DNA of 64,000 nucleotides. Source: an uncultured Pseudomonadales bacterium. Its GTDB lineage: Bacteria > Patescibacteriota > Microgenomatia > UBA1400 > Chazhemtobacteraceae. The position numbers and the translations under genes were made by a program. The notes under the pieces were generated by a model. That model was not told the origin of the DNA and searched no databases. It saw only the letters and a program-made list of their open reading frames with translations. The DNA is taken from positions 196,908 to 260,907 of the forward strand of contig CAZUBK010000001.1 of the NCBI GenBank assembly GCA_964618725.1, in the 5' to 3' direction. Of the stretch, positions 1 to 64,000 are shown in pieces (position 1 is the first letter of the stretch; every line of letters begins with the position of its first letter).

Positions 1-745
1 GGGCACGTAGACCCCAATCTTCGTCAACTAATAGAGCATTGTAGGTCTGCCAGGTCTCACATGGACCAATCTTTTTTAGAGTCGACATCTTGATCATGAC
101 AAACATATTCCAAGGAGCATGACATTTGACTGGACTGATGGGAAAATCGAGCAGATCTATTACCTTCTTGCTGGTAGACCTCCCAAGAAAACCAGCCCAA
201 TGGAGTAGAGAGTCAATTATTGGGAGTCCTCTCCACCACTCATCGGAGAGTGTGTGAAACTGAAAGAGTTTTCTTTTCTCCCAACCTTTTTGTTCCAGGT
301 AATCCTTAAACCATCCTGGTCGAGTGGGAGGTCCATAATAATAGTCGGCATAAAGATAGTTAGATTCATCAAAATTAATCCAACCGACGGGTTCTTTCAA
401 AGTACCCAGTATTCTTTTTACCTTGGAGAAGAAATTGGGAGTAAGAAGTTTAATATCGTCATGAGCCTTGATGAAATAATCGCAGTCGGAAGAGAGCTTA
501 ATGGCCTTATTAATAAAGTCAGCCCAGTAGACAGTTGCCTCTGGCAAAAAAACAAAACGTTTGGGATATCGGCGACGCTTTTTTTGAAGATAGTCCTTGA
601 TGGTTTGTTTGATTTTGGGATCAGTGGAGATAACGAAACGATAAGAACACCTGCCAATGTTCTTCTCGATTGACTCGATGGTTGTTTTAACCAAAGAAAG
701 AGTTGAGGCGGGTGATCCGATGCGAATGGCAATGGCAAGATCCAT
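1..745 (-). CDS. Partial GT-A fold glycosyltransferase (GT2-like). Start codon is at complement 743..745; the 3' end runs off the left edge of the window.
   Basis: My hand translation of the minus strand gives 248 codons with no stop (MDLAIAIRIGS...FVISTDP...AHDDIKLL...VDEDWGLRA). The DxD-like AHDD and the C-terminal ED-x-D-x3-R motif are GT2-like. It is absent from the ORF track only because there is no stop inside the window. The plus-strand ORFs 254..673 and 703..885 are its shadows. Confidence 0.55.
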   Translation of the reverse strand, partial: MDLAIAIRIGSPASTLSLVKTTIESIEKNIGRCSYRFVISTDPKIKQTIKDYLQKKRRRYPKRFVFLPEATVYWADFINKAIKLSSDCDYFIKAHDDIKLLTPNFFSKVKRILGTLKEPVGWINFDESNYLYADYYYGPPTRPGWFKDYLEQKGWEKRKLFQFHTLSDEWWRGLPIIDSLLHWAGFLGRSTSKKVIDLLDFPISPVKCHAPWNMFVMIKMSTLKKIGPCETWQTYNALLVDEDWGLRA

Positions 746-756
746 GTATCTTCAGA

Positions 757-1626
757 TTAACCTTTTCGACGAAGTTTGGCTCTAATGGGGAGTTCGGAAT
801 CGAGAACTTGTTTTATTCCGTCTCCTCTTGCTTTTTCGAATCGGCGAATATCACGGATCATAATTTCAAAACCTTTTGGTTCTAGACTAGCTGCCTGATC
901 AGATCCCCAGAGGGAGCGATCCATGGTAATGTGTCGTTCGATAAGATTTGCACCCATCACGGCAGAGGCCACTGACAAGACGACACCTTTCTCGTGACCA
1001 CTGTAGCCGACAGGAATGTTAAACCGTTCCTTAAGGATATTGATGACAGCAAGATTTAGCTCTTCATCTTCGGATGGGTAGGTGGAGACACAGTGAAGAA
1101 GAATCAGTTGGTCGTCACCCAAGACATTAACTGCGTCGTCAACTTCACGCATAGTACTCATTCCGGTAGAGAGAATGATTGGTTTACCAGTTGATCGGAT
1201 ATAACGTAGAAGATTGTGGTCGGTTAGTGAGGCGGAGGCAATTTTGTAGGCCGGGACGTTGAATTCCTCTAAGAAATCAACACTCGCCTCATCCCAAGGT
1301 GAGGCGAACCAAACAATACCTTGTTCTTTAGCGAAACGGTCAATTTCACGGTACTGTTGCAGGCCTAACTCGAGACCGAGTTTGAGATCGCGATTAGTTG
1401 ACCCAAAGACGCTTTCACGTACTCGATTCAATTCTTCTTCTGTATAAACTACCTCGACAGTTCTTTTCTGGAATTTAACTGCATCAGCACCCGTATCAGT
1501 GGCCATCTTAATCAATTCTTTGGCCAGCTCGACGGAGCCATTATGATTAATGCCGATCTCGCCAATGATGTAACACGGGTTTCCATCACCAATCCTTTTT
1601 TCTCCAACCAAGACTTCTTTGCTCAT
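757..1626 (-). CDS. neuB: NeuB-family nonulosonic acid (sialic, legionaminic or pseudaminic acid) synthase. It is a short form lacking the C-terminal SAF/antifreeze-like domain.
   Basis: IIGEIGINHNGSVELAKELIKMATDTGADAVKFQ is the NeuB/PseI/LegI TIM-barrel signature. The protein is 289 aa against about 340-350 for canonical NeuB, and there is no room for a separate SAF ORF before the next gene. Confidence 0.8.
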   Translation of the reverse strand: MSKEVLVGEKRIGDGNPCYIIGEIGINHNGSVELAKELIKMATDTGADAVKFQKRTVEVVYTEEELNRVRESVFGSTNRDLKLGLELGLQQYREIDRFAKEQGIVWFASPWDEASVDFLEEFNVPAYKIASASLTDHNLLRYIRSTGKPIILSTGMSTMREVDDAVNVLGDDQLILLHCVSTYPSEDEELNLAVINILKERFNIPVGYSGHEKGVVLSVASAVMGANLIERHITMDRSLWGSDQAASLEPKGFEIMIRDIRRFEKARGDGIKQVLDSELPIRAKLRRKG

Positions 1627-1680
1627 GCGTCGTATACTACTAGTTGAAAATTACAAAAGCAAGAAGATTCTTCACAACGC

Positions 1681-2253
1681 ATGATAGCGATAGAAAAACA
1701 AATAAGTGAGAGTATCAAAACTAAACTGCTGATTCTGGAAGATGCCGATTTTATTGGTCAAATCAAAAAAATAGCACAGACTCTGGCTAGAACAATACAG
1801 TCGGGGAACAAAATACTAGTGGTGGGAAATGGAGGAAGTGCTGCCGACGCACAACATTTTGCGGCAGAATTCGTTGGTCGTTTTATGCGGGAAAGAAAGG
1901 GTTACCCAGTGATTGCCTTAACCACTGACAGTTCATTTTTGACGGCCTGGGGAAATGATGTGAGTTTTGACACTGTTTTTTCGAGGCAAGTTCAAGCGTT
2001 GTCTCAAACAGGCGATGCCTTGGTGGGGATCTCTACAAGCGGACAATCACTTAACGTGGTCAATGCATTTAAAATAGCAAGAGAACAGGGTTTAGAAACT
2101 GTGGCTTTACTAGGAAAAGGAGGAGGAGTGATGAAAGACATCGTCGATGAAGCATTGATTGTTCCCTCTGACACGACACCGAGAATCCAGGAAGCTCATA
2201 TCATGATCATTCATCTCATTTGCGATCTGGTTGAGACTTCACTATCGTCTTGA
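1681..2253 (+). CDS. gmhA: SIS-domain phosphoheptose isomerase (sedoheptulose-7-phosphate isomerase GmhA family).
   Basis: VVGNGGSAADAQHFAAEF and ISTSGQSLNV motifs and the roughly 190 aa size fit GmhA/DiaA-type SIS proteins. Confidence 0.75.
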   Translation: MIAIEKQISESIKTKLLILEDADFIGQIKKIAQTLARTIQSGNKILVVGNGGSAADAQHFAAEFVGRFMRERKGYPVIALTTDSSFLTAWGNDVSFDTVFSRQVQALSQTGDALVGISTSGQSLNVVNAFKIAREQGLETVALLGKGGGVMKDIVDEALIVPSDTTPRIQEAHIMIIHLICDLVETSLSS

Positions 2254-3505
2254 TCGGCATGGCTTGACTGATCCAGTGAGTGTCGTAAAGGAGGATACCG
2301 GGTCGAGTGCCATTTCGTAACAGTGAACGCCGAGTGGCAGGATCGTGAAGATTGATCTCGATATTAGAGTATTCATCAAAAGTCATGCCATCGGGGATAC
2401 CGAGAGTGACCCTAAAATAGTAGGTACCCTGATTAAGGGAAAAGTCATGTGGCGGGAAAAAAGAGAAAGTGGTTTGGTAAATACCGGGACGGCGTTTAGC
2501 GAGAAGTCGTGGATTATTGTCGGTATCAGAAGAAAAAAAGATGTAGTTTTCCCTTTGATCAGTAAGTGAGATGCCGATGTGCGCTCCAATGATTGGAGTC
2601 TTGATCTCGTACTCGATATGAACCTTGATTGGTTCAAAGATATCAAAGTGAGATGAGGGCTCATTTTTAGTATTGGTAACTTCAATGGAACGAAGCTGCT
2701 GCTTAATGTCTGGGTGACTCTTAAAAGTGTATTTAATTTGCTGAAGGTCGGTTTTGTGATGTAAGTAGAGTTTGACTATTTCAGAAGTCGGACCGATGGC
2801 TTTAACAATACCTTTGTCGATGTATAAGGAGCGTTGACAAAGATTTTGAATTGCCCCTAGATTGTGACTAATGAATAAAACTGTTCGTCCTTCTTGGGTT
2901 GTAACCTGACTGATTTTCCCAAGACACTTCTTTTGGAATGCGGCATCACCGACGGCGAGGACTTCATCAATTAAGAGAATCTCGGGCTCGAGGTGGGCTG
3001 CGACAGCAAAAGCCAACCGCATGTACATACCTGAGGAATAATGTTTAACGGGAGTATCGAGAAAAGTCTCAATTCCAGAGAAGTCAACTATTTCGTCAAA
3101 TTTGCTTTTGATTTCTCGGCGAGTCATACCCAGAATAGCGCCATTTAAAAATATGTTCTCTCTGCCTGTGAGTTCTTGGTGGAAACCAGTACCGACTTCA
3201 AGAAGACTAGCTAGCCGACCACGGAGAGTGATATTACCTCGAGTGGGAGGGGTAATACGACTGAGAACTTTGAGAATAGTACTTTTACCCGCTCCATTAC
3301 CGCCGATGATACCCAGAGCCTCACCTTGATTGACATCAAAGGTCACATTCTTAAGAGCCCAGAACTCACTTTCTTTCAGTGAAGTAGTTTGCTTACTAAA
3401 AAGTCTGGGTAATTTGACCAGAGTGTCACGCAGGGAGAGATATTTAGTCTGTTGGCCTTTCTTATACTTTTTATAGAGACCGCAAACTTCAATTATGGGT
3501 TTCAT
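2216..3505 (-). CDS. wzt: ABC transporter ATP-binding protein for glycan export (Wzt/TagH type). It has a C-terminal extension of about 180 aa, plausibly a carbohydrate-binding domain.
   Basis: Walker A GGNGAGKST, ABC signature LSGGMYMRLAFA and Walker B LLIDEVLAVGD are present. The 429 aa length against about 250 for a bare NBD gives the extension. A Wzm permease gene lies immediately downstream on the same strand. Confidence 0.85.
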   Translation of the reverse strand: MKPIIEVCGLYKKYKKGQQTKYLSLRDTLVKLPRLFSKQTTSLKESEFWALKNVTFDVNQGEALGIIGGNGAGKSTILKVLSRITPPTRGNITLRGRLASLLEVGTGFHQELTGRENIFLNGAILGMTRREIKSKFDEIVDFSGIETFLDTPVKHYSSGMYMRLAFAVAAHLEPEILLIDEVLAVGDAAFQKKCLGKISQVTTQEGRTVLFISHNLGAIQNLCQRSLYIDKGIVKAIGPTSEIVKLYLHHKTDLQQIKYTFKSHPDIKQQLRSIEVTNTKNEPSSHFDIFEPIKVHIEYEIKTPIIGAHIGISLTDQRENYIFFSSDTDNNPRLLAKRRPGIYQTTFSFFPPHDFSLNQGTYYFRVTLGIPDGMTFDEYSNIEINLHDPATRRSLLRNGTRPGILLYDTHWISQAMPIKTIVKSQPDRK

Positions 3506-4320
3506 ACAAGGTCAGCAAAATATTTTTCTGTGTGCTTGAAGTAAGATAGGCCGACAAAGAAACAAAATAGAGAAACGAGTAAGGCTATGGTCAGTGATGC
3601 CGGTTGGAAGTGGCCGATCTGAGTCAAGATAATTCGCGAGGACTCGATTACACCCGTAAGAGGATTGAGGCTAAGAAAGAGCTTACCCAATGGTCTAACT
3701 ATATCGGTTGGATAAATAACGGGAGTGAGAAAAATGAGAATCTGAATAAAGAAAGGTAAAACGTAACGGACGTCGCGATATTTAACATTGAGTGAAGCCA
3801 ATAGCAAACCTAGACCGCAAGCCGTGGTGGCTACAATAAGTAGACTTAGGGGCACAAGGAGGATAGACCATATACTTGGTATATATCCATTTATCAAGGT
3901 AAAGGCTAGAAGAAGGACAAAGTTGATAAGGAAGTCGACAGTGCTGGTAAGCACAGAGGAAATAGGAAGAATAACTTTAGGAAAGTAGGCTTTTTTGATT
4001 ATGTTTTCATTCTCGATGAGAGAGTTACTGGCTGAAGTTAGTGCCGAAGAAAAGAAATTCCAATAGACGAGCCCAAAGAAGACAAATAGAGAATAAGGTA
4101 AGTCGCCGGACGAGATTCTGGCGATATTGCCAAAAAAGATAGTAAAGATTACTGTAGTTAAAACAGGCTGGAGGACAGCCCATACGACGCCGAGAAAGGT
4201 TTGTTTGTAGCGGACTTTTAGGTTACGCCAAACAAAGATAAGAAAGAGGTCACGAAACTGCCACAACTCGGTAAGATCGAAGAAAAGTTGCTGTTTTGGT
4301 TTGATGATAGTAACTTGCAT
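3502..4320 (-). CDS. wzm: ABC-2 type transporter permease (Wzm/TagG family) for polysaccharide or teichoic-acid-like export.
   Basis: It is a 272 aa polytopic membrane protein with an ABC-2 family N-terminus (FWQFRDLFLIFVWRNLKVRYKQTFLGVVWAVLQP) and a 4-nt overlap with wzt. Confidence 0.8.
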   Translation of the reverse strand: MQVTIIKPKQQLFFDLTELWQFRDLFLIFVWRNLKVRYKQTFLGVVWAVLQPVLTTVIFTIFFGNIARISSGDLPYSLFVFFGLVYWNFFSSALTSASNSLIENENIIKKAYFPKVILPISSVLTSTVDFLINFVLLLAFTLINGYIPSIWSILLVPLSLLIVATTACGLGLLLASLNVKYRDVRYVLPFFIQILIFLTPVIYPTDIVRPLGKLFLSLNPLTGVIESSRIILTQIGHFQPASLTIALLVSLFCFFVGLSYFKHTEKYFADLV

Positions 4321-4325
4321 CGTAG

Positions 4326-5402
4326 CTATTTTATACTCTTGAGTCGTTGATTAACAAATCTCTTGAAATCAGGAAAACTTTTGGGGAGGAAAATATGCTC
4401 GGTGGAAATGAGGCGCAGTTTAGTAACTAAATCTGGATCACGGGCGACGAGAGGATACAAACCAATGTTGGCGTAGAATGAATCTTGATCCTGTGGGTAC
4501 ATCAGCGTTGTACTAATGATGCCTATATTGAATTCTAGTTTAGGATGAAGCAGAAGTTCGGCTGGAAGCACATTTAGTTTCGGGTCGGCCAGTTTTTCTA
4601 GATCCTCAGAAAGTGAGACTATTACTCTTGGGTGTTTCTTGAAAATGATTTGACCTTCTTTCGGGTACTTAATTTTCAAGAAATTAACAACCTTGGTTAA
4701 GTATAGATTGCGTTTCTTGGGATCAATGTAGCGATTGTCAGAATCTCCGTCGACAAGAATCAAAACTTTGTGACTGGTGATAGAGCGGCCAAAAAACCTT
4801 CTTTTTATGATGTTGTATTTCCTGTAATTGACTTGTGGAGTAAGGGACTCGATATGATATAAGTTGAAAAATTGGTTCGATAGTGTGGCCGCAGATGTAC
4901 GATCGCGGAGAACAACTTTTACTCCATCAAGACCATAGACAGTTCTCAGCAATAGGGTTTCCCAAGGACGGTGGGGTAGCTGATTGGAAGAAGGAGAGAC
5001 ACTATAAAAGTAGATTTGATTTTGCCGGGAAAGTTTTTGTATTATCTTAAACCCTGTTTCCCAAAAGATCTGGCTGAAGAAATAAATATTTGCATGTTTG
5101 ATCTGAGAGAAGTGTTTTTGGAAAAAATGCTCGAACTTGCGTCGATGATACAAAACAGTCAGAGGTGAGGGTGAAACAACAGGAGAGTTGAGATATGGGA
5201 GAAAAAGTACCTTGACCTTTTGATAAATAGGAAATTGTTTCACTAGTTCAAACAAGGATGATTCACTGATCACTAATGTCACTGAAGAAAAGGGTATTGG
5301 TCGAGTAGAGAGAATTTCCAGGACTTGGTTGAGGCTGGTGTAATTGGCGCAGAAGAAATAATGTTTATCCTTTTTGGACACTGGCTTATGGGAAGTACAC
5401 AA
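4326..5402 (-). CDS. Putative GT-B-like glycosyl or glycerophospho transferase with an HP motif (TagF/KpsS/sialyltransferase-like), function unknown.
   Basis: This is a 358 aa soluble protein with D-rich LILVDGDSDNRY followed by KKHPRV. That resembles the D/E-D/E-G plus HP motif pair shared by bacterial sialyltransferases, capsule Kdo-transferases and TagF-type enzymes. It sits next to wzm/wzt and near neuA/neuB. Confidence 0.4.
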   Translation of the reverse strand: MCTSHKPVSKKDKHYFFCANYTSLNQVLEILSTRPIPFSSVTLVISESSLFELVKQFPIYQKVKVLFLPYLNSPVVSPSPLTVLYHRRKFEHFFQKHFSQIKHANIYFFSQIFWETGFKIIQKLSRQNQIYFYSVSPSSNQLPHRPWETLLLRTVYGLDGVKVVLRDRTSAATLSNQFFNLYHIESLTPQVNYRKYNIIKRRFFGRSITSHKVLILVDGDSDNRYIDPKKRNLYLTKVVNFLKIKYPKEGQIIFKKHPRVIVSLSEDLEKLADPKLNVLPAELLLHPKLEFNIGIISTTLMYPQDQDSFYANIGLYPLVARDPDLVTKLRLISTEHIFLPKSFPDFKRFVNQRLKSIK

Positions 5403-5406
5403 AAAC

Positions 5407-5435
5407 TTGTGAAACGTAATCTTATTACCTAGAAT
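5407..5435 (+). promoter_or_regulatory. Sigma70-like promoter TTGTGA-17-TAGAAT for the SDR/TIM-barrel/SDR operon.
   Basis: Hexamers read directly: ttgtga, a 17-nt spacer, then tagaat, ending about 7 nt before the GTG at 5443. Confidence 0.35.
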
Positions 5436-5442
5436 ACAACCT

Positions 5443-6240
5443 GTGAGAAGAAAAGAGAAGAGTAAAAAGACAGTTTTTGAACTTGCCTCATTGAAAGGGA
5501 AAACAGCAGTCGTGACTGGAGGGGGGGGACATCTAGGGTATCAAATGAGTCTGTGTCTCTTGGAACTGGGGGCTGAAGTGATAGTAATAGGACAAACGGC
5601 AGAGAAGATCAAGGGATTAGTAAGGCTGTTTGGAAAAAAGATAAGCTTCTTGCAAATAGATCTGAACGACAGGGAAGCAATTACGTCACTTAAGAAAAGG
5701 TTGCCAAAGTCCTTGGATATACTGATAAACAACGCCTATACTTGGCCAAAGAATGTTCATCTGGAATCTCTTGATTGGGACGACGTCGTCAAGACTTTTG
5801 TTACCGGTTCTATCTCGCCGCTTTTTTTGTCGAAAATCGCATTTGAGAAAATGAAGAAAGGAGGATCGATCATTAATGTTGCCTCAATGTATGGAGTGGT
5901 TTCTCCAGATTTTAGGATATATCGAGACAGTGGAATGGGGAATGCCGCCCATTATGGAGCAACTAAGGCGGCACTTATTCAGATGACAAAATACTTAGCA
6001 GTAAAGGGTGGGCCATTGAATATTCGGGTAAATGCGATAAGTCCGGGACCTTTTTCCCGACCAGGTTCGTTTGATAATGGTAAGGAGTGGTTTCATGAAG
6101 AATTAATAAACAAGGTTCCTTTAGGACGGATTGGTGAGAATTGGGAACTGAAGGGGGTAATTGCCTTGTTGTCCAGTGATCTTGGGACTTACATAACAGG
6201 TCAAAACATATCAGTTGATGGTGGCTGGACCATTTGGTAA
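5443..6240 (+). CDS. SDR-family NAD(P)-dependent oxidoreductase. The start is uncertain: GTG at 5443 or TTG at 5488.
   Basis: TGGGGHLGY glycine-rich Rossmann motif, YGATKAAL (YxxxK) and NNAY are present. The gene contains a G8 homopolymer at 5521..5528. Confidence 0.8.
   Translation: MRRKEKSKKTVFELASLKGKTAVVTGGGGHLGYQMSLCLLELGAEVIVIGQTAEKIKGLVRLFGKKISFLQIDLNDREAITSLKKRLPKSLDILINNAYTWPKNVHLESLDWDDVVKTFVTGSISPLFLSKIAFEKMKKGGSIINVASMYGVVSPDFRIYRDSGMGNAAHYGATKAALIQMTKYLAVKGGPLNIRVNAISPGPFSRPGSFDNGKEWFHEELINKVPLGRIGENWELKGVIALLSSDLGTYITGQNISVDGGWTIW
5521..5528. repeat. G8 homopolymer inside the SDR gene (encodes the TGGGGH part of the glycine motif).
   Basis: Read directly as gggggggg. It is a candidate slipped-strand tract. 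Confidence 0.6.
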
Positions 6241-6245
6241 ACAGG

Positions 6246-7091
6246 ATGAGTAAGAAGATAACAATTGGTATATTTCAAGGCAGACTAACACCTTCTAAAG
6301 GAAGAGGGATTCAGTTTTTTCCTTTTGAAGAATGGAGAGAAGAGTTTCCAATGATGAATAAGCTAGGACTAGATGAAGTTGAATTTATATTTGATATGGA
6401 GAGACTTGAGGAGAATCCCCTATGGATGTCGGGAGGGACTAAGGAGATTGCGAAGTTGGCCAGAGAGAATCAGATTGAGATAAAACATATTTGCGCAGAT
6501 TATTTTATGAGAAAACCGTTTCACAAATTGAAACCAGAGGAAAGAAAAATAAACGTGCAATTACTTAAGGCCTTGTTATACCAAGCCAAGGAAGTGGGAG
6601 CGGAGGACATTGAGATTCCGTTACTCGATAACTCAAGCATGAAAACTGAGGAAGACAAAAAGATATTTGCTGATGCGCTTCTTGAGGGTCTTGAGGAAGC
6701 AAAACATTTAGAAATGAATATTAGCTTGGAAGCAGACCTGCCGCCGGAGGAGTTTCAAAGATTCCTATCGAATATGGCCTCCCCCAACTTGAAAGTAACG
6801 TATGATAGTGGGAATAGTAGTGCGCTAGGTTATGATGCCAAGGAAGAACTGGAGGTATTGGGGAAGTACTTAAGTAATTTTCATCTGAAGGATCGTGTTA
6901 AAGGGAACGGAACTGTACCACTAGGAACCGGGGATGCGAATTTTGATGAGGTATTCTTGGGATTGAAAAAGGCGAACTATCGTGGCAGTATAACGCTACA
7001 AGTAGCGCGGGGTGAGGAGGGAAGGGAAGAAATGACGACAGCAGAACATATTGTCTTCCTTAATCAATATTTAGAGAAATATCAGCTTTAA
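6246..7091 (+). CDS. Xylose-isomerase-like TIM-barrel sugar(-phosphate) isomerase/epimerase. The track ORF starts at TTG 6234; the ATG at 6246 is preferred.
   Basis: The roughly 280 aa size, the FHLKD (H-x-D) motif and the conserved E/D pattern are typical of the AP-endonuclease-2/xylose-isomerase-like fold. It sits between two SDR genes. Confidence 0.6.
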   Translation: MSKKITIGIFQGRLTPSKGRGIQFFPFEEWREEFPMMNKLGLDEVEFIFDMERLEENPLWMSGGTKEIAKLARENQIEIKHICADYFMRKPFHKLKPEERKINVQLLKALLYQAKEVGAEDIEIPLLDNSSMKTEEDKKIFADALLEGLEEAKHLEMNISLEADLPPEEFQRFLSNMASPNLKVTYDSGNSSALGYDAKEELEVLGKYLSNFHLKDRVKGNGTVPLGTGDANFDEVFLGLKKANYRGSITLQVARGEEGREEMTTAEHIVFLNQYLEKYQL

Positions 7092-7093
7092 AG

Positions 7094-7927
7094 ATGAAAC
7101 GAGAGACATTGGGATTGTTTAGCTTGAAAGGGAGAAAAGCGATTATTACCGGAGGGGCTGGCTTTTTGGGCCCTCGTCACGCAGAAGCGCTTTTGGATGC
7201 AGGTGCTGAGGTGGTTCTGGTTGATATCAACAAAGATAGATTAAAGGAAACTACTGACCGACTAAGATCTAAATATGGGAAAGGGGTCTATGGATATCGA
7301 TGTGATATCACTAGTGAGAAGAAAGTGATGGCCTTTTTTGAGAAAGTGACTAAGAAACATGGCTTTTTTGATATTCTGATTAATAATGCGGCAAATAATC
7401 CTATTGTAACTTCTGAGGGATTAAAGAATTTGACTCGATTCGAAAACTTCCCCGTTAGTACTTGGAATGAAGACTTCGCAGTTGGAGTGACAGGGGCTTT
7501 TCTTTTGTCGCGCTTCTTCGGTCAGGAAATGGCTAAGAATAAAAGGGGTGTGATTCTTAATATAGCCTCAGAGTTGAGCACTACGGCGCCAAATCAGAGT
7601 TTATACAGAAAGAAGGGGGTATCGGAGGACAAACAACCAGTTAAACCGGTTTCTTATTCTGTCGTCAAACATGGAATAGTCGGTTTGAGCAAATACTTAT
7701 CTACATACTGGGCAGATAGGAAGGTCCGAGTTAATTCAGTATCTTTTGGTGGGGTATACAACAATCAACCGCCCGGATTTTTGAGGAGAATAAACAAACT
7801 GATACCAATGGGGCGGATGGCAAAAGATGGTGAGTATAAAGGGATAGTACTTTTCCTTTGTAGTGACGCCTCATCATATATGACGGGAGAGAATGTTGTA
7901 ATAGATGGTGGGCGAACGACCTGGTAG
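7094..7927 (+). CDS. SDR-family oxidoreductase.
   Basis: ITGGAGFLG Rossmann motif, NNAA, and a YSVVKHGIVG segment (YxxxK degenerate to H-type). Confidence 0.75.
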   Translation: MKRETLGLFSLKGRKAIITGGAGFLGPRHAEALLDAGAEVVLVDINKDRLKETTDRLRSKYGKGVYGYRCDITSEKKVMAFFEKVTKKHGFFDILINNAANNPIVTSEGLKNLTRFENFPVSTWNEDFAVGVTGAFLLSRFFGQEMAKNKRGVILNIASELSTTAPNQSLYRKKGVSEDKQPVKPVSYSVVKHGIVGLSKYLSTYWADRKVRVNSVSFGGVYNNQPPGFLRRINKLIPMGRMAKDGEYKGIVLFLCSDASSYMTGENVVIDGGRTTW

Positions 7928-7933
7928 AGAATC

Positions 7934-8737
7934 CTATTCTTTCTTTTTAGCTTTCCTCCAGATCTGATAGATTTCGTCTTTAACAATTCGCTGAAAGCCT
8001 AGTTTATTGAGAATGATTTCACTGTTTCTGATTTCTTTCTTGGTCAGCATATCTTGAAAGGGGTGGAACTCAATAAAAAGAGTTTTGAAGTGTTCCAGAT
8101 CTGTTTGGAACTCTTCGATGAACTTTTTCTCGGCGCCTTCGATATCCATAATAAGAGTGTCGAATTTGAGTTTGTATTTCTTTTCAAGCTGCTGAATAGT
8201 AGTAGTGGGTATGGAGACCGACTGATCGGTCTGGCGGATCTGGCTACCTCCGACAATCAGTTGATGGATGAAAAAGCGAACTTTTTTATCTTTGCTGACG
8301 ACTTTGTTTTCGATATTGAAACCGAGATTGTTTCTGTTTTTATTTATCATGAGATAGGGAATCAAATAAGGGTTAGCTTCGGCAACTACATATCTTCGCT
8401 TATCAGTGAGAAGACTATTAGCGAGACAGGTAACCACACCAATACAACCGCCTAATTCTAGAACACTGCTGTTTGGATTAAGCAGTTTAGAGATGTACTT
8501 AATCTCGCGTTCTTCATATGTTCGCCAAAGAAAACGGCCGCGAAAAGTTTTATTGGTTAACTCGTAGGGAATAGTAAAACGCAAGTTGGCGAGTCGGTAG
8601 TCTCTGAAGAAAATGTCAAAAAGAATCCCTCCAATGAAGCGCTTGATATCGCGATATGCGTAATGAAGGTACTCTCCAGGGGTCAGGGTGGGAGTGAAGT
8701 TAATTGATTTAAGAAGTAGTTTTATTAGCTTATTCAT
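7934..8737 (-). CDS. FkbM-family SAM-dependent methyltransferase.
   Basis: LELGGCIGVVTCLANS matches the FkbM motif I region. It is about 267 aa and is one of three FkbM paralogs in the window. Confidence 0.75.
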   Translation of the reverse strand: MNKLIKLLLKSINFTPTLTPGEYLHYAYRDIKRFIGGILFDIFFRDYRLANLRFTIPYELTNKTFRGRFLWRTYEEREIKYISKLLNPNSSVLELGGCIGVVTCLANSLLTDKRRYVVAEANPYLIPYLMINKNRNNLGFNIENKVVSKDKKVRFFIHQLIVGGSQIRQTDQSVSIPTTTIQQLEKKYKLKFDTLIMDIEGAEKKFIEEFQTDLEHFKTLFIEFHPFQDMLTKKEIRNSEIILNKLGFQRIVKDEIYQIWRKAKKKE

Positions 8738-9396
8738 TTATCTGTTTTTTTTTGAAAAAGATGTTCGGCTACAATCCAATCCTCTAGTTCATCTATCTCT
8801 ACTGAAGATTGTGGATCCATTGTGTAGATCCCAATTCTACCACCGAGACGGTTCTGATACTTTTCTAGAATTTGACGTTTGGTTAAGTAGAAGGCTCCAT
8901 TCTCCATAAGCCAGCCTTCGAACTCTTGCCTCCGAGGACGATTATATGGATCGTAGTTAACCGGTTCGTTGTTAGTGTTCCAAAAGAAACGTTTCCAGGA
9001 GACAGCAGAAAGAAGAGAATCATATTTCCTTTGTTTGAATAGTTTTATGGCTTCGTCTAGATCGAGAGAGGTGGTAAAGGGTGAAGTGGCTTGCAGGGTA
9101 ACAAGAATATCAAAATCAAGGTTTTGCATGAAATGGAGCATGACTGATTCGGTACTGGCTGTATCGGTGGCCAGTTCAGCTGGTCTATCGATAACCTTTG
9201 TACCAAGAGAAAGACAGATATCCTTGATTTGGGGGTGATCGGTGGAAACCCAAACTTCATCAATCAGCGAGCAATCTTGAGCTGCTTTAATGGTCCAGTA
9301 ACAAAGAGGGTGACCGGCGAATGGCTTGATATTTTTTAGGGGGATGGACTTTGAACCACCGCGAAGGGGGATTAGAGCGATAATAGACTTTTTCAT
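8734..9396 (-). CDS. neuA: Acylneuraminate cytidylyltransferase family (CMP-nonulosonic acid synthetase, NeuA/CTP_transf_3).
   Basis: The N-terminal ALIPLRGGSKSIPLKNIKPFAGHPL matches the NeuA/KdsB-type cytidylyltransferase signature. It has a 4-nt overlap with the FkbM gene. Confidence 0.8.
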   Translation of the reverse strand: MKKSIIALIPLRGGSKSIPLKNIKPFAGHPLCYWTIKAAQDCSLIDEVWVSTDHPQIKDICLSLGTKVIDRPAELATDTASTESVMLHFMQNLDFDILVTLQATSPFTTSLDLDEAIKLFKQRKYDSLLSAVSWKRFFWNTNNEPVNYDPYNRPRRQEFEGWLMENGAFYLTKRQILEKYQNRLGGRIGIYTMDPQSSVEIDELEDWIVAEHLFQKKTDK

Positions 9397-9464
9397 GCTA
9401 GGGTAATTGTTTGGTTACATCTTACTTAATAATGGCTAATGCGAATACCTATTAGATTTTATCA

Positions 9465-9493
9465 CTATCCAATATTTAGAGTTCATGTATAAT
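9465..9493 (+). promoter_or_regulatory. Candidate promoter with a perfect TATAAT -10 (about 9488..9493) for the orphan gene.
   Basis: tgtataat is read directly and the -35 is weak. It lies about 35 nt upstream of AGGAGG (9515..9520) and ATG 9530. Confidence 0.3.
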
Positions 9494-9529
9494 ATGAGAT
9501 ATCTGTTTAACTGCAGGAGGTTCTTTTAC

Positions 9530-10813
9530 ATGGTAAGTAAGCTAACAAAGAGACCCAAGAAAAACAATATTTCAGATCAACCTATTGGACTATATGTCTT
9601 TAGCCAATTAGGTACGGTTAAAGAGAAACTGAGAGTAAAAGATGACGGGCAAGCTGTTGCCTTTCAAATAAATAACTCCAGTATTCAAGCTGATATGCTC
9701 TGTGTAATTGATGCATATGGCTTCGAAACACGAATTCTCAACCTAAGAGTGAAAAATTTAGAATCCCTCCCTCTCCTCGACAATCTTTTAAAATATGACA
9801 AAGTCGCTAGCTGGGTTGGTGAAATCCAGATTGAAGTAAAGTTTTTCGCTCTTGAGGAAACAATGTTAACGGCTAAGATTAAACGAGATACTGACTTGTA
9901 CACCAAGAGAGACAATATCTATTCTCATTCTGAACCTGAACTAATTAATGCTATCAAGGAGGTAGTTTCTGTTTGTTCAGAGATTAGAGGCACATCGATA
10001 CAATACGTGTCCAATCAAACAAAAATAACCGCTACTTTATCGCCGTTGGATATGTTGCTTAAATCACTAGACGAACGAGACTCAATAAGTTTATCCTGGG
10101 CAGAAAAAAGTTTAATAGAACAACTAGAAATGTTAAGACGCGTTGGTGCTTTCACAGCTTTTTCAGCGATTGCTCAGTTTTTTGGTGGTTATCAAGAATT
10201 AGCGTTAGTCGAGGTAGAAAATAGACAGGATGTTTTTTCTGATGACTATTATGACGATATGCGTTCACTTGTGTTTTATTCTCTTACTGATAAAGTCGGT
10301 ATGTCTGCTGCCTGGTTATCTGAGGCTATTAAGTTGATCTCTAATTGGCATTACTCCCAAGGACCCTCGAGATCAGATAACCATCTCCCCTTATATGCAA
10401 CGTCACACCTAGAAATTCGGCTAAGGCATAAATTTGATAGTAATGAGATCTTGATGATAAATTCAGAATTAGGGCGACAGCTTACATATAGCACTCAGAT
10501 CGGGTTTTATCATCCCGATGAAAGCCACCATTTTAAGGGACATTGGTATACAGAGGTCCGCAATTTGGGTAGTCACGGAATCAATGTCTTTCGGAAAGAG
10601 CCAATTATCCGCACAGTAAAAAAATGGACTGGAAAGAAAACAGATCAGATTGTTAGCTATAAACTAATTCTTGCCGAAGAAGAAGCTGCGAAGAACTTAC
10701 CGGAACTAGTGAAGATTATTTCTCTAATTATTCCTCCCCTTCAAGCAAGACACTTTACTGAAATGCTCAAATCAGTAGTTGTTGATGAATTGAGATTTCC
10801 TTTTGATATTTGA
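9530..10813 (+). CDS. Hypothetical soluble protein of 427 aa with no recognisable family. The track ORF starts at 9485; ATG 9530 is preferred because AGGAGG sits 9 nt upstream.
   Basis: It is a long ORF on the opposite strand to both neighbours, has its own -10 box and a strong RBS, and I see no catalytic motif. Confidence 0.6.
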   Translation: MVSKLTKRPKKNNISDQPIGLYVFSQLGTVKEKLRVKDDGQAVAFQINNSSIQADMLCVIDAYGFETRILNLRVKNLESLPLLDNLLKYDKVASWVGEIQIEVKFFALEETMLTAKIKRDTDLYTKRDNIYSHSEPELINAIKEVVSVCSEIRGTSIQYVSNQTKITATLSPLDMLLKSLDERDSISLSWAEKSLIEQLEMLRRVGAFTAFSAIAQFFGGYQELALVEVENRQDVFSDDYYDDMRSLVFYSLTDKVGMSAAWLSEAIKLISNWHYSQGPSRSDNHLPLYATSHLEIRLRHKFDSNEILMINSELGRQLTYSTQIGFYHPDESHHFKGHWYTEVRNLGSHGINVFRKEPIIRTVKKWTGKKTDQIVSYKLILAEEEAAKNLPELVKIISLIIPPLQARHFTEMLKSVVVDELRFPFDI

Positions 10814-10820
10814 TGTATTT

Positions 10821-10848
10821 ATATAGACCACCTAACAGTGGTCTATAT
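10821..10848. terminator. Perfect 11-bp inverted repeat ATATAGACCAC-ctaaca-GTGGTCTATAT between convergent genes. It is a putative bidirectional terminator or stabiliser hairpin.
   Basis: The stem-loop is read directly. The right arm overlaps the stop codon of the GT4 gene, and there is no strong T-tract on either side. Confidence 0.4.
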
Positions 10849-11889
10849 TGCTGTCGTAGCGATTTGACCAAGTACCTTGACCAGACTGGAAACACTTCCT
10901 GAAGAGAAGCTAAAACCGTTGACTCCTTCTTTTATCAAATCGGGTGCACAACCACATTTATTACTGACAACTACTTTTAATCCACTATGCAAAGCTTCGT
11001 TAACTACCAAGCCCCAGACTTCTTCAGTTGAGGGAAGTACGAGAACGTCACAAGACACATAAACTGGCGGAGTATCGTATTGATCTATGTGACCCAGGAA
11101 AATGACTTTGTTTAACTTCTTTCTAGCAACAAAATCTTTAACCTGCTCCTCCAACTGACCGTAACCGACAATAACAAGTCCCCAATCAGGGTGCGATTTG
11201 TAAAAATGCTGATAGGCTTTAAGTAGGGTGAAGATACCTTTGCGTTCGATCAGCTGACCAACAAAAAGAAGGTTAAATTTAGCAGTAATGTGAAACTGTT
11301 TTTTGAGCAAACGGCGCTTTGGGCGCAGCGTGTTTGCCTTAGTCTCAAAATAGTGACGACTAACGTCGTTTTGAAAAATTTCTATCTGTTTGGGCCTAGC
11401 GCCAAGTGAAATCAAATATTCCTTGGCTCTTGTGCCATAGGCGATGAAGTCGGTTGAGAGATGCACAAAGAGCTTGACCAGAGGCAGGGTGAGACTGCGC
11501 CGCCAACTGTCCTCATTGGCTGTACTGCCACTCCAGAGGGTGAGATGTTTTTTGCGCCAGGCTCCCCAAAAGAATGCTGCTTGATAAGCGAAAAGATCCC
11601 ATCCAGTGATGATAAGACGATCGGGATTATTTTTTTTTAGGATTTTGAAAATGGAAGGATTGATGAAATAGGTAAAGAGGTCTTTGCCTTTGAGTTTGAC
11701 CTGAAAGCTTGGAAGGACTTGATAATCAAAGTTTATTTTTTCTTGTTGAGTCCAACGTCGATTAGATTCAGTGCTGGCGCAAAATATGACCTTGGTTTTA
11801 CCTAAGTCCTTTTTGTGTTGTTTGATATATAAATTAAGCCGAGCGATTGTGTTATTGGAAAGGATGTTGATAAGAATCAGTGTCTTCAT
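10843..11889 (-). CDS. GT4-family glycosyltransferase (GT-B, retaining).
   Basis: The C-terminal EEVWGLVVNEALHSGLKVVVSNKCGCAPDLIKEGVNGF carries the E-x7-E Glycos_transf_1 signature. Confidence 0.85.
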   Translation of the reverse strand: MKTLILINILSNNTIARLNLYIKQHKKDLGKTKVIFCASTESNRRWTQQEKINFDYQVLPSFQVKLKGKDLFTYFINPSIFKILKKNNPDRLIITGWDLFAYQAAFFWGAWRKKHLTLWSGSTANEDSWRRSLTLPLVKLFVHLSTDFIAYGTRAKEYLISLGARPKQIEIFQNDVSRHYFETKANTLRPKRRLLKKQFHITAKFNLLFVGQLIERKGIFTLLKAYQHFYKSHPDWGLVIVGYGQLEEQVKDFVARKKLNKVIFLGHIDQYDTPPVYVSCDVLVLPSTEEVWGLVVNEALHSGLKVVVSNKCGCAPDLIKEGVNGFSFSSGSVSSLVKVLGQIATTAI

Positions 11890-11895
11890 TGGAGC

Positions 11896-13323
11896 TTAAT
11901 GTGACTCGATAAAAGAATCGATCGTGTCACACACATATTCTATCTGCTTAGCAGTAATGCCGGGATGTAATCCTATCCAGATGGCATTTTGCAAAAGGTG
12001 GTTCGAGTTGGAGAGACTACCTATTTGGCGATGTTTGATATCTTGATATGCTGGCTGATGAAGCAGATTGCCGCCAAAAATTCGTCGAGTAGCAACTTTG
12101 TGGGTTTCTAGATGATTGATCAGATCGGTCGAATTGAAATGCTGATCGGGTCGAAGATTCAGAACATAGCCAAAAGGAGAGGGATTGATATTGGTGGGGA
12201 CCTTAATGGGGAAAAAGAGATGGTCGTATTTTTCTAAACGTTGACGGAAGATGGCATAGTTTCTCCTTCTTGTAACTATGAAATTGGCGACCTTATCTAT
12301 TTGAGCTAGCCCTATGGCTGATTGCATTTCGGTGAGTCTCATATTGTAGCCAATTTCGGAGTAGATGTATTTATGATCGTAACCTAGTGGCATTTTGCCA
12401 AGTTGCCAAGCAAAACGCTTCTGACAGGTATTGTCGTCTCCTGGCTTGCACCAACAGTCTCGTCCCCAATCGCGGAAGGTGTTAATTGTACGATAGAGAA
12501 GTGCATTGTTAGTGAAAATGACGCCTCCCTCACCAGTAGTAATCTGATGAGCAGGAAAGAAACTGACAGTACTAATATCGCCGAAAGAGGTGATGGGTTT
12601 GTTGTCGATGGTTGCTCCCAGAGCATCACAGGAATCTTCGATGAACCAGAGGTTATGTTTTTTGGCAAGGTTACGAATTTTATCGGCTTGAAATGGGAAA
12701 CCAAGGGTATGAGCGAGCATAATGGCTTTTGTCTTTGGCGTAATCGCCTCTTCGATTGATTTCGGAGAGACGTTTAGAGTATGAACATCGACGTCAACAA
12801 AAACGGGGACTGCCCTATTTTGAATAATGGGATTGACAGTGGTAGGGAAGCCGCAGGCGGCAGTGATTACTTCATCTCCCGGCTTGATTTGTCGCTCTTG
12901 GAGCTTTTTTGAAGTGAGAGCGCTGAAGGCTAAGAGATTGGCGCTAGATCCCGAGACAGTTAAAGAGACAAATTGGTTACCTGTAAATTGGCGAAGTTTC
13001 TGAGAAAATTGAGCGGTCTTAACTCCTTCCGTAAGCCAGAAATCCAGGGCGACATCAGCCATGTTAATCATCTCCTGCTCGTCGTAGGTTGCCCCTGAGG
13101 CTTTAATGTAAGTCATACCAGGAGTGAACTGGGTATTGGCGTGATAATCAGAATGAAATTTTTTAACAAGATCAAAAATCCTTTTCTTATCTTTGTTTTT
13201 CTGATGGTTAAGATTTAGGGCAGTAGGCTCTTGAGTGCTGACAGTGACAACAAAAAACTCTAACAGCAGATGTAGGAGGAAATAGAAAGGTTTACCTAGA
13301 TAAATTAATAGCCGAGCGAACAT
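11896..13323 (-). CDS. rfbH: CDP-6-deoxy-D-glycero-L-threo-4-hexulose 3-dehydrase (E1; RfbH/DdhC/AscC family, DegT-like fold). The N-terminal roughly 40 aa may be an extension or a mis-start.
   Basis: SGSSANLLA, KPGDEVITAACGFPTTVNP, FRDWGRDCWCKPGDDNTCQKRF and GYDHKYIYS match RfbH blocks almost residue for residue. The PLP-lysine position is His (SFFPAHQITTGEGG), as in E1 and ColD PMP-dependent dehydrases. Confidence 0.85.
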   Translation of the reverse strand: MFARLLIYLGKPFYFLLHLLLEFFVVTVSTQEPTALNLNHQKNKDKKRIFDLVKKFHSDYHANTQFTPGMTYIKASGATYDEQEMINMADVALDFWLTEGVKTAQFSQKLRQFTGNQFVSLTVSGSSANLLAFSALTSKKLQERQIKPGDEVITAACGFPTTVNPIIQNRAVPVFVDVDVHTLNVSPKSIEEAITPKTKAIMLAHTLGFPFQADKIRNLAKKHNLWFIEDSCDALGATIDNKPITSFGDISTVSFFPAHQITTGEGGVIFTNNALLYRTINTFRDWGRDCWCKPGDDNTCQKRFAWQLGKMPLGYDHKYIYSEIGYNMRLTEMQSAIGLAQIDKVANFIVTRRRNYAIFRQRLEKYDHLFFPIKVPTNINPSPFGYVLNLRPDQHFNSTDLINHLETHKVATRRIFGGNLLHQPAYQDIKHRQIGSLSNSNHLLQNAIWIGLHPGITAKQIEYVCDTIDSFIESH

Positions 13324-13367
13324 AGATTCTTAGTCTTTTGAGATTTGAAGGGCATTGTAACACGCTC

Positions 13368-14327
13368 CTAAAGTGAGCGAGGAGAAGTCTGGATGGTGTA
13401 GAGTTTCTTGTTCGTTCTGAACCAATCAACCGTTTCTTCCAAGCTTTGATCTAGAGAAGAAACGGGTGACCAACCGAGAAGTTTCTTGGCAAGTGATACA
13501 TCTGCCCAACATTGAGAGTCGTTGATCGGAGCGAATTGGTCAGTGACTTGAGGTAAAACTTTCGGATTAATTATTTTGACCAGTTTGTTAACAAGGTCGC
13601 CCACTCTGGTTGGTTGACCACTTCCTATGTTAATGACTTCACCTTGTTTTAGGGCAATAGAACTGGCTCTAAGATATGCGGTAACCACATCGGCTAAATA
13701 AACAAAGTCACGTACTGGTGATGAAGAAATAGTGAATGACTTGTCGTTCAGAAAAGAAAAGATAGTTCTAGAAACTAAACGACGCACGTCTTCGTAAGGC
13801 CCGAAAGTGGTAAATAGTCTAAGAGTGCAGACGGGAAGCTGATAGTCCTTAGCAAACTCGCAAGCAAGATGAGTGGATTTTATTTTGGCAGTGTCATAGG
13901 GATTGCGAGGTGTCCCAAGAATTGATTCGATACGGCAGCCCGGCAGATCTGCGTATTCGTAGACACTACCAGTATTTACAAAAGAAGTTAGATCAACATT
14001 AAGAGCTGCCTTGAGGAGATTTTCCGTACCCAGTACGTTAGATCTAAGGATGAGATCTTTATCATCTTGGTCTCGGTAGACACCATAGGTGGCGAGATTG
14101 AATATATGATTTGGGTTGATCTCTTTAATGGTTTTCTGCAGAGAAGTAAGATCGGTCAGGTCGCCCTGAACGAGATGGTGCCGACTACTATGTTTGGGTA
14201 AACGCCAGATATTTGACTCAGGACGAATAAGAGAAGATACATCAAGACCTCTGCTAACTAGCTCTCGAACGATCGCGGATCCGATGAAACCGGTCGCCCC
14301 TGCAATAAGATACTTCTCTCTTTTCAT
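13368..14327 (-). CDS. NAD-dependent epimerase/dehydratase (extended SDR). It is a candidate CDP-paratose or CDP-abequose synthase-type 4-reductase.
   Basis: GATGFIGSAIVREL and YDTAKIKSTHL (YxxxK) are present, and it is adjacent to rfbH. Confidence 0.75.
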   Translation of the reverse strand: MKREKYLIAGATGFIGSAIVRELVSRGLDVSSLIRPESNIWRLPKHSSRHHLVQGDLTDLTSLQKTIKEINPNHIFNLATYGVYRDQDDKDLILRSNVLGTENLLKAALNVDLTSFVNTGSVYEYADLPGCRIESILGTPRNPYDTAKIKSTHLACEFAKDYQLPVCTLRLFTTFGPYEDVRRLVSRTIFSFLNDKSFTISSSPVRDFVYLADVVTAYLRASSIALKQGEVINIGSGQPTRVGDLVNKLVKIINPKVLPQVTDQFAPINDSQCWADVSLAKKLLGWSPVSSLDQSLEETVDWFRTNKKLYTIQTSPRSL

Positions 14328-15244
14328 TTAAACCAGTGATTTACTATTTGTTTGATTTTGCCGATTTGAGCTCTAGTTTGATAATAAGGGACGGAAACGG
14401 CCTTGTTTTTGACTAATGCTTCTTTTCTCTCATATACTTTGTGACGACGACGTAGTGCCATGGATTTCTTGTGATTGAAACCGAGTTTTATTAAATGGTC
14501 GACAAAGAAGCGGTTAAAGTCCTGCCAAATGTTATTAGGCCAAGCTCGATGATTGCTAGCTAGATACTGGACCTGGGGCTCGGCCAGGAAATAGATAAAG
14601 GGATATTTTTTGATTACGCTAGCAAGAACAAAAATGTGAATAAAATTGTGACCAATGAAACTGGTATTGTCGACAACTGCCTCTCTCCAATAGTCACGGC
14701 GAAAGATATCTGTCGACATTGTAAGAGCATTAACTCCAAGTGACTTGAAATAAGATTTCTTGGACTCGGTTGGATAAAAAAAGAACTGATCGGCACTGAC
14801 AAATAGTTTGCTCTTTTTCAAATCGACCATTCGGTCAGCGGTCTTTGTTTGCAGTAAATGATCAAAACGGCTGTAGTTAACATTGATCAAGCTTAGTTTT
14901 GGCTGCTTATGAACTAGATCAAGAACAGATTTAATGGCTCCAGGGATGAGCTCATCGTCATTGCTTAGTAACCAACAATATTTACCGTTTGCTTGGTTAA
15001 TTACATGAAGGACATTCTTGTCAAAGCCAAGGTTCTTTTGGTTAATCTGAAAGTTAAGTTTGAGTTTTGGGAATTCCTTTTTTGTCGTATTAATACTTTC
15101 TAGAATATTTTCAGTGGAACAGTCATCGGTGATGACGACTTCTATTTTATTCGTTGCCTGTTTACCGATGCTGCGGAGATTATTCAATAAGAGCTCTGCT
15201 CGATTGTAGTTAGGGATGCAGATGCTCAGAACCGGCTTAGTCAT
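14324..15244 (-). CDS. GT2-family glycosyltransferase.
   Basis: LSICIPNYNRAELL...VVITDDCSTE and SNDDEL (DxD) motifs. Confidence 0.8.
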   Translation of the reverse strand: MTKPVLSICIPNYNRAELLLNNLRSIGKQATNKIEVVITDDCSTENILESINTTKKEFPKLKLNFQINQKNLGFDKNVLHVINQANGKYCWLLSNDDELIPGAIKSVLDLVHKQPKLSLINVNYSRFDHLLQTKTADRMVDLKKSKLFVSADQFFFYPTESKKSYFKSLGVNALTMSTDIFRRDYWREAVVDNTSFIGHNFIHIFVLASVIKKYPFIYFLAEPQVQYLASNHRAWPNNIWQDFNRFFVDHLIKLGFNHKKSMALRRRHKVYERKEALVKNKAVSVPYYQTRAQIGKIKQIVNHWFK

Positions 15245-15254
15245 GGTCTATATC

Positions 15255-15881
15255 TTACACGATTAACTTTGTCAGTCTTTTGACTAGTTTGGCAGGGTTA
15301 CCAAATAATAGGCTATTGAAGGCAAAAGATTGAAACACTACGCTCCCTGCTCCAATAAGGCAATTGTTGCCAAGAACCACCCCTTTCAGAATTTGGGAGT
15401 TCATACCTATAAAGACATTGCGGCCAATTCTAACCGGCGAAGTCTTGATATTGCTTTGTGAGTAACGACGGTTTCCTGTTTTAGTTGGGTGAAAATCGGT
15501 GTCAATGATGCTTGAGTTGGCACCAATTAAAGTATTGGCGCCTATATCGATTCGTTTGGCGGCACAAATAATACCACCAGTGATACCGACATCTTTGCCG
15601 ATGTTAATCACAGCATCGGTTTTCCAAGTCGTAAGAATAAGTGGATGATTGACTCCTAGAGGGTTGGAATAGGTCCAACTCCTGACCTCAACACGATCGC
15701 CAATAATGATGCGGCTATTGCGATGGCGAATGATTTTAGGAAAGCCATACCATTTGGTTCCCTGACCCACTTCTACTCCATTAAGCTTTAGATACAGCAT
15801 CACGAATGGGTGATAAACGATTCTCCATAGCTCATACCAGGCTTTCCAAGGGGTATCTAGGATCAGATTGAGATGAGACAT
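15255..15881 (-). CDS. Hexapeptide-repeat (left-handed beta-helix) acyl/acetyltransferase, probably a sugar O-acetyltransferase.
   Basis: Repeating [LIV]G-x4 hexads (IGANTLIGANSSII, IGMNSQILKGVVLGNNCLIGAGSVV). Confidence 0.7.
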   Translation of the reverse strand: MSHLNLILDTPWKAWYELWRIVYHPFVMLYLKLNGVEVGQGTKWYGFPKIIRHRNSRIIIGDRVEVRSWTYSNPLGVNHPLILTTWKTDAVINIGKDVGITGGIICAAKRIDIGANTLIGANSSIIDTDFHPTKTGNRRYSQSNIKTSPVRIGRNVFIGMNSQILKGVVLGNNCLIGAGSVVFQSFAFNSLLFGNPAKLVKRLTKLIV

Positions 15882-15882
15882 A

Positions 15883-17619
15883 TTATTGTTCTAGGTAATA
15901 AAGATTTTTCCCTATTGATTGTGCCTGGCATACAAGTGGCTCCTCGGCACAAGTTTTGGTTGTGGCGAACCAGAAAGAAGACTGTGGGGTGGGAGCAGAG
16001 GCATACGTACAATTAATGTTAAAGATGGCCATAAATTGCTCATTCGTACTGGCATGCCAAATGCCTTGGTCAAGAATGTAAAGTGTGTGGGGACCGGTAT
16101 CGGCACAGAAGGCAATGATATCTTGATTCTGAGGATGTCTATCTTTGATCCAATCATAAATATTGGTTTTTCCCCTGGCGTAGGCTATCTCCTGGGGCGA
16201 AAGGTAATGCCAGATACTGTAAGTGGTCTTCATGCCTGAAATGAAGTAAAAGAGGGCAAAGAATGAGACAAGAAGGGTATACCAGCTGAGTCTAGTCGCC
16301 GGTAGAACGATTAAGAGAGTAAACAAGATCTGTAAGTAGAAGAAGTAGCGAGGCAAGAAACCTGAATAAAAACGAAGTAGGAATAATTCCAAGGTAATAC
16401 CTACTAAAAGAAAGATTGCAAAGTAGCGTTGTTTTTTGTTACCGAACCTAAATATCAAGCCGACAGAGGCGATCCAAAGGACAGATATGGGCAGTTTGAT
16501 GGTAATTTGATTGATAATGGTAGGGAGACTTCGAAGTGTGACCGGAACAGTCCAGCCGTCAAAGAAGGTTTCTGTGGCGGCACAAAAAGCCAGTTTACAG
16601 GGGAAGAAAAAGGGGTAGACAGGGTTACCGGTGAAGTAAAAGTTGTTTAGATACCAATATCCACCAGAAATAAATAGAATTGCAAATAACAAGATCATGT
16701 TCCTTGCTTTAAACACTTCCAGTAAAATCGCCTGATTCTTTTTGTAAAAGAGAAATCCAAGCGTAATGAGTCCGTAGGTGAGTAGGACAGAGAGTCCGGT
16801 GAATTTCGTTGAGATAGAAAGACCTAAAAAGAAGACAGCGGTTAACAGGATAGAAGACTTCTTGTTTTGATAAAAGTCAAAGAGACTGACAATTCCTAAG
16901 GCAATGAAGGATGCGAGAGAGTAATCAGTATAGCCTGACGCTCCTATGATCAGGAGATCCTTCATCAAGTAAAGATAAATGACAACAAATAGATTGGCTG
17001 ACCAGTGACCAAAGTGATACTTAGTGACTGCATAGATACTGGAGATGCTTGTCAGAAAGATAAGGAAGTGGAGGAGACGAGCCGGCGAGTAAGATCTGGC
17101 TAAAGAAAAAACTAGGGCAAGGAAGGTTTCAATAAATCGGGGAACATAGGTATAGATTTCTGAGTTACTACCAAAGCCCCAGGTGTTCTGATTGAGTAGT
17201 TGGAATGGAGAAATAAAGTGATAACGGACTTCGTCGGTAAGATAAGGGGGGAGAGAACTTTTGACAAACAAGGCAGGGAAAAGAGTAAGTATGGTTAAGG
17301 TAAGAAATGGATTTTTTAGGTAAAAAGAAAAGAGACTTTGATAATCTTTGTTTTTCAGATAGCTTGCTAAGCAGATCAAAGCAGGGAGGGTCAAACTTAA
17401 GGCGACGTATATCGGCTTGAAAGGTAAAAAGAAATGAAGGAGGTACCAAATAAAAACAATAGGAGCCAGACTATATAACCAGTAAACTGGACGATAGAGA
17501 CTACTTGATTTAAAAAGATGCCGATTAATGTAACTTCCAACGATATCTAGAGATAGGAAGATAAGAACGGTGATGAGGAGTAGAAGGGGGGTTAATGGCT
17601 TGAAATAATCAATTAGCAT
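15883..17619 (-). CDS. GT-C fold polytopic membrane glycosyltransferase (PMT/ArnT-like). It has about 11-13 TM helices plus a C-terminal soluble domain.
   Basis: Extremely hydrophobic N-terminal 430 aa, an acidic first-loop motif LTDEVRYHF, and a C-terminal roughly 140 aa hydrophilic domain. It is a tandem paralog of 17609..19504. Confidence 0.65.
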   Translation of the reverse strand: MLIDYFKPLTPLLLLITVLIFLSLDIVGSYINRHLFKSSSLYRPVYWLYSLAPIVFIWYLLHFFLPFKPIYVALSLTLPALICLASYLKNKDYQSLFSFYLKNPFLTLTILTLFPALFVKSSLPPYLTDEVRYHFISPFQLLNQNTWGFGSNSEIYTYVPRFIETFLALVFSLARSYSPARLLHFLIFLTSISSIYAVTKYHFGHWSANLFVVIYLYLMKDLLIIGASGYTDYSLASFIALGIVSLFDFYQNKKSSILLTAVFFLGLSISTKFTGLSVLLTYGLITLGFLFYKKNQAILLEVFKARNMILLFAILFISGGYWYLNNFYFTGNPVYPFFFPCKLAFCAATETFFDGWTVPVTLRSLPTIINQITIKLPISVLWIASVGLIFRFGNKKQRYFAIFLLVGITLELFLLRFYSGFLPRYFFYLQILFTLLIVLPATRLSWYTLLVSFFALFYFISGMKTTYSIWHYLSPQEIAYARGKTNIYDWIKDRHPQNQDIIAFCADTGPHTLYILDQGIWHASTNEQFMAIFNINCTYASAPTPQSSFWFATTKTCAEEPLVCQAQSIGKNLYYLEQ

Positions 17620-19504
17620 TTGAGAGTGATACTTTTTCCCAATCGAAAATGTAAAGACCAGGAATTTCGGTTGGCTGAGAATTGCAGACTATCTTATTGT
17701 TTATGTATCTTAGATTAAGGGCGGAATCGGTTTCGGTTGGATGCCACTTTTCAAGTGGTGTAGTGCGACAGGGATTGAGTGAGACTAGATTGAATTTCTG
17801 CTTATCACTAATGAGTTGCTTGAGAGCCAGTTCTGGATCTCCTATCGTTGTAGGGGTTGGAACAATGGCACACTTATTAAGGAAGGCATTAAAGCGACCT
17901 TCGTAGCGATACCAGGTAATATCAGGATCATAAAAAGTGATGGGAATCTCACCTTTTATCTTTGTTCGGTCACACCAGCGGATTAGGTTAGTAGTTTCAG
18001 GAAAAATAAAGGCAGTCCAATCGTAGACGTTTTCTTTACCTAAGGCATAATTAATCTCGTGGGGATTAAGCATGTCGAAGCTGTAGGTCCGAAAAGTTGA
18101 AAGAGGAACTTGTTTAAGTAAGAAGGCAATCAAAGCAAGGATCAGAAGAAGACGAATTGGCACAATCTTTTGGGAGACAAACTGATTCTTGCCAAGAATA
18201 ATGGAAACAAGCAAAAAACAAAGAGTTTGAAGATAAATAAAGTAGCGGGGGAGATATCCGGAAAGATACTTAATGACAACAAAATCAAAGATAATGGCGA
18301 GAACAATGAACCAGGGAACAAATTTAGATTTACTCTTCAATTGAGTGATGAGAAAAAGACTGGCTCCTAAAGCGACTGCCATAGATTTACTGCCGGAGAG
18401 GATGTAATAAATTATCATGGGAAGAGTTTGTAGGTCGACAGGGTAAGTCCAGCCAGAGCCAAAGTAGCTCTTCATAGCCAAGCAAGTGGAGGCAAAGCGG
18501 AAACAAGGAAGGACAAATGGAAAAATGGGGTTACCAGTGTAAAGAAGATTTTTGAGATACCAAAAGCCTCCTAGAACAATAAAGATAGTGAGCGAAGTAA
18601 AGACCTGTTGTCTCAGTGTAGATATTAGGCGCCGAGTGAATAAAAGATAAAGACCAGTTAGTGAAGCGTAAGTTAAAAAGGGAATGAGCGAGTTATAGCG
18701 AGTCCCCAAGGCCAGAGCCCAGAAGGCAACTGGCAGGCTAAGGTCTACCTTTTTCTTAAGCAAATCGATGGTGGCAAGAATTCCTAAGAAAACGAATGAA
18801 TTAGAACCGATGTCGACGTATCCTGAAGTGGCCTGAGGAAGTAGATCACCAGGGATATAGAAACTCACCAAAATAAAGACTCCGGCGGAAAGTAGGCCGT
18901 AGTTTTTCTTGATCCAAGTATAGGAAAAATACATTGCAGAGAAAAAGATAAAGAAATGAAACAAACGAGCAATTGAATAGGTTTGCGTCAAACTGAACAC
19001 TAGAGAATACATCGTGTCAAGATTTTTGGGAATATTTTCGTAGAAACCGTCGTTTAGAGTGCGAGTCGTCAGATGGTTATAGCCCCAGGGAGAGGTGTAG
19101 TGATAACTGAGCTCATCCCACTGGTAGGAAGGTAACGAGGCCTTAACAAAAATGGCTGGTAAAAGGGGAAGAATAAGGATTAGGGGAACGGCCAGGCCTC
19201 GCAAGGCAGAAGTGACTTGATGCATCTTAAAGCTCCTTGTATGTGGCGGGAGAAAAACAATAGAGAAGCCTAATAATGAGAGTGTGACATTTCTGGTGTT
19301 AGGAACAACAAAGAAGCTGAGCAAAAACCAGAAGAAGATAAAAGTGGTCATGCCAAATATCCAATAGAGCGGACGATAGTTTTTAGGAGACTTCAGGAGT
19401 CGATTGTTAAAGGCAACACCAATAGAATCGAAGAGGACAAACAAAAAAACAAATATTGCTAAATTCTTTAGGTTAAGTGGGGAGTAGAAATCATTGATAC
19501 TCAT
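17609..19504 (-). CDS. GT-C fold polytopic membrane glycosyltransferase (paralog of the previous gene).
   Basis: Same architecture, first-loop motif YQWDELSYHY, and matching conserved blocks (FVKASLP, SGYLPRYF). Confidence 0.65.
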   Translation of the reverse strand: MSINDFYSPLNLKNLAIFVFLFVLFDSIGVAFNNRLLKSPKNYRPLYWIFGMTTFIFFWFLLSFFVVPNTRNVTLSLLGFSIVFLPPHTRSFKMHQVTSALRGLAVPLILILPLLPAIFVKASLPSYQWDELSYHYTSPWGYNHLTTRTLNDGFYENIPKNLDTMYSLVFSLTQTYSIARLFHFFIFFSAMYFSYTWIKKNYGLLSAGVFILVSFYIPGDLLPQATSGYVDIGSNSFVFLGILATIDLLKKKVDLSLPVAFWALALGTRYNSLIPFLTYASLTGLYLLFTRRLISTLRQQVFTSLTIFIVLGGFWYLKNLLYTGNPIFPFVLPCFRFASTCLAMKSYFGSGWTYPVDLQTLPMIIYYILSGSKSMAVALGASLFLITQLKSKSKFVPWFIVLAIIFDFVVIKYLSGYLPRYFIYLQTLCFLLVSIILGKNQFVSQKIVPIRLLLILALIAFLLKQVPLSTFRTYSFDMLNPHEINYALGKENVYDWTAFIFPETTNLIRWCDRTKIKGEIPITFYDPDITWYRYEGRFNAFLNKCAIVPTPTTIGDPELALKQLISDKQKFNLVSLNPCRTTPLEKWHPTETDSALNLRYINNKIVCNSQPTEIPGLYIFDWEKVSLSNAN

Positions 19505-20226
19505 TTTGCTTTGTGAGTGATGATTAAGTGTCCCGGAATAAGGTCGAACATAAGGCTTTGTTGAACTCTAACAGGTTTAATCAATTTGAACCGACTAAAG
19601 TCATAGGAAGAGAGAGGATTCAGATTGTCGATGGAGGCCCAGAAGGGCATCTTAAAGATTAAACAGAGCTTACGAAAAAACTCAAGGGGCAACCAATGCA
19701 AGAAAAGAAAACTAGTATGTGGTTCATAAGGACAAAATCTGTCTGGTGTAGTAACAAAGATATTCTTGCCAACCCGAAGGAGTTCGTTCAGGAAAAACTC
19801 TTGATTCTGGTAATCACCAACATGTTCAAGGGTTGCCCAAGAGACCACAATATCAAAGGTGTCTTTCTTGAAAGGGAGTGGCTTTCCAGGGACCACTTTG
19901 ATAACTTTTATCCTTGGAAAAAGAAGGCACAGCTCCTTTGAGTCTTCGATAGTCACTGCGGTGAGTTTCCTTGGATATGGATAGAGTTTCTCAAATAAAT
20001 TGGAATCACCAAGTAAGGTCAGCGAAGTTGCGCCGACATCTAGAACAAGTGTCTTGGCTGTGGGGTGAAAAAGTTTCTTGAAGTATTTAAATTGCTTGGT
20101 ACGTGTATCAACAGATAACCGACTCAAAAAACGTTTGAGAGGGGTAGCAGTAACAGTGACATCGTGAGTCCAGCGCTTATCTTTTTTCATAAGTGATATA
20201 TTAGCGGCGGGCATAAAGAATGCCAA
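19501..20226 (-). CDS. Class I SAM-dependent methyltransferase.
   Basis: Motif I VLDVGATS and the post-motif DIVVSWATLEHV are present, and the protein is about 241 aa. Confidence 0.6.
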   Translation of the reverse strand: MAFFMPAANISLMKKDKRWTHDVTVTATPLKRFLSRLSVDTRTKQFKYFKKLFHPTAKTLVLDVGATSLTLLGDSNLFEKLYPYPRKLTAVTIEDSKELCLLFPRIKVIKVVPGKPLPFKKDTFDIVVSWATLEHVGDYQNQEFFLNELLRVGKNIFVTTPDRFCPYEPHTSFLFLHWLPLEFFRKLCLIFKMPFWASIDNLNPLSSYDFSRFKLIKPVRVQQSLMFDLIPGHLIITHKAK

Positions 20227-20971
20227 TGCAGGTTTCTAAAGGATGAGGGACAACACGGACTGAGTAGCCTTGACTTCTGAGAAACTTGATCAGTTGATGA
20301 TGATTGTGTTTGGTTAGATGGTCATGATATTCCAGAACGATATTATCTATCTTTTTCAGCAGAGATGGCGGTATTGAAAAAAAGATCTCATACTCAGCAC
20401 CTTCACAGTCTAACTTAAGAAGGTCGCATTTTTTAATGTCATGTTGAATGAAGATGTTATTCAGAGTATCAGTATGAATACTGGTTTTTTTGAAGAAACG
20501 GCCGGTTGGGAAAAGGCTACCCAGGCCGCTGGCCTTGCTAACGAAGAAATTGATTTTTCCTTTGGTGGCGGCAACACCTAAGCAAAAAGCCGTGATGCTT
20601 TTGATGTTGTTTATCTTAGTGTTGTGGGCTAATAATTTGAAAGTTGATGGACATGGTTCATAGGCGAGAATCTTGGTATTGGGATATCTTAGGGCCATGA
20701 GTATAGAGAAAGTGCCGATGTTGGCGCCAACATCAATGATGACTTTTGGATTTTTTAGGGGAATATGATATTGATTCTCGACGTAAATTTCCTGGATAGT
20801 GAGCACGTCAAGTAAATGAGAGACCTTGAACTCTGCGCCGCTTCTTAATTTCATCGTTGGTGAGTTGATCAATTTAAGAGGGAAAAGAGGGACAAGATAC
20901 CAATTGCTAATACTTCTGGCAATGGGGATTATTTGTAAGTGGTATAAAATCAATCGCTTGAGTGGGTGCAT
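20201..20971 (-). CDS. FkbM-family methyltransferase.
   Basis: VIIDVGANIGTFSILMA...LAYEPCPSTFKLL matches the FkbM signature. Confidence 0.75.
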   Translation of the reverse strand: MHPLKRLILYHLQIIPIARSISNWYLVPLFPLKLINSPTMKLRSGAEFKVSHLLDVLTIQEIYVENQYHIPLKNPKVIIDVGANIGTFSILMALRYPNTKILAYEPCPSTFKLLAHNTKINNIKSITAFCLGVAATKGKINFFVSKASGLGSLFPTGRFFKKTSIHTDTLNNIFIQHDIKKCDLLKLDCEGAEYEIFFSIPPSLLKKIDNIVLEYHDHLTKHNHHQLIKFLRSQGYSVRVVPHPLETCIGILYARR

Positions 20972-20972
20972 A

Positions 20973-22031
20973 TTAGTCAGGGAGTCGATTTACTAAATGA
21001 GTTTTAATCGTTTCGATTAGAAAGGTCCAGATAAAGATTAAAGTGTTGATACTAATTAAAATCATTTTGGTACCCAGACGAAAATCGGGAAGGATAAGAA
21101 CGGCAATGCCATTGAGAAGAGTAAAGATGATGACAAGAGGAACCAACCAATTATTGTTGAGGATTCTGGATACCGAGTTGTGATGTTTCTCGATGGCAAA
21201 GCCCAGGAACTGAAGGGCCAGCCAACTGAGCCAAAGAGTAATTCCGACTAAGAGAAATAGACTGGTGAGAGCAAAGCTGACTGAGAGAGTTAAAAAGGCC
21301 AGTAGAAAAGCCACAGCCATAGTAATCAAAAGACTTTCAGGTTTAAGAAGGATGATCGCTTTAAGGTGACGCCAACCGTCTGACCATCGTGACAAATGCG
21401 GAGGTCGATTTCTTTTGTCTTTGAGGAAACGGATCGGTACCTCAAGATATTTGCCTTTCCTTAGAGCAGTCTTTAAGAGCAGTTCGCTAGCCCACTCCAT
21501 TCCTGAATTTCTCATATTGAGTTGCTTATAAAAGCTTTTTCTAATAAGACGCATCCCAGAGTTACAATCAGTGGTAGGAATTTGATAAAGGAGGCGGATA
21601 AGTTGGGTAAGAGCAGGAGTTCCGAAATAACGATTAAGGAGAGGCATGGCATCTTTTTGGATCGACCCATTAAGGCGAGAGCCGAGAACCATGTCTGGTT
21701 TGTATTTCAGTTTTGCGGCAAAGCGACTCAAATTTGAAAAGGGATAACTTAAATCGGCGTCAGCAAATAGAACGTAATCACCCCGGCTTTTGAGAATTCC
21801 CCAATGGAGGGCCGCGCCATAACCGCGAACAGGAACGTGAACAATCCGTACAAACTTGATTTCTTTCAGAATTTCTAATGTCCCATCGATGCTGCCATTG
21901 TCGGCAACGATAACCTCGAATTGATTGCCAAAGACTTTCTTTCCGTTTGTATAGGCGTCGGTGACGCTTTGCTTGATTGTATGTGATTCATTCAGACAGG
22001 GAATGACAATGCTTAGTGTCAGCTTCTTCAT
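20973..22031 (-). CDS. GT2 polyprenol-phosphate sugar synthase (ArnC/GtrB/Dpm1-like) with a C-terminal membrane anchor.
   Basis: The GT2 head (LSIVIPCLNESHTI...VADNGSIDGT, ADADLS) is followed by 2-4 TM helices. This is the architecture of lipid-linked sugar donors used by GT-C enzymes. Confidence 0.8.
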   Translation of the reverse strand: MKKLTLSIVIPCLNESHTIKQSVTDAYTNGKKVFGNQFEVIVADNGSIDGTLEILKEIKFVRIVHVPVRGYGAALHWGILKSRGDYVLFADADLSYPFSNLSRFAAKLKYKPDMVLGSRLNGSIQKDAMPLLNRYFGTPALTQLIRLLYQIPTTDCNSGMRLIRKSFYKQLNMRNSGMEWASELLLKTALRKGKYLEVPIRFLKDKRNRPPHLSRWSDGWRHLKAIILLKPESLLITMAVAFLLAFLTLSVSFALTSLFLLVGITLWLSWLALQFLGFAIEKHHNSVSRILNNNWLVPLVIIFTLLNGIAVLILPDFRLGTKMILISINTLIFIWTFLIETIKTHLVNRLPD

Positions 22032-22111
22032 GAGGCAATTCTAATTCAATATAGTAAAAAAGGAAATTAAACAGTAATGGGTATTGTGAGCAGATTAATT
22101 GTGGGAGTAAG

Positions 22112-22312
22112 ATGAGTGAAGTGAAAATTCAAGTTAATCAAAAAAAGTGTGTTGCTTGTGGGGCCTGTGAAGAATTGGCCCCAGAAGTATTTGTGGTCGG
22201 AGTGACTGTCGAGATCAAAAAAGATGCTGACATTGAAAATGAGGAGATCAAAGAGAAAGTTAGGTTAGCTGCTGAGGTATGTCCACAGAAAGTTATTTCT
22301 TTAAAAGAGTAA
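22112..22312 (+). CDS. Small single-cluster ferredoxin (4Fe-4S or 3Fe-4S).
   Basis: CVACGACEE...CPQ is a Cys-x2-Cys-x2-Cys...Cys-Pro pattern. It is 66 aa and is directly followed by a radical SAM gene (TAA then ATG). Confidence 0.7.
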   Translation: MSEVKIQVNQKKCVACGACEELAPEVFVVGVTVEIKKDADIENEEIKEKVRLAAEVCPQKVISLKE

Positions 22313-23785
22313 ATGAAGAAACCTAGAATAACGCTTGTCTATCCTTCTTATTCCTCTATGATCGGGGCGAGCAAGTTTCGTCGATTTGGTGTTTATGCCG
22401 GAATGGGGAAAATTCCGGAGCGTCCAAATATTGGTCTTGGTTATATTTCTCAAGCATTGATGTCGGCCGGATATGATCACGACTTTGTTGACATGAATCT
22501 CCTTGACTCATACAGCGAATTCAAAAAAAGAACGAAAAAGTATGCTCCTGACATTATTGGTTTGATGATGGTGACGATTGGATATCTGAAAGGATATAAA
22601 TTTATCAGACGAATTCGAAAGGATTTTCCCAAAACGAAGATAATAGTTGGAGGACCACATGTAGGATTGAGGCTGGATGCGCTGCTTAGGGAATGTCCGG
22701 AGATCGATGTGGGATTTATCTCGGAGGCGGAAAAAAGCCTAATCGCGTATCTAAGCAATGGGGCAAGGGCAGATGGAATAGATGGTGTCGTTTATAGGAA
22801 AGGAAGGAAGATTGTATTTACTCCCCCCACACTTGAGCAGGATTTAGGTAAAATAGACTTCCCGAAATATGAAAAGTTTGATCTGTCAAAATATTCAGGC
22901 ATTGGACTTTACACTACTAGGGGGTGTCCATTTCGGTGTATTTTTTGTAGTGTTGAGTCATATCGGAGGAAAATAGTGAGACAAAGGCCGCTTGAGTCGG
23001 TCATGGAAGAAATAAGATACTGGTATGAAAGGGGGCACCGTTTATTTACAATCGAGGATGACAACTTTACTTTCGATATGAAGCGGACGTGGAAACTTTG
23101 TAGACAACTGGAAAAAGAGAAATTGCCAGATATCCAGTTCGCTTTGGCCCAGGGAGCAAGAGCTGATCGAATTAACAAACGTCTGCTCATGAAAATGTAT
23201 CAAGTTGGTTTTAAGTACATCACGATTGCTGTCGAAGCTGGAAATAACAGGATGCTTCGTAACTTAAAAAAAGGTGAAAAGATAGAGACGATTAAGAGGA
23301 ATATAAAGAATGCCTGCGATATTGGCTACGAAGTGAGACTTCTGTTTGTCATTGGCACGCCTGGTGAAACATGGAAGGACATTGAGGATTCACTTAAGTT
23401 AGCGTGTAGTTATCCAATTATGTATTGCCGATTCAACAATCTCTTGCCGATTCCAGGAACAGCACTCTATGATTGGGTGATCAAAGAGAAGCTATATTTA
23501 GCTCCACCAGAAAAGTTTCTTAACAACTATGATCTGGACTGTACCGAGCCATTTTACGAAACAAAAGAGCTTTCGGCGGAGGAGCGGAGACGGGCGATTG
23601 TTATGTCGGACAGAATAAATCAAAAACTGTTTTACCGATATCTAATAAAGAAACTTGGAATTCTAGGTCCAGCTAAATACCCACTCTCTTTTCTGGCATC
23701 TAGAAAGGCAACCCAAACATTGATTGGAGGAAACCCATGGCTATACAACATGGCCCTGAAGATGAGAGTTATGCTGAGCGGGTAG
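22313..23785 (+). CDS. B12-binding domain radical SAM enzyme (class B-like), probably a sugar-tailoring methyltransferase or epimerase.
   Basis: An N-terminal Rossmann-like B12-binding region precedes the CPFRCIFC radical SAM cysteine triad, and the protein is 490 aa. Confidence 0.85.
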   Translation: MKKPRITLVYPSYSSMIGASKFRRFGVYAGMGKIPERPNIGLGYISQALMSAGYDHDFVDMNLLDSYSEFKKRTKKYAPDIIGLMMVTIGYLKGYKFIRRIRKDFPKTKIIVGGPHVGLRLDALLRECPEIDVGFISEAEKSLIAYLSNGARADGIDGVVYRKGRKIVFTPPTLEQDLGKIDFPKYEKFDLSKYSGIGLYTTRGCPFRCIFCSVESYRRKIVRQRPLESVMEEIRYWYERGHRLFTIEDDNFTFDMKRTWKLCRQLEKEKLPDIQFALAQGARADRINKRLLMKMYQVGFKYITIAVEAGNNRMLRNLKKGEKIETIKRNIKNACDIGYEVRLLFVIGTPGETWKDIEDSLKLACSYPIMYCRFNNLLPIPGTALYDWVIKEKLYLAPPEKFLNNYDLDCTEPFYETKELSAEERRRAIVMSDRINQKLFYRYLIKKLGILGPAKYPLSFLASRKATQTLIGGNPWLYNMALKMRVMLSG

Positions 23786-23814
23786 TGGCGATAAATCTTA
23801 GATTCTCAAGAGGA

Positions 23815-24630
23815 CTATGTTTTTGACTTAAATGAGCCAATGTAACGTAGAAATAGGTGATAAAAGACTCCCTTTTTGAATTTTGATGGGAGCCGTTTGG
23901 CAAGAAGTCGATATGATGCCCACTTCAACTTTTGATTAATGGGGTTTTCTGTTGAACTTCCTGGTGAGTAGCGGAATGTTAGGAGTTTTTTGTGGACCAC
24001 TTTTATTTGATTTTGTTTTAAACAATGAACAACTAGATCCCAATCCTCACCCCCACGTCGATAATCATAGTTAAATTTAAAACTAGTGAGTGCACTTTTT
24101 CGAAACAGCATATGTGAAAGCTGGCATAGGTAGAAAGCACTAGGAAAAAGATGGTCATTATTAAAACGAGTCGCAAAAAGCGATAGATCGCGGAGTAACA
24201 TAAGAGGCCATAGCTTAATTTTTCTTCTGAGGTAAAATCCTGATTCAAAATATGGATTTGAAAAACATATAGCAGCAGCTGCCTTTGAATCTTGTCGTAG
24301 AGCCTTGATCATTTCTTTTAGAAAAGTTGGCTGCAATTGATCATCCGAGTCGAGAAATAAAACGAATTCTGATTTGGTAAGATCAAGTCCAGTTTGCCTA
24401 TCTGCGCCAGGACCTTCTAATTCTTTAGTCTTAAAATAGTTCAGATTTTTATTATGCTTTTGGAGGACTTGTTTTGTTTTAGCGTTGTATCCTTCGTCAA
24501 CAATAATTATCTGAACTTTTTCTTTGGGAATTCCTTTCTGACGATTGACTGACTTAATGGCAGCGATGGTAAAATCCAGTCTCCTGAAGTGAGGAGTGAT
24601 AATTGTGACAAGCGAATCTTTAATGCGCAT
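23815..24630 (-). CDS. GT2-family glycosyltransferase.
   Basis: VTIITPHFRR...IIVDEGYN and FLDSDDQL motifs. Confidence 0.8.
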   Translation of the reverse strand: MRIKDSLVTIITPHFRRLDFTIAAIKSVNRQKGIPKEKVQIIIVDEGYNAKTKQVLQKHNKNLNYFKTKELEGPGADRQTGLDLTKSEFVLFLDSDDQLQPTFLKEMIKALRQDSKAAAAICFSNPYFESGFYLRRKIKLWPLMLLRDLSLFATRFNNDHLFPSAFYLCQLSHMLFRKSALTSFKFNYDYRRGGEDWDLVVHCLKQNQIKVVHKKLLTFRYSPGSSTENPINQKLKWASYRLLAKRLPSKFKKGVFYHLFLRYIGSFKSKT

Positions 24631-24649
24631 ACGCTAATTGTACGAGTTG

Positions 24650-24691
24650 AGGATAAAAAACAAAAGGGTTTTCTATAAAAGAAAACCCTTT
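24650..24691 (-). terminator. Rho-independent terminator for the DUF218 gene.
   Basis: A perfect 11-bp stem AAAGGGTTTTC / GAAAACCCTTT with a 7-nt loop, followed on the minus strand by TTGTTTTTTATCC. Confidence 0.5.
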
Positions 24692-24706
24692 AATCTGAAA
24701 ATCTTG

Positions 24707-25459
24707 CTAAGCCCTTGGTTTGGCATTGCGGTAGACGTCACGAATGATTTTTTGAATCCCATCTGCTTCGCGCGCCCAGTTACGGGCAAATGATTGTGAT
24801 GCGCGCAGTATTTCGACGCGAGATCCCCACAGCAGTTCATTAGAACGTAGTAGTATTTCTTCACTTTCCAAAATATTTACCGACAAAACGCGATACTTGT
24901 CATGGACTGATCGATGTTTTGCCGTGTAAGTGGCGGTTCTAGGTACGTGTACTCCCACCGTCACGATTCCAACACTTTGTAAGCCATATTCTAGAGCAAG
25001 TTTGAAGATGTTTAAAACCTCAACTCCAGTATTTGATGGACCAGAGAGTACGCGGTCTCTGTTCCAGATCAAAACATTGGGGCTAGGAATTTTCTCATCT
25101 CTGAACGCTTGATTAACCAGATTGCTTATAACTTCACTCTCGGTTGGCCCATTGACTGAGAGTAAATATTCAGCGCGATGTGCATAGGCGCAAACTACAT
25201 AGCGAGGTTGGTGCTTTTTAATAAATTCAAGTCCTGCGCGTAGATTTAGTTCTCCTCCCCCGACAATGGAGGATTGATTAGAATCGTCCTTAGGAACGCG
25301 CACGGTTAAGTGGGCCAAATTAGAGTCACAAATTTCGATATCTTCAGTTAACGCCCAAGAACTGATGAGTGTTGAATCAGAATTAGGATCTAATCTCTGA
25401 ATACCACGTCCGAGGATTGCTAAAAGATCCATCAAAATCTCCCTGATTAAAAGATTCAA
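24707..25459 (-). CDS. DUF218 (YdcF/ElyC/SanA-like) family protein.
   Basis: GGG, ESE and SNTGVEV blocks are spaced as in DUF218 proteins. The local GC and CpG content are higher than in the flanks. Confidence 0.5.
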   Translation of the reverse strand: MNLLIREILMDLLAILGRGIQRLDPNSDSTLISSWALTEDIEICDSNLAHLTVRVPKDDSNQSSIVGGGELNLRAGLEFIKKHQPRYVVCAYAHRAEYLLSVNGPTESEVISNLVNQAFRDEKIPSPNVLIWNRDRVLSGPSNTGVEVLNIFKLALEYGLQSVGIVTVGVHVPRTATYTAKHRSVHDKYRVLSVNILESEEILLRSNELLWGSRVEILRASQSFARNWAREADGIQKIIRDVYRNAKPRA

Positions 25460-25488
25460 AGAACATCTGGTAGATTAGCAGGAAAAAG

Positions 25489-26433
25489 TTACTTAATCAA
25501 TTCAGGATGAGCTTGTAAATACTCTATTGTTTTAATTATGCCGTCCTTGATGGAGATTTTTGGCGTCCAGCCAAGTGATTTAAGATTTGTTGTATCGAGA
25601 TGAACGAAATCATTGTCGCCTTTCCAACCACGCTTACCGCCTAAATATTTCTTTGGAACTTTTGAACCACTCGTTTCCAAAATAGTATTGACTATTTCAT
25701 CAACGGTTAATATTTCATCGTGGCCTAGATTGTAGACATTGATTTTTTCCTTTGATTTTTCAATTATAGTAAAGATCGCGCTTAAGCCATCTTTTACATA
25801 TAAGGATGATTTTTGGGGAGTGCCGTCGGATAGTAACTCTAGTTCCTTAGGTTCCACCTTTAACTTTTTTAAAAGATCGACAATAATCCCATGAGTGTAT
25901 CGCTCGCCGATCCAGGATACGAAACGAAAAATATAGATATCCCAATCATAATAACTAGAGTATGCTTGGATATATGACTCACACGAAGCTTTGGTGGCGC
26001 CGTAGAGTGAAGTCGGAGTAAATGGATAGTTTTCTGGCGTTGGGTGAACTTTAGCGTCACCGTAAACAGATGAAGTCGAGGCAAAACCGATTTTTTTAAC
26101 ATTGCTTCTAAACATTGCTTCTAAAACATTGTGGGTGCAAGTTAGATTCTGTTGATGATCAATAAAATGATCGTTAAAACCTGAACGGACATCAGCATGA
26201 GCGGCAAGATGGAAAACAAAGTCGATTCCTTCACAGCTTTTAGTAATTAGGTCAAGATCTAAAAGATCGCCTTTAATTAGCTTGAAGTTTGATTTTTGAA
26301 GGTTATGTTCAACGAACAACTCTCTTCCTGTAGAGAAATTGTCGAATACTGTTACGTGATTTCCCTGCTCAAGAAGATAATCTACGATATTACTGCCTAT
26401 AAAACCCGCGCCTCCCGTTACTAGATATTTCAT
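25489..26433 (-). CDS. NAD-dependent nucleotide-sugar epimerase/dehydratase (UDP-hexose or UDP-HexNAc 4-epimerase-like). The track's 5' extension to 26562 is rejected.
   Basis: MKYLVTGGAGFIGSN is at the true start, giving an ATGA overlap with the upstream Gfo gene. YGATKASCE (YxxxK) is present. Confidence 0.8.
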   Translation of the reverse strand: MKYLVTGGAGFIGSNIVDYLLEQGNHVTVFDNFSTGRELFVEHNLQKSNFKLIKGDLLDLDLITKSCEGIDFVFHLAAHADVRSGFNDHFIDHQQNLTCTHNVLEAMFRSNVKKIGFASTSSVYGDAKVHPTPENYPFTPTSLYGATKASCESYIQAYSSYYDWDIYIFRFVSWIGERYTHGIIVDLLKKLKVEPKELELLSDGTPQKSSLYVKDGLSAIFTIIEKSKEKINVYNLGHDEILTVDEIVNTILETSGSKVPKKYLGGKRGWKGDNDFVHLDTTNLKSLGWTPKISIKDGIIKTIEYLQAHPELIK

Positions 26434-27416
26434 GATTTTGAGTTGTTTGACTTGTAAACAATATCCACAGTTTTCAAAACATACGCCGCTTCTTGAATAC
26501 TTTTGTCTGAATAGTCCTTTTTTTTGATTCTTCGAAAGAATTCCTCTGTTTCTCGCTGCCATGACAAGTCTTCTGTCTCAGTAAGATCGTGTTCTTCTAC
26601 TATTGGTGGACCCATTTCTGGTTTCATCTTGTAGATAGTTAGTACTTCCGGGCCATAACTTCTACCTAATCCATTGATTTGCAACTTGGCAGTTTTAAGC
26701 ATTATTTCAAAGATGAAAATGTTTTTCCATTCCAAGCAAGTCACTGATAAATGAGCTATCTGGTTTTTGTCATTATTCAAGACAAAAAAAGCGGAATCCT
26801 CTAATTTTGCGTCCCAGAATAGATTTCTGGTAACTCCTTGCGCGTGCAGCATGGGGCCAGCAAAGAAGTTAGTCAAGTCAATTAAATGAGACCCTTGATC
26901 CAGTAGTTCACCACCGCCTGCAATTTCGGGATCAAATCTCCATTCTTTTTCATAACCTAATCTAGCACCGTGTCCATAGCGAGCACGAATAAAAAGGACT
27001 GGTCCAAATTCATTAGAATCGACAATTTGTTTGGCTTTGATGATTGCCGGATGAAAGCGGTGGTTGTAACCAAACATTACCACTGATTTCTGTTTTCTTG
27101 AGGCGGAGATGATCTTTTGGAGATCTTTTAGATTTCGAGCGCCAGGTTTTTCGAGTAAGACATGCTTACCTTGATTAATTGCTTCTTTTGCTATCGGAGA
27201 CAGAAGGTTGTTTGTTGTAGAGATGATTACCACGTCAGTTTTTGGATCTTTTACCACTTCATGCCAGTCTGTGGAAACAGTCGCTTTGAATTGCTCAGCT
27301 AATTGCGAGGCTCTTTCTTTATTGATATCACAGACTGTAACTAATTTGGCCCCTCTGGGTAGAGCAGAAGCTCGTTTGTTACCGATTAATCCTGCGCCGA
27401 TAATTGCAACATTCAT
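26430..27416 (-). CDS. Gfo/Idh/MocA-family NAD-dependent oxidoreductase. It is WbpB-like, a candidate nucleotide-sugar 3-dehydrogenase.
   Basis: MNVAIIGAGLIGNKRASAL N-terminal Rossmann motif and an EKP-type segment. Confidence 0.75.
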   Translation of the reverse strand: MNVAIIGAGLIGNKRASALPRGAKLVTVCDINKERASQLAEQFKATVSTDWHEVVKDPKTDVVIISTTNNLLSPIAKEAINQGKHVLLEKPGARNLKDLQKIISASRKQKSVVMFGYNHRFHPAIIKAKQIVDSNEFGPVLFIRARYGHGARLGYEKEWRFDPEIAGGGELLDQGSHLIDLTNFFAGPMLHAQGVTRNLFWDAKLEDSAFFVLNNDKNQIAHLSVTCLEWKNIFIFEIMLKTAKLQINGLGRSYGPEVLTIYKMKPEMGPPIVEEHDLTETEDLSWQRETEEFFRRIKKKDYSDKSIQEAAYVLKTVDIVYKSNNSKS

Positions 27417-27417
27417 A

Positions 27418-28713
27418 TTATTTAAGACCTATGCCTTGATAAGTAAATCCTGATTCTTTTAGGTCTAAGGAATCTAGATAATTTTTGGTGTCGATGATGA
27501 TTTTCTGATTCATCAGCTTACTAAAATTGTTGTAATTTATCTTTTGAAAATCTGACCAGGGGGTCATTAAGACTACACAATCTAGTTTATTGAAAAAATC
27601 TTTGTGGTTAGTGCAAATATCCATGAATTTGTGGGAGGAAACAACTGTGGTAATTGCTGGATCGTATGCCCTTAGTTTTGCTCCTTTGCTTTCAAGAAGA
27701 TCTGCTAGCTCCAGAGATTGTGAACGGCGAAGTGTGTTGGTATTTGGTTTATAGGTTAAGCCAAGAATTCCTATCTGTTTGTTTTTTAAGGAAGAAAGCT
27801 GTTTAGAAATTTTATTGACCAAAAGTGGGATTCTGTCTTGGTTGACTGAGTAAATGGATTTGATGAGTTTTGGTCTGTAACTTCGTTTACTAGACAGTTT
27901 ACTTAGGGTTTGTAAATCACGACCTAAAGTTCCACCAGCAAAGCCCAGACCTGGATTAATTGGTGAGTTAGGGCTGACTCGTTTATCTGATTTTAGTGCT
28001 TTGACTACTTCGGATGCGTCTGCACCAAAAAGTTCACACAGGTCTCCTAATTCGCTCGCAAAGCTAATATTCAGCGCTAGATAATAATTGAGGGCGTGCT
28101 TGGTCATTTCAGCACTCTCAAGGGCTACTGTTACAAAAGGACAGTCTAGGGAAGAGAAAACTTTTTGGAAATGTTCTAGAGATTTTAGATCATCACCGCC
28201 AATAATTACTCTGTCAGCTTTGAAAAAAGCATCCAAAGCCGTTCCGAGACGAAGGTTCTCAGGCCAACACAAGACATTAGCCTTTGGATTTTTCTTTCTT
28301 AACTTGTTTTGAAGCTGACGAGAAGTTCCAACCGGGATCTGACTGGAGATAATGATAGTACAGTGAGGGGAGGAATATCTTACAACCAGGTCAGATATTT
28401 TCTTAAAGGGCTTGATATCAATTCGATCGTTGTCGTCAACCGGAATATCCAAACAAATGAGGATATAGTCTTTGTCGTGAATGGCTTCTTTAGGATTGTT
28501 GGTGTAAATAAGATTCTTGTTTAAGTTCTCGTTTATTATTTCATTTAAACCTGGTTCAAGAATAGGCGCCTCCCCCTTGTTTAGTCTTTCGATTACTTTC
28601 GAGTCTGGATCGAAGGCTGCAACTTCGAACCCTAACTTAGCCAGACATGCGGAGTAAACACTGCCTAAGTGCCAAAGGCCCAGCACACCGATAGATGATT
28701 CAGTTTTTTTCAT
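27418..28713 (-). CDS. UDP-glucose/GDP-mannose dehydrogenase family nucleotide-sugar 6-dehydrogenase. It is WbpA/WecC-like, a candidate for producing a UDP-HexNAc uronic acid.
   Basis: IGVLGLWHLGSVYSA (GxGxxG), the 431 aa size and a central dimerisation region typical of the family. Confidence 0.8.
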   Translation of the reverse strand: MKKTESSIGVLGLWHLGSVYSACLAKLGFEVAAFDPDSKVIERLNKGEAPILEPGLNEIINENLNKNLIYTNNPKEAIHDKDYILICLDIPVDDNDRIDIKPFKKISDLVVRYSSPHCTIIISSQIPVGTSRQLQNKLRKKNPKANVLCWPENLRLGTALDAFFKADRVIIGGDDLKSLEHFQKVFSSLDCPFVTVALESAEMTKHALNYYLALNISFASELGDLCELFGADASEVVKALKSDKRVSPNSPINPGLGFAGGTLGRDLQTLSKLSSKRSYRPKLIKSIYSVNQDRIPLLVNKISKQLSSLKNKQIGILGLTYKPNTNTLRRSQSLELADLLESKGAKLRAYDPAITTVVSSHKFMDICTNHKDFFNKLDCVVLMTPWSDFQKINYNNFSKLMNQKIIIDTKNYLDSLDLKESGFTYQGIGLK

Positions 28714-29536
28714 AGAATAGGTCTTGGTCGATACGCCGTAATTTGTAGAGGTTACTACTAATATCTTTTAATTTCTTTAGATCTTCAACGGGATTCCATT
28801 TGGCGCTTAAAAGACAACCTGACAAATGATCTGATTCTTGACTAAGAAGGAAGTTGATTAATTTAGTCGTTAATTCAATTGGTGTTCCGCCTTGTTTCTT
28901 TCTGGCAAGTGCGTTGTCATATTCCACTTGACCTACTTTATCGACACCCTGAGAGATGATGTAATCTGTTATTTGAGTATTGATCGCCCCTGGAGCAATG
29001 CAGTTGACATGGATGCCAAATGGCTTAAGCTCATCTCCTATTACTTCAGTAAAGCCAGCGATTGCCACTTTTGAAGTGAAATATGGTGAAAAACGTGGCA
29101 TGGCTTTGGCTCCGACTCCAGCACCGCAAAGATTAATGATTCTGCCGTGACCTTGCCTTTTCATTATTGGAATGACAAGTTGAGTACAACTAATTGTTCC
29201 AAATAAATTGATTTCAAATGTTTTTTTCCATTCAATAGGGTTCATCTCTTCCAAGAAATCTGTGGGGCTTATAACCCCGGCATTATTGACAAGTACATCT
29301 ATCCCATGCAACTCCTCATTTGCAAAATTGATTAGCCTCTTGCAATCTTCATATGAAGAAACGTCAGAAACGATGCCGTGAATTCTATTGTCAGTAAGTC
29401 TGGCTGCTTGGTCTATGTCTTCTTGGGAACGAGAACAAACAACTACTTGAGCGTCTTGTTCAATTAAAGCTTTAGCAATAGAAAGACCTATCCCTTTTGT
29501 TCCACCAGTGACAACTGCTTTTATTTGTGTGAGCAC
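28700..29536 (-). CDS. SDR-family oxidoreductase.
   Basis: VTGGTKGIGLSIAKAL and a YFTSK catalytic pair. Confidence 0.8.
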   Translation of the reverse strand: MLTQIKAVVTGGTKGIGLSIAKALIEQDAQVVVCSRSQEDIDQAARLTDNRIHGIVSDVSSYEDCKRLINFANEELHGIDVLVNNAGVISPTDFLEEMNPIEWKKTFEINLFGTISCTQLVIPIMKRQGHGRIINLCGAGVGAKAMPRFSPYFTSKVAIAGFTEVIGDELKPFGIHVNCIAPGAINTQITDYIISQGVDKVGQVEYDNALARKKQGGTPIELTTKLINFLLSQESDHLSGCLLSAKWNPVEDLKKLKDISSNLYKLRRIDQDLFYEKN

Positions 29537-29544
29537 AGCTACCG

Positions 29545-29574
29545 ATTGTAGCGGACTATTGATGAAATAGACAA
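29545..29574 (-). promoter_or_regulatory. Candidate minus-strand promoter TTGTCT-18-TACAAT for the leftward operon starting with the SDR gene.
   Basis: Hexamers are read on the reverse complement. It lies back to back with the plus-strand promoter. Confidence 0.3.
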
Positions 29575-29589
29575 GGTGTCATATAGTCA

Positions 29590-29618
29590 TTGACATTGCT
29601 TCGAGGCTAGCTTAGAAT
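29590..29618 (+). promoter_or_regulatory. Near-consensus sigma70 promoter TTGACA-17-TAGAAT driving the rightward operon (P-loop gene, then gmhB, hddC, hddA, oxidoreductase).
   Basis: A perfect -35, a 17-nt spacer and a 5/6 -10 are read directly. AGGAG lies 7 nt before ATG 29663. Confidence 0.45.
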
Positions 29619-29662
29619 TGTGAAGATAATTATCGGTTTGAACCTTAAAAAAGGAGAGCGTA

Positions 29663-30328
29663 ATGTACGAGGGTTTAGCAGGAGTTGATCACCCAGGTTG
29701 GGGTTTTACAGCTTCCTTGTCACGGCCAACCCTTATCTTGGGTGCTGGGATTGGGGGTACTGGTAAAAGTAGTTTCTTCAAACCACTTTCTAAGACAATC
29801 CAGAATTCTGTTTACGTTGATAAAGATCTGTTGACTTATTCCTTCCTTTGGAAACCACATGATGGGGAAAGAAAAGACATGACGCGATACATTCCCAAGG
29901 AGTATATTCATCCAGATGATGAATACTATTGGAAACATGTCTTGCGACAGGGTTACCATTACTTATTGATGATGGCGCGGCAAATGCTGGCCTTAGGTAA
30001 GCATCCCATTTTGGATGGGAATTACATTAAGGAAATAAGATGGGGGTACTTGGAAACCGTATTGTTTCCTTTCTTGGAAGGTATAGATTACCAATTTAAG
30101 ATTGTATTGGTACACACCTCTCCTGAGATTATTCGTCAAAGGCTAATTGCGAGAGCGGCAGATCATGACAGAATTAAATTGAGTTCTGAAGAAGAATGGC
30201 AAAAGTTGTTAATGGAACAACCGCCAATCCCACCAGAGATCGAACAATATTCGCATGTAAAAGTCGATACCTCTGTTCCTGTTACAAAAGCACAGGTTTT
30301 AGAAGTGCTCGATTTTCTGTCTACATAA
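29663..30328 (+). CDS. P-loop NTPase / small kinase-like protein (AAA_33/zeta-toxin-like fold).
   Basis: Walker A GAGIGGTGKSS and the 221 aa size. It is the first gene of the heptose operon. Confidence 0.55.
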   Translation: MYEGLAGVDHPGWGFTASLSRPTLILGAGIGGTGKSSFFKPLSKTIQNSVYVDKDLLTYSFLWKPHDGERKDMTRYIPKEYIHPDDEYYWKHVLRQGYHYLLMMARQMLALGKHPILDGNYIKEIRWGYLETVLFPFLEGIDYQFKIVLVHTSPEIIRQRLIARAADHDRIKLSSEEEWQKLLMEQPPIPPEIEQYSHVKVDTSVPVTKAQVLEVLDFLST

Positions 30329-30341
30329 TAAAGGCACAGAG

Positions 30342-30367
30342 CCCTGAATTTTTTCAGGGCTATTTTG
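30342..30367 (+). terminator. Hairpin AGCCCTGAA-tttt-TTCAGGGCT followed by ATTTTG. It is a partial terminator or attenuator between the P-loop gene and gmhB.
   Basis: A 9-bp perfect stem is read directly and the U-tract is short. Confidence 0.35.
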
Positions 30368-30410
30368 TAACTTTAAGGAGCTGTTGAGGGAGGTGTGATA
30401 AGATTATTTT

Positions 30411-31007
30411 ATGGACAAAGCAATATTTCTTGACCGTGATGGGATAATAAATGAGTTTGTTTATTATCATGATATTGATACAATAGATGCGCCAAGAGGC
30501 GCTTCGCAGGTAAAGTTGGTACACGGAATAAGTCAATTGATTAAGGCAGTGAGAGAAATGGGGTTTAAAACTATAATTGCTTCAAATCAACCAGGGATGG
30601 CTTTGGGGAAATTAACTCGTGAATCTTTTGAGGGAATAACACAAAGAATTAAAAACTTGTTGGGTGAAGAGGGTGCCATATTAGACAACGAATATTACTG
30701 TACACACCATCCTTTTGGAATACATGAGTCTTTGGCGATACAATGCGATTGTCGCAAACCAGGAATTGGTATGTTTAAAAAGGCGGAGGATGAATTGGGA
30801 ATTGATCTGAAAAAGTCGTGGTTTATTGGCGATGGATTAACTGATGTCAAGGCAGGCTTCACAGCTGGCTGTAAGACGATTCTACGAGGTTTCCCTGATC
30901 AAACAGGATTTTTGGCTTTAGTAGAAAAGGAACTTGGAGACATTAAACCTGACTACATAATCCGAAAATTGCCTGAGGCAATAGAGATTATTCGCTCATA
31001 TGAATAG
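30411..31007 (+). CDS. gmhB: D-glycero-D-manno-heptose 1,7-bisphosphate phosphatase (HAD-IIIA, GmhB family).
   Basis: FLDRDGIIN (DxDGxxN HAD motif I), the roughly 190 aa size and its position beside the heptose kinase and nucleotidyltransferase. Confidence 0.75.
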   Translation: MDKAIFLDRDGIINEFVYYHDIDTIDAPRGASQVKLVHGISQLIKAVREMGFKTIIASNQPGMALGKLTRESFEGITQRIKNLLGEEGAILDNEYYCTHHPFGIHESLAIQCDCRKPGIGMFKKAEDELGIDLKKSWFIGDGLTDVKAGFTAGCKTILRGFPDQTGFLALVEKELGDIKPDYIIRKLPEAIEIIRSYE

Positions 31008-31773
31008 TTTCCGAGACACCCAGGTGATAGTAGTCGCTGGAGGCAGGGGCACAAGGTTGGCACCTTTGACTGACACCGTTCCAAAACCTATGGTTGAGGT
31101 TGCCGGTAAGCCAATCTTGGAACACACGCTTAATCATTTTGCCTCTTTTGGATTTCGTAAATTCATTCTTTGCTTGTGCTATTTACCAGAAAAAATTGAG
31201 GATTATTTTGGCGACGGTAGTAAGTTTGGTTTGCAGATTGAATATGGTTATGAGGATCCTAATGAGCCTTTGGGATCAGCGGGAGCTGTTAGTCTAGTCG
31301 AGAAGCATATCTGTGGAAGTTTCTTTGTAACCTACGCAGATATTTTGCGTCATTTAGATTTGATAGATCTTTGGTCCTTCCATAAAGGAAATGGTGGGCT
31401 GGCAACCCTTGCCCTTCACTCTAGCCAAAGTATTTTACCTCGCAGTAAGATACTGTTTGATAAAAAGTCAAAGAAAATTGAAGGTTTTATTGAGCATCCT
31501 ACTCCAGATCAAGTGACGGAGAGACCAGTTTGGGCCAATGGTTCCCTTTATTTGTTTGAAAGAGAAATATTTGACCACCTTCCTTATGGCAAAAAATTTG
31601 ATTTCGGATCAGATATCTTTCCACTTTTACTTAAGGAAGGAAAATCTATATATGGTTATCCAAACGACGATTATTTAATTGACATCGGAACACTAGAAAA
31701 ATTGCATTTAGCAGAGGATGATATAAAATCAGGTAAATTGAAAACCTATGATTATAGTAAGAGCGCCTTTTAG
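31000..31773 (+). CDS. hddC: Sugar-1-phosphate nucleotidyltransferase. It is a probable D-glycero-alpha-D-manno-heptose-1-P guanylyltransferase (HddC).
   Basis: VVAGGRGTRLAPLTDTVPKPMV signature (G-x-G-T-R-L). It overlaps gmhB by 8 nt and hddA by 26 nt. Confidence 0.65.
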   Translation: MNSFRDTQVIVVAGGRGTRLAPLTDTVPKPMVEVAGKPILEHTLNHFASFGFRKFILCLCYLPEKIEDYFGDGSKFGLQIEYGYEDPNEPLGSAGAVSLVEKHICGSFFVTYADILRHLDLIDLWSFHKGNGGLATLALHSSQSILPRSKILFDKKSKKIEGFIEHPTPDQVTERPVWANGSLYLFEREIFDHLPYGKKFDFGSDIFPLLLKEGKSIYGYPNDDYLIDIGTLEKLHLAEDDIKSGKLKTYDYSKSAF

Positions 31774-32734
31774 AATCCCTCTTGGTGGTGGGGGCACTGA
31801 TTTACCATCCTATTATTCCAAATTTGGAGGAGAACTCGTTTCTGTGGGAATTGATAAATACATGTTAGTGATTGTTAATCGACCAATGGTAGATAAATTG
31901 ATAAGAGTGAAATACTCGAAGTCTGAAATGGTAGAAAGTGTCGATCAAATCCAGCATGAATTGGTCCGCGAATCACTAAAGCTTGTCAGAATAGAAGACA
32001 GTATAGAGATTTCTTCCATTGCTGATGTGCCATCGGGTACAGGGATGGGATCTTCAGGTAGTTATTTAGTGGCCTTATTGAAAGCTTTACATACTTTCAA
32101 TAGGGATGAAGCGACAGTTAAACAAATTGCTAATGAAGCCTGCATGATAGAAATCGAAAAGTTGGGGTCTCCTGTGGGAAAGCAAGATCAATATATGGCA
32201 GCATTTGGTGGTCTTACTAAATTAGTTATTGATAAAAAGGGTGTTGTTGAAGTGATTAGACCAGAATTACCTATGGGAACAATGAAAGATTTAGAAAGCA
32301 GTTTGTGTATCTTTTATACTGGGATCAGAAGGGAGAGTAAAGAAGTTCTAACTAAACAGAGTAAGGCTACTTCTGATGGTGATAAGCAAGTAATAGATAG
32401 TCTTCATTATATTAAAGAAATTGGTGGTGAAATCTACAAAGCGATCCTAAAAGGGAATATTCATAAATTTGGAGCACTGATGGATCTTCATTGGCAGCAC
32501 AAGAGAAAACTAGCAAGCAATGTAAGCAGTAGTGATATTGATCGATGGTATCAAGAAGGTAAATATGCGGGAGCTCTTGGCGGTAAGATCATGGGCGCAG
32601 GCGGTGGGGGATTTTTGATGTTTTGTTGTCCGGGAGACAAGACTGCCTTGCGTGCCGCCATGGCGAAACAAGGATTAAGAGAAATGTTTTTCAATTTTGA
32701 TTACGACGGTGTTAAGATTTTAGTTGATTTTTAG
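31748..32734 (+). CDS. hddA: GHMP-family kinase, a probable D-glycero-alpha-D-manno-heptose 7-phosphate kinase (HddA).
   Basis: PFRIPLGGGGTDLP (GHMP motif) and GMGSSGS ATP-binding motifs, with a heptose-pathway neighbourhood. Confidence 0.7.
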   Translation: MIIVRAPFRIPLGGGGTDLPSYYSKFGGELVSVGIDKYMLVIVNRPMVDKLIRVKYSKSEMVESVDQIQHELVRESLKLVRIEDSIEISSIADVPSGTGMGSSGSYLVALLKALHTFNRDEATVKQIANEACMIEIEKLGSPVGKQDQYMAAFGGLTKLVIDKKGVVEVIRPELPMGTMKDLESSLCIFYTGIRRESKEVLTKQSKATSDGDKQVIDSLHYIKEIGGEIYKAILKGNIHKFGALMDLHWQHKRKLASNVSSSDIDRWYQEGKYAGALGGKIMGAGGGGFLMFCCPGDKTALRAAMAKQGLREMFFNFDYDGVKILVDF

Positions 32735-32741
32735 GAACTGA

Positions 32742-33863
32742 ATGAAAAAGGAGTTAAAGGTTTATATTGCCGGTACGGGGGCTGTATTTGAAGAAAAAAT
32801 GGTGAGAACACTAGCTATTTTAGGCTCAGAACAAAATAGATACTTGTTGGATATTGATATTGAACGCTTAATGAAAGCACCTGATGTCGGTGTAAAAATT
32901 GTAGGGGATTGTTTGAATCCACCAATTCGAGAAGTGCCTGAAAACGAGAGAGCGGAGACAACAGCGGTAATAGCGACACCTGATCATTTGGGAAGTATCA
33001 TCGGATTTATTGAAAGAGGCGTGCGACGTTTTATCGTTGAGAAACCATTGGTCAACAACAATCAGGAGGTAGAACAACTCAAAAAACTGATCACTCAGTA
33101 TCCAGATTTGCAAATATATGCTTTGGATTTTTATATTCAGAAATGTACTCCTTTATTGTTACTTGCTGGAACAATTTCTCCAGAAGACCCTAGATCAAAC
33201 TGGGTGAGGTTCCAAAACAACGAAGTTGTACCAGCGGAAATATTTGGGTCTATTGATAGTTTCATTGGAAAAATTGAAGGAATATCCGTGACGATTGTAG
33301 AAGGCGGAAAATTGGGAGTGCCTGATGTTGATGGTCGTTCTTGGCTTGAAAGGGACAAAAAGAGAGGTGGGGTACTGCTAGATTTAGCTATTCATGCAAT
33401 AGCTCCTCTGGTATCTTGCGGGTTGGTTACTTCTAAAAATGTGAATGTCATCCATGCAGAAAGAAAAAATTTCGGTGAAGATAGACGTTCTTTTATAGCA
33501 GCGCCTTCTGAAATGCCGGAAATGTACGCTCATGCCCTGCTGAGCTTGTTGACCGAAGATGCAAGAAATGTACCTATCGAGCTAACTGTTGGAAAGATAT
33601 TCCAAGACGGTGGTATATGGGAAATGGTGATTCGTGGTTCACAGGGAAACATAACAATTGGACTTCGTAGTGGACAACATTTAAGTGTTCAGTCAAATGG
33701 TTCGGCTGACTTTCAACTCAGCTTGGATAAAACAAATGATCCGTATGCATTGGCATTTCAAGAAGCAAAGATGTATTTTGAAGGTCGTCCGGGATTTGAC
33801 GGGAATCTTAAGGCAGCCCTCGAATCGATCGCGATTATAGAAGAGATTAAGCGCGTTTCTTAG
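32742..33863 (+). CDS. Gfo/Idh/MocA-like Rossmann oxidoreductase, a candidate GDP-heptose-modifying enzyme.
   Basis: IATPDHLGSIIGFIERGVRRFIVEKPL resembles the Gfo/Idh/MocA consensus around the EKP motif. It is the last gene of the operon. Confidence 0.45.
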   Translation: MKKELKVYIAGTGAVFEEKMVRTLAILGSEQNRYLLDIDIERLMKAPDVGVKIVGDCLNPPIREVPENERAETTAVIATPDHLGSIIGFIERGVRRFIVEKPLVNNNQEVEQLKKLITQYPDLQIYALDFYIQKCTPLLLLAGTISPEDPRSNWVRFQNNEVVPAEIFGSIDSFIGKIEGISVTIVEGGKLGVPDVDGRSWLERDKKRGGVLLDLAIHAIAPLVSCGLVTSKNVNVIHAERKNFGEDRRSFIAAPSEMPEMYAHALLSLLTEDARNVPIELTVGKIFQDGGIWEMVIRGSQGNITIGLRSGQHLSVQSNGSADFQLSLDKTNDPYALAFQEAKMYFEGRPGFDGNLKAALESIAIIEEIKRVS

Positions 33864-33870
33864 AAAGGTT

Positions 33871-34638
33871 CTAAATCAGTTTTAAATCCGGATTGTCTTT
33901 GACTTTTTCGAAGGCGGCGTCGAACTGGGCAATGGTTTCCAGGGCGCGGGTAGTAACCATAATTTTTTCGAGAATCTTTGGTGGGACTGTAACTATATCC
34001 GCGCCAAGACTAAAGGCTTCGATTATCTGATGCGGCTCTCGGACGCTGCCAATAATTATTTTCGTATCGAGTCGGTGATTGGCGAGATAGGTAATGGTGG
34101 CACTAAGAACGTCTTGAGGTTCTTGGCTCTCACCTCTTATAGAACTCTCCATAGCCCGTCCCCAGAATAGACTAATATAAGTACTGCCTTCTCCCGCATA
34201 GCGGCGACTGGCTTCGGCGGCTAACATCAACTGAGCGGTATTAATGCCGATAGTGGCATTGGTTTGGATGCCTCTTTGAGCCAATCTAGCAATTACTTTT
34301 AGGCCTTTTGTGTCATCAGGGATAATAGGAACTTTTATGACTGTATTGGTGGGAAAAAGTTCGTGGTAGGCAACAGCTAGGTCAACCATTTCCTCGGCTT
34401 CCATCTTACTGTCAGGAAGCTCGATTGAAATAGGGAAACCAGGGCCGACTATCTCACACATTTTGGTTAAGTGTCCAGGGATATCATAGATGCCTTCCTT
34501 TTCGAAAAGAATCAGTTGATTAGTGGTAATCCCCCCGATCACTTCCTGCCAGTTCCTAATCTGATTGAGGTCGCCCGAGTCAAGAAACCAACCAGATCGG
34601 TTCATGGGCGATCGGTTCTCTGGAGTAGTCTTAAGCAT
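33871..34638 (-). CDS. Transaldolase / fructose-6-phosphate aldolase family (TalC/FSA-type short transaldolase).
   Basis: FLDSGDL...GGITTNQ (D...TTNP-type active-site blocks) and the roughly 255 aa size. Confidence 0.65.
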   Translation of the reverse strand: MLKTTPENRSPMNRSGWFLDSGDLNQIRNWQEVIGGITTNQLILFEKEGIYDIPGHLTKMCEIVGPGFPISIELPDSKMEAEEMVDLAVAYHELFPTNTVIKVPIIPDDTKGLKVIARLAQRGIQTNATIGINTAQLMLAAEASRRYAGEGSTYISLFWGRAMESSIRGESQEPQDVLSATITYLANHRLDTKIIIGSVREPHQIIEAFSLGADIVTVPPKILEKIMVTTRALETIAQFDAAFEKVKDNPDLKLI

Positions 34639-35254
34639 TTTTTATCCTTTCTATTAGATCAAATATTAATCCGTGATTTAGTACTACATGAAAGGCTTCC
34701 ACTGCTGGCGTACCATAGGGTTCTGAATCGACTGGAACAACTAAACACACATCGGACATTTTTTTCATAGCCCCACCATCGAAACCTGAGAAACTAAGTA
34801 TCTTGGCATTTCTCTCCTGGGCGAGCCGCATCGCAGAGACGAGATTTTGAGACCATGGGCCAGCATTGCCGGAGCCTGAACCGCCATGGACTGAGAAGCC
34901 GACTAAAACGTCATTTTCAGTGAGCCAGTTCTTGAGTTGACCAGAAAAGACACTACCCCAGCCCTCGTCATTAGTCCAGGCGCTAGCTAGGGGAATATTG
35001 TCAACTAAGGAAATTGCCTTAAAGCCTAAGCGAGCTTTATACTTGGGAATAACGGTTTTAGCAAGATCGCCGGCAAAGTGTGTAGCGGTAGAGGAGGATC
35101 CGCCACAACCCATGGTGAAAACAACACCCTGATTTTGCCAACATTCAAATAGTAAATCAACGGCTTGTTGGTACTCTTTTGACTTACGAAAATGCTCTGC
35201 AATTTCACTAATTAAATCAAAGTATTTTTGCGAATTGAATTCTTGGGCATCCAT
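34631..35254 (-). CDS. gmhA: Second SIS-domain phosphoheptose isomerase (GmhA-like).
   Basis: FTMGCGGSSSTATHFAGDL and FSVHGGSGSG SIS motifs. It is a paralog of 1681..2253. Confidence 0.65.
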   Translation of the reverse strand: MDAQEFNSQKYFDLISEIAEHFRKSKEYQQAVDLLFECWQNQGVVFTMGCGGSSSTATHFAGDLAKTVIPKYKARLGFKAISLVDNIPLASAWTNDEGWGSVFSGQLKNWLTENDVLVGFSVHGGSGSGNAGPWSQNLVSAMRLAQERNAKILSFSGFDGGAMKKMSDVCLVVPVDSEPYGTPAVEAFHVVLNHGLIFDLIERIKNA

Positions 35255-35292
35255 GTGTAACCTATACTAGCATTTGAAAATTGACTGTCAAT

Positions 35293-36525
35293 ATGAAGAC
35301 AAGACTTAATTCTTACTACCTCAAGGACAAGAAGAAACTAATTGATTTCCTAGTGCCAACTGGCGCAAAAATTCAGAAAATCAAGGCTGAGGACTTTAGT
35401 TTGGGAAAGAAGTTTGATTATCTTGTTATGGACAATTTGATTGGTGAGATCAAAGATGTTTATAGCCTCTTTGAGCGAGTGAGGAAGCTCTGTAAAGATG
35501 ATACTAGATTAGTCATCACTTACTATAATCATCTCTGGGAACCAGTTTTGAAATTGGCATCGATACTAGGTTGGAAGAAACCAGTGGGCGAGTTAAATTG
35601 GCTAGATCAGGATGATATAAAAAATTTTTTGGAATTGACTGACTTTGAAGTTATCAATAGTGGGAAGAGACTATTAATACCAGTTAAGGTTCCTTACCTT
35701 TCTGACTTAGTGAATAAATGGATTGCACAACTGCCTGTGATTAATAGTCTATGCTTAACTACCTGGGTTACCGCGAGAGCAAAACCAAAAAAACGGCAGG
35801 AATTTTCTGTGAGCATTGTAATACCAGCACGAAATGAAAAAGGTAATATTTCGAAGGCCCTTAAATTGTTGCCAAAGTTTGGGAAATGGCAGGAAGTGAT
35901 CTTTGTCGAAGGACACTCTAAAGACAATACTTGGGAGAAGATAACAGAAGTCATAAGAGCGAATAAAAGGAAAAACTTAAGGTTAGTTGCCTTTAAACAA
36001 AAAGGTAGAGGTAAGGCAGATGCCGTGCGGCTGGGCTTTAGTAAGGCCAAGGGGGAACTTCTGATGATCCTTGATGCTGATCTGACAGTAGACCCTTTAG
36101 AACTACCGAAATTTTACAATGCGCTTTCGCAGGGTCAGGGCGAGTACATAAACGGAAGTCGGATGGTCTATCCAATGGAAAAAGAAGCGATGAGGACTTT
36201 AAATATATTGGGTAACAAAATTTTTTCGTTACTTTTTACTTGGATTTTGGGTCAGAGATTTAAGGATACTTTATGTGGAACAAAGGTGATGCTTAAAAAA
36301 GATTATTTAAGGATATCTAAAGGAAGAAAGTTCTTTGGCGATTTTGACCCATTCGGAGACTTTGACTTGATTTTTGGGGCGGTGAAGCAGAACTTGAAAG
36401 TGATAGAGATTCCGGTGAGATATAAGGAAAGAACTTATGGATCAACTAACATCAGCCGGTTTCGGCATGGCTGGTTGCTATTAAAGATGACATGGTTCGC
36501 TTTTCGGAAATTCAGAGCTTGGTGA
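35293..36525 (+). CDS. Two-domain protein with an N-terminal degenerate methyltransferase-like domain fused to a GT2 glycosyltransferase. The track ORF begins at TTG 35281.
   Basis: The GT2 part is FSVSIVIPARNEKGNI...ILDADLTVDP. The N-terminal 170 aa have a Rossmann-like segment but no GxGxG. Confidence 0.7.
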   Translation: MKTRLNSYYLKDKKKLIDFLVPTGAKIQKIKAEDFSLGKKFDYLVMDNLIGEIKDVYSLFERVRKLCKDDTRLVITYYNHLWEPVLKLASILGWKKPVGELNWLDQDDIKNFLELTDFEVINSGKRLLIPVKVPYLSDLVNKWIAQLPVINSLCLTTWVTARAKPKKRQEFSVSIVIPARNEKGNISKALKLLPKFGKWQEVIFVEGHSKDNTWEKITEVIRANKRKNLRLVAFKQKGRGKADAVRLGFSKAKGELLMILDADLTVDPLELPKFYNALSQGQGEYINGSRMVYPMEKEAMRTLNILGNKIFSLLFTWILGQRFKDTLCGTKVMLKKDYLRISKGRKFFGDFDPFGDFDLIFGAVKQNLKVIEIPVRYKERTYGSTNISRFRHGWLLLKMTWFAFRKFRAW

Positions 36526-37258
36526 TTTTTGATTTAGTTGCCAGGAAATCTGTATAGAACACTGAGTCATAGACTTTTTGTTTAATCATGTTTTTTGTGA
36601 GTTGACTGAAAAGAGTGACTTTGAAACCGGATTTTTTAAGTAGATCAAGATAGTCGCTTGGATTACATCCGGCTTTGGCAAGGCCATAGGGCCAGAATTC
36701 TCCCAGAATAATTGGATTCTTGCTGCGTTTAAGAATCTCAAGGGCACCTTTGAAGACTTGATAATCAAATCCTTGGGCGTCTATCTTAAGAAAGTCTATA
36801 GACTTTGTGCTCGAAAAATACTTATCTAAGGTAATCGAGCGAACATAAGTATATTTTCTATTCTCACCATTATCGTAAGTCTGATGGTCAACATTTAAGT
36901 CGCTTGATGTGTACAACTTTAACTTTTCGATTTTGTTTCCGACTGCTTTTTTGATGACCTTGATGTTTCTGTACGGGCGAGTGGTTTGCTTAAGGTACTT
37001 GAAATTTTGGATGTCGGGCTCAAAAGCGTGGACCTGTCCGGTTTTATTCAAAAGATTTGATAGAGCAATAGAATAGAAACCAATGTTGGCGCCTACATCG
37101 ACAGTAATCATTCCGGGCACTATGATCTCCTTGAGCAAATCAATCTTGGATTTGTTAACAAAATATTTATAGTGGAAGTAGAAAAACCGGTATAGATTGA
37201 AGTGGCTTTGATAAAGATGATTAAAGGCGACAAAAACAAGTTGTTTAAAGTTTGGCAT
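36512..37258 (-). CDS. FkbM-family methyltransferase.
   Basis: VDVGANIGFYSIALSN...HAFEPDIQNFKYL. Confidence 0.75.
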   Translation of the reverse strand: MPNFKQLVFVAFNHLYQSHFNLYRFFYFHYKYFVNKSKIDLLKEIIVPGMITVDVGANIGFYSIALSNLLNKTGQVHAFEPDIQNFKYLKQTTRPYRNIKVIKKAVGNKIEKLKLYTSSDLNVDHQTYDNGENRKYTYVRSITLDKYFSSTKSIDFLKIDAQGFDYQVFKGALEILKRSKNPIILGEFWPYGLAKAGCNPSDYLDLLKKSGFKVTLFSQLTKNMIKQKVYDSVFYTDFLATKSKITKL

Positions 37259-38819
37259 GAGCTTTAGAAAGACAATGATCGGATTCTATCAAGACCATGG
37301 GTCTAAGACTAGTATTGGGAATCTGAATAATATTGATGATCTTGTTTGGATAGAGATCTAAAAACCGGGGAAGAATTTCTTTTTGCATGTAAAGTTTGTC
37401 CCAACAAAAGGTGAAGAGGTCTTGCGTTTCGTCCAGGCTGGTTTTAATTTTCTTAAGATCTGAGGTAATCGCATATAAATTCGGCTTAACTTTTTTTAGC
37501 TGATCAGCATAGAGATCCCCATACCATTCTTGGCTGGTAAGTAACGCATAATCGATCGAGTAACCGTATTCCCAGATAACGGCCTTCTGTGGTGGGTGAT
37601 TAGCGATGAAATTCTCCAGAGAATTGGCTTGATCGACAGCCAGGGAAGTATGTGTTAGATATGAACTGATCACTGAACTTGAGGCAAATAATACAAAGAT
37701 AATGAATAAAGATTTTAAAATGCGATTGAATCGGGGAAAAAGCAAAGAGGCAATAAAGGCAAAAGCGAAGTAATTGGTTTGTTGGTAACGACTAAGCGAG
37801 TGCTTGGTAAAAGCTAAAATAAAGCCAAAGACAATACAAGCGAGTATTAGCAAAGGGAAGGTAATTTTGTCGCGAAGTTTGTCTTTAAAGTTAAAGAAGA
37901 CCAAAATGAGCGATATGAGAATGATAAAAGTAATTGCAAATGATTCGTTATGCCAGAGGGTTTTGATTGAGGAAATATGAGTTGATATGTTGATTAAGTC
38001 CACAGATCCATCACCGTGAGCCCCCGAGCGTGTGGCAAGCTTAAGTGCCCAACTGATGATGCTGTTGTAGTCTTGAAGGATTGGCGAAATGCCGTAAATA
38101 AAGCCGAGTAAAATGAATATTCCTACTACAATGGAGAAAGGTAAACCTACTGGAAGACTATACATCAAAATGGTCAATACTGGCGGTACCACAGCGAAGG
38201 CCATATTTGTGAATTTGTTGGCGACGGATAGACCTGAAAGTAAAGCAGTAGCGAAAAGGGGGATCTTGTTACGAGTCTTTAAAAAAATGTAAAGGCATGA
38301 GAACCAGATACTGAGAAGAAAAAAGGATACCGTCTCTGAGGCAATTGAGACACCTAAAGAAGGAAAATGTCTGTAACTGAAAAGGGCTAACCAAGAAAAG
38401 ATGATGGCCAACGAGGAATGAGTAGCCCTATAGATGAGAGCTAAAAAGATACTCAAGGCGAGAGTAAATATAAGGCTGTAAAAAACTCGGAGATACAAAT
38501 AGAAATAACCTTGATTGACGATGCTCCAGTAAATAAACTCTGATGGTTGGCTCAAAGAGAAAAAGTGTTTTAGGGGAAGAATGACCTTAGAGAGAGTAAC
38601 TATCGAGGGTGTTGCAGGATGATCAATATAGTAAATTTTGCCAGTGTCGTTGTAAAGTATGGCATTGGTAACATAAACTGCGTCGGGTTCGAAGGTAAAG
38701 AAACTAGTTCTTGGACCGCCGATGAGTACAGGTAAAATGGAGACTAATCCGCCTAGAAGCGAAAGTCCGATGATAATAGCCCGACCAATTAAAGGCTTGT
38801 TACTAGGTTTCTTTTTCAT
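37245..38819 (-). CDS. GT-C-like polytopic membrane glycosyltransferase. It forms a tandem paralog pair with 38816..40357.
   Basis: It has about 12 TM helices, a first-loop motif FEPDAVYVTNA...YIDHPATP, and a C-terminal soluble domain. Confidence 0.6.
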   Translation of the reverse strand: MKKKPSNKPLIGRAIIIGLSLLGGLVSILPVLIGGPRTSFFTFEPDAVYVTNAILYNDTGKIYYIDHPATPSIVTLSKVILPLKHFFSLSQPSEFIYWSIVNQGYFYLYLRVFYSLIFTLALSIFLALIYRATHSSLAIIFSWLALFSYRHFPSLGVSIASETVSFFLLSIWFSCLYIFLKTRNKIPLFATALLSGLSVANKFTNMAFAVVPPVLTILMYSLPVGLPFSIVVGIFILLGFIYGISPILQDYNSIISWALKLATRSGAHGDGSVDLINISTHISSIKTLWHNESFAITFIILISLILVFFNFKDKLRDKITFPLLILACIVFGFILAFTKHSLSRYQQTNYFAFAFIASLLFPRFNRILKSLFIIFVLFASSSVISSYLTHTSLAVDQANSLENFIANHPPQKAVIWEYGYSIDYALLTSQEWYGDLYADQLKKVKPNLYAITSDLKKIKTSLDETQDLFTFCWDKLYMQKEILPRFLDLYPNKIINIIQIPNTSLRPMVLIESDHCLSKAHAKL

Positions 38820-40357
38820 CGGCAGTGAGAAGAAGAAACAGATAATAGATCGGTTCCGGGGATCTCTTCAACTACAAAGGGGTTTTCAGGGTGGGCCTCT
38901 TTAAATATTGGCCAAGAAGTTTTTTGGACATAAAGTCGATCCCAACAAACTTCAAAAAAGGGTTTTGTATCGTAGTAATTTAAACGAAGGTGGGTTGGGG
39001 AGGCGATTTCTAAAAGGTCAGGACGTATGGCTAAAAGTTCTTGATCAAAGCTTCCACCAGACCAAGACCGTCCCCAGAGTAAGGCGAAATCCTTGCTGTA
39101 GGCCCATTCCCAAATAGAAGCGTGAGGGGAGCGATTTTTGTTCGAGTAATCCTCTACGGCAATTGCCTGATTAATGGTTTTGGTAATTACGAAATGGTAT
39201 TTGGAAACAACCAAAAACATTGGACTGATCAAAAATAAAATTAAAATGCTTTTTGCCGTTTTAGGCAAGCGTCTAATTAGGAGACTACCGCTGAAAATAA
39301 GTAGTACGTAGTTGGCAAATTGGTAATGACTCAGGGGATATTTGGCGAAAGTAAGCGTTCCTAATAGTGCCCAGGCGAAGACAGTCAGAATGAACTTATT
39401 TTTTTTTCGGTTGGTGAGCAGTTGCCAGACGAATACCAGCGCAAGAAAAATAATTATCAGGGCGGCCTCGTGGTTGCTACCAACAAGGGCCGAGGCGGAC
39501 TGAAGCCAAGTTTGATAACTAAACAGACCCCGAGGGCCGCCTCCGTGAACTCCTGTAAAAGTCAACAGGCGGACAACCCAGTTAAATAGGGAAGAATAGT
39601 TTCCGCGAATCGGCCAGATGCCGATGACAAAACCAAGGACGACTGAGAATGAGTTAAGGCAAAGATTGAAAAATTTCTGTAATTTGGAAAGTTTCGGGAT
39701 GATAAGAATTAAAGAGAGAGTGATAAAAACCAAAAAAAGGTTACTAAGTTTATTGGCGACGGCAAGGCCAGAAATAAGACTAATAAATATGATTGTCATT
39801 AGGGAGTAAGAGTTTATAAAACGCTGAAATAAAAACAGCCAAGAACTGATGAATAAAAGTGTCAGTGACTCTGGAGCGAGGGCTGTGCCGGCATGAAGAA
39901 AGGATTGATAGCTCATTAAAGAAATCCATCCAAGCAATACGGACAGTGTTGATTTGGTAGATCGATATAAAGCCAGCAAGAAAAGCCCAATTGAAAAACC
40001 TAAAAGAATAGCTTGAATTATGCGAGCGTAATAGTAAATGAAAGTGATATCGGTTACTGCCCAAAGAATGAAGGGTGTATGAAGAACAAACTTGGCCAGT
40101 ACTCGAAGGGGCAGAAAAATAGTTGCCAACCAGAGAATGGTCGGTGTTCCTGGATGGTCTATGTAATGAATCTGGTGACCCTTAATATAGGAGAGGGCGT
40201 TACTTAAATACATTACATCTGGATCGACGGCAAAGAAAACTCCAGAAGCCTGATTACTCACAAGAGGGAGAACCACTAGAATGAAGGTGATTAAAGGAAG
40301 AAGGAAGAGAAAAAGATAACTACTTTTTCTTAACCACAAAATATTCAATGGAAGCAT
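38816..40357 (-). CDS. GT-C-like polytopic membrane glycosyltransferase (paralog).
   Basis: The motif AVDPDVMYLSNA...YIDHPGTP is shared with the previous gene. It has a 4-nt overlap with that gene. Confidence 0.6.
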   Translation of the reverse strand: MLPLNILWLRKSSYLFLFLLPLITFILVVLPLVSNQASGVFFAVDPDVMYLSNALSYIKGHQIHYIDHPGTPTILWLATIFLPLRVLAKFVLHTPFILWAVTDITFIYYYARIIQAILLGFSIGLFLLALYRSTKSTLSVLLGWISLMSYQSFLHAGTALAPESLTLLFISSWLFLFQRFINSYSLMTIIFISLISGLAVANKLSNLFLVFITLSLILIIPKLSKLQKFFNLCLNSFSVVLGFVIGIWPIRGNYSSLFNWVVRLLTFTGVHGGGPRGLFSYQTWLQSASALVGSNHEAALIIIFLALVFVWQLLTNRKKNKFILTVFAWALLGTLTFAKYPLSHYQFANYVLLIFSGSLLIRRLPKTAKSILILFLISPMFLVVSKYHFVITKTINQAIAVEDYSNKNRSPHASIWEWAYSKDFALLWGRSWSGGSFDQELLAIRPDLLEIASPTHLRLNYYDTKPFFEVCWDRLYVQKTSWPIFKEAHPENPFVVEEIPGTDLLSVSSSHCR

Positions 40358-40965
40358 AACATTTAAGCAATGGCATTAAATAATGGTTGATAATATCGGA
40401 AAAGGGTGTACTAAGAGGAAGAAGCAAATCATAATCGTGATTGACAATAGTGAGCCCAGTTTTCTTGAAGTGGCCTTGTAGTTGCAAAGTTGACCAGCGG
40501 TGATGCTCCCCTTCAGGCATTTTGAGATTGAGCTTTTCCGCGAGCATGAGAATTGGTTCCCAAAGTGGATTGGCCATAGTGTTAATGAAGATGGTATCTT
40601 TGGTCATGATCTTACTAATTTCTTTAAAGACAGTACCCGGTTTGGGTAAATGTTCAACGACATCACACATAAAGATGTAGTCTATCCTTTTGGCTTTGAA
40701 TTTGTTGATTGAGTCAGTGGAGAAATGGAGATTGCTATTGTTGTTATATTTTCTTTTAGAAATCTTGATCATTTCGTCGCTGATATCGATGCCGTAACCT
40801 ATCTTCGGAGAAAGATAAGCCAAGAGATCGCCCGTGCCGCAGCCGATTTCTAGAATATTTTTGTTTTTGGGAATCAATCTTCTTAGAAGTTTTTTAAGAT
40901 TCTGATAATAGAAGCGATTCTTCTTCTTATAATAATCATAATTAGGAGCGATCCTATTAAAATGA

Positions 40966-40985
<20 letters not shown>
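40320..40985 (-). CDS. Class I SAM-dependent methyltransferase.
   Basis: ILEIGCGTGDLLAYL (motif I) and the roughly 221 aa size. Confidence 0.75.
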
Positions 40986-43196
<2,211 letters not shown>

Positions 43197-43304
43197 TTAT
43201 ATTCAATCATTCTGGTTTGCAAGTTAGAATTTAAGGATTGAATATATACCCAACATATCAGGTCGAAGATCCTGTTAAGGACTATGAATTCAAATTACTT
43301 GGGT

Positions 43305-44093
43305 CTATTTCAGGAACCTGTATGATGCAAGAGTCAAATATTTTGACACCAGATGAATGGCATAAATGAAGGGATTCTTGGAGTATTTTTTGATTATTTG
43401 GTAGTCTTCTTCGAATTGTTTTTCATAACTGGTGCTACCTTTTGAGTTTTGATGAACTCTGAAAACTGCCAGATTGCTGTTTATTCGTCCGGGTAAAGAT
43501 ATTCCGGCACATCGCAACCAGTAATCATAATCAAAAGCATATTTGTATTTGTCGTTAAAATGACCTACCCTCTTGGCCATATCTTTTGTAAGAAAAACTG
43601 CAGGTTGGTTGATCGGGTTGTATATCTGCAGACCAATAATACTTCGATCGAAAGGAGAAAGTCTTTTAAGAGTGAAGGTCCAGTTGAGATCACTTCTACT
43701 TATTCTGCAGTCGCCTACTACCCATTTTTTATGGGGATTTTTGCTAAAATAACTCGCAACTTTCCTGAAGGAACTGGGGAGATAATAGTCATCAGAATTG
43801 ATATATGCCACGATATCGCCAGTAGCACGTTCCAGCCCGTTGTTGATAGCGTCGACTTGGCCTCTATCTTTCTTTGATCGCCACTTTATCTCTGGGTACT
43901 TCTTAGAGAACTCCTTTATTATCTCAACTGAATTATCACTAGAACCGCCATCGAAAATTAAATATTCTAAGTTCGGGTAGTTTTGTGAAACGACGGATTG
44001 TATGGTTTGTCTTAAAAACCGACCTTGATTAAAGGATGGTGTGATGATAGAAATCCTTGGATAGTCATTAGACATGCTGTCGCCAATACTCAA
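43305..44093 (-). CDS. GT2-family glycosyltransferase.
   Basis: ISIITPSFNQGRFL...LIFDGGSSDNS and INSDDYY. Confidence 0.8.
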   Translation of the reverse strand: MSIGDSMSNDYPRISIITPSFNQGRFLRQTIQSVVSQNYPNLEYLIFDGGSSDNSVEIIKEFSKKYPEIKWRSKKDRGQVDAINNGLERATGDIVAYINSDDYYLPSSFRKVASYFSKNPHKKWVVGDCRISRSDLNWTFTLKRLSPFDRSIIGLQIYNPINQPAVFLTKDMAKRVGHFNDKYKYAFDYDYWLRCAGISLPGRINSNLAVFRVHQNSKGSTSYEKQFEEDYQIIKKYSKNPFIYAIHLVSKYLTLASYRFLK

Positions 44094-45048
44094 GGGTATC
44101 TTTGAGGGTGGTCTTGAAATCTATCTTGGGCTTCCAACCAGTGGCTTTGACAAACTTACTATTGTCCCCCAACAGAATTGGTACGTCAGAAGGACGCATG
44201 CGTTTGGGATCCTGCTCTATCTTTATCTTTTTGACAGTACTCAGAGAAATAAGATAATCTAGCATGTCTTGAATGACCCAGGCCTTGCCGGTAGCGATAT
44301 TATAGACCTCCCCGGGTTCACCTTTTTGAACAGCAAGGTAATAACCACGGACCATGTCTCGAACGTCGGTAAAGTCTCGTTTGGTATTAAGATCACCCAC
44401 GAAAATAACTGGATCTTGAAGCCCCTTTTCGATCAGGGCAATCTGTTTAGCAAAGGTAGAAGTGACAAAGACCTCGCCGCGACGAGGTCCTTCGTGATTG
44501 AAACCGCGGGTACGAACAATCTTAAGACCGTAACTTTTGAAGTATTGATAGCCCATGAAGTCCATTGCAATTTTACTGACAGCATAAGGTGAAAGAGGGC
44601 GAAGAGGATTGGTTTCTTTAATTGGAACTTCGTTTTCGTAAACTAGACCATATTCTTCACTACTACAAGCAATTTGAATACGTGGGTCAATTTGGGCAGT
44701 TCTGACGGCTTCAAACAGGTTGTTGGAACCAACTGTGTTGACCTCAAAAGTGACCGCCGGAGAAGTCCAGGAAGCAGGAACGAAACTTTGGGCGGCTAAG
44801 TGGAAGATGTAGTCAGGCCTAACACTAAGCATAACGTCTTGGAGAGACTTAAGATCTAAAAGGTCGGCTTCAATTAGGTGTAAGCGACCATTCAAATGAG
44901 TCACGTGTTCGGAACGGGAACGCCAGCGGATGATTCCAAAGACTTCATGGCCTTCTTTAAGGAGTAGCTCGGCCATGTGAGAACCAGCAAAACCGGTAAT
45001 GCCAGTAATGAGTGACTTTAGTTTTGGTTTAGAATTTTCTTTTGGCAT
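44068..45048 (-). CDS. gmd: GDP-mannose 4,6-dehydratase.
   Basis: LITGITGFAGSHMAELLL, SSEEYG and FNHEGPRRGEVFVT match the Gmd blocks. Confidence 0.85.
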   Translation of the reverse strand: MPKENSKPKLKSLITGITGFAGSHMAELLLKEGHEVFGIIRWRSRSEHVTHLNGRLHLIEADLLDLKSLQDVMLSVRPDYIFHLAAQSFVPASWTSPAVTFEVNTVGSNNLFEAVRTAQIDPRIQIACSSEEYGLVYENEVPIKETNPLRPLSPYAVSKIAMDFMGYQYFKSYGLKIVRTRGFNHEGPRRGEVFVTSTFAKQIALIEKGLQDPVIFVGDLNTKRDFTDVRDMVRGYYLAVQKGEPGEVYNIATGKAWVIQDMLDYLISLSTVKKIKIEQDPKRMRPSDVPILLGDNSKFVKATGWKPKIDFKTTLKDTLEYWRQHV

Positions 45049-45376
45049 TTTTTAAAGTTTGTTTTCTTACTAATCGTTCTATTTCCTTTTGTAGATTCTT
45101 GACTCCCATATGATTTTGGAATCCCAAAAATGTCAAAAGCATGAAAGCTATTAACATGAGGAAATCCATGGTTCGACTAATAAACAGCTTAGCCAAAAGT
45201 GGATCAAGGACTTTTGGGTCAAGGGTGAAGTAGATGAAGATCCCCCAGACGGTAATCCAAAAAAGGAACTCTATCAGAATAATATTTTTTTGCTTGTAAT
45301 GCAAAAAAGCAACATAAAGCATGAAAAGGGAGAAGAGAACGGTGACGATTTGAATGCCTAAAAGAGTTTCCACCAT
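45029..45376 (-). CDS. Small 3-4 TM membrane protein (possibly DUF2304-like) coupled to the downstream GT2.
   Basis: 115 aa, hydrophobic, with 20-nt overlaps on both sides inside an operon of glycosyltransferases. Confidence 0.45.
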   Translation of the reverse strand: MVETLLGIQIVTVLFSLFMLYVAFLHYKQKNIILIEFLFWITVWGIFIYFTLDPKVLDPLLAKLFISRTMDFLMLIAFMLLTFLGFQNHMGVKNLQKEIERLVRKQTLKNAKRKF

Positions 45377-46017
45377 AAGGAGTAAAAAAAGATTTTAAAT
45401 GCATCTAGGATTGTAACACCTTTGTATTTGTCGATATAGATAGTTTCTATGGGGAACTCAATGAAGCGAAGCTTGTCCTTGTGTTTTCCGAGTCGGGCGA
45501 CCATTTCTGTTTCAACACCATATCGCGGTGATGACCATCTGATTAGATTGTACGCCCGCTTGTTAAAGGCTCTGAAGCCAGAGAGGATATCAGACACGTA
45601 GGCACCAAACATCAAGTTGATGTAGACAGAGGCAAATTTATTGCCAAGTAAACGAACAAGCGGGGCATCTATGGTGGGGCGCCGAGATCCAAAAACGAGA
45701 TCAAAATCTTGTTTTAAAAAAGAAAGGAAGTGCTTGAGCTCTTTTGGATCATGCTGACCATCGGAGTCCATCATTACGATATTATCCGCACCACTGCGAA
45801 AGGCAAAACTACAACCTGTTTTAAGTGCAGCCCCTTTCCCAAGATTGAGGTCGTGGCGAAGTAGGGCGACTTTTGTATCTAGCTTGAGGGGCTTTTTAGA
45901 GCCGTCATCAACCACGATAGTTTGAGCAAGAGGGACAAACTTGACGGTCCTTTGAAGCAATGAAGTAATCACTGACGGCTTCTCGTTGTAGGCCGGAATA
46001 ACTAGAAATGTTTTCAT
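45358..46017 (-). CDS. Short soluble GT2 (Dpm1-like polyprenol-phosphate glycosyltransferase type).
   Basis: LVIPAYNEKPSV...VVDDGSKK and MMDSDGQHDP. Confidence 0.8.
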   Translation of the reverse strand: MKTFLVIPAYNEKPSVITSLLQRTVKFVPLAQTIVVDDGSKKPLKLDTKVALLRHDLNLGKGAALKTGCSFAFRSGADNIVMMDSDGQHDPKELKHFLSFLKQDFDLVFGSRRPTIDAPLVRLLGNKFASVYINLMFGAYVSDILSGFRAFNKRAYNLIRWSSPRYGVETEMVARLGKHKDKLRFIEFPIETIYIDKYKGVTILDAFKIFFYSLWWKLF

Positions 46018-46727
46018 ATATTTTTGAAAACGATTCTAGCGTAGTCGAGAAGAAAATCCAGTAGCGACTTAAGCTTTATTGTGCTTTGCCGGTTATACAT
46101 CACCTCAACAGGAGATTCGTAGATTTTGTTAAAGCCAGACTTGGTAGCTACAGTCAATAGTTCTAGATCAAAGGCAAACCCGTTAATACTAAGTTTGGGT
46201 AGAATTTGCTTTACGAGCTTATGAGTAAATAGCTTGAGACCAACTTGAGTATCGGTTACTCGGAGCCCGAGTAGCAGTCTAGGTGAAGCTTGAGCAATCG
46301 AACTGAGAATACGACGCTGTTTGGGATAGTTCATGATTTTACTCTTAAGATGCCGTTTACTACCAACAACAATATCGGCTTTGTTTGATAGGAAGACTTC
46401 AAATGCCGTTTTAATATTGTCCACTTTTATATCTGAACCGGCGTCGAAGAAGCCGATTATGTCACCTTTAGCTTGATGAAAGCCAAAACGAATGGCAAAT
46501 CCTTTCCCTTGATTAAAGGGATAGTAAAAAACCTTAAGTGATTTGAGTCTTACGGCATTTGCCTGAAGAAAAGTCTGATCATGAGAACTGGCTAGTCCAT
46601 CAACAACGCAGATGATCTCGTAGTTTAGATTCAAAGTACTAAGGAAATTGTCTAATTTGGTTAGATCAGTTCTAATAGTTGGGCAATTAAAGACGGGGAT
46701 AATAATGGATAAACTCTTTTGGTTCAT
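46014..46727 (-). CDS. GT2-family glycosyltransferase.
   Basis: LSIIIPVFNCP...ICVVDGLAS and FFDAGSD. Confidence 0.75.
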   Translation of the reverse strand: MNQKSLSIIIPVFNCPTIRTDLTKLDNFLSTLNLNYEIICVVDGLASSHDQTFLQANAVRLKSLKVFYYPFNQGKGFAIRFGFHQAKGDIIGFFDAGSDIKVDNIKTAFEVFLSNKADIVVGSKRHLKSKIMNYPKQRRILSSIAQASPRLLLGLRVTDTQVGLKLFTHKLVKQILPKLSINGFAFDLELLTVATKSGFNKIYESPVEVMYNRQSTIKLKSLLDFLLDYARIVFKNI

Positions 46728-46766
46728 GGTTGTGATTTCAACTTACTTGAGCTAGTGTAGGTAGTA

Positions 46767-48548
46767 ATGTTATGGCTTAAAAGGTGGTGGTTACTCGTAA
46801 TCATTATAGCTTTAGCTTTCTGGATAAGGGCATTTAAGATTAGTGATTCCCCAGCTAGTCTCTTCTATGATGAGATTGATCTAGGATATCAGGTTAGGAG
46901 CTTGATAGAGACCGGACGTGATTATCGCGGGAGCTTTAGCCCTTTTTTTACCAGGTCGTTTAATACTGATAAGACATCAATACCGATTTTTCTTTCTGTA
47001 CCGATATACATGATCTTTCAATCGCCGGCCCTACAGGTGAGGATGCCGAGTGTAATGGCGGGGACAATGGTGGTGATACTTGGAGTGGCAATTGTGTGGC
47101 AGCTGACGAAGAAAAAACTACCGACCATCGTGATGGCACTTGTAATGACACTTAATCCGTGGATGATTCAATTCAGTCGAATTGCTTTTGAAGCAATTTG
47201 GGTCTTGTTGTTTTACTTAGGCTTCGTATTCTTTTGGTTTCGTTTCTGGGAGAAAAAAAGATACTTTGATTTCTATATCAGTCTCGCCTTACTGGGTCTT
47301 TCGGTCTATTGCTACCGAACGATGAGTCTTTATGTACCTCTAACAGTAATTGTGCTGATATTAATATATCGAGGGGAGTTGTTTCGTCTGCCTTGGAAAC
47401 ACTTACTGCTTGGACTACTCCTATTGGCTGGTGTAACAGGACCGTTTGTTTATCTAACGACAATAGCCTCAGCGGATCAACCGAGAATCAATCAGATCTC
47501 GATCTTTTCAAATAAGAATGTCCCGATTTTTGTACTTCGTGATAGGGAGGTTGATTCGGGGGATTTAACATCTAAAGAGTTGGGAAGAAAACCAAGCAAG
47601 TTATCTTTTTTGTTTCATAGTAAACCGCTTGGGTGGTGGTATGCTTTTAAAAACAATTATTTAGCAGCCTTTTCGACCGAGTTTTTGTTTCTTAATGGAG
47701 ATACTAATTTAAGGCATTCAGTGGGAAAGTACGGGGAACTTATGCTAGTAGACTTAATAGGGTTGATAGCCGGAGGATACTGGTTGATTAAGAAATGGAA
47801 AGACAGGCATTTCCAGTTCTTAGCACTTTGGTTGCTGACGGCCCCGATTGCGTCGGCGCTTACCTTGGACGGTGCCGGTCACGCCTCAAGACTAGTTATC
47901 CTGGCTCCCCCACTTTTGATTCTAGTGGCGCTAGGTTGGTGGCAAGTAGTAATGGTGGTAAAAAAACTATTCGGAAGGTTGACGATGTCATTACTTTATT
48001 TTGGGATGTTTGGCTTGGTACTTCTTAATTTTACATTCTTCTATCATCGACTCCTTGTGCACTATCCACTTGAGTCGGCACGTTGGTTTGGTTATGGATA
48101 CCAACAGGTGGCGGAAAAGGCTCTGATGAGTGGCTATACAAATATTGCCTTAACTGATTCACTTGATCCACCAATGCTTTACTATCTCTTCTGGGCAAAA
48201 GTACCAGCCAAGCAAGTGCAAGCATATGGAAGTGAGTTTGGGAGAGAAGTTATCAAAGGCCAACCACTTGACCGGGTAAAGCCGTTTAACTGGAGCAAGT
48301 TGACTGAGACGTTGAAAATAAAGACGGAGATTGGATCGGTCCTAGAACCGGATACAATTTATGCAGTTACCAGAGCGGAGCTGCCGCTAGATCTAAGAGA
48401 GGGGAGAGAACTGCCTCCTAAGGGAGTCAAGTTGATAGACATAATTTTGTATCCTGATAATGAGGTGGCATTCTATTTGCTGGCGAGAGGAGAGGAGAAA
48501 TCCCTCGACTTCGCTCGGGATGACCTGAACGGTCAGCTGACAAAATAA
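46767..48548 (+). CDS. GT-C glycosyltransferase of the PMT/ArnT (GT39/GT83-like) family.
   Basis: The first-loop motif FYDEIDLGYQVRSL is followed by about 11 TM helices and a C-terminal soluble domain of about 180 aa. Confidence 0.7.
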   Translation: MLWLKRWWLLVIIIALAFWIRAFKISDSPASLFYDEIDLGYQVRSLIETGRDYRGSFSPFFTRSFNTDKTSIPIFLSVPIYMIFQSPALQVRMPSVMAGTMVVILGVAIVWQLTKKKLPTIVMALVMTLNPWMIQFSRIAFEAIWVLLFYLGFVFFWFRFWEKKRYFDFYISLALLGLSVYCYRTMSLYVPLTVIVLILIYRGELFRLPWKHLLLGLLLLAGVTGPFVYLTTIASADQPRINQISIFSNKNVPIFVLRDREVDSGDLTSKELGRKPSKLSFLFHSKPLGWWYAFKNNYLAAFSTEFLFLNGDTNLRHSVGKYGELMLVDLIGLIAGGYWLIKKWKDRHFQFLALWLLTAPIASALTLDGAGHASRLVILAPPLLILVALGWWQVVMVVKKLFGRLTMSLLYFGMFGLVLLNFTFFYHRLLVHYPLESARWFGYGYQQVAEKALMSGYTNIALTDSLDPPMLYYLFWAKVPAKQVQAYGSEFGREVIKGQPLDRVKPFNWSKLTETLKIKTEIGSVLEPDTIYAVTRAELPLDLREGRELPPKGVKLIDIILYPDNEVAFYLLARGEEKSLDFARDDLNGQLTK

Positions 48549-49669
48549 CCGGCGGTATAGTAAGCGGCGGAATAGATAAGAGCGAGAATGCAGAAGGTGA
48601 AATAGATAAACTTCAGTTTGGGGTGATCTTGAAGAAACTGGTTGAGAACGATGAAAGCGGGGAAGAGAACGAGGATGTAACGAGGAACGGAGGAAAGGGT
48701 GCCGGTAAGAGTAGGTAACAGAAAGGCAGCTAGAGAATAGAGGCCATAGGAGGGTCTGATCCTCAAGGAGAGGAGAGAGACAACAAAAAAGAGTATTCCG
48801 GTGATGAACTCAAGCATGGCGACGAAGTAAATATGACTAAACGGATTGACGGTAAGGGCGATTTTTATGTAACGAAAAAACACCTGATGAAGAAGAACTA
48901 CAGTGTTAACCTGGCGAGCGGCGTTGAAGATCGGTTGAACGTGGACAAAATAAATCGGATCGTGAACGAGGAAATAGAGATAGATCATGTAAATGATGAG
49001 ACCCAGAGGGGCAAGAAGTAGAACGAGAGCCTGGGGTCGGAGAAAGGAAGATAGGCTTTTAGTGTGGAAATAGTACTCAAGCAAGAGGGCGGGGAAAAGA
49101 AAGATGCCAACAAGTCGGGTCGCACTAGCCAAACTGGCGAGGAGCGCGGCAAGTAACCAATGCTTCTTTCTGGCGTGATAGAAAGTCAGAATTGAAAGAA
49201 GAAAGAAAAGAGATTCAGAATAGACACTACCTAGGTAGAAGGAAGTGGGGAAAGCCAGGACGAGAATAATAGTTTGTAAACCAAACTTTTTGGGAAAGTC
49301 AAATTGAAGGAGCTTGATGAGATAAACAAAGGCGAGATAAAGACTTAAGTGAGAGACTATCAGACCAGAGAGAATGTAACTGCGAAAAATGAGCGAGAAG
49401 AGGCGAATAGTAAAAGGATAAATTGGAAAAAAGGCCTCGGTATAGTGAGTAGCTCCGGCCTCGTAGCCGTACTTAGCAATGTTAAGGTAGTGGACACCAT
49501 CAAAGTTAGTCCAGATAGTTAGCAAGTCACTTAGACGAAACTGCTCTTTGATGAGATTAAAGTTGGTATTTCGAGCAATAAAGAAGATAGAGACCTCGGC
49601 AATCAGTAAGACTCCTAAACGCCAAAAGCGGAAGAGGCGAAAGAGAGAATTACCCATGCTTAAGGACAT
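48533..49669 (-). CDS. Polytopic membrane glycosyltransferase-like protein (GT-C; motif resembles the PIG-V/mannosyltransferase type).
   Basis: FDGVHYLNIAKYGY in the first loop, about 10 TM helices, and 378 aa. Confidence 0.55.
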   Translation of the reverse strand: MSLSMGNSLFRLFRFWRLGVLLIAEVSIFFIARNTNFNLIKEQFRLSDLLTIWTNFDGVHYLNIAKYGYEAGATHYTEAFFPIYPFTIRLFSLIFRSYILSGLIVSHLSLYLAFVYLIKLLQFDFPKKFGLQTIILVLAFPTSFYLGSVYSESLFFLLSILTFYHARKKHWLLAALLASLASATRLVGIFLFPALLLEYYFHTKSLSSFLRPQALVLLLAPLGLIIYMIYLYFLVHDPIYFVHVQPIFNAARQVNTVVLLHQVFFRYIKIALTVNPFSHIYFVAMLEFITGILFFVVSLLSLRIRPSYGLYSLAAFLLPTLTGTLSSVPRYILVLFPAFIVLNQFLQDHPKLKFIYFTFCILALIYSAAYYTAGYFVS

Positions 49670-50711
49670 GTTCGTAAACGGCTAAGGTGGCATGAGCGGT
49701 CTTGTCCCAAGTGAAAGTCAAAGCTTTTTTGTAGGCCTTACAAATAAGTGACTCTTTTTCCTTAGAAGATAGAGAGAGGGCGGTTTTGAGAGTTTTGATG
49801 AGTGATGAAGACTCGTTGGGATTAAAGGTTAACGTGTCTTCAGGATAGACTTCAGGGAGACTAGAAGTGTTGGAACTAACAATCAGACACTTACTAAGTG
49901 AGGCTTCTAGAAGTGGCAAACCAAAACCTTCATAGAGAGAGGGTTGGCAGTATAGAGTAGCGAGACGATAGATGCTGACAAGCTCTTCTGAGGGGACAAA
50001 ACCAAGTGGATACAGAGAGGGGCTGTTGACGATAAGATTTTGGATCATTGAGGCAATCTTGAGTTCAGGATGGATGGACTGGAGACCTATTTTTGCCTTA
50101 AGGGAACGGGCATTAGTAATCGCTTTAAGAAACTCAGATCCGACTAAAACTAGTGGAATACTAAGACTTAAGGAGGCTTCGATAAGCGATAGAAGATTCT
50201 TGTTTGGATTCACGCCGCCGACGTAAAGAATAAACTCTTGGGGGAGGTGATATTTCTTTTTCACTCTAGCTAACTCGACGTCAGAAGGAGTGTCTTGGTA
50301 GATGGGATCGGCAGCAAGTGGAGTAACGGTAATTTTGTGTGGCGGAACATTAAGATGTTTCTCGATGTCTTTTTTTGAATTCTGCGAGTCTGTAATAACA
50401 GCCGCGACTTTCTTGAGAGCCAATTTCTGACGGAAGAGATTGAGGCGGCCCTTGAGTCCTTTGGGGTAAAGCTCCCTCAAGACAAGTGGGGTGACATCGT
50501 GGATGGTAACGATAACTTTTTCACTCTCATTAACTTTAAGGGTAGGATAGAAAAGATCGAAGTAGGTGTAGTGGATGATATCCTCGTTCTGATCAACAAA
50601 AATGACTTCTTTTGATTTGCGTAGCGAGGCAAGGAGAAACTCAGAATAGAAACCGATGCCTCGACCGACCGAGGATGGATGATGAATTAACTTAACTTTA
50701 ATTGGTGTCAT
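49650..50711 (-). CDS. GT4-family glycosyltransferase.
   Basis: EGFGLPLLEASLSKCLIVSSNTSSLPEV (E-x7-E). Confidence 0.85.
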   Translation of the reverse strand: MTPIKVKLIHHPSSVGRGIGFYSEFLLASLRKSKEVIFVDQNEDIIHYTYFDLFYPTLKVNESEKVIVTIHDVTPLVLRELYPKGLKGRLNLFRQKLALKKVAAVITDSQNSKKDIEKHLNVPPHKITVTPLAADPIYQDTPSDVELARVKKKYHLPQEFILYVGGVNPNKNLLSLIEASLSLSIPLVLVGSEFLKAITNARSLKAKIGLQSIHPELKIASMIQNLIVNSPSLYPLGFVPSEELVSIYRLATLYCQPSLYEGFGLPLLEASLSKCLIVSSNTSSLPEVYPEDTLTFNPNESSSLIKTLKTALSLSSKEKESLICKAYKKALTFTWDKTAHATLAVYEHVLKHG

Positions 50712-52026
50712 AAGGGGTAATGATTAATTTGTCCTCCAAGCGGACGACTTGGAAAAAATCAGTATCTCCTTCAATATACTCGACTTGTGTCTGAAGATAA
50801 TATGGAGTGACTACTCCGGTGAGCAGTTGAGCTTGAGAACGAGGAAGGATTTGTGGTTCGCCCAGTTCGTTGTTTTTGATTTGTTGGACGAGATCGTATT
50901 CTGGCTTACTCATGTATGAGTTGATCATGGCAATAGTGAAAGGTAACTTGGTTGAAAGAAAAAGAAGGGAGATGAGCGTACCGAAGGGTAAGAGATACCG
51001 CTGAGGGAGGATTTTGCTTAAAAAGAAAGCTGAAGTGAGCGAGATAAAACCCAGGAAGGGTAGTTGTAAGTAGTCGTGGATGTAACCAATATTGGAGAAA
51101 ACAACAGAGTGAAGAATACCGGTGGCGAGAAGAATGAGATAAAAGCGGTTTTTTTTGAGAGTCAGAAAGCCAAGTAAGGAAGTAATTAGGAGGGGGATGG
51201 TGAACATATTACGAGAAAAGAGAGTGAAGCGGGAAATGAACTGAGGGAGAGTGTAGGCGTCTGAGAGATTAGTGCGAGTGACGCTTAGACGATAAAGAAT
51301 AATCTCGACTAGGCCTCCTCCGGTAAATGAGCCCGTCAGCAACCTAATATGTAGTAGATGAATGAAGAGTCCAAGGAACGGGAACAGCAATAGTGACAGA
51401 AGTAGCTTCTTATCTGTTTTGAGAAAGCCATAGATAGCTAAGAGGGGGAGATGATAATAGGCTGGCCAACCAGAAAACAAAGCCAAGAGACTTGATGTTA
51501 AAAGATAAGAAATATATTTTGGTTCTTTGGGTTTAGTAACTGCTTGGTAAAGCAGAATGGTGTTGAGGAGAATGAAAGAGAAGGTTAATGGCTCATGGAC
51601 GGGGTTCTTGCCAAAGTAAGTAAAAATGGGAGTAAATAGGACTAAGATACTCGCTAAAGCGCCAATTTGAGGAAAGAAAAGAAGGCTACCAAGCCGAAAG
51701 ATCAAGTACAGATTTAAGAGATTGATGATAATGGGAAGCAGGCGAATCGACCATTCATGTGGACCAAATAGAACAACTGGGATCGAGAGGAGGAGAGTGA
51801 AGAGAGGTGGATAATGAGTGTCATAGCGGAAGTTGCTTGGGGTGGTTGGAGTGAGATTTTCGACTTGGCCGAGACGGGTCTTAATTAGGCCGTAGCGCAC
51901 ATTATTTCGGGCAATTTGGCCATAAGTGATGCCATTCCAGTCGTGATAACCGTAGAAGGGTTTAGTTATCTGAATAGAGAGAATAGCCGCTGCGACCAAG
52001 AGTACAACAAAGATTAGATATTTCAT
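50698..52026 (-). CDS. GT-C-like polytopic membrane glycosyltransferase.
   Basis: First-loop motif GYHDWNGITYGQIARN and more than 10 TM helices. Confidence 0.6.
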   Translation of the reverse strand: MKYLIFVVLLVAAAILSIQITKPFYGYHDWNGITYGQIARNNVRYGLIKTRLGQVENLTPTTPSNFRYDTHYPPLFTLLLSIPVVLFGPHEWSIRLLPIIINLLNLYLIFRLGSLLFFPQIGALASILVLFTPIFTYFGKNPVHEPLTFSFILLNTILLYQAVTKPKEPKYISYLLTSSLLALFSGWPAYYHLPLLAIYGFLKTDKKLLLSLLLFPFLGLFIHLLHIRLLTGSFTGGGLVEIILYRLSVTRTNLSDAYTLPQFISRFTLFSRNMFTIPLLITSLLGFLTLKKNRFYLILLATGILHSVVFSNIGYIHDYLQLPFLGFISLTSAFFLSKILPQRYLLPFGTLISLLFLSTKLPFTIAMINSYMSKPEYDLVQQIKNNELGEPQILPRSQAQLLTGVVTPYYLQTQVEYIEGDTDFFQVVRLEDKLIITPYDTN

Positions 52027-52913
52027 TTCTCGCGTCTGTATAACTCCCAGAGTTTCATATAGGCAAAAGCGTGATGAAGCCCTGAGAACAGAGAGAAGAC
52101 AAAACCAGGAAAGCCATCTTGAAAGCCACGGTAGCGAAGGTACAAAGAGAGAAATGTGATGGTGGGTTTGAAGAACATGTAGTTTAGTGTGTTTGGAAGA
52201 GTTACTTTTACCTTTTTGTCTTTTAGTTGAGTCGCAGCGAGAGACGAATAACGATTCTCTCGGAGAAGATAACGGGAGAACTGTGGGGTGGCGTAGTGAT
52301 CAAGATCCCCGGTTAGCCAACCGGTGTCGCCCTCGACAACCATTTGCTCATGGACGTCTTTGGCAGGGAGATAGGCTTCGCCGTTTTGGAAAAGGCGAAT
52401 GACTGGATCAGGATATTGACCATTGTGCTTAAGATATCGATTGAGAAAAAAATTCTTCCTGGGAAGGAAGTAGGCGGCGGCTGGTTTAAAAAGAGGCTGA
52501 GGAGACTTGAAAATGGGTAGAAATTGGGTGATCTTTAATTTAATTGGAGATTGCCAGGAGTCAAAACCAAAATACTGACCATTGAGAAGCAATTTGATTT
52601 CCTGCTTCAACTCAGAGGTAACAAATTCATCGGCATCGAGTTGTAGAACCCAGTCTCCCTTGGCTTTTTTGTTAGCCATGGCTTTATTGATGTGAAAATT
52701 CGGTTTATTGGTGGTCTTGTAGACCCTTGCACCAAGTTTCTTGGCAATCAGAGGAGTCTTGTCAGTTGAGGAGCCGTCAACAACAATTATTTCATCGGCG
52801 ATGTCCTTAATCGACTTGAGACACTTCTCAAGGACGTCCTCTTCGTTGAAGGTAGTTAAGGTGACAGAAAGGGTTAACTTTTTGGTCATAATCATATTGT
52901 AGCCGATGACCAA
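52023..52913 (-). CDS. GT2-family glycosyltransferase with a C-terminal hydrophobic tail.
   Basis: LSVTLTTFNEEDVL...IIVVDGSSTDKT and LQLDADEF. Confidence 0.8.
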   Translation of the reverse strand: MVIGYNMIMTKKLTLSVTLTTFNEEDVLEKCLKSIKDIADEIIVVDGSSTDKTPLIAKKLGARVYKTTNKPNFHINKAMANKKAKGDWVLQLDADEFVTSELKQEIKLLLNGQYFGFDSWQSPIKLKITQFLPIFKSPQPLFKPAAAYFLPRKNFFLNRYLKHNGQYPDPVIRLFQNGEAYLPAKDVHEQMVVEGDTGWLTGDLDHYATPQFSRYLLRENRYSSLAATQLKDKKVKVTLPNTLNYMFFKPTITFLSLYLRYRGFQDGFPGFVFSLFSGLHHAFAYMKLWELYRREK

Positions 52914-52937
52914 TCATGTTTGCTGTACAATGAATTT

Positions 52938-53225
52938 ATGACGGAAGTAATTAACCGGATCAAAGAGAAGTCGGTGCCTATTTTGAAAGAGGCTGGTGTA
53001 TCTAAGTCGGCAATTTTTGGTTCATTTGTAAGAGGTGAGCAAAAAAAAGACAGTGATATAGATATGTTAATACAGCCCCCAAAAGGAATGGGATTATTTG
53101 CTCTTGCTGATTTACAGATGAAACTGGAGGATGCGCTAGGAAGAAAGGTAGATATTGTTACATATAAGTCTATATATCCTGAGCTGCGCGAGAGTATACT
53201 GAAAGATCAATATCAAATTTTGTAG
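52938..53225 (+). CDS. mnt: MNT-type minimal nucleotidyltransferase (antitoxin of a HepT/MNT TA pair). The track ORF starts at TTG 52920.
   Basis: The GSFVRGEQKKDSDIDMLI signature (GS...D-x-D) sits about 26 aa from the preferred ATG, as in family members. Confidence 0.7.
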   Translation: MTEVINRIKEKSVPILKEAGVSKSAIFGSFVRGEQKKDSDIDMLIQPPKGMGLFALADLQMKLEDALGRKVDIVTYKSIYPELRESILKDQYQIL

Positions 53226-53237
53226 CCAAATAGAACT

Positions 53238-53570
53238 ATGAAGAAGGATCCTAATGTCTATTTGAGACATGTACTTGAAAGTATAAGATTGGTTGAAAAA
53301 AGAATAAAAGGAATTAGATATGAAGAATTTGAGAAGAATGTAGATTTGCAAGATATGGTAGTCTGGAGAATTCAAGTTATCGGAGAAGCAATTAAAAATC
53401 TGCCTGATGAATACAAGGCGAATTATGCTGACATAGATTGGCATAATCCTGCAGGAATGAGAAATGCCCTAATTCATGGATATGCTGACATAGATTTTGA
53501 GATTGTATGGCGCACCGTCAAAGATGATTTACCAAAACTTAAAAACCAAATTAAAGATCTCTTGAGATGA
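53238..53570 (+). CDS. hepT: HepT-like (DUF86) HEPN-domain RNase toxin.
   Basis: RNALIHGY (R-x4-H-x-Y HEPN motif) near the C-terminus and the 110 aa size. It lies immediately downstream of mnt. Confidence 0.75.
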   Translation: MKKDPNVYLRHVLESIRLVEKRIKGIRYEEFEKNVDLQDMVVWRIQVIGEAIKNLPDEYKANYADIDWHNPAGMRNALIHGYADIDFEIVWRTVKDDLPKLKNQIKDLLR

Positions 53571-55048
53571 AAAATAGATTAGTTCCCTGGCAATGGCTAG
53601 TTGTTGTTTTAAGTTTCGTTTTTTTGTCGATCATCCGACTTCATGAGTATGACCGGATACCGACTCCCGGGCATGCAGAAGAACTATTGTACGGCTGGTC
53701 GGGGATATATCTTATAGAGGAAGGAGTACCGCAGAGCTGGTCAACGCTTGATTACCCAAAGGAGAACCTGGTCTTTGATGGAATTGTGGGAGATAAGCAA
53801 AATATGTTTTTGCCGGCAAAGCTGTATCGCCCGTGGCTAGATGAGCCGCCGTTGTATTCGCTTTTGTCAGGAGGCGCTGCGCACCTTTTTGGGGCGGATA
53901 GAACAAAGGTACTTCCTCCCTCATACATCAGATTACCCTCAGTCTTAGCATCTTTGGCGAGTTTGGTTTTGGTATTTGTAGTAGGTAGACAGTTTTTTGG
54001 ATTTTGGGCGGGATTTCTTGCTTTATGGATTTACGGAACATCGCCTATCATGGTATTTGGTAGTAGGTTGTCGGTGCCGGAGAATATTATTGCCTTAGCA
54101 ACGATTGGGATTCTGCCAATTGCCTTTAGCTATCTAAAAAAGCCTAAGTGGTGGGTAAGTTATTTATCTGGGATACTCAGTGCGGTGCTGGGATTGATGA
54201 AACCAACCGGCTTCTTTGTGGCACCACTGATGATTTTCTTGGCGGCAAAGAAGAAGAGATGGAAGGATGTAATAATAATCGCCGGACTGATGGCGCTAGG
54301 AGTTATTATCTTTATTGCTTATGGCAATTATTTCGGGCCCGATATCTTTAAGAGAATTGTAGAGATACAAGGGGTAAGATTTGCTGGCTGGACGGGACTG
54401 TCATATATTCTGACTTCCCCGGCATACGACATTGTTGAGTATTACGATGGTTGGTATATATTGGCTCTAATCTTTGCCCTCTTTTTCTCACTTATTCCCA
54501 AGAAGACTGAACAGCTAAAACTACTAAATCTCTTCTTCTATTTCTGGTTACTAGTCGGACTCTTTGGTGGAACTGAACAGGATCTCTTGCCTTGGTACCG
54601 ATATCCTCTTTTCCCACTATTAGCGCTCTATGGAGGACTGGGAATTGAGTATCTTTACAAGCGGATTAACTTCTATGGATTGGTGTTGGTGTTGGGACTA
54701 TTACTTACTTCCCGGTGGTATCTACATAATGCTTTCAGACCAACAACGCCACCTAATACCTTCCGGGCTGTCATGTTCTTGGCACTCCTTCCTTCTTTAT
54801 TTGGGATGATTTGGCGGAAGGGCTGGACAAGAAAGGTGTCGAGAATAATCTTGATAGCTGTGTTTGTTCTGGGAGCCTGGTGGAATAGTAAATATATCTA
54901 TGCCGCCTTTGCCATCAGATGCGAGAGTATTAGTTGTCCATTTGGGCCAAGTATTGGACTGTCAGAGGTGAGACTACCCTTTTTCTGGAGATTCCTGGTA
55001 CCTAAAGACTCGACAGGCATGCTTGACGCTAAAAGGCCGTGGTTTTAA
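53567..55048 (+). CDS. GT-C-like polytopic membrane glycosyltransferase.
   Basis: First-loop motif GHAEELLYGW and 12 or more TM helices. Its ATG overlaps the hepT stop (ATGA). Confidence 0.65.
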   Translation: MKNRLVPWQWLVVVLSFVFLSIIRLHEYDRIPTPGHAEELLYGWSGIYLIEEGVPQSWSTLDYPKENLVFDGIVGDKQNMFLPAKLYRPWLDEPPLYSLLSGGAAHLFGADRTKVLPPSYIRLPSVLASLASLVLVFVVGRQFFGFWAGFLALWIYGTSPIMVFGSRLSVPENIIALATIGILPIAFSYLKKPKWWVSYLSGILSAVLGLMKPTGFFVAPLMIFLAAKKKRWKDVIIIAGLMALGVIIFIAYGNYFGPDIFKRIVEIQGVRFAGWTGLSYILTSPAYDIVEYYDGWYILALIFALFFSLIPKKTEQLKLLNLFFYFWLLVGLFGGTEQDLLPWYRYPLFPLLALYGGLGIEYLYKRINFYGLVLVLGLLLTSRWYLHNAFRPTTPPNTFRAVMFLALLPSLFGMIWRKGWTRKVSRIILIAVFVLGAWWNSKYIYAAFAIRCESISCPFGPSIGLSEVRLPFFWRFLVPKDSTGMLDAKRPWF

Positions 55049-55057
55049 GGCTCAGTC

Positions 55058-55086
55058 TTGACACAAGGTTAATTTTTGTGTAATAT
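55058..55086 (+). promoter_or_regulatory. Sigma70-like promoter TTGACA-17-TAATAT.
   Basis: Read directly. It is followed by AGGAGG (55104..55109) and a TTG start 6 nt later. Confidence 0.45.
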
Positions 55087-55115
55087 AGGTCTACTTATCA
55101 AAGAGGAGGTATCTC

Positions 55116-55364
55116 TTGAAACAATATCTAATTTCTAGATCTCGACGCCTGCTTGAGCAGAATAGAGAGCTTCTTGTAGAGATGCAACAAAATAGGGACA
55201 ATGCTCGTTCCCTAGTTGATGGAGCAATTGCAGCCAAAACTGAATCGACGGCAAGGATTCAACTGGCTGCAGCAGAGAAATTGCTTGCCAAAAATAGAGG
55301 ACTGGGTCTTCAGGTCTGGATGCAATTAAAGTTAATCGACCTCTATATCTGGATAATCGGTTAA
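55116..55364 (+). CDS. Small 82-aa helical protein with a TTG start, function unknown.
   Basis: It has its own promoter, a consensus SD, and a downstream intrinsic terminator. The sequence is MKQYLISRSRRLLEQNRELLVEMQQ...LIDLYIWIIG. Confidence 0.45.
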   Translation: MKQYLISRSRRLLEQNRELLVEMQQNRDNARSLVDGAIAAKTESTARIQLAAAEKLLAKNRGLGLQVWMQLKLIDLYIWIIG

Positions 55365-55374
55365 CTAAGCAGTA

Positions 55375-55410
55375 GAATCGTCTCCTCAATGGGGACGATT
55401 TTTTTATTTT
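55375..55410 (+). terminator. Rho-independent terminator GAATCGTCTCC-tcaat-GGGGACGATT followed by TTTTTATTTT.
   Basis: A 10-bp stem followed by a T-tract. It overlaps the stop of the convergent GT-C gene. Confidence 0.5.
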
Positions 55411-57092
55411 CTCGCCAGATATTGGTTTGTGTCGAAGAGTCGGAAAGCTGTTTGGTTGTTGGGATAATTGATTATATGGATAGGCTTAATGCTTTCTGGG
55501 ACGGTTTCGTCGGCAACAATAATTAAGGAATTAGGGGATGCAGCGTCACTTGCCCAGTCAATGGGGTGGAATTCGTACTTACCAAAAGAGAGGCCGGTGG
55601 AGAAACCAAACTTATCAGGAGTGGAGAAGACAAGCTGTTGTTGAAGAAGTGTGGGGGGGTACTTGAGATAGAAGGCAGTGAGGATGTAGGGCTGATCGTA
55701 GGCGGTGGAGATAATAACTTTGTCATACTTGTTCTGATTCTTTTTAAGATAGTTACCCAGGTCCTTAAAGCCGTACTGCCAGGCGAAAGGGAGCTCTTTG
55801 GGATAACGATTGTAGTAAGAATTAAGATATTGAGAGAAATTAAAGGCAAGGGTTATGGCAAATAGCGAGATTAACAGAGGAATAACACTGGCGGACTTAT
55901 TCTCAAGCCAAGTAAGGAGCTTAATGATACCAAAAGCAATTGTGATGGAGAAAGAGATGACCATATTTTGAGAACGCAGAGCATGGGGGGACTGAAAGGT
56001 AAGGGCGGCAGCAATAGGAGCAATGAAGAGCCAGGCAAGGACTACCCGAGATGATCTTTGGCGAAAGGAAGTAAGCAGAGAAAATAAACCAAAGTAAAAG
56101 AAGGGGAGAAGGAGATGTAGACCTTGGCCAAAACCAGGGACTTTGGATCGGGCGATTTCATCACCTTTAATAAAGAGGAATTGAGGGGAAAAGTGAGAAA
56201 GATAGTTTTTGATAAATTCAAAGAGATAAGCGGTATAGCGATTGAAGCGAAGCTTAGTCAAAAATGAATCTGGATTTGGAGAAAGGCGTCTACCCTCGTG
56301 GACCCAAGAAAGCGGGCCAGTGTCGGCAAAAAGACCGACTCCAGAAAAGCGACTAGCGGCTGAGCCATTTAAGAACTGAAGAACCAGGGGGATACTTAGG
56401 ACTAATCCTAAAGTGATAGCAATACTAAGGAAGAGAAATTGTTTTTTCTTGAGTTGAGAGAGGATATCCTGATGGAAGATGAGAGTAAATGAAAAAAGTA
56501 AAAGGGGAGTGACCAGACGAGCGGCGTGATAGGTATACAAAGAAAGGAGAAAGAAAAAAGCGCTAGGAATCCAAAGTTGAGGTCGTTTCAGAGCTTTGAG
56601 GAAAAGGACTGTACCAAGAAGAATAAAAGTAGTTCCGGCGTTGACTTCCCACCCACCGCGGGAAAAATGAAGGTGCCAGGGAGAAGCAGCGAGGAGAAGG
56701 GCGGCGAGATATCCGGGAGTTAACTCAAAGTTGTTTTTCTTGAGCAATATTCTTTCCGGGAAGAGGTGGCTGACGAGGAGATAGATTAGATATACAGAGA
56801 GGATACTAAGTAGAGCTGAAGGAAGCCTTACCGACCATTCATTGAGACCAAAGAAATAGACGAAGGGGAGGGTGAGATAAACATAAACGCCGGGCTTGTA
56901 GTCGTCAAAGGAGCGAAACTCGATTGGCCAGGGGGTGCCATGTTCATCACGACCGGTTTGGATGAGGGAATAGGCGTTGTAGCCAAGGGCAGCTTCGTCG
57001 GCATTCAGTCCAGAGGGATAGCGATCAAGGGCAAATAGCCTAAGTGTGGCGGCTAGAAACAGAACCAGAAAGATGGGTATGAGCTTTTTCAT
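55404..57092 (-). CDS. GT-C glycosyltransferase of the PMT/ArnT family.
   Basis: LNADEAALGYNAYSLIQTGRDEHG first-loop motif. It contains a C7 tract (plus-strand G7 at 55653..55659). Confidence 0.75.
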   Translation of the reverse strand: MKKLIPIFLVLFLAATLRLFALDRYPSGLNADEAALGYNAYSLIQTGRDEHGTPWPIEFRSFDDYKPGVYVYLTLPFVYFFGLNEWSVRLPSALLSILSVYLIYLLVSHLFPERILLKKNNFELTPGYLAALLLAASPWHLHFSRGGWEVNAGTTFILLGTVLFLKALKRPQLWIPSAFFFLLSLYTYHAARLVTPLLLFSFTLIFHQDILSQLKKKQFLFLSIAITLGLVLSIPLVLQFLNGSAASRFSGVGLFADTGPLSWVHEGRRLSPNPDSFLTKLRFNRYTAYLFEFIKNYLSHFSPQFLFIKGDEIARSKVPGFGQGLHLLLPFFYFGLFSLLTSFRQRSSRVVLAWLFIAPIAAALTFQSPHALRSQNMVISFSITIAFGIIKLLTWLENKSASVIPLLISLFAITLAFNFSQYLNSYYNRYPKELPFAWQYGFKDLGNYLKKNQNKYDKVIISTAYDQPYILTAFYLKYPPTLLQQQLVFSTPDKFGFSTGLSFGKYEFHPIDWASDAASPNSLIIVADETVPESIKPIHIINYPNNQTAFRLFDTNQYLARK

Positions 57093-58804
57093 TGAAAGGC
57101 AACTATAACAAAGACGGGGAAACCGTCGGGGCGCTTAATTGTTTTGACAATTTGAGCATTTCTGGGAATAAGATCGAGGGTGGTAACTAGAAGACTGTTC
57201 GTGGTACTTATCTCTCCACCACTTTCGAGGGAGAGAGCTTTGACTTCTTTGTCAGTTGGGATCTGCCAATGATTGATGAAATAGGTATCGTCAATTTTGT
57301 CGGTCCAAAACCAATCTGATTTGGCAAAACGAATGTTGTCACTACCTGGCTGAAGATGTGATGGGTCAAGTTTGGAATAGAAGGCATAGAAAATATGGGG
57401 CTCACCAAGTTGTTTGATGATGAAAAAACGTTCGTATTCTTTTTTGTGCTCTTGCATATAGTCAATCGCTTGCTGATAGCCGTATTGCCAAGCCTGGGCA
57501 TAAGTAACTGGATACATAGTGAGATACGAGTGGAGATAACGACCAAATGAGAGGATAGTCAGGGCAGCCAAATAGATTGCGGTAAGGAAGCCAATAGGAA
57601 GCCGAGACTTAACTTTGGACTTTGCCATGTCAATGACCCAAATGGCTCCAAGAGTAGCCAGAAGAATGAGGGGGGGTATCAGAGGAGTGGGACGAAGTGA
57701 CTGAGGAGGGTCGGAGGTAAGGGCAGAGGGAATGGGAGCCAGGAGGAGGAACAGGAGGAGAAGATAAGATTCCTTTGTTTTGTGGCTCTTGAGCAGATAA
57801 ACAAAACCCAGAAGACTAAGAAGCGTAACGGGCAGGGTGAGCAGATTCTTGCCGGGAATGGCAAATTGGTATTGAGCTCCTCTGGTCTGGTACAGGAAAG
57901 TCGGAGAAAAGTGACCTAAATAGTTTTTGGTCGCTTGAGAAGCAAAATAGACCGGGCGATTATGAATCAGTCGAGGAAGGGGGGAGGGGAGTTTGCTGTT
58001 CAGGCGATTTTGACCGATCTGGTAGATAGCCGGCTCAGTAAGAATTGTGAGCTTGTTGTACCGGGCGGTACCAGTACCAGCGATAAACTGATAGCCCATT
58101 AAGCTGAGACTGCCAAGAAAGATTACCATTGAGATCAATAGACTTTTGTTTAGTTTGATTTTGGTTCTATAAAGAAGAAAAAAGGAGGGGAGAAGAAGGG
58201 GAATAAGAACACGATATGAGTTGTAGGTATGGAGAGTAGCGGAGAAAAGAATAGAACTAAGAAGCCAGTATCGGCTGTCATTAAGACCCTTGAGGAGTGA
58301 CCAAAGAGCGAAGACAAACAGAGTGAGGCCCAAGTTGGCTTCAAGGGCGGGGCGGGAGATGAAAAAATGCCAGGGGTTAAGAACAAGAAGGAAAGCGGCA
58401 ACAAGGCCTGGGTTTATTTCATATTCTTTTTTTCTCAAACTGATTTTTAGTCGCTGAGAGAGAAGAACGTTAGCGAGCAAGTAAAGGCCTAAAATGGCAA
58501 AGGAACCAGCTAAGATAGAAACAAAACGAATGGCGAATGAGTTGAGGCCGAAGATGACAATGGGGGGGATGGTGAGATAGATATAGAGTGGAAGCTTGTA
58601 ATCACCGAAGGCGCGAAAGATGAGAGGAAATCTAACCCCCCACTCATCTTTACCGGTTTGAAGAAGTGAGTAGGCGTTGTAACCGTGACTAACTTCGTCC
58701 CAGTTCAATGAAGGAGGGACTTCAGTAACTTGAGAGAAACGGAGCAGCGTCCCTACGATAAGCAGAATAATTAGGGGTAGATTCGTTTTTATGAATTTCG
58801 TCAC
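57089..58804 (-). CDS. GT-C glycosyltransferase of the PMT/ArnT family. The start is set at GTG (complement of about 58802..58804) rather than the track ATG at 58984, which would overlap the upstream gene by 176 nt.
   Basis: LNWDEVSHGYNAYSLLQTGKDEWG motif. It has two C7 tracts (plus-strand G7 at 57671..57677 and 58562..58568). Confidence 0.7.
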   Translation of the reverse strand: MTKFIKTNLPLIILLIVGTLLRFSQVTEVPPSLNWDEVSHGYNAYSLLQTGKDEWGVRFPLIFRAFGDYKLPLYIYLTIPPIVIFGLNSFAIRFVSILAGSFAILGLYLLANVLLSQRLKISLRKKEYEINPGLVAAFLLVLNPWHFFISRPALEANLGLTLFVFALWSLLKGLNDSRYWLLSSILFSATLHTYNSYRVLIPLLLPSFFLLYRTKIKLNKSLLISMVIFLGSLSLMGYQFIAGTGTARYNKLTILTEPAIYQIGQNRLNSKLPSPLPRLIHNRPVYFASQATKNYLGHFSPTFLYQTRGAQYQFAIPGKNLLTLPVTLLSLLGFVYLLKSHKTKESYLLLLFLLLAPIPSALTSDPPQSLRPTPLIPPLILLATLGAIWVIDMAKSKVKSRLPIGFLTAIYLAALTILSFGRYLHSYLTMYPVTYAQAWQYGYQQAIDYMQEHKKEYERFFIIKQLGEPHIFYAFYSKLDPSHLQPGSDNIRFAKSDWFWTDKIDDTYFINHWQIPTDKEVKALSLESGGEISTTNSLLVTTLDLIPRNAQIVKTIKRPDGFPVFVIVAFQ

Positions 58805-58808
58805 AAGA

Positions 58809-60428
58809 TTATTGTAGCTGATCGCAAAGTGGACTTTGGACGATAGAGCTCTGACACTTGAGACGAGGATTGGTTTGAAAGGCCTGAAAGCGAATCTCAC
58901 CCAGGGGATCCTTGATAACAAAGAGGGGACTGAGAGAGTGTTCGATTGTTTGGGAAGGCGAAATAGCGAGTGGACCACCGACAATGACCTGGTTTATGTA
59001 GACGTCGGTTTGCCAATCAATGTTACTAAAAGTTAAATTCCCAAAGGAAAGATTACCGTTAAATTCTGGGTGATAATAATAGTTGTGTTTGATCGAGGGA
59101 TCGGCTTCTTTCTGAAACCGGGCAGGCGGGTAGCGAAGAAAGAAAGCCAGGGCGGGGTAGGTGGGACTGAGTCTACCCTGATCGATGAGGAAGTGTTTTT
59201 TGGGATAGAGTTTGATTTGCTGGGCCAACTGATCGACTCCAAAGTCCCAGTATTTGGCGCGTTCTACCGGTAAGAGAAGGAAGTATGAATTGTAGAGTTG
59301 ACGAAGACTGAAGGAGAAAATGAGGAGTAGAAGAATAGGTGAAACTAGTTTGGGTATTCTTTCCAAAATTTGTTTTAGGCCTAAGGCGAGAATGATGCTT
59401 AAGGGGATAACTAAGGGGAGACTTCGATGACTTGAGAAGGGATCGTGGGTAAGAGCGGCAGGGATTGGCGAGAGAAAAAGAATGAGAAAAAGATATTTGT
59501 AAGGTAACTTAGCGCGATTAGAATAGAGCTGCAGTAACCCAAGAAAGTAGGGAATGAAGAGCCATAAGTAGAAGACGGCGAGACGAGGAATGGAGCGTTG
59601 AGGATCGGGGTCGGGAAGGAAAAACAAGGATTGAGGAGAAAAGTAGTTAAGATATTGAGAAGAGAATTCCCAAAGGAATCCTAAAAGAGTTGAGTTTCCT
59701 AAACTTAAGTTACCTTTTGTAAAAAAGGCAGGGGTAGTAAGAAGGTAGAACTGCGGTAATAGAAGAATAATACTGACAATGAGGCCCGCAAAAAAGTAGC
59801 GACGGGAAGGCTTGGAGAGGAGGATATCTTTGAAGAAAAGGAAATAGGAGACAAGATAAATGGGAACGAGAAAACGCTCCGAGTAGGCAGTGTACATAGA
59901 GAGAATGACGATAATGAGACCAGAGACGATGAAGACGGGACGGTGAAGGGAGATAAATAGGAACAGCCAGCCTAGAGCCAGGATAGCCATCCCAGGATTA
60001 ATTTCGTAGCCGGTCCTGGCGTAGAGGACAACCCAAGGAGACGTGGCAAGGATAAGGGCAGCCAGATTACTGACTTTACGGTTCTTAAACAGCTCTTGAG
60101 TGAGAAGATAAATAATGACGATACTAAGAAGGCCAAAAATGGCGGAAAGTGACCGAACGGCAAAAATAGTCGGGCCAAAGATGGTGACAAATGGAACGGC
60201 TGAATAGGTAAAAAGGGGGGGGCTATAAAAGCCAAAAAAGCGGAAAGTTACGGGAAAGGCCTTGCCCCACTCGTCTAGACCAGTTTTGGAAAGGGAGTAG
60301 GCGGTAAACCCGGGGAGGGCCTCGTCGACATAGAAGCCAGAGGGAATGCTACTCAGTTTGTAGAAGTACAAAACAAAGGCGAGAAGAAGCGTCAGAAAAA
60401 GCAAAAAGTAAGAGAGTGGCTTAGACAT
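58809..60428 (-). CDS. GT-C glycosyltransferase of the PMT/ArnT family.
   Basis: FYVDEALPGFTAYSLSKTGLDEWG motif. It has a C8 tract (plus-strand G8 at 60215..60222). Confidence 0.75.
   Translation of the reverse strand: MSKPLSYFLLFLTLLLAFVLYFYKLSSIPSGFYVDEALPGFTAYSLSKTGLDEWGKAFPVTFRFFGFYSPPLFTYSAVPFVTIFGPTIFAVRSLSAIFGLLSIVIIYLLTQELFKNRKVSNLAALILATSPWVVLYARTGYEINPGMAILALGWLFLFISLHRPVFIVSGLIIVILSMYTAYSERFLVPIYLVSYFLFFKDILLSKPSRRYFFAGLIVSIILLLPQFYLLTTPAFFTKGNLSLGNSTLLGFLWEFSSQYLNYFSPQSLFFLPDPDPQRSIPRLAVFYLWLFIPYFLGLLQLYSNRAKLPYKYLFLILFLSPIPAALTHDPFSSHRSLPLVIPLSIILALGLKQILERIPKLVSPILLLLIFSFSLRQLYNSYFLLLPVERAKYWDFGVDQLAQQIKLYPKKHFLIDQGRLSPTYPALAFFLRYPPARFQKEADPSIKHNYYYHPEFNGNLSFGNLTFSNIDWQTDVYINQVIVGGPLAISPSQTIEHSLSPLFVIKDPLGEIRFQAFQTNPRLKCQSSIVQSPLCDQLQ
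60215..60222. repeat. G8 (coding-strand C8) homopolymer inside GT-C gene 58809..60428; it encodes Pro-Pro.
   Basis: Read directly. Similar 7-mer tracts occur at 55653..55659, 57671..57677 and 58562..58568 in the neighbouring GT-C paralogs. Confidence 0.6.
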
Positions 60429-60834
60429 GTAAGGATTGTAGTCTTTTTAGTATTCTCAAGATACCTAATGAAATGGTGACAATGAAGAAAGGAAGTAGGG
60501 CCAGTGGTGGAGGAGAAGTTGTAGTAAACAAAATAAAGAAGAAAGCGGGGATTAAGTAGGAGAAGAAGATTAAAGGTGTGATAGAAGGAAGACCGAAAAG
60601 GAAAGGGAGTAGAAAGAGGGGATGAAGAAAGGCCTTTTCCTCTATGCCTCCTCGTTCGCGAGGATGGTTTTGAAAAAAGTAGAAATTAGGATCGAGGATT
60701 TCACCCAGATTTGTTTTAATTGTTTCTTTGTAATTGAGAACGAGAGGTCGAGGGAGAGAAACCAAGCTGATGGCAAGTGCCAGACAGGTAAAGAGAAGGC
60801 CTAACTTGTTTGGAGATAAATTAATCTTCTTCAT
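60421..60834 (-). CDS. Small hydrophobic membrane protein of 137 aa, hypothetical.
   Basis: Operonic 8-nt and 14-nt overlaps with the flanking GT-C genes, and a Pro/Leu/Phe-rich TM segment. Confidence 0.4.
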   Translation of the reverse strand: MKKINLSPNKLGLLFTCLALAISLVSLPRPLVLNYKETIKTNLGEILDPNFYFFQNHPRERGGIEEKAFLHPLFLLPFLFGLPSITPLIFFSYLIPAFFFILFTTTSPPPLALLPFFIVTISLGILRILKRLQSLHV

Positions 60835-62026
60835 GGGCCACGGGTAACAGTAGAAGAACTAAGTAGGCGACAAGCCAGGCTCGAGAGAGAGAAACAAGAC
60901 TAAGAATAGCGCTAGTTGAGGGAAGAAAAAAGCCGTTGCTGATGTTTAGTAGGTAGAAGAGACCAAGATTAAGTGAGGTGTCGAAAGAGGCAACAATGAT
61001 AGTCCAGCTTATGAGGGTAAAGATAAGAGGAAGAAAGTTTTTTGTCTTTATAGCAAAATAGATGAACCAGGGGGTGAGCCAGAGAAGCCATTGGGGATGG
61101 AAATGGGTAAAAGTGAGACTACTAAACAAGGCGGCGGCGAGAGCTGGGAAAAGCGAGATTTTTCTGTAGACAACTAAACCGATTACCAGAGTATAGAAGA
61201 TAAAGAACCAGGAGATGTCGTGTCCGGAGGCAACCGAGATACCGGCATAAGTGCTTTTAGTGATCTGGTCGGCGTAAAGAGCGTAGTAGCGATAAATAGG
61301 AGAGAAAATAAAGGGAAGAATACCAAGAAAGTAGGTAACAATGCCAAAAGAAATATTGGTGAGAGCAAAGCGAAGACTCTTCTTTTGGAAGTAGAGATAG
61401 AGAGCTAAGACAGGAAGAACAATAACGGCAGCTGGCTTGACTAGAGCAGATAGAGCGATAAAGACAGCAGCATGATGGAAGTGGCTCTTTTTCAGGGCGA
61501 TGAGGGCGAGAACGAGAAAAAAGGTAATGATGATATCGACTTGACCGATCATTGAGGAGACATAGATAGCGAGCGGATTAAGTGCCCAAACTATTTTGGC
61601 TAGACTCTTGTTTCTCTTGTCATCAAAAAGCTTAGGAATAGTAAAGATGATGGCAATGTCGGCGAGAATAAGCGGGAGCTTGTAGATAAATAAGGGGAGG
61701 TAGGGGGCTGCGTGGTTCCAAGAACCGGAAATGACTTGATCGGAGGCGCCTCTGAGAATGAGAAAGAAAGGAAGATAAACAAATGAGGGGAGAAGATAGG
61801 CGAGAGGTTGATAGTTTAGGATCATCTGATGGGGGAAGAGTCGGGCGATACCGTTGATATATTCGACGCCATAATCATAGAAATTTAGCCAATGTCCATC
61901 GAGAACAATAATCTTACTCGCAAAGGCGAGGATACTGAGATCGGGATGATAGGTAAAAATGGATAATACAAGACGCAGGATAATGCCGAAAACAATGACC
62001 AAAGAGACTAGTGAGATTTTTTTCAT
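60821..62026 (-). CDS. Polytopic membrane glycosyltransferase-like protein (GT-C-like, different subfamily).
   Basis: 401 aa with about 11 TM helices and a first-loop LDGHWLNFYDYG motif. Confidence 0.55.
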   Translation of the reverse strand: MKKISLVSLVIVFGIILRLVLSIFTYHPDLSILAFASKIIVLDGHWLNFYDYGVEYINGIARLFPHQMILNYQPLAYLLPSFVYLPFFLILRGASDQVISGSWNHAAPYLPLFIYKLPLILADIAIIFTIPKLFDDKRNKSLAKIVWALNPLAIYVSSMIGQVDIIITFFLVLALIALKKSHFHHAAVFIALSALVKPAAVIVLPVLALYLYFQKKSLRFALTNISFGIVTYFLGILPFIFSPIYRYYALYADQITKSTYAGISVASGHDISWFFIFYTLVIGLVVYRKISLFPALAAALFSSLTFTHFHPQWLLWLTPWFIYFAIKTKNFLPLIFTLISWTIIVASFDTSLNLGLFYLLNISNGFFLPSTSAILSLVSLSRAWLVAYLVLLLLPVAHEED

Positions 62027-62044
62027 AAGGTGATTTTAAGCTTT

Positions 62045-62854
62045 TTAGTCGCGAAAGCGTTTGCGTCTTAATATTACTTGCCATTTGTGTCCAGTCCATA
62101 AAGTTAGATTGAGTAGCTTAGAATATCGTTTACCAAAATAGGTCTCGGCCGATTGAAGAAGTGGACTTTGCAAATGTTCCTTGAAGTTGCCGCTCGCACC
62201 GTGGGCATGTTTTACTTTAGCTCTTGGAAAATAGTAGAGAGGGAGATTGTTGGTTTTTAGCTTGCGGCAAAAGTCGAAGTCCTCGTAGTATAGAAAATAC
62301 TTTTCGTTTAAGCCACCAATATTATTGATGGTTTCCCGAGGAATCAAGAAGGCGGCCATAACTGCCACGTCAACTTTCTGGGCACGATTGCCAGGGAGAT
62401 ATTTACCAAAACAGGTTTTGCAATTTAAGAAGTTTTTCTTGATTGCATTCAAAATGGTGGGGAAATGAAAGACTGAAGCTTGGGGATGGCCGTCCAGATC
62501 AAGGAGTCGAGGGGCAACTGCACCAAGGGGAAATGTCTTTTGGGCGAAGTCGTAGAGGAGACTTAGGCAGTCCCCGACTACTCGAGTATCGGGGTTAAGG
62601 AGAAGAAGGTACTCCCCGGTCGACTGACCTATTCCCTGATTGACTCCCTTAGAGAAGCCTTGGTTGAGTTTACTGGCAATGACAGTGGGCTTAAGGGGGT
62701 GGCTCTTGGCGACTTTGATGGAATCGTCAGAGGAGGCGTTGTCGACAATAATAACCTCTTTGTTAAGTTTGTCCTTAGAATTCTTGATTGAAGTAAGAAG
62801 GCCAGGAAGATGCTTGGCTGAGTTGTAAGAAACGATGATAATGCTTAGGTCCAT
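62045..62854 (-). CDS. GT2-family glycosyltransferase.
   Basis: LSIIIVSYNSAKHL...VIIVDNASSDDS. Confidence 0.8.
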   Translation of the reverse strand: MDLSIIIVSYNSAKHLPGLLTSIKNSKDKLNKEVIIVDNASSDDSIKVAKSHPLKPTVIASKLNQGFSKGVNQGIGQSTGEYLLLLNPDTRVVGDCLSLLYDFAQKTFPLGAVAPRLLDLDGHPQASVFHFPTILNAIKKNFLNCKTCFGKYLPGNRAQKVDVAVMAAFLIPRETINNIGGLNEKYFLYYEDFDFCRKLKTNNLPLYYFPRAKVKHAHGASGNFKEHLQSPLLQSAETYFGKRYSKLLNLTLWTGHKWQVILRRKRFRD

Positions 62855-62887
62855 TAAACGTAATTGTGCTGGAGAAACCGAATAAAT

Positions 62888-63775
62888 TCAAGTTGAAGTG
62901 CCTTGTGAGAGTAGAGACAATATTTGACGATCAGTCAGTTTAGCTTGGTGACGATTATGGATTCTTTCTTTGGCGACTTGAGGATAGAAACGCATGGCTG
63001 CGAGAATAACTTTGATATAGCCTGGGTGTTTGATAGTATGGCTAACAAGAAACTTGAAGTGTGATACCGCCAGATCCCGATCGGTTAGATTCTGCCAATG
63101 AAAGAGTAACTCATTTCTTTGTTTGAGAAGGCTAACAAAGTTCTTGTTAAGTTTCTTGAAAGTAGATTCGTGTTGATGATCAACCAAGGACTGTGGATCC
63201 CAGATGATCTGGTAACCCTGTTTTAGCGCCCGCCAACCAAGATCAATATCTTCAAAGTAGCCAGGGGAGTATATTTCGTTGTATCCACCCAATTTGTCCC
63301 AAATCTTTTTTTTGAGAATGCAACTTCCTCCGGAGGCCCATGCAATTGAGCGCGCTTTAGAGCGGTCGTTACCTTCTATGAACTGAACTTTGCCGTTGTG
63401 CCAGCTTACCTTAGGCCAACTGTGTTGTTTTTCGGCAAAGGTAACGGCAAAGACCTTAGGATCATTCAGGCGCTTCAAGGCGGAGTCAAGATATCCCTTC
63501 TCTGGAGAGACGTCGTTATTGAGCAGGACGACTAGATCAGTGCTGGTATGAGCTACGGCCTGGTTTGTGTTTTTGGGGAAACCAAGATTCTTTAGGTTTC
63601 TTTGAAAAACTATTTTTGGGTACTTACGCGCCATGAACTCGGGGGTGTCGTCAGTGCCGGCATCGTCATAGACATAGATCTTGTCCACCATAGGCGAGTT
63701 CTTAATGACACTAGGCAGATGCTTCTCTAAGAGATGGCGGCCGTTGAAAGAGGTGATAACAATGGAGTAGTTCAT
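62888..63775 (-). CDS. GT2-family glycosyltransferase.
   Basis: YSIVITSFNGRHLL...YVYDDAGTDDT and LLNNDVSPE. Confidence 0.8.
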   Translation of the reverse strand: MNYSIVITSFNGRHLLEKHLPSVIKNSPMVDKIYVYDDAGTDDTPEFMARKYPKIVFQRNLKNLGFPKNTNQAVAHTSTDLVVLLNNDVSPEKGYLDSALKRLNDPKVFAVTFAEKQHSWPKVSWHNGKVQFIEGNDRSKARSIAWASGGSCILKKKIWDKLGGYNEIYSPGYFEDIDLGWRALKQGYQIIWDPQSLVDHQHESTFKKLNKNFVSLLKQRNELLFHWQNLTDRDLAVSHFKFLVSHTIKHPGYIKVILAAMRFYPQVAKERIHNRHQAKLTDRQILSLLSQGTST

Positions 63776-64000
63776 AAACGTTTTTTGATCCCGAGATAGA
63801 AACTAAATATACTTGTGACTACTAAGGAGATCGATGAGATAAGTAAACCACGGCGGAAAGACAAAGGCGAGTAATGGAATACTACGTTGTGTTCACCTGG
63901 TGGGACGATAATAGATCTCAAGGCACCATTGGCCTGATAGATTTTGGTTTCCTGGTCATCGATGTAGGCCTGCCAGTCGGTGACGTAGGTATCAGCTAGG
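63772..64000 (-). CDS. C-terminal fragment of a membrane protein (YfhO/GT-C-like tail). The gene begins beyond the right edge of the window.
   Basis: My hand translation gives an open minus-strand frame to the window end, ...YQANGALRSIIVPPGEHNVVFHYSPLSFRRGLLISSISLVVTSIFSFYLGIKKRL, followed by a stop. There is an ATGA overlap with the GT2 start at 63775. Confidence 0.4.
   Translation of the reverse strand, partial: LADTYVTDWQAYIDDQETKIYQANGALRSIIVPPGEHNVVFHYSPLSFRRGLLISSISLVVTSIFSFYLGIKKRL

Follow-up and report, generated by a model that had tools for sequence, protein, structure and literature searches.

The window (the whole 64-kb stretch of DNA analysed here) contains a module of ten open reading frames (ORFs), all of which are present at the coordinates assigned to them in the initial annotation (Table 1). 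The module encodes a short NeuB-family synthase, an isomerase, the Wzt and Wzm components of an ABC transporter, a rare GT-B protein, two SDR oxidoreductases, a TIM-barrel enzyme, an FkbM-family methyltransferase, and a cytidylyltransferase. The whole set, Wzm and Wzt included, is conserved in a sister locus (L086), the closest syntenic relative of the module.

Table 1. Genes of the module and of the adjoining region of the window
Position (nt)	Strand	Feature	Model matches and conservation
757-1626	-	SAF-less NeuB-family synthase, 289 aa	PF03102 alone (E 1.9e-80, residues 38-272)
1681-2253	+	GmhA-type ketose-phosphate/aldose-phosphate isomerase, 190 aa	SIS_2
2216-3505	-	Wzt ABC-transporter ATPase with a C-terminal carbohydrate-binding domain	ABC_tran and Wzt_C; syntenic in L086
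3502-4320	-	Wzm ABC-2 permease	ABC2_membrane; matches galactan and KpsM permease models
4326-5402	-	HP-motif GT-B protein (351-358 aa)	Sub-threshold polysialyltransferase match (PF07388) only
5443-6240	+	SDR oxidoreductase 1, 265 aa	adh_short_C2; L086 counterpart 74.5% identical
6234-7091	+	Xylose-isomerase-like TIM-barrel enzyme	AP_endonuc_2
7094-7927	+	SDR oxidoreductase 2, 277 aa (the SDR conserved in the cassette)	adh_short_C2
7934-8737	-	FkbM-family methyltransferase, 267 aa	PF05050 and TIGR01444
8734-9396	-	NeuA/PseF-type cytidylyltransferase, 220 aa	CTP_transf_3
11896-13323		DegT	RfbH equivalog
13368-14327		Epimerase/dehydratase	
15255-15881		Hexapeptide acyltransferase	

The Pfam scan finds no SAF domain in the synthase, as the initial annotation had claimed, and the chain stops at residue 289. 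A frameshift near position 757, hiding a SAF domain, is ruled out by the next ORF, which starts 12 nt past the stop and encodes an unrelated 512-aa protein with a methyltransferase domain, and by the lack of any SAF-like sequence in the whole 64-kb window in a search with one SAF query, which is a weak test. More than 8000 homologues were recovered, and the best 120 of these have a NeuB domain without SAF, are 62-75% identical to the window protein across phyla, and are 278-326 aa long (mostly 287-295 aa), with the single exception of a 488-aa fusion protein. The “K-L-R-R” of the C-terminus is invariant in this SAF-less family. Taken together, the downstream gene, the family-wide length, the invariant C-terminus, and the absence of SAF from the window indicate that the missing domain is no frameshift artefact, and the short synthase is genuine. 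When aligned with NmNeuB, it retains the metal-binding His211 and His232, together with Glu23, Glu230, Lys51, Lys128, Ser131, Ser153, Ser209, and Asp243, with substitutions at the NmNeuB positions Glu134 (Ser), Asn184 (Ser), and Phe112 (Trp). The notion that the protein is an artefact of assembly, or a remnant that is truncated and inactive, which its short length would favor and nothing else, is thus effectively refuted, given the intact catalytic and metal-binding residues, the family-wide conservation, the unrelated downstream ORF, and the presence of an identical protein on independent assemblies.

The protein has several features of the canonical NeuB, PseI, and LegI synthases, such as Neisseria meningitidis NeuB (PDB 1XUZ): the NeuB TIM barrel, the two metal-binding His residues, the Lys and Ser residues that bind PEP, and the counterparts of the catalytic Glu25 and Glu234. 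Unlike these enzymes, it has no SAF domain, and therefore no Arg314 or Phe288 contributed by a partner subunit, and it falls below the equivalog cut-offs, scoring 266.5 bits on TIGR03569 (NeuB, cut-off 399.65) and 228.2 bits on TIGR03586 (PseI, cut-off 340.25). A KdsA-like identity is ruled out by the fact that the kinship with KdsA/DAHP_synth_1 is limited to remote matches to DAHP-synthase models (E 3e-5 to 2e-4, or roughly 1e-4 to 1e-5; 21-23 bits), as against 3e-79 to NeuB. The best match in the PDB (165 bits) is 6NCS, deposited as “N-acetylneuraminic acid synthetase”, a structural-genomics entry from Leptospira. This 290-residue chain is also SAF-less, of the same length, and shares the “LRRK” tail, but it retains “SDH” and “ASCD”, which are canonical motifs, and has no “KFQKR”, and thus belongs to a different SAF-less branch.

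The initial annotation had treated the absence of SAF as a domain loss of one locus, an interpretation that does not hold, given the conservation of the best 120 homologues, 6NCS, and the published record: it marks out a very large and strongly conserved subfamily, already noticed in the literature, and is nothing peculiar to this locus. Approximately 30% of 13,941 nonulosonic-acid synthases lack the domain (PMC8208679). The Kdn-9-P synthetase of Prymnesium parvum (312 aa), which has been characterised biochemically (PMC6200933), was checked here and also lacks SAF. This enzyme and the window synthase both have an “S.S” motif, and have in common “KFQKR”, a Ser at NmNeuB Glu134, “SGH”, “W.G(S/T)D.AASLEP”, and an “R.KL(R/K)” tail, which are not shared by NmNeuB, PseI, SpsE, 6NCS, or a NeuB+SAF protein. 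The identity between the two is only 31%, however, which is no higher than that with PseI or NeuB. The present evidence suggests that the large SAF-less subfamily acts on sugar phosphates.

A set of 82 loci with a related short NeuB provides the main mechanistic clue, which the initial annotation had missed. A KdsC-type HAD phosphatase lies near the short NeuB in 71 of these loci; it is a same-strand neighbour in 58, and forms a fusion with NeuA in 23. The isomerase is also found in fusions, with the phosphatase (HAD::SIS, that is, phosphatase::GmhA) in five loci, and with the synthase itself in the 488-aa protein (NeuB::SIS, or NeuB::GmhA; P0040/L083). This coupling of the family to a KdsC-type phosphatase and GmhA points to a sugar phosphate as the substrate. 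A SIS gene is found near the short NeuB in only 23 of the 82 loci, and a TIM barrel in no more than 16, of which 11 also have SIS, so that these genes are accessories, rather than core parts.

A cassette composed of GmhA, the TIM barrel, an SDR, a second SDR or a Gfo oxidoreductase, and NeuA recurs in many phyla, with hosts in the Chloroflexi, candidate phyla radiation (CPR) lineages, Nitrospiraceae, Myxococcota, Acidobacteria, and Actinomycetota. The Gfo gene is missing where the loci carry two or three SDRs. The companion set had been described as unusual, which is true of the lineage-restricted FkbM and HP-motif transferase genes, but not of GmhA, the TIM barrel, the SDRs, and NeuA, which represent this recurrent cassette. 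Counterparts of the FkbM gene are confined to the sister locus L086 (63% identity) and, in a longer form, L085, and the gene is absent from the 80 genome loci; methylation of the acid by the module would be pure conjecture. Literature searches for a SAF-less NeuB together with GmhA found nothing.

No KdsC-type HAD was detected in the 64-kb window at any threshold, and the phosphorylated route is thus incomplete within it. The phosphatase is present in L086, where it is fused to NeuA in a 385-aa NeuA::HAD protein. The window cytidylyltransferase, which lacks the KdsC-type domain, is 65% identical to residues 5-222 of this orthologue, and scores 127 bits on the PseF model (cut-off 206), with weaker matches to KdsB models.

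The partner isomerase appears to be an orthodox GmhA, with 185 bits to the Campylobacter jejuni enzyme (1TK9), 180 bits to that of Burkholderia pseudomallei (2XBL), and 207.9 bits on TIGR00441 (gmhA), against a cut-off of 209.45, and it is predicted to supply the aldose phosphate. Another SIS gene, of divergent sequence, belongs to a distinct NDP-heptose-type set (30.4-35.3 kb of the window), so that the NeuB-linked GmhA is not needed for the NDP-heptose pathway. The TIM-barrel gene, the true start of which is probably the ATG at 6246, has L-ribulose-5-P 3-epimerase models and PDB 3CQH (UlaE, E 2e-9) as its best named relatives, and its product is a candidate epimerase of a keto-sugar or its phosphate. 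The second SDR is 49-57% identical across phyla in the cassette, and 68.5% identical in L086. What the SDRs and the TIM barrel do is guessed from the families to which they belong. Other versions of the cassette have a Gfo/Idh/MocA oxidoreductase in the slot of the first SDR.

The HP-motif protein has only 25 relatives among 1.84 billion representatives, and a word-seeded homologue search recovered only the protein itself. Its match to the polysialyltransferase model PF07388 (E 0.004, 17.1 bits) is below the gathering threshold of 23.3 bits, with matches in six of 21 family members (best E 9.1e-8). Asn121, His250, and Pro251 are invariant in the 21 aligned sequences. Single-sequence AlphaFold was useless (pLDDT 37.6), whereas the alignment-based AF2 model (pLDDT 90.3) has a GT-B fold and matches GT-B proteins; no solved sialyltransferase was found among its top structural matches, and a profile search of the family against PDB sequences returned only spurious matches. 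The relatives adjoin CMP-NulO genes in all four of the informative contexts (among them L086, L087, and L088). The protein is thus like the GT38 polysialyltransferases and HP-motif CMP-sugar transferases in its His-Pro motif, its fold, its weak PF07388 similarity, and its CMP-NulO neighbours, but unlike them in its sub-threshold score and in the small number of detectable members. It is proposed as a rare candidate CMP-ulosonate glycosyltransferase with a distant similarity to GT38.

Given the coupling to the phosphatase, the GmhA fusions, and the recurrent cassette, the most likely product is a 3-deoxy-2-ulosonic acid made from a sugar phosphate. With a probability of roughly 0.55, the module makes, activates, and attaches such an acid by a phosphorylated route, like those of Kdn and Kdo, and unlike that of bacterial Neu5Ac. 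The data show the domain content, conservation, fusions, and synteny of these genes, whereas the phosphorylated route, its sequence of steps, the sugar that it yields, and the role as a chain cap are inferred. The GmhA-type isomerase would convert a ketose phosphate, most likely sedoheptulose-7-phosphate, into an aldose phosphate, which the SAF-less synthase would condense with PEP to form a 3-deoxy-2-ulosonate phosphate. The subsequent dephosphorylation would be due to the KdsC-type HAD in the relatives, and here to a phosphatase supplied from elsewhere. The SDR/TIM-barrel/SDR trio may tailor either the sugar phosphate or the free acid by oxidation, epimerisation, and reduction, while the NeuA-type enzyme would make the CMP-sugar, and the HP-motif GT-B transferase would place the sugar on the glycan exported by Wzm/Wzt. 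Given the adjacency of the genes, the carbohydrate-binding domain of Wzt may read the ulosonate residue as a chain cap. The suggestion in the initial annotation that a different 2-keto-3-deoxy acid is made and CMP-activated is probable, and its interpretation as a whole is partly supported.

An ordinary CMP-Kdn pathway, in which the short NeuB would be a Kdn-9-phosphate synthase acting on mannose-6-phosphate, as in Bacteroides thetaiotaomicron and Prymnesium, with GmhA and the SDR/TIM enzymes serving other sugars of the same glycan, appears rather unlikely. Kdn-containing teichulosonic acids are produced by streptomycetes. The NeuB of Streptomyces scabiei is reported to lack SAF (PMC8208679), like the Kdn-9-P synthetase that shares the motifs of the window synthase (PMC6200933). 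In B. thetaiotaomicron, moreover, Q8A712, Q8A711, and Q8A710 are described as the Kdn-9-P synthase, Kdn-9-P phosphatase, and CMP-Kdn synthetase (PMC6200933), the same three activities as the core of the present family, in which the synthase occurs with a KdsC-type phosphatase and a CTP_transf_3 enzyme. The fusions nevertheless tie GmhA to the pathway, and mannose-6-phosphate needs no GmhA; the SDR, TIM-barrel, and Gfo genes are retained by the cassette in different phyla, and the identity to the Kdn enzyme is low. The cassette also differs from the Kdn pathway in its GmhA, TIM-barrel, and SDR or Gfo genes, for which Kdn synthesis has no need, and the window has no phosphatase. An eight-carbon, Kdo-like acid, with an arabinose-5-phosphate isomerase activity of the SIS protein and the short NeuB in place of KdsA, would be consistent with the KdsC-type phosphatases that accompany the family, with the KdsB-model matches of the NeuA protein, and with the KpsC/KpsS-type (Capsule_synth) transferase that flanks the cassette in one Taylorbacteria contig. 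It is improbable, however, since the SIS sequence is of the GmhA type (SIS_2, as in the match to 1TK9), rather than the KdsD/KpsF type, and the similarity of the synthase to KdsA goes no further than the remote DAHP-synthase matches.

Three genes within 6.5 kb of the module, the epimerase/dehydratase, DegT, and hexapeptide acyltransferase, might be taken to feed a degenerate synthase in a pathway to Neu5Ac, Leg, or Pse, the canonical N-acylated nonulosonic acids. The DegT protein is an RfbH equivalog (611 bits, cut-off 423), however, and thus a 3-dehydrase rather than an aminotransferase, which leads to the rejection of a Leg/Pse-type supply by this gene. No NeuC-like epimerase or NeuC/PseG-like gene was found in the window, and no Leg/Pse-type aminotransferase among the ORFs scanned (approximately 20 ORFs at 36.5-64 kb lay outside the family-library scan). 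Together with the synthase scores, which are far below the NeuB and PseI cut-offs, and the coupling of the family to a phosphatase, this makes an N-acylated product highly improbable. The gene set is not that of neuABC, pse, or leg, as the initial annotation had stated.

Within the preferred reading of an ulosonic acid made from a sugar phosphate, the substrate is possibly a heptose-7-phosphate, which would give a 10-carbon acid. In a more specific and doubtful version, the sugar that the GmhA-coupled synthase joins to PEP would be D-glycero-D-manno-heptose 7-phosphate, or else an epimer produced by the TIM-barrel and SDR enzymes, and the resulting ten-carbon 3-deoxy-2-ulosonic acid would be CMP-activated and placed on the Wzm/Wzt glycan, or, in a sister version of the cassette, would feed ThDP enzymes for long acyl-branched sugars. 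Such an acid would be, to our knowledge, one carbon beyond any known sialic-acid-type sugar, and no ten-carbon ulosonic acid was found in the literature searched. If this is correct, it would represent a class of bacterial surface sugars that is widespread and has until now gone unrecognised. SAF-less proteins account for about a third of the annotated “sialic acid synthases”, routinely labelled N-acetylneuraminate synthase, and the present data suggest that many of them are wired to a heptose-phosphate isomerase and keto-sugar tailoring enzymes. In this case, genome surveys that assess environmental bacteria and CPR lineages for “sialic acid” capacity would mis-assign a different, possibly new acidic sugar. 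The module offers concrete proteins in this context: the 289-aa synthase, the GmhA paralogue, and the rare HP-motif transferase.

Gene clusters for ThDP-dependent acyl-branched sugars are known from YerE, ErwE, MMAR_2332, and MyGE (PMC9306805). A variant of the cassette with NeuB, HAD, a ThDP enzyme, the TIM barrel, SDRs, and SIS, often beside RfbH, is found in L030, L039, L017, and Mycobacterium seoulense (L085). The window differs from these clusters in having NeuA, and no ThDP enzyme was found among the window ORFs scanned with Pfam, so that an acyl-branched sugar route is rejected for the window, where the acid is presumably CMP-activated, rather than an acyl donor. The link to these clusters points to another possible fate of such acids, and RfbH adjoins the module in the window too.

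The genes that the initial annotation had assigned to the module are all present at their positions in an ORF listing scanned with Pfam and NCBIfam models (table), and the absence of the SAF domain from the synthase was confirmed. The Pfam NeuB match, the only domain found, spans residues 38-272, which leaves 17 residues up to the C-terminus, the ORF that starts 12 nt downstream encodes a 512-aa methyltransferase-domain protein, and a SAF query retrieved no match in the window. The identical synthase sequence was recovered from independent assemblies. GmhA and Wzt are convergent genes, with 38 nt shared between their 3' ends (2216-2253).

Genes of the ulosonic acid module and of a separate NDP-heptose-type set in the window
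Feature	Coordinates	Strand	Source
SAF-less synthase, NeuB domain alone, 289 aa	757-1626	(-)	Pfam
GmhA-like SIS protein	1681-2253	(+)	Pfam/NCBIfam
Wzt with Wzt_C carbohydrate-binding domain	2216-3505	(-)	Pfam/NCBIfam
Wzm	3502-4320	(-)	Pfam/NCBIfam
358-aa protein; sub-threshold polysialyltransferase match only	4326-5402	(-)	Pfam
SDR (first)	5443-6240	(+)	Pfam
AP_endonuc_2 TIM barrel	6234-7091	(+)	Pfam
SDR (second)	7094-7927	(+)	Pfam
FkbM methyltransferase	7934-8737	(-)	Pfam/NCBIfam
CTP_transf_3 cytidylyltransferase (NeuA)	8734-9396	(-)	Pfam
NDP-heptose-type set: GmhB-like HAD phosphatase (30411-31007), nucleotidyltransferase, HddA-like GHMP kinase	30411-35254		
NDP-heptose-type set, further: Gfo-like protein, transaldolase/FSA (fructose-6-P-aldolase)-like protein, second divergent SIS isomerase	30411-35254		

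The short NeuB has more than 8000 matches among 5.8 billion proteins, and the best 120 of these, from candidate phyla radiation (CPR) lineages, Chloroflexi, Nitrospirae, Actinomycetota, and others, are 62-75% identical to it and contain the NeuB domain only, with lengths of 278-326 aa (mostly 287-295), the one exception being a 488-aa NeuB::SIS fusion. A C-terminal K-L-R-R is invariant among the homologues, and the top PDB match (6NCS), a chain of 290 residues that bears the name "N-acetylneuraminic acid synthetase", is SAF-less as well. As judged from these sequences, the loss of the SAF domain is a trait of the family, and not a local event. In a published survey, approximately 30% of 13,941 UniProt nonulosonic-acid synthases lack the domain, and these cluster among environmental bacteria (PMC8208679), so the SAF-less state, although correctly recognized, is common and already documented, and is not new in itself. 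The proposal that a non-canonical ulosonic acid is made and activated here stands as a reasonable inference. The new points are the consistent coupling of this subfamily with a phosphatase and GmhA, the rare family of the HP-motif transferase, and the existence of a locus that lacks the phosphatase.

Profile searches were run on 82 loci with a short NeuB, 80 of which came from scanning a single genome for each species and two from look-ups. A KdsC-type HAD phosphatase is present in 71 of them, adjacent to the short NeuB on the same strand in 58, fused to the cytidylyltransferase in 23, and fused to a GmhA-like SIS domain in five, while a single locus (L083, protein P0040) has a NeuB::SIS fusion. 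The other partners are NeuA (40/82), SDRs (35/82), SIS proteins (23/82), Gfo/Idh/MocA oxidoreductases (22/82), and the TIM barrel (16/82, 11 of these with SIS as well). The gene order NeuA, NeuB, TIM, Gfo, SDR, GmhA recurs in several Chloroflexi, and comparable sets are found in the Peregrinibacteria, Nitrospiraceae, Myxococcota, and Acidobacteria. The companion genes, previously described as an unusual set, form a cassette that recurs and is not peculiar to this locus. The pairing of the short NeuB with a phosphatase parallels both the Kdn-9-P synthase/phosphatase pair and KdsA/KdsC, and this pairing and the gene fusions together point to a sugar phosphate as the substrate, with the isomerase as its source. 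Loci with two or three SDRs have no Gfo, as is also the case in the window, and its first SDR is therefore a probable Gfo substitute.

The synthase itself retains the metal ligands (His211 and His232) and the PEP-binding residues (Lys51, Lys128, Ser131, Ser153, and Ser209) of the Neisseria meningitidis NeuB in an alignment of the two proteins, as well as Glu23, Glu230, and Asp243, and departs from it at three positions, where Glu134 and Asn184 are replaced by Ser, and Phe112 by Trp. The biochemically characterized Kdn-9-phosphate synthetase of Prymnesium parvum, the sequence of which was taken from the supplement of PMC6200933, is likewise SAF-less (312 aa). The two proteins are only 31% identical, but share "KFQKR", the Ser at the Glu134 position, "SGH" in place of "SDH", "W.G(S/T)D.AASLEP", and an "R.KL(R/K)" tail, a set of motifs that is absent from the N. 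meningitidis NeuB, PseI, SpsE, 6NCS, and the NeuB+SAF protein of locus L088. The substrate of the P. parvum enzyme is mannose-6-phosphate, and free mannose is not converted into Kdn (PMC6200933).

The identity of the sugar phosphate may be approached through the isomerase. In terms of its sequence, the SIS protein of the module is an orthodox GmhA, which scores 185 bits against the Campylobacter jejuni GmhA (1TK9) and 180 bits against that of Burkholderia pseudomallei, and reaches 207.9 bits on TIGR00441, for a cut-off of 209.45. The separate NDP-heptose-type set lies at 30.4-35.3 kb and includes a divergent SIS of its own, so the NeuB-linked GmhA is not explained by that pathway. The pairing of a transaldolase with an isomerase recalls the lincosamide GDP-octose route (LmbR/N/P/K/O), and this likeness makes an octose, instead of a heptose, a possible product of that set. 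On a Taylorbacteria contig (ENA ERZ1305449), which encodes Capsule_synth, CTP_transf_3, Aminotran_4, TIM, SDR, HAD, SIS, and NeuB, the GmhA is accompanied by neither a kinase nor a nucleotidyltransferase. Read most simply, the aldose partner of the short NeuB would be heptose-7-phosphate or a derivative, which would give a ten-carbon acid. The isomerase might instead be a GmhA paralogue, the substrate of which would be fructose-6-phosphate (for a C9 acid of the Kdn type) or ribulose-5-phosphate (for a C8 acid of the Kdo type). On the same contig, a fold-type-IV aminotransferase lies between NeuA and the TIM barrel, which looks like a form of the cassette with transamination of a keto intermediate and suggests that the acid occurs there as an amino derivative, and the Capsule_synth protein is a KpsC/KpsS-type transferase.

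The main weakness of the phosphorylated route, in which a sugar phosphate and PEP would give an ulosonate phosphate that is then dephosphorylated and activated with CMP, is the missing phosphatase. In the syntenic sister locus, L086, the genes of the module recur with 45-75% identity, and the cytidylyltransferase there (12575-13732) is fused to a KdsC-type HAD domain (385 aa in total), whereas the NeuA of the window, 65% identical to this fusion over residues 5-222, ends where the linker begins. No KdsC-type HAD is found anywhere within the 64-kb window, which implies that the phosphatase is encoded elsewhere or that another enzyme, such as the GmhB-like HAD at 30411-31007, has taken its place, or otherwise that the phosphorylated route is wrong for this organism.

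A variant of the cassette, found in four loci (L030, L039, L017, and L085, the last from Mycobacterium seoulense), combines NeuB, HAD, TIM, and SDRs, with SIS in L030, and has no cytidylyltransferase, in the stead of which there is an acetolactate-synthase-like ThDP enzyme of approximately 610 aa. Given that the TIM, SDR, and SIS proteins are common to both types of cassette, they probably act before activation. Either the sugar phosphate or the acid in its free form would be their target, and oxidation, epimerization, and reduction, in this order, would be the most economical guess. The sole named relatives of the TIM-barrel protein are L-ribulose-5-phosphate 3-epimerases (NCBIfam models; PDB 3CQH, E 2e-9), and the second SDR is the best-conserved accessory gene (49-57% identity across phyla). 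In a published scheme, ThDP enzymes are proposed to take long alpha-keto acids as donors and a 3,6-dideoxy-4-keto sugar as the acceptor, forming acyl-branched sugars such as erwiniose, caryophyllose, and "gastriose" (PMC9306805). A 3-deoxy-2-ulosonic acid belongs to this class of donors, and the variant fits the scheme, with a PEP-dependent NeuB-type synthase, in place of a pyruvate aldolase, as the expected source of the donor. The L030 and L085 cassettes adjoin RfbH-type 3,6-dideoxyhexose genes, and RfbH-like genes also adjoin the short NeuB in L010, L044, L077, and L086. In the window, the DegT-family protein at 11896-13323 is an RfbH equivalog (CDP-6-deoxy-4-keto-hexose 3-dehydrase, 611 bits), but no ThDP enzyme was found among the ORFs scanned with Pfam, which places the window in the CMP branch.

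The 358-aa HP-motif protein has no homologue detectable by word-seeded search, and only 25 relatives were recovered when 1.84 billion representatives were scanned exhaustively with HMMER. Apart from the start Met, Asn121, His250, and Pro251 are the invariant residues of the family alignment, and six of 21 members match the GT38 polysialyltransferase Pfam family (best E 9e-8). The AlphaFold model built from this alignment is confident (pLDDT 90.3), and Foldseek matched it, at modest TM-scores (0.3-0.44), to GT-B proteins such as UDP-GlcNAc 2-epimerases, OtsA, and UGTs, with no solved sialyltransferase among the top matches. In every informative context, the relatives adjoin CMP-nonulosonate genes, whether within the sister locus L086, in the order Wzt_C, HAD, relative (L087), or beside a canonical CTP_transf_3, NeuB+SAF, and NeuC set (L088). 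Based on the GT38 matches, the GT-B model, and these neighbours, the protein is best read as a putative CMP-ulosonate glycosyltransferase, from a family that is rare. Wzm and Wzt, the latter with its Wzt_C domain, lie inside the module in the window and beside it in L086. In Wzt systems, the Wzt_C domain recognizes the chain-terminating residue, and from this role and the position of the two genes, the ulosonic acid may plausibly cap the chain of an exported glycan.

Three large ORFs in the window (578, 631, and 442 aa; 15883-19504 and 9485-10813) match no Pfam family. The 578-aa protein has a 50% identical counterpart in L086, and the 442-aa ORF, between NeuA and a GT4 gene, has none at the same position there. 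A 490-aa B12-binding radical SAM protein (22313-23785), located among glycosyltransferases, resembles the HpnJ, BchE, and P-methyltransferase-type families only below threshold, and may be a C-methyltransferase that acts on a sugar. Four PMT_2 membrane proteins (ArnT/dolichyl-phosphate-mannose transferase-like; 46767-48548 and 55404-60428), three of them in tandem, suggest extensive periplasmic or extracytoplasmic glycan modification.

Follow-up and report, generated by a model that had tools for sequence, protein, structure and literature searches.

The window, a stretch of 64,000 nucleotides, carries a locus of about 62 genes, 26 of which encode glycosyltransferases, and 14 of these 26 are of the GT-C type (Table 1; genes are designated by their first coordinate). 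The ORF listing, hydropathy, Pfam and structure prediction with fold search yielded 13 complete polytopic GT-C-type ORFs and one partial ORF between positions 15883 and 64000, the same count as in the first-pass annotation of this DNA. The complete ORFs encode proteins of 378-631 aa with 7 to 11 or more transmembrane (TM) segments predicted by hydropathy in all 13, and they occupy 20.2 kb of the 48.1 kb of this interval (42%).

Table 1. Features of the window discussed in the text
Feature	Coordinates	Strand	Evidence and remarks
Wzt + Wzm glycan exporter	2216..4320	-	Wzt 2216-3505, Wzm 3502-4320 (Pfam)
GT-C family A (no Pfam model)	15883..17619	-	motif SLPPY-x-TDE-xx-YH invariant; Cys-rich soluble C-terminal domain
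GT-C family A paralog	17609..19504	-	DE motif SLPSYQWDE; E 3.6e-70 to 15883
Two methyltransferases, one FkbM-type	19501..20971	-	between synthase GT2 20973 and family-A GT-C genes (Pfam)
GT2, DPMS/GtrB-type polyprenyl-phosphate-sugar synthase-like	20973..22031	-	GT2 100.8 bits; 3 TM segments after residue 233
Nucleotide-sugar supply genes	24707..35254	.	UDP-sugar dehydrogenase, Gfo/Idh/MocA oxidoreductase, epimerases, SDR (Pfam)
GDP-heptose-type set	in 24707..35254	.	SIS, GHMP kinase, HAD, nucleotidyltransferase, transaldolase (Pfam)
Methyltransferase-GT2 fusion, AglJ/DPMS-like	35281..36525	+	Pfam; NCBIfam AglJ 97.9 bits
Further methyltransferases	36512-37258; 40320-40985		Pfam
GT-C family B (no Pfam model)	37245..38819	-	motif (E/D)PD..Y..NA ... 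Y-x-DHP(A/G)TP
GT-C family B paralog	38816..40357	-	E 5.6e-81 to 37245; invariant motif residues common to both
GT-C candidate, PMT_2-like, WADE motif	40966..42276	-	PMT_2 24.2 bits, just below threshold
GDP-mannose 4,6-dehydratase, epimerase/reductase, GT2	42252..45048	-	44068-45048, 42252-43187 and 43305-44093, respectively (Pfam)
GacI/GacJ-type pair	45029..46017	-	soluble PpgS-like GT2 45358-46017 and DUF2304 3-TM protein 45029-45376, overlapping
GT2, PpgS/DPMS-like, conserved end of cassette	46014..46727	-	PpgS 68.5 bits; 5mlz 2.3e-13 over full length
GT-C PMT_2 group	46767..48548	+	DE-x3-GYQVRSL; PMT_2 36 bits; 25-29% identity to 55404 and 57089
GT-C PIG-V/GT76-like (tentative), cassette member	48533..49669	-	Mannosyl_trans2 (PIG-V, PF04188) 26.7 bits, threshold 22.4
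GT4 (cytoplasmic GT-B), cassette member	49650..50711	-	Pfam; 16/19 loci
GT-C PMT_2, HD motif	50698..52026	-	PMT_2 40.1 bits
GT2, most conserved cassette gene	52023..52913	-	Pfam; 43-68% identity, 19/19 related loci
GT-C PMT_2, EE motif	53567..55048	+	PMT_2 47.2 bits
GT-C PMT_2 group, conserved-cassette anchor	55404..57092	-	DEAALGYNAYSL; PMT_2 34.1 bits
GT-C PMT_2 group	57089..58984	-	DEVSHGYNAYSL; PMT_2 26.5 bits
GT-C PMT_2/PMT	58809..60428	-	DEALPGFTAYSL; PMT_2 41.4 bits; PMT 24.5 bits, threshold 22.7
GT-C GT87 (PimE-type)-like (tentative)	60821..62026	-	GT87 (PF09594) 26.8 bits, threshold 25
YfhO-family GT-C, C-terminal 75 aa, cut by window end	63775..64000	-	PF09586 38.9 bits, threshold 28.5; profile positions 785-835 of 835

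Pfam placed 46767, 50698, 53567, 55404, 57089 and 58809 above the PMT_2 threshold of 26.1 bits. Four GT-C ORFs, which form two pairs of paralogs (family A, 15883/17609; family B, 37245/38816), matched no Pfam or NCBIfam family. The AlphaFold models of one member of each pair, 15883 and 37245, display a helical bundle and a C-terminal alpha/beta domain, and the fold search identified the GT-C fold in both, with similarity in three dimensions to solved GT-C enzymes at a sequence identity of about 8-15%. The model of 37245 (pLDDT 93.9, pTM 0.93) matched ALG12 (1.4e-6), DPY19, ArnT, ALG9, STT3, Pmt4, PglB and AftB in Foldseek, and 1101 relatives of this protein were found at E<=1e-3 among 1.84 billion representatives. 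The second members, 17609 and 38816, were taken as GT-C because they are 32% and 30% identical to 15883 and 37245, respectively. No solved structure was close in sequence to the GT-C proteins, the best being ArnT (5ezm) with an E value of 0.01 at the profile level. The placement of 60821 in GT87 and of 48533 in PIG-V/GT76 is tentative, since both matches are marginal and of partial length. The weakest-supported of the 13 is 40966, a probable GT-C whose sub-threshold match is accompanied by PMT_2 matches in three of nine homologues (best 1.2e-7), a weak hhalign similarity to alignment A5 and a closest named homologue from Ca. Gottesmanbacteria. The annotated start of 57089 is probably too far upstream, which adds 64 aa at the N-terminus and makes the ORF overlap the upstream gene.

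An acidic motif is present in the first loop of all 13 complete GT-C proteins; this loop follows the first core TM helix and would be extracytoplasmic. The motif is DE in 15883, 17609, 40966, 46767, 55404, 57089 and 58809, PD in 37245, 38816 and 60821, HD in 50698, EE in 53567 and a PIG-V-type D in 48533. Residues D32/E33 are invariant in the PMT_2 group (223 of 223 sequences), D44/P45 are near-invariant in family B, and D129 is invariant in the family A alignment (A1), which includes 17609. The PD, HD and EE variants noticed earlier were thus all recovered, and the DE-x5-GY[NT]AYSL signature described with them is present with a spacer of three residues instead of five, the shared motif being D-E-x3-G-[YF]-[NT]-A-Y-S-L.

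Of the 11 GT2 genes reported in the first-pass annotation, Pfam counts ten in the window and nine inside 15883-64000, and it retrieved both GT4 genes (10843 and 49650). The two GT2 proteins proposed there as polyprenol-phosphate sugar synthases, 20973 and 45358, are supported by NCBIfam and PDB relatives, as is a further synthase-like protein, 46014; a fourth, 35281, is supported by NCBIfam. All four fall far short of the NCBIfam equivalog cut-offs and are assigned at the family level only. The best NCBIfam matches of 20973 are AglJ, dolichyl-P hexose transferase and PpgS, and its best PDB relative is the P. furiosus Dol-P-Man synthase 5mlz, followed by ArnC. An orthologue of 35281, 57% identical, occurs in an Amesbacteria locus. 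The protein encoded by 45358 matches PpgS over its full length (77.4 bits), with ArnC and 5mlz as best PDB matches, and its gene directly adjoins that of a DUF2304 protein of about 115 aa and three TM segments (65.4 bits), an arrangement kept in L012, L077, L065 and L025. The DUF2304 proteins GacJ and Rv3632 stimulate GacI and PpgS (bioRxiv 10.1101/180810), and a GacJ-like DUF2304 protein is likewise paired with 45358 in the window.

The Wzm/Wzt exporter is real, with PF01061 (ABC-2 permease, 80.8 bits), PF00005 (ABC ATPase, 81.7 bits) and PF14524 (Wzt_C, 36.3 bits), and lies outside the stated interval 15883-64000. In related loci L001, L002 and L004 it directly follows family-A GT-C genes, and in L001 and L004 methyltransferases also separate the synthase GT2 from these genes. 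Pfam scans of the 58 ORFs with a length of 150 aa or more and of small ORFs in gaps gave no match to a GtrA, GtcA, ArnE/F or Wzx-type flippase. They also detected in the window neither a priming phosphoglycosyl transferase (WecA/WbaP type) nor an attachment enzyme of the LCP or O-antigen-ligase type, so that the first and last steps of the pathway are either absent or encoded at another site. The membrane candidates among the small gap ORFs were the DUF2304 protein and 60421-60834, which had no Pfam match.

Nineteen long related loci were compared, together with 87 loci in a tblastn comparison. Related contigs carry a median of seven GT-C genes per about 21.6 kb in conserved order, a density biased by the choice of loci containing a homologue. 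Their co-directional cassette consists of three to six PMT_2-type GT-C genes, a GT87-like and a PIG-V-like GT-C, one GT2, one GT4 and a Dol-P-Man-synthase-like GT2; usually one or two synthase-like GT2 genes were detected beside five to eight GT-C genes. Orthologues of 48533 occur in 16 of the 19 loci (37-43% identity) and of 46014 in 15, and a homologue of 60821 is present in nine, while 53567 has orthologues in L008 and L010 (61-62% identity). The orthogroups of 55404 (77 members) and 57089 (40 members) contain one member per locus. Neither the YfhO gene nor 50698 has a counterpart in relatives, and 50698 gave no tblastn match in the 87 loci.

The mutual identity of the GT-C paralogs in the window (25-32%) and their orthogroups with one member per locus indicate old paralogs. 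As judged from these sequence comparisons, the array is at its densest in an old cassette that is common to many related uncultured bacteria, rather than in a one-off expansion, and what the genome of the window adds is several cassette-type modules side by side. The massive expansion seen at first is hence well beyond classical O-antigen and PMT loci but ordinary for the lineage. The host is probably an ultra-small, Microgenomates-like groundwater bacterium of the Candidate Phyla Radiation (CPR), the CPR assignment being based on the nearest named homologues rather than on marker genes. The core of the array recurs with its catalytic motifs intact across many contigs that are independent of one another, several of which stem from groundwater studies, and this points to a strongly selected extracytoplasmic glycan pathway.

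We consider it fairly probable that the window represents a super-locus for a cell-surface glycan and that its GT-C paralogs extend and branch an extracytoplasmic glycan outside the membrane. The lipid-linked, outer-face glycosylation factory first proposed fits this context, with four DPMS/ArnC/PpgS-like GT2 proteins from which polyprenyl-phosphate-sugar donors for the GT-C enzymes are predicted, the GacI/GacJ-type pair, Wzm/Wzt and many nucleotide-sugar enzymes. At the inner membrane face, the GT2 synthases would charge polyprenyl phosphate with single sugars taken from nucleotide sugars; the lipid-sugars would be flipped across the membrane, and the GT-C enzymes would pass the sugars to outer-face acceptors by means of their first-loop Asp/Glu. 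The paralogs may jointly build a complex glycan (lipoglycan or wall polysaccharide), as mycobacterial PimE/Mpt/Aft/Emb do for LM/LAM and arabinogalactan, while the family-A pair more probably decorates or extends an ABC-exported polymer, comparable to GacL in the group A carbohydrate of streptococci. The suggestion that each paralog adds a different sugar is unlikely as it stood, with about four candidate synthases for 14 GT-C genes, and one or two per five to eight in relatives. It is more economical to suppose that acceptor or linkage is what chiefly distinguishes the paralogs, since many GT-C enzymes share few donor synthases and lie in a conserved co-directional cassette together with a single GT2, a single GT4 and a single synthase.

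The identity of the polytopic proteins could be doubted because four lack a Pfam match, 40966 and 57089 lie at or below the Pfam threshold and the proteins of the window are absent from the contig index records. That they are transporters, flippases or inactive pseudo-enzymes, or that their density stems from a mis-assembled or chimeric contig, is nevertheless largely refuted and very improbable: none of the 13 belongs to a transporter or flippase family, every one carries the acidic motif, and both families without a Pfam model have the GT-C fold.

A protein O-glycosylation system, in which PMT/TMEM260-like or streptococcal PgfM/GT-C-like enzymes would each modify the Ser/Thr-rich regions of one substrate (S-layer, pilin or other surface proteins), seems unlikely. 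Pfam found no MIR or PMT_4TMC domain in any of the 13 GT-C proteins and 58809 alone matches the PMT model, with a score at the threshold; ArnT, ALG12, ALG9 and Aft, whose acceptors are lipids or glycans, match at least as well in the fold search; the window contains no candidate acceptor protein; and the characterised relatives of the PIG-V-like, GT87-like and GT4 cassette genes act on glycolipids. We also regard as quite improbable that the GT-C enzymes serve for decoration only, each adding a different side-branch sugar to a cytoplasm-built, Wzm/Wzt-exported polymer, with paralog number reflecting serotype-like diversification. The exporter with Wzt_C, its position immediately beside family-A genes in relatives, the GacI/GacJ-type pair, the YfhO fragment, and the lack of counterparts of 50698 and the YfhO gene in relatives, as expected of accessory decorating genes, agree with it. 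However, in the 19 long related loci the PMT_2 cassette comes with a GT2, a GT4 and a synthase of its own, and no Wzm/Wzt homologue was found within 10 kb, its stable one-per-locus orthogroups suggest a core pathway rather than variable decoration, and five to eight decorating enzymes drawing on one or two shared donors would be unprecedented for side chains.

The CPR accounts for a large part of bacterial diversity; the genomes of its members are very small, almost none of these bacteria has been cultured, and to our knowledge their surface covering is largely undescribed. Only tentatively do we propose that the cassette is an undescribed core envelope pathway of Microgenomates-type CPR bacteria, in which GT-C enzymes, working as an assembly line like that of mycobacteria, would produce a lipoglycan or a wall glycan on the outside of the membrane, with families A and B as new linkage-specific enzymes. 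If so, the glycan could be the main attachment surface of bacteria with genomes of about 1 Mb that rely on host cells; if this is only a lineage-typical surface-glycan locus, the gain is one of annotation rather than discovery. In either case the two unmodelled GT-C families, the GacI/J-like donor synthase pair and the defined cassette offer targets.

Among known systems, an ArnT (GT83) or PMT (GT39) identity is not indicated: the window lacks Arn genes and hence the ArnA-F context, the C-terminal domains differ, two families have no Pfam model, and lipid A is not expected in a monoderm CPR host. The locus resembles ABC-dependent O-antigen and S-layer glycan (slg) clusters in Wzm/Wzt with Wzt_C, methyltransferases able to cap chains, GDP-heptose-type and GDP-6-deoxyhexose genes and GT2/GT4 enzymes, but those clusters normally have no or one GT-C, along with the priming transferase and ligase. 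In three-component systems (GtrA/B/C; GacI/J/K/L; CsbB/GtcA/YfhO of teichoic acids) the Und-P-sugar is the product of a GT2, and its transfer on the outer side of the membrane is the task of a GT-C. The GT2 synthases (at family level), GT-C enzymes, GacI/GacJ-type pair, YfhO-family gene and ABC-exported polymer recall these, in contrast with the lack of a GtrA, GtcA or Wzx flippase in the window, the number of GT-C genes (14, against one per system) and the distance of the relatives' PMT_2 cassette from an ABC exporter. The mycobacterial/corynebacterial assembly (PimE of GT87; MptA/B/C; AftA-D; EmbA-C; Ppm1, PpgS/Rv3632; PimA/B of GT4) shares with the locus many GT-C paralogs served by few polyprenyl-P-sugar donors, a GT87-like member, priming by cytoplasmic GT4/GT2 enzymes and a PpgS-like GT2 accompanied by a DUF2304 protein, and AftA, AftB, AftD, PimE and EmbA are among the fold-search matches. 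No Emb-type C-terminal carbohydrate-binding module was detected in the GT-C proteins of the window, and the genes, scattered in mycobacteria, are gathered here in one locus and cassette of a tiny-genome, presumably monoderm CPR host.

Hydropathy analysis identified exactly 13 complete polytopic ORFs of GT-C type in the window (about 41% GC, 58 ORFs of at least 150 aa), from 15883 to 62026, in agreement with the count of the first-pass annotation, and the one partial GT-C gene reported there was also recovered in the last 225 bases, the 3' end of another ORF, whose truncated product matches the YfhO C-terminus above threshold. Eight of the 13 scored above curated Pfam thresholds in the HMM searches, and a transporter or flippase identity of the polytopic proteins was rejected on the basis of fold. 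ORF 40966 fell slightly under the PMT_2 threshold, a model matched by three of its nine homologues; its GT-C status stays probable, as hhalign gave weak scores with the PMT_2 paralogs whether the single sequence or its family was compared. The longest-ORF starts of 25489-26562 and 57089-58984 are probably too far upstream.

Features of the window (a single number is the start coordinate by which an ORF is named)
Position	Strand	Feature	Match or remark
757-9396		NeuB and CMP-sugar synthetase-like cytidylyltransferase	NeuB 270 bits; beside Wzm/Wzt (Wzt_C)
2216-4320		Wzm/Wzt exporter	Wzt_C domain
4326-5402		358-aa ORF beside Wzm/Wzt	weak polysialyltransferase-like match, E 0.004
9485-10813	+	442-aa ORF	no significant Pfam or NCBIfam family
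15883, 17609		GT-C, family A	no Pfam or NCBIfam family match
20973		synthase-type GT2	C-terminal TM helices
22112-23785	+	B12-binding radical-SAM enzyme	with small 4Fe-4S ferredoxin
24707-25459	-	250-aa ORF	no significant Pfam/NCBIfam family; weak DUF218 match, E 0.006
25489-26562		ORF	overlaps 26430-27416 by 133 nt; Pfam domain from residue 47 only
30411-35254		GDP-glycero-manno-heptose-type set	SIS isomerase, GHMP kinase, HAD phosphatase, nucleotidyltransferase; transaldolase
35281		synthase-type GT2	fused to methyltransferase
37245, 38816		GT-C, family B	no Pfam or NCBIfam family match
40966		probable GT-C	PMT_2, 24.2 vs threshold 26.1 bits
45358, 46014		synthase-type GT2	
46767, 53567	+	GT-C	PMT_2 above threshold (Pfam)
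48533		GT-C	PIG-V (Mannosyl_trans2) (Pfam)
50698		GT-C	PMT_2 above threshold (Pfam)
52920-53570	+	MNT-type nucleotidyltransferase, then HepT RNase	PF01909/PF18765, 52.8 bits; PF01934, 91.6 bits
55404	-	GT-C	PMT_2 above threshold (Pfam)
57089-58984		GT-C	PMT_2 above threshold (Pfam); TTG start, 176-nt overlap with 58809-60428, 64-aa extension absent from paralogs
58809-60428		GT-C	PMT_2 above threshold, also PMT (Pfam)
60421-60834	-	137-aa ORF, about 5 TM segments	no Pfam match
60821		GT-C	GT87 (Pfam)
63775-63999		partial GT-C	YfhO C-terminus

The 137-aa ORF shows 68-76% identity at residues 39-66 to the DNA of two related loci (L038 and L077), the L077 match falling inside the PMT_2 paralog array of that locus; it is probably the remnant of one more GT-C paralog. 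The ORFs of families A and B form two paralog pairs, with 32% identity between 15883 and 17609 and 30% between 37245 and 38816. Family A (15883) has only 17 relatives in a word-indexed search of 5.8 billion proteins, the most distant of which carry PMT domains, and its alignment contains an invariant SLPPY-x-TDE-xx-YH motif. For family B (37245), an exhaustive HMM search found 1101 relatives at E<=1e-3, with the near-invariant motif (E/D)PD...Y-x-DHPGTP. Single-sequence searches of the PDB with the Pfam-less proteins gave no relative, nor did the profile of protein alignment A6 give a match there; the profile of the PMT_2 group (A5) retrieved ArnT alone (E 0.01). Loci were scanned with alignment A3, A1 being set aside as too divergent.

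A metagenome scan with four PMT_2 paralogs as queries returned at least 445 relatives. For comparison 80 loci were taken, several of them from groundwater studies (0.1-µm filter fractions included). The 19 loci that reach 20 kb, all selected for containing a homologue, hold 5-8 GT-C genes (median 7, counted as HMM homologues of the window's GT-C families) per ~21.6 kb, against 8 plus the YfhO fragment in the equivalent frame of the window; the expansion first called massive is so beside classical O-antigen or PMT loci, but not within this lineage. The gene order is co-directional and conserved in 15-16 of the 19: a 57089-type gene, a further PMT_2 paralog and a 55404-type gene are followed by a GT2 (52023-type, 19/19, 43-68% identity), a GT4 (16/19), a PIG-V-like GT-C (16/19) and a synthase GT2 (46014-type, 15/19), and a GT87-like gene often lies upstream. 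The window keeps this cassette on the minus strand, interrupted by the plus-strand GT-C 53567, an MNT/HepT pair, the extra GT-C 50698, whose counterpart was found in no related locus, and the plus-strand GT-C 46767. The MNT/HepT toxin-antitoxin pair sits mid-cassette and adjoins 53567, a plus-strand break in an operon that elsewhere runs on the minus strand.

Single-linkage clustering at 42% identity gave orthogroups of 77, 40, 35, 21, 11 and 9 members. The two largest, each with a window paralog, contain exactly one member per locus, and the window has none from the orthogroups of 35 and 21. Recent tandem duplication was rejected, as the window paralogs are mutually 23-32% identical, whereas orthologues of 55404 and 57089 share 50-57% and the others 43-50%. 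Because these two orthogroups are represented once per locus and the paralogs are so divergent, the array is an ancient, conserved set of paralogs, with members gained and lost by lineage, and did not arise by recent expansion in place. All 223 sequences that cover the D-E pair keep it, and D49, PW138-139, R145 and R373 are likewise invariant; for this reason all paralogs look like active enzymes.

The window contains ten ORFs with a GT2 domain (nine inside 15883-64000) instead of the eleven first claimed, and the expected two GT4 ORFs (Pfam). The polyprenyl-phosphate-sugar synthase type assigned to 20973 and 45358 holds at family level, and 35281 and 46014 belong to it as well. The best NCBIfam matches of these four are PpgS, AglJ, dolichyl-phosphate hexose transferase, PgfS and ArnC, all far under the equivalog cut-offs, and therefore their sugars cannot be named; for the three compared with the PDB (20973, 45358 and 46014), the best solved relatives proved to be Dol-P-Man synthase from Pyrococcus (5mlz) and ArnC. 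A 115-aa DUF2304 protein with 3 TM segments overlaps 45358. Two DUF2304 proteins, GacJ in Streptococcus pyogenes and Rv3632 in M. tuberculosis, stimulate the respective synthases, GacI and PpgS (bioRxiv 10.1101/180810).

GT-C enzymes are established to use polyprenyl-phosphate-linked donors at the non-cytoplasmic membrane face (PMC8035078, PMC11127046). Lipid-monosaccharide donors would come from the synthase-type GT2 enzymes, of which one would be aided by its DUF2304 partner, and the GT-C enzymes would pass the donated sugars on outside the membrane. The first-pass annotation had different paralogs probably adding different sugars; since about four synthases serve 14 GT-C genes here (and usually 1-2 synthase-like GT2 were detected beside 5-8 GT-C genes in the loci of relatives), what sets the paralogs apart is most likely the acceptor or the linkage, not the sugar. 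By analogy, the favoured reading is an extracytoplasmic assembly line that would build a lipoglycan or wall glycan, with protein O-glycosylation by the GT-C paralogs as a live alternative.

The Wzm/Wzt exporter is present as described, but lies outside the coordinates given for the locus (15883-64000). In NCBI the window's proteins occur on a contig of 325,024 bp. Named relatives are Candidatus Amesbacteria, Ca. Yanofskybacteria, Ca. Gottesmanbacteria and one MAG labelled Gammaproteobacteria. Synteny with the Amesbacteria locus extends across ~11 genes (41-59% identity), in the order family-B GT-C, methyltransferase-GT2, synthase GT2, FkbM methyltransferase, GT2, methyltransferase, three family-A GT-C genes, acetyltransferase, Wzm and Wzt; another contig set carries B12-radical-SAM, ferredoxin, synthase GT2, methyltransferase and two family-A GT-C genes. 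The window thus probably derives from a CPR (Microgenomates-like) bacterium. The contig labelled uncultured Gammaproteobacteria (L002, CAZETR010000011) has three family-A GT-C genes, acetyltransferase and Wzm/Wzt, the same module as in CPR genomes, which suggests mis-binning or horizontal transfer. The B12-radical-SAM and ferredoxin genes adjoining the synthase GT2/family-A GT-C module are conserved (L006/L007, 4560-6237), and a weaker B12-radical-SAM homologue (~24-26% identity) is found beside the PMT_2 cassette in 5 of the 19 loci; if the enzyme acts in the glycan pathway, it may do so by C-methylation. Nucleotide-sugar genes of the window include NeuB with a CMP-sugar synthetase, a WbpA/WbpB-like pair, GDP-mannose dehydratase and reductase, and the GDP-heptose-type set, which looks complete and whose transaldolase could supply sedoheptulose-7-phosphate. 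The exported polymer could contain, or be capped by, nonulosonic acid. Five methyltransferases and one acetyltransferase are also present. The window yielded no flippase of GtrA/Wzx type, no phosphoglycosyl transferase for priming, no LCP enzyme and no protein of O-antigen-ligase type, and tRNA and tandem-repeat scans gave nothing relevant.

The GT-C superfamily and its type of mechanism are already known. CPR genomes are likewise known for their numerous glycosyltransferases and for encoding elaborate surfaces (PMC5220378, PMC8080830), and a speculative PIM-like pathway that includes a GT87 enzyme has been put forward for a saccharibacterium (PMC6031116). In the searchable open-access literature we found neither the conserved multi-GT-C cassette nor families A and B described, and no account of arrays of GT-C, PMT or GT39 genes in CPR/Patescibacteria.

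In its logic the cassette resembles the assembly of PIM/LM/LAM and arabinogalactan in mycobacteria: it combines cytoplasmic GT4 and GT2 with a GT2 like Dol-P-Man synthase, several GT-C genes of PMT_2 type, and GT87-like and PIG-V-like ones. In the relatives, tight linkage joins the family-A pair to Wzm/Wzt, and the pair would more likely decorate or extend an ABC-exported polymer, an arrangement that we liken to the GacI/J/L system.

Follow-up and report, generated by a model that had tools for sequence, protein, structure and literature searches.

A ferredoxin gene paired with a putative cobalamin-type radical SAM enzyme in a polysaccharide biosynthesis cluster: a candidate module for modification of surface sugars

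The class B (B12-binding-domain) radical SAM enzymes GenK/GenD1 (gentamicin), MoeK5 (moenomycin) and Fom3 (fosfomycin) are C-methyltransferases of antibiotic pathways whose substrates are sugars or are linked to sugar nucleotides, and most of the characterised members of class B are methylases. A B12-type domain alone is insufficient to establish cobalamin use, as illustrated by AprD4, a radical SAM 1,2-diol dehydratase whose substrate is the aminoglycoside paromamine and which works without cobalamin. In hopanoid biosynthesis, the family 2 glycosyltransferase (GT2) HpnI is followed by the radical SAM enzyme HpnJ. Few enzymes are as difficult to reconstitute as those of class B, and in most cases the donor that reduces them in the cell is unknown. 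For the class B enzyme BchE, turnover in vitro is supported by ferredoxin together with ferredoxin reductase and NADPH (PMC13598231). MgmA, the methyl-coenzyme M reductase glutamine C-methyltransferase (QCMT) of methanogens, modifies a protein substrate, is encoded in a different genomic context and has no partner ferredoxin (PMC11796369).

The window analysed here (the whole stretch of DNA, 64 kb) consists in its entirety of glycan-biosynthetic genes, including those for Wzm/Wzt export and many GT2 and GT-C glycosyltransferases, and its base composition is flat (GC 0.39–0.42), with no sign of a foreign insertion. On the plus strand, opposite to all glycan neighbours in the window, lie two abutting genes. 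The first (22112..22312, ATG start) encodes a single-cluster [4Fe-4S] ferredoxin of 66 amino acids, which is recognised by the Fer4_13 profile (PF13370; 37.6 bits versus the Pfam cutoff of 24.5) and contains the ligand set C13-x2-C16-x2-C19 ... C57-P58; in six partner ferredoxins of homologous loci, these four cysteines and the proline are never replaced. A Shine-Dalgarno-like site, GGGAG (22103–22107), can be read in the sequence 4 nt 5' of the ATG. The second gene (22313..23785, ATG start) encodes a radical SAM protein of 490 amino acids, and the two reading frames meet without a gap, the TAA of the ferredoxin occupying positions 22310–22312 and the ATG of the radical SAM gene positions 22313–22315. 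Both reading frames, their TAA-then-ATG junction, the CPFRCIFC motif and the assignments as a single-cluster ferredoxin and a cobalamin-domain radical SAM enzyme had been given in a preliminary description of this DNA, and all of them hold, the Fer4_13, B12-binding and Radical_SAM matches lying above the Pfam cutoffs.

The 490-aa protein has the domain order of class B enzymes, with an N-terminal Rossmann-type B12-binding domain (PF02310; residues 38–144, positions 22424..22744 of the plus strand; 50.6 bits versus the Pfam cutoff of 32.1) ahead of the radical SAM core (PF04055; residues 200–364; 78.9 bits versus the Pfam cutoff of 29.5). The CxxxCxxC cluster motif, C205-P-F-R-C209-I-F-C212, is encoded at 22925..22948 on the plus strand (codons TGT CCA TTT CGG TGT ATT TTT TGT), and its three cysteines are invariant across the 78 homologues of alignment A1. 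In the B12-binding domain of the 78 sequences, D60 and G113-G114 are invariant and P115-H116 nearly so. The assignment to the radical SAM superfamily, which follows from the motif and the PF04055 score, agrees with the AlphaFold model (pLDDT 92.9) and with Foldseek, where the top matches of the model are class B radical SAM enzymes without exception; in this model, the last 70 residues form a region predicted to consist of helices only. When the family profile is compared with the PDB, the cobalamin domains of OxsB, CysS, MgmA and TokK can be aligned to its N-terminal domain, whereas the N-terminal domain of AprD4 yields no alignment, the match beginning only at profile position 168. This difference is an indirect hint that the enzyme may bind cobalamin.

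The preliminary description had proposed classification with radical SAM subfamily HMMs and had named placement in a non-glycan subfamily, such as BchE or HpnP, together with unrelated neighbouring genes, as the outcome that would speak against a glycan role. No such placement emerges: the enzyme is matched by 38 NCBIfam families, each far under its cutoff, so that no curated subfamily can be assigned. The highest scores are those of HpnJ (TIGR03471; 120.9 bits versus the equivalog cutoff of 577.6) and BchE (TIGR02026; 115.1 versus 481.35), and those of MgmA/QCMT (TIGR04014; 93.2 versus 360), AprD4 (NF033070; 64 versus 500, over residues 198–391 only) and HpnR (TIGR04367; 60 versus 650) likewise lie far below threshold. 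The lipid-modifying families as a whole (HpnP, HpnR and ladderane-associated) score 60–79 bits, and the P-methylase families PhpK and Sden_1168 score 76 bits (cutoff 600) and 106 bits (cutoff 575), respectively. Phosphonate tailoring of the Fom3 or PhpK type was considered separately and rejected on the PhpK score and on the lack of a PepM-like gene among the annotated ORFs of the window. There are no hopanoid or bacteriochlorophyll genes in the window. The enzyme belongs to an uncharacterised clade associated with glycan loci.

The chemistry can be narrowed to a lesser degree. Methylases (MgmA, TsrM, CysS and TokK) and non-methylases (AprD4 and OxsB) score about equally by sequence and by fold, and the Foldseek E-values of methylases overlap with those of other class B enzymes; because fold and sequence do not separate methylases from AprD4-, OxsB- or HpnJ-like reactions, C-methylation is only the most likely chemistry, with a chance that approaches but does not reach even; it is the prior expectation for class B enzymes. 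Rather unlikely, but still the leading competitor, is a different radical transformation of a sugar by the same module in the same glycan pathway. A sugar could be dehydrated or deoxygenated as by AprD4, a lipid-linked sugar could undergo ring contraction or be turned into a carbocycle in the manner of HpnJ or OxsB, or the reaction could be an epimerisation or an oxidation. The top two NCBIfam similarities, HpnJ and BchE, are to non-methylases; AprD4 ranks second among the PDB matches of the family profile, with E = 3e-38 for an alignment that spans the radical SAM core and the C-terminal part, and is among the highest by TM-score (0.69 by query, 0.75 by target; Foldseek); and OxsB, which catalyses ring contraction, is scored by Foldseek as well as the methylases are. 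Furthermore, several ordinary SAM methyltransferases (FkbM, Methyltransf_11/23) are already present in these loci, and the divergent GT2, which resembles polyprenyl-phosphate-sugar synthases, recalls the succession of HpnI and HpnJ in the hopanoid pathway. Methylation is favoured, in turn, by the prevalence of methylases among the characterised class B enzymes (reviewed in PMC12931638) and by the alignment of the N-terminal domain with true cobalamin domains but not with that of AprD4. None of the non-methylase chemistries is specifically indicated, because all the named subfamilies are far under cutoff.

The immediate neighbours of the pair are two GT2 genes, as had been described previously, and both are encoded on the minus strand, so a reading of the pair as part of one operon with them needs correction: the pair is a separate plus-strand unit that is not co-transcribed with the flanking GT2 genes. 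The divergent neighbour (20973..22031, minus strand; 352 aa; PF00535) resembles polyprenyl-phosphate hexose transferases, its best NCBIfam matches being AglJ, DPhHxTase (Dol-P-hexose transferase) and PpgS, all under cutoff; in the homologous locus L017 the corresponding divergent gene is an orthologue with 62% identity, and in L049 a 349-aa GT2 is encoded there. The convergent neighbour (23815..24630, minus strand; 271 aa; PF00535, 80 bits) is separated from the radical SAM gene by 29 bp and has a 30%-identical relative inside the syntenic block of L017. This block also includes the counterparts of three minus-strand genes at 17609..20971, which encode a 631-aa protein without a Pfam match, a Methyltransf_11 protein (241 aa) and an FkbM methyltransferase (256 aa); the three are retained in L017 in the same order, with 32%, 47% and 44% identity, respectively (tblastn), and are likely to belong to the same glycan assembly line. 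The 80-bp divergent intergenic region (22032..22111), which holds the GGGAG site, presumably contains the promoter(s). A scan of the sequence for sigma-70 consensus sites gave 7, compared with 5.1 ± 1.9 in shuffles, which is not above chance, and the promoter and terminator scan as a whole showed no excess over the shuffled background.

The association of the two genes extends well beyond the window. Among the close homologues of the radical SAM enzyme (tier 1, 57–68% identity; 10 loci), a ferredoxin gene lies within 10 bp of the radical SAM gene in nine, in three arrangements: upstream on the same strand (the window, L001, L002, L018 and JGI 3300072015), downstream on the same strand (L049), and downstream in convergent orientation (L003, L017 and L050). 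In the tenth locus, JGI 3300075153, no ferredoxin gene adjoins the radical SAM gene. Among the approximately 40 relatives with 40% identity or less, none has an adjacent ferredoxin, and it is this difference (9/10 versus 0/~40) that puts the pairing beyond chance. A metagenome scan added no further tier-1 locus of full length; it contributed a single fragment with 60% identity (L028), and the rest were more distant relatives. The partner ferredoxins have themselves diverged to 34–43% identity across the homologous loci. In L001, L002 and L018, the pair is additionally accompanied by genes for an FNR-like FAD/NAD(P) reductase, NifS and NifU. The adjacency is conserved, clade-specific and survives rearrangement, a pattern that marks the ferredoxin as a probable redox partner of the enzyme. 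The proposal that this protein is a dedicated electron donor, made originally from the window alone, is well supported by the comparison of loci, with electrons presumably passing from the ferredoxin to the radical SAM enzyme.

Two other accounts of the ferredoxin can be weighed against this distribution. That the adjacency is accidental, or that one of the two ORFs is spurious, might be suspected from the small size of the ferredoxin ORF and from the promoter scan at background level; this account is effectively refuted by the comparative data and also runs against the significant Pfam matches of both ORFs, the ribosome-binding site in front of the ferredoxin gene and the persistence of the pairing in 9 of the 10 loci despite the divergence of both proteins. 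The second account assigns the ferredoxin mainly to the RfbH/E1-type 3-dehydrase encoded at 11896–13323, with the adjacency to the radical SAM gene being secondary. Enzymes of this type normally need an E3 reductase; the dehydrase is a confident assignment (611 bits versus the equivalog cutoff of 423), no E3-like gene (FNR plus 2Fe-2S) turns up in the window among ORFs of 150 aa or more, and the FNR-like gene of L001, L002 and L018 is also near DegT-family genes. Against this, the ferredoxin gene abuts the radical SAM gene and is 9 kb away from that of RfbH, and it stays with the radical SAM gene in L017, L049, L050 and JGI 3300072015, where no RfbH or DegT gene is seen in the flanks shown. 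Because the adjacency follows the radical SAM gene, service to RfbH is retained as a minor and highly improbable primary role, although serving RfbH and serving the radical SAM enzyme are not mutually exclusive.

The glycan context is likewise conserved. Polysaccharide clusters surround the radical SAM gene in 8 of the 9 informative tier-1 loci and in all three tier-2 loci examined (L047, L048 and L020), and relatives with 32–41% identity to the enzyme are fused to GT4, GT2, GT56, DegT aminotransferase, Methyltransf_23/11 and Methyltransf_24 domains. A role in glycan biosynthesis, which the preliminary description had deduced from the neighbouring genes, is thereby well supported. The departure from this pattern is L050, where the pair is found mostly among non-glycan genes (Cu-ATPase, DsbD, NUDIX and HD). 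This locus could be taken to indicate that the module acts on something other than a carbohydrate. Its target could then be a lipid, either of the membrane or the polyprenyl carrier itself, a surface protein that is glycosylated, or an acyl, amino-acid or phosphonate group that the glycan bears as a non-sugar substituent. Class B enzymes do act on lipids (HpnP, HpnR and the ladderane-associated family) and on proteins (MgmA, the best PDB match), and the predicted all-helical C-terminal region can be counted on the same side. Such a substrate is nevertheless improbable in view of the predominance of glycan clusters in both tiers and the identity of the fusion partners, which are glycosyltransferases and a sugar aminotransferase; also, genes for PepM, lipid synthesis and RiPP precursors are absent among the annotated ORFs of the window.

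The preliminary description had further called enzymes of this kind rare in cell-surface glycan loci. This is the case for characterised systems only. A literature search for a described class B radical SAM enzyme of a glycan locus found none, the one hit, in Arcobacter, concerning an unrelated QHAmDH maturase. In a representative library, however, relatives of the radical SAM enzyme form 2100 clusters (E ≤ 1e-30), and all the tier-2 loci examined are glycan loci. Such enzymes are uncharacterised, yet they are not rare in metagenomic glycan loci. It is conceivable, if a little less than an even bet, that together they form a radiation of cobalamin-type radical SAM enzymes, large and as yet uncharacterised, that is dedicated to the tailoring of surface polysaccharides. 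This radiation would comprise hundreds of 50%-identity clusters from CPR bacteria, Nitrospirae, Scalindua, Omnitrophota and archaea and would install an uncatalogued glycan modification, for example a rearranged sugar or a methyl group on a sugar carbon that is not activated; the subclade represented here would have its own electron-supply chain, consisting of a mini-ferredoxin and, sometimes, an FNR-like reductase with NifS/NifU.

Taken together, these observations make it quite likely that the 490-aa protein is a glycan-pathway enzyme served by its own ferredoxin. The complete reading, in which the ferredoxin–radical SAM module modifies a surface sugar and C-methylation is the most likely reaction, is held with less assurance and is favoured by a modest margin over its negation. 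Under this scenario, the 66-aa ferredoxin would act as the dedicated reductant, and the electron it donates would reduce the CxxxCxxC cluster so that SAM can be cleaved; in the case of a methylase, the ferredoxin may also hold the cobalamin in the right redox state. The substrate, modified at an unactivated carbon, would most likely be a sugar or else a sugar precursor linked to a nucleotide or to polyprenyl phosphate. The reaction would most likely be methylcobalamin-mediated C-methylation, in which the 5'-deoxyadenosyl radical abstracts a hydrogen atom and a methyl group then passes from methylcobalamin, as in GenK, Fom3 and TokK. Counting against this explanation are the tier-1 locus without an adjacent ferredoxin (JGI 3300075153), the largely non-glycan surroundings in L050 and the strand of the pair, opposite to its glycan neighbours in the window. 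The possible provenance of the DNA also counts against it: the sole named close homologue of the enzyme comes from a 'Microgenomates group bacterium', which hints that the source of the window may be a Candidate Phyla Radiation (CPR) bacterium, and CPR organisms are usually unable to make cobalamin.

A clade that encodes a ferredoxin of its own, accompanied in some genomes by genes for the reductase and for Fe-S assembly, would represent a ready-made native reducing system. If the radiation with its own electron chain is real, the physiological reductant of a class B enzyme could be named from the genome, and the enzyme would be unusually tractable in vitro. If the substrate is a surface sugar, cobalamin-dependent radical chemistry would extend from the sugars of antibiotics (GenK, MoeK5 and Fom3) to cell-envelope glycans, unknown monosaccharide structures would be predicted in poorly studied lineages, and organisms that are probably unable to make cobalamin would need it to build their envelope. 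The fusion proteins and the conserved contexts provide concrete candidates for testing.

Among the solved structures, the best relative is MgmA (PDB 9CCB; E = 1.2e-18 with the single sequence, 8.8e-42 with the family profile and 2.7e-23 in Foldseek), which is a similarly compact class B enzyme (both about 450–490 aa) but is only about 20% identical to the enzyme of the window. AprD4 (PDB 6FD2) is sugar-acting; its match to the family profile covers the radical SAM core and the C-terminal region, and it differs in its N-terminal domain, which, unlike true cobalamin domains, does not align with the family. HpnJ and BchE are the top curated families, yet the scores are 4–5 times under their equivalog cutoffs; the presumed role of HpnJ, rearrangement of an amino sugar that a GT2 has made in lipid-linked form, has a likeness in the neighbourhood of GT2 and radical SAM genes described here, and BchE is likewise ferredoxin-supported in vitro (PMC13598231). 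A further likeness in architecture and setting, drawn from established knowledge, is to GenK/GenD1, MoeK5 and Fom3, which have the same N-terminal B12-binding domain followed by a CxxxCxxC core, are encoded among sugar-tailoring and glycosyltransferase genes and share the presumed radical functionalisation of an unactivated sugar carbon. Those enzymes belong to secondary-metabolite clusters, whereas the enzyme described here is encoded in a cell-surface polysaccharide cluster, next to what is probably its dedicated ferredoxin.

The ferredoxin gene (66 amino acids; 22112–22312, plus strand) and the class B radical SAM (rSAM) gene (490 amino acids; 22313–23785, plus strand) are located exactly where the preliminary description had placed them. 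The coupling proposed there is supported as well: the ferredoxin TAA (22310–22312) is directly followed by the rSAM ATG (22313), and the ferredoxin start has a GGGAG ribosome-binding site 4 nt upstream, whereas the rSAM start is preceded by just a weak AAGAG, a pattern that fits translational coupling. In Pfam, the small protein matches the single-cluster ferredoxin family Fer4_13 (37.6 bits, above the gathering threshold), and the larger one combines a B12-binding domain (residues 38–144) with a Radical_SAM domain (residues 200–364), both above gathering thresholds; the codons of its CPFRCIFC motif are at 22925–22948. The genes had been pictured as embedded between GT2 glycosyltransferase genes, and both flanking genes indeed belong to GT2, but these are on the minus strand, so that the pair is a separate plus-strand unit. 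The GT2 gene at 20973–22031 is divergent from the pair (80-bp spacer), and the one at 23815–24630 is convergent with the rSAM gene (29-bp gap). The GC content is flat over the region (0.39–0.42), so that nothing in the base composition marks the pair as recently acquired foreign DNA.

The closest homologues of the rSAM enzyme (tier 1) are approximately 40 proteins with 57–68% identity that form one cluster at 50% identity, with ‘Microgenomates group bacterium’ as the sole named source. The next relatives (tier 2, at most 42% identity) come from Nitrospirae, Candidatus Scalindua and Omnitrophota, among others, and the wider radiation includes 2100 representative clusters at E≤1e-30. In 9 of the 10 tier-1 loci examined, the window included, the rSAM gene has a gene for a mini-ferredoxin (CxxCxxC...CP) no more than 10 bp away, whereas about 40 relatives with identities of up to 40% all lack such a neighbour. 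The ferredoxin gene is upstream on the same strand in the window, L001, L002, L018 (where the original annotation missed it) and JGI 3300072015, downstream on the same strand in L049, and downstream and convergent in L003, L017 and L050; in JGI 3300075153, judging by the gene calls, there is no space for it beside the rSAM gene. The four cluster ligands are invariant among the partner ferredoxins, even though the overall identity falls to 34–43%. That the adjacency has outlasted three rearrangements and so much sequence divergence argues strongly that the two proteins are functional partners, in agreement with the earlier suggestion of a dedicated electron donor.

Three of these loci have, beside the module, genes for a 229-amino acid FNR-like FAD/NAD(P)-binding protein and a NifS (Aminotran_5)/NifU_N pair (L001, 1705–5158; L002, 10932–13511; L018, 8823–11398), a set that is absent from the window. 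Together, these would give the module an electron supply and Fe-S assembly of its own: electrons would pass from NAD(P)H via the reductase to the ferredoxin and on to the rSAM enzyme, with NifS and NifU probably assembling Fe-S clusters. The class B enzyme BchE has been driven in vitro by ferredoxin, ferredoxin reductase and NADPH (PMC13598231). Alternatively, the ferredoxin might mainly serve the RfbH/E1-type CDP-4-keto-6-deoxyglucose 3-dehydrase of the window, a 475-amino acid ‘DegT’ protein (11896–13323, minus strand) whose NF011936 score of 611 bits clears the equivalog cutoff of 423. RfbH/E1 is an Fe-S/PMP enzyme of 3,6-dideoxyhexose synthesis that usually works with an E3 reductase (FNR plus 2Fe-2S), and no such partner turned up among window ORFs of 150 amino acids or more; given the conserved pairing with the rSAM gene, this assignment is very improbable.

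The rSAM enzyme reaches the cutoff of none of the curated families: HpnJ (121 bits against 578), BchE (115 against 481), ApyD (110 against 750), BzaD (106 against 450), MgmA (93 against 360), PhpK (76 against 600), AprD4 (64 against 500) and HpnR (60 against 650). Membership in a BchE- or HpnP-type family, which would have spoken against the glycan reading, is thus not observed. A confident AlphaFold model built with 78 homologues (pLDDT 92.9, pTM 0.91) has as its top Foldseek matches in the PDB only class B enzymes, namely MgmA (9CCB), TsrM, AprD4, CysS, OxsB and TokK (E-values of 1e-19 to 1e-23, TM-scores of 0.6–0.7), followed by the MiaB/RimO methylthiotransferases; this predicted fold confirms the class B membership but does not single out a reaction. 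In the family profile, the N-terminal domain aligns with those of OxsB, CysS, MgmA and TokK, which are proven to bind cobalamin, whereas the alignment with the cobalamin-independent AprD4 begins only at the radical SAM core; this favours, short of proof, true cobalamin binding.

Of the tier-1 loci, nine are informative, and eight of these are polysaccharide clusters with Wzm/Wzt, GT2, GT4, PMT_2, DegT/FdtA, FkbM and heptose-pathway genes, in line with the glycan role proposed in the preliminary description. L017 has a block syntenic with the window, comprising the divergent GT2 gene in the same position (62% identity), FkbM (44%), a Methyltransf_11 protein (47%), a counterpart of the 631-amino acid protein (32%) and Wzm/Wzt. 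The 631-amino acid protein (17609–19504, minus strand) and the adjacent 578-amino acid one (15883–17619, minus strand), neither of which matches a Pfam or NCBIfam family, are similar to one and the same 609-amino acid L017 protein (32% and 29% identity, respectively) and so look like tandem paralogues of an uncharacterised glycan-locus protein. The tier-2 loci L047, L048 (Scalindua) and L020 are all Wzy/GT9/GT4/Bac_transf/DegT/deacetylase clusters (3/3), and all lack the ferredoxin. Independent support for the glycan link comes from fusions among relatives at 32–41% identity, which join rSAM to GT4 (P0130, P0136), GT2 (P0181), DegT (P0202) or a SAM-methyltransferase (P0146, P0182, P0206), or place it between GT2 and Methyltransf_24 (P0216) or between GT56 and GT4 (P0211). 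The exception among the informative tier-1 loci is L050, where the pair (7001–8573) lies amid Cu-ATPase, HMA, DsbD, NUDIX, HD and cold-shock genes, which shows that the two genes travel as a unit independent of glycan genes; with the other loci and the fusions on the opposite side, a non-carbohydrate substrate appears improbable. Additional, more distant B12-binding rSAM paralogues (25–30% identity where measured) occur in the same glycan loci (L002, 9466–10896; L049, 11919–13343; L048, 8475–9728; L020, 10551–12086; two upstream genes in JGI 3300075153), which hints that one glycan undergoes several steps of radical tailoring; in the window there is a single B12 rSAM gene.

Almost all annotated ORFs of the window are glycan-related. 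The genes for a NeuB-family synthase (757–1626, minus strand) and a CMP-sugar-type CTP_transf_3 cytidylyltransferase (8734–9396, minus strand) suggest that a nonulosonic acid of the sialic, legionaminic or pseudaminic type is made and activated. The Wzm/Wzt ABC exporter (2216–4320, minus strand) includes a Wzt_C carbohydrate-binding domain, which in characterised O-antigen systems recognises the cap that ends the chain, frequently methyl or phosphomethyl; by analogy, such a cap could be built by the many methyltransferases of the window, possibly also by the rSAM enzyme. Further genes encode GT2 glycosyltransferases, a GT4 glycosyltransferase, epimerases/dehydratases, a hexapeptide acyltransferase, FkbM and Methyltransf_11 methyltransferases, a UDP-sugar dehydrogenase, a GFO/IDH/MocA oxidoreductase and SDRs. 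The ORFs at 25489–26562 and 26430–27416 (minus strand) overlap by 133 nt; because the Epimerase domain of the 357-amino acid ORF begins at residue 44–47, this gene probably begins some 40 codons further downstream, which would make the overlap an artefact of longest-ORF choice. At least seven PMT_2-type GT-C genes, along with GT87-like and PIG-V-like genes, are present, the membrane GT-C-type genes spanning 40966–62026 (40966–42276, 46767–48548, 48533–49669, 50698–52026, 53567–55048, 55404–57092, 57089–58984, 58809–60428 and 60821–62026), which suggests much extracytoplasmic glycosylation from polyprenyl-phosphate sugars. An NDP-heptose-like set (30411–35254), all below equivalog cutoffs, consists of a GmhB-like HAD phosphatase, an HddC/ManC-like nucleotidyltransferase, an HddA-like GHMP kinase, a transaldolase/FSA and a GmhA-like SIS isomerase. 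This block is shared with L049 and JGI 3300072015, where it adjoins the rSAM-ferredoxin pair, making heptose a candidate substrate.

With the architecture, cluster ligands, conserved partner and glycan context with fusions established, a reaction can be proposed in which the ferredoxin would reduce the radical SAM cluster, the 5'-deoxyadenosyl radical would take hydrogen from an unactivated sugar carbon, and cobalamin would mediate the follow-up step. The sugar may be a nucleotide sugar, a polyprenyl-phosphate hexose made by the divergent GT2 enzyme, which is AglJ/Dol-P-hexose-transferase-like, or the growing glycan. Methylases make up the majority of the class B enzymes characterised so far and include MgmA, which among proteins of solved structure is the best relative by sequence, and C-methylation is accordingly put forward, tentatively, as the most likely single reaction. 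A non-methylating sugar transformation, akin to those of AprD4, HpnJ or OxsB, is a serious if rather unlikely rival; AprD4 and OxsB are among the top structural matches, and HpnJ gives the highest family score listed here, although far below its cutoff.

The preliminary description regarded such a pair as rare in glycan loci. Unstudied it is: a full-text literature search returned no description of such a glycan-locus class B rSAM enzyme, nor are sugars, glycans or ferredoxins mentioned anywhere in a review of B12-dependent radical SAM enzymes from 2026 (PMC12931638). In metagenomes, though, it is not rare, to judge by how large the radiation is and by the sampled contexts. To radical SAM specialists, the enzyme will be unsurprising, yet it is a well-defined, testable candidate that brings its probable native reductant. 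The known sugar-tailoring class B enzymes GenK, GenD1, MoeK5 and Fom3 belong to antibiotic pathways, and the module described here presumably works alike; it differs from them in its location in cell-surface polysaccharide clusters, in belonging to a clade without a characterised member and, in the close subclade, in having a dedicated ferredoxin.
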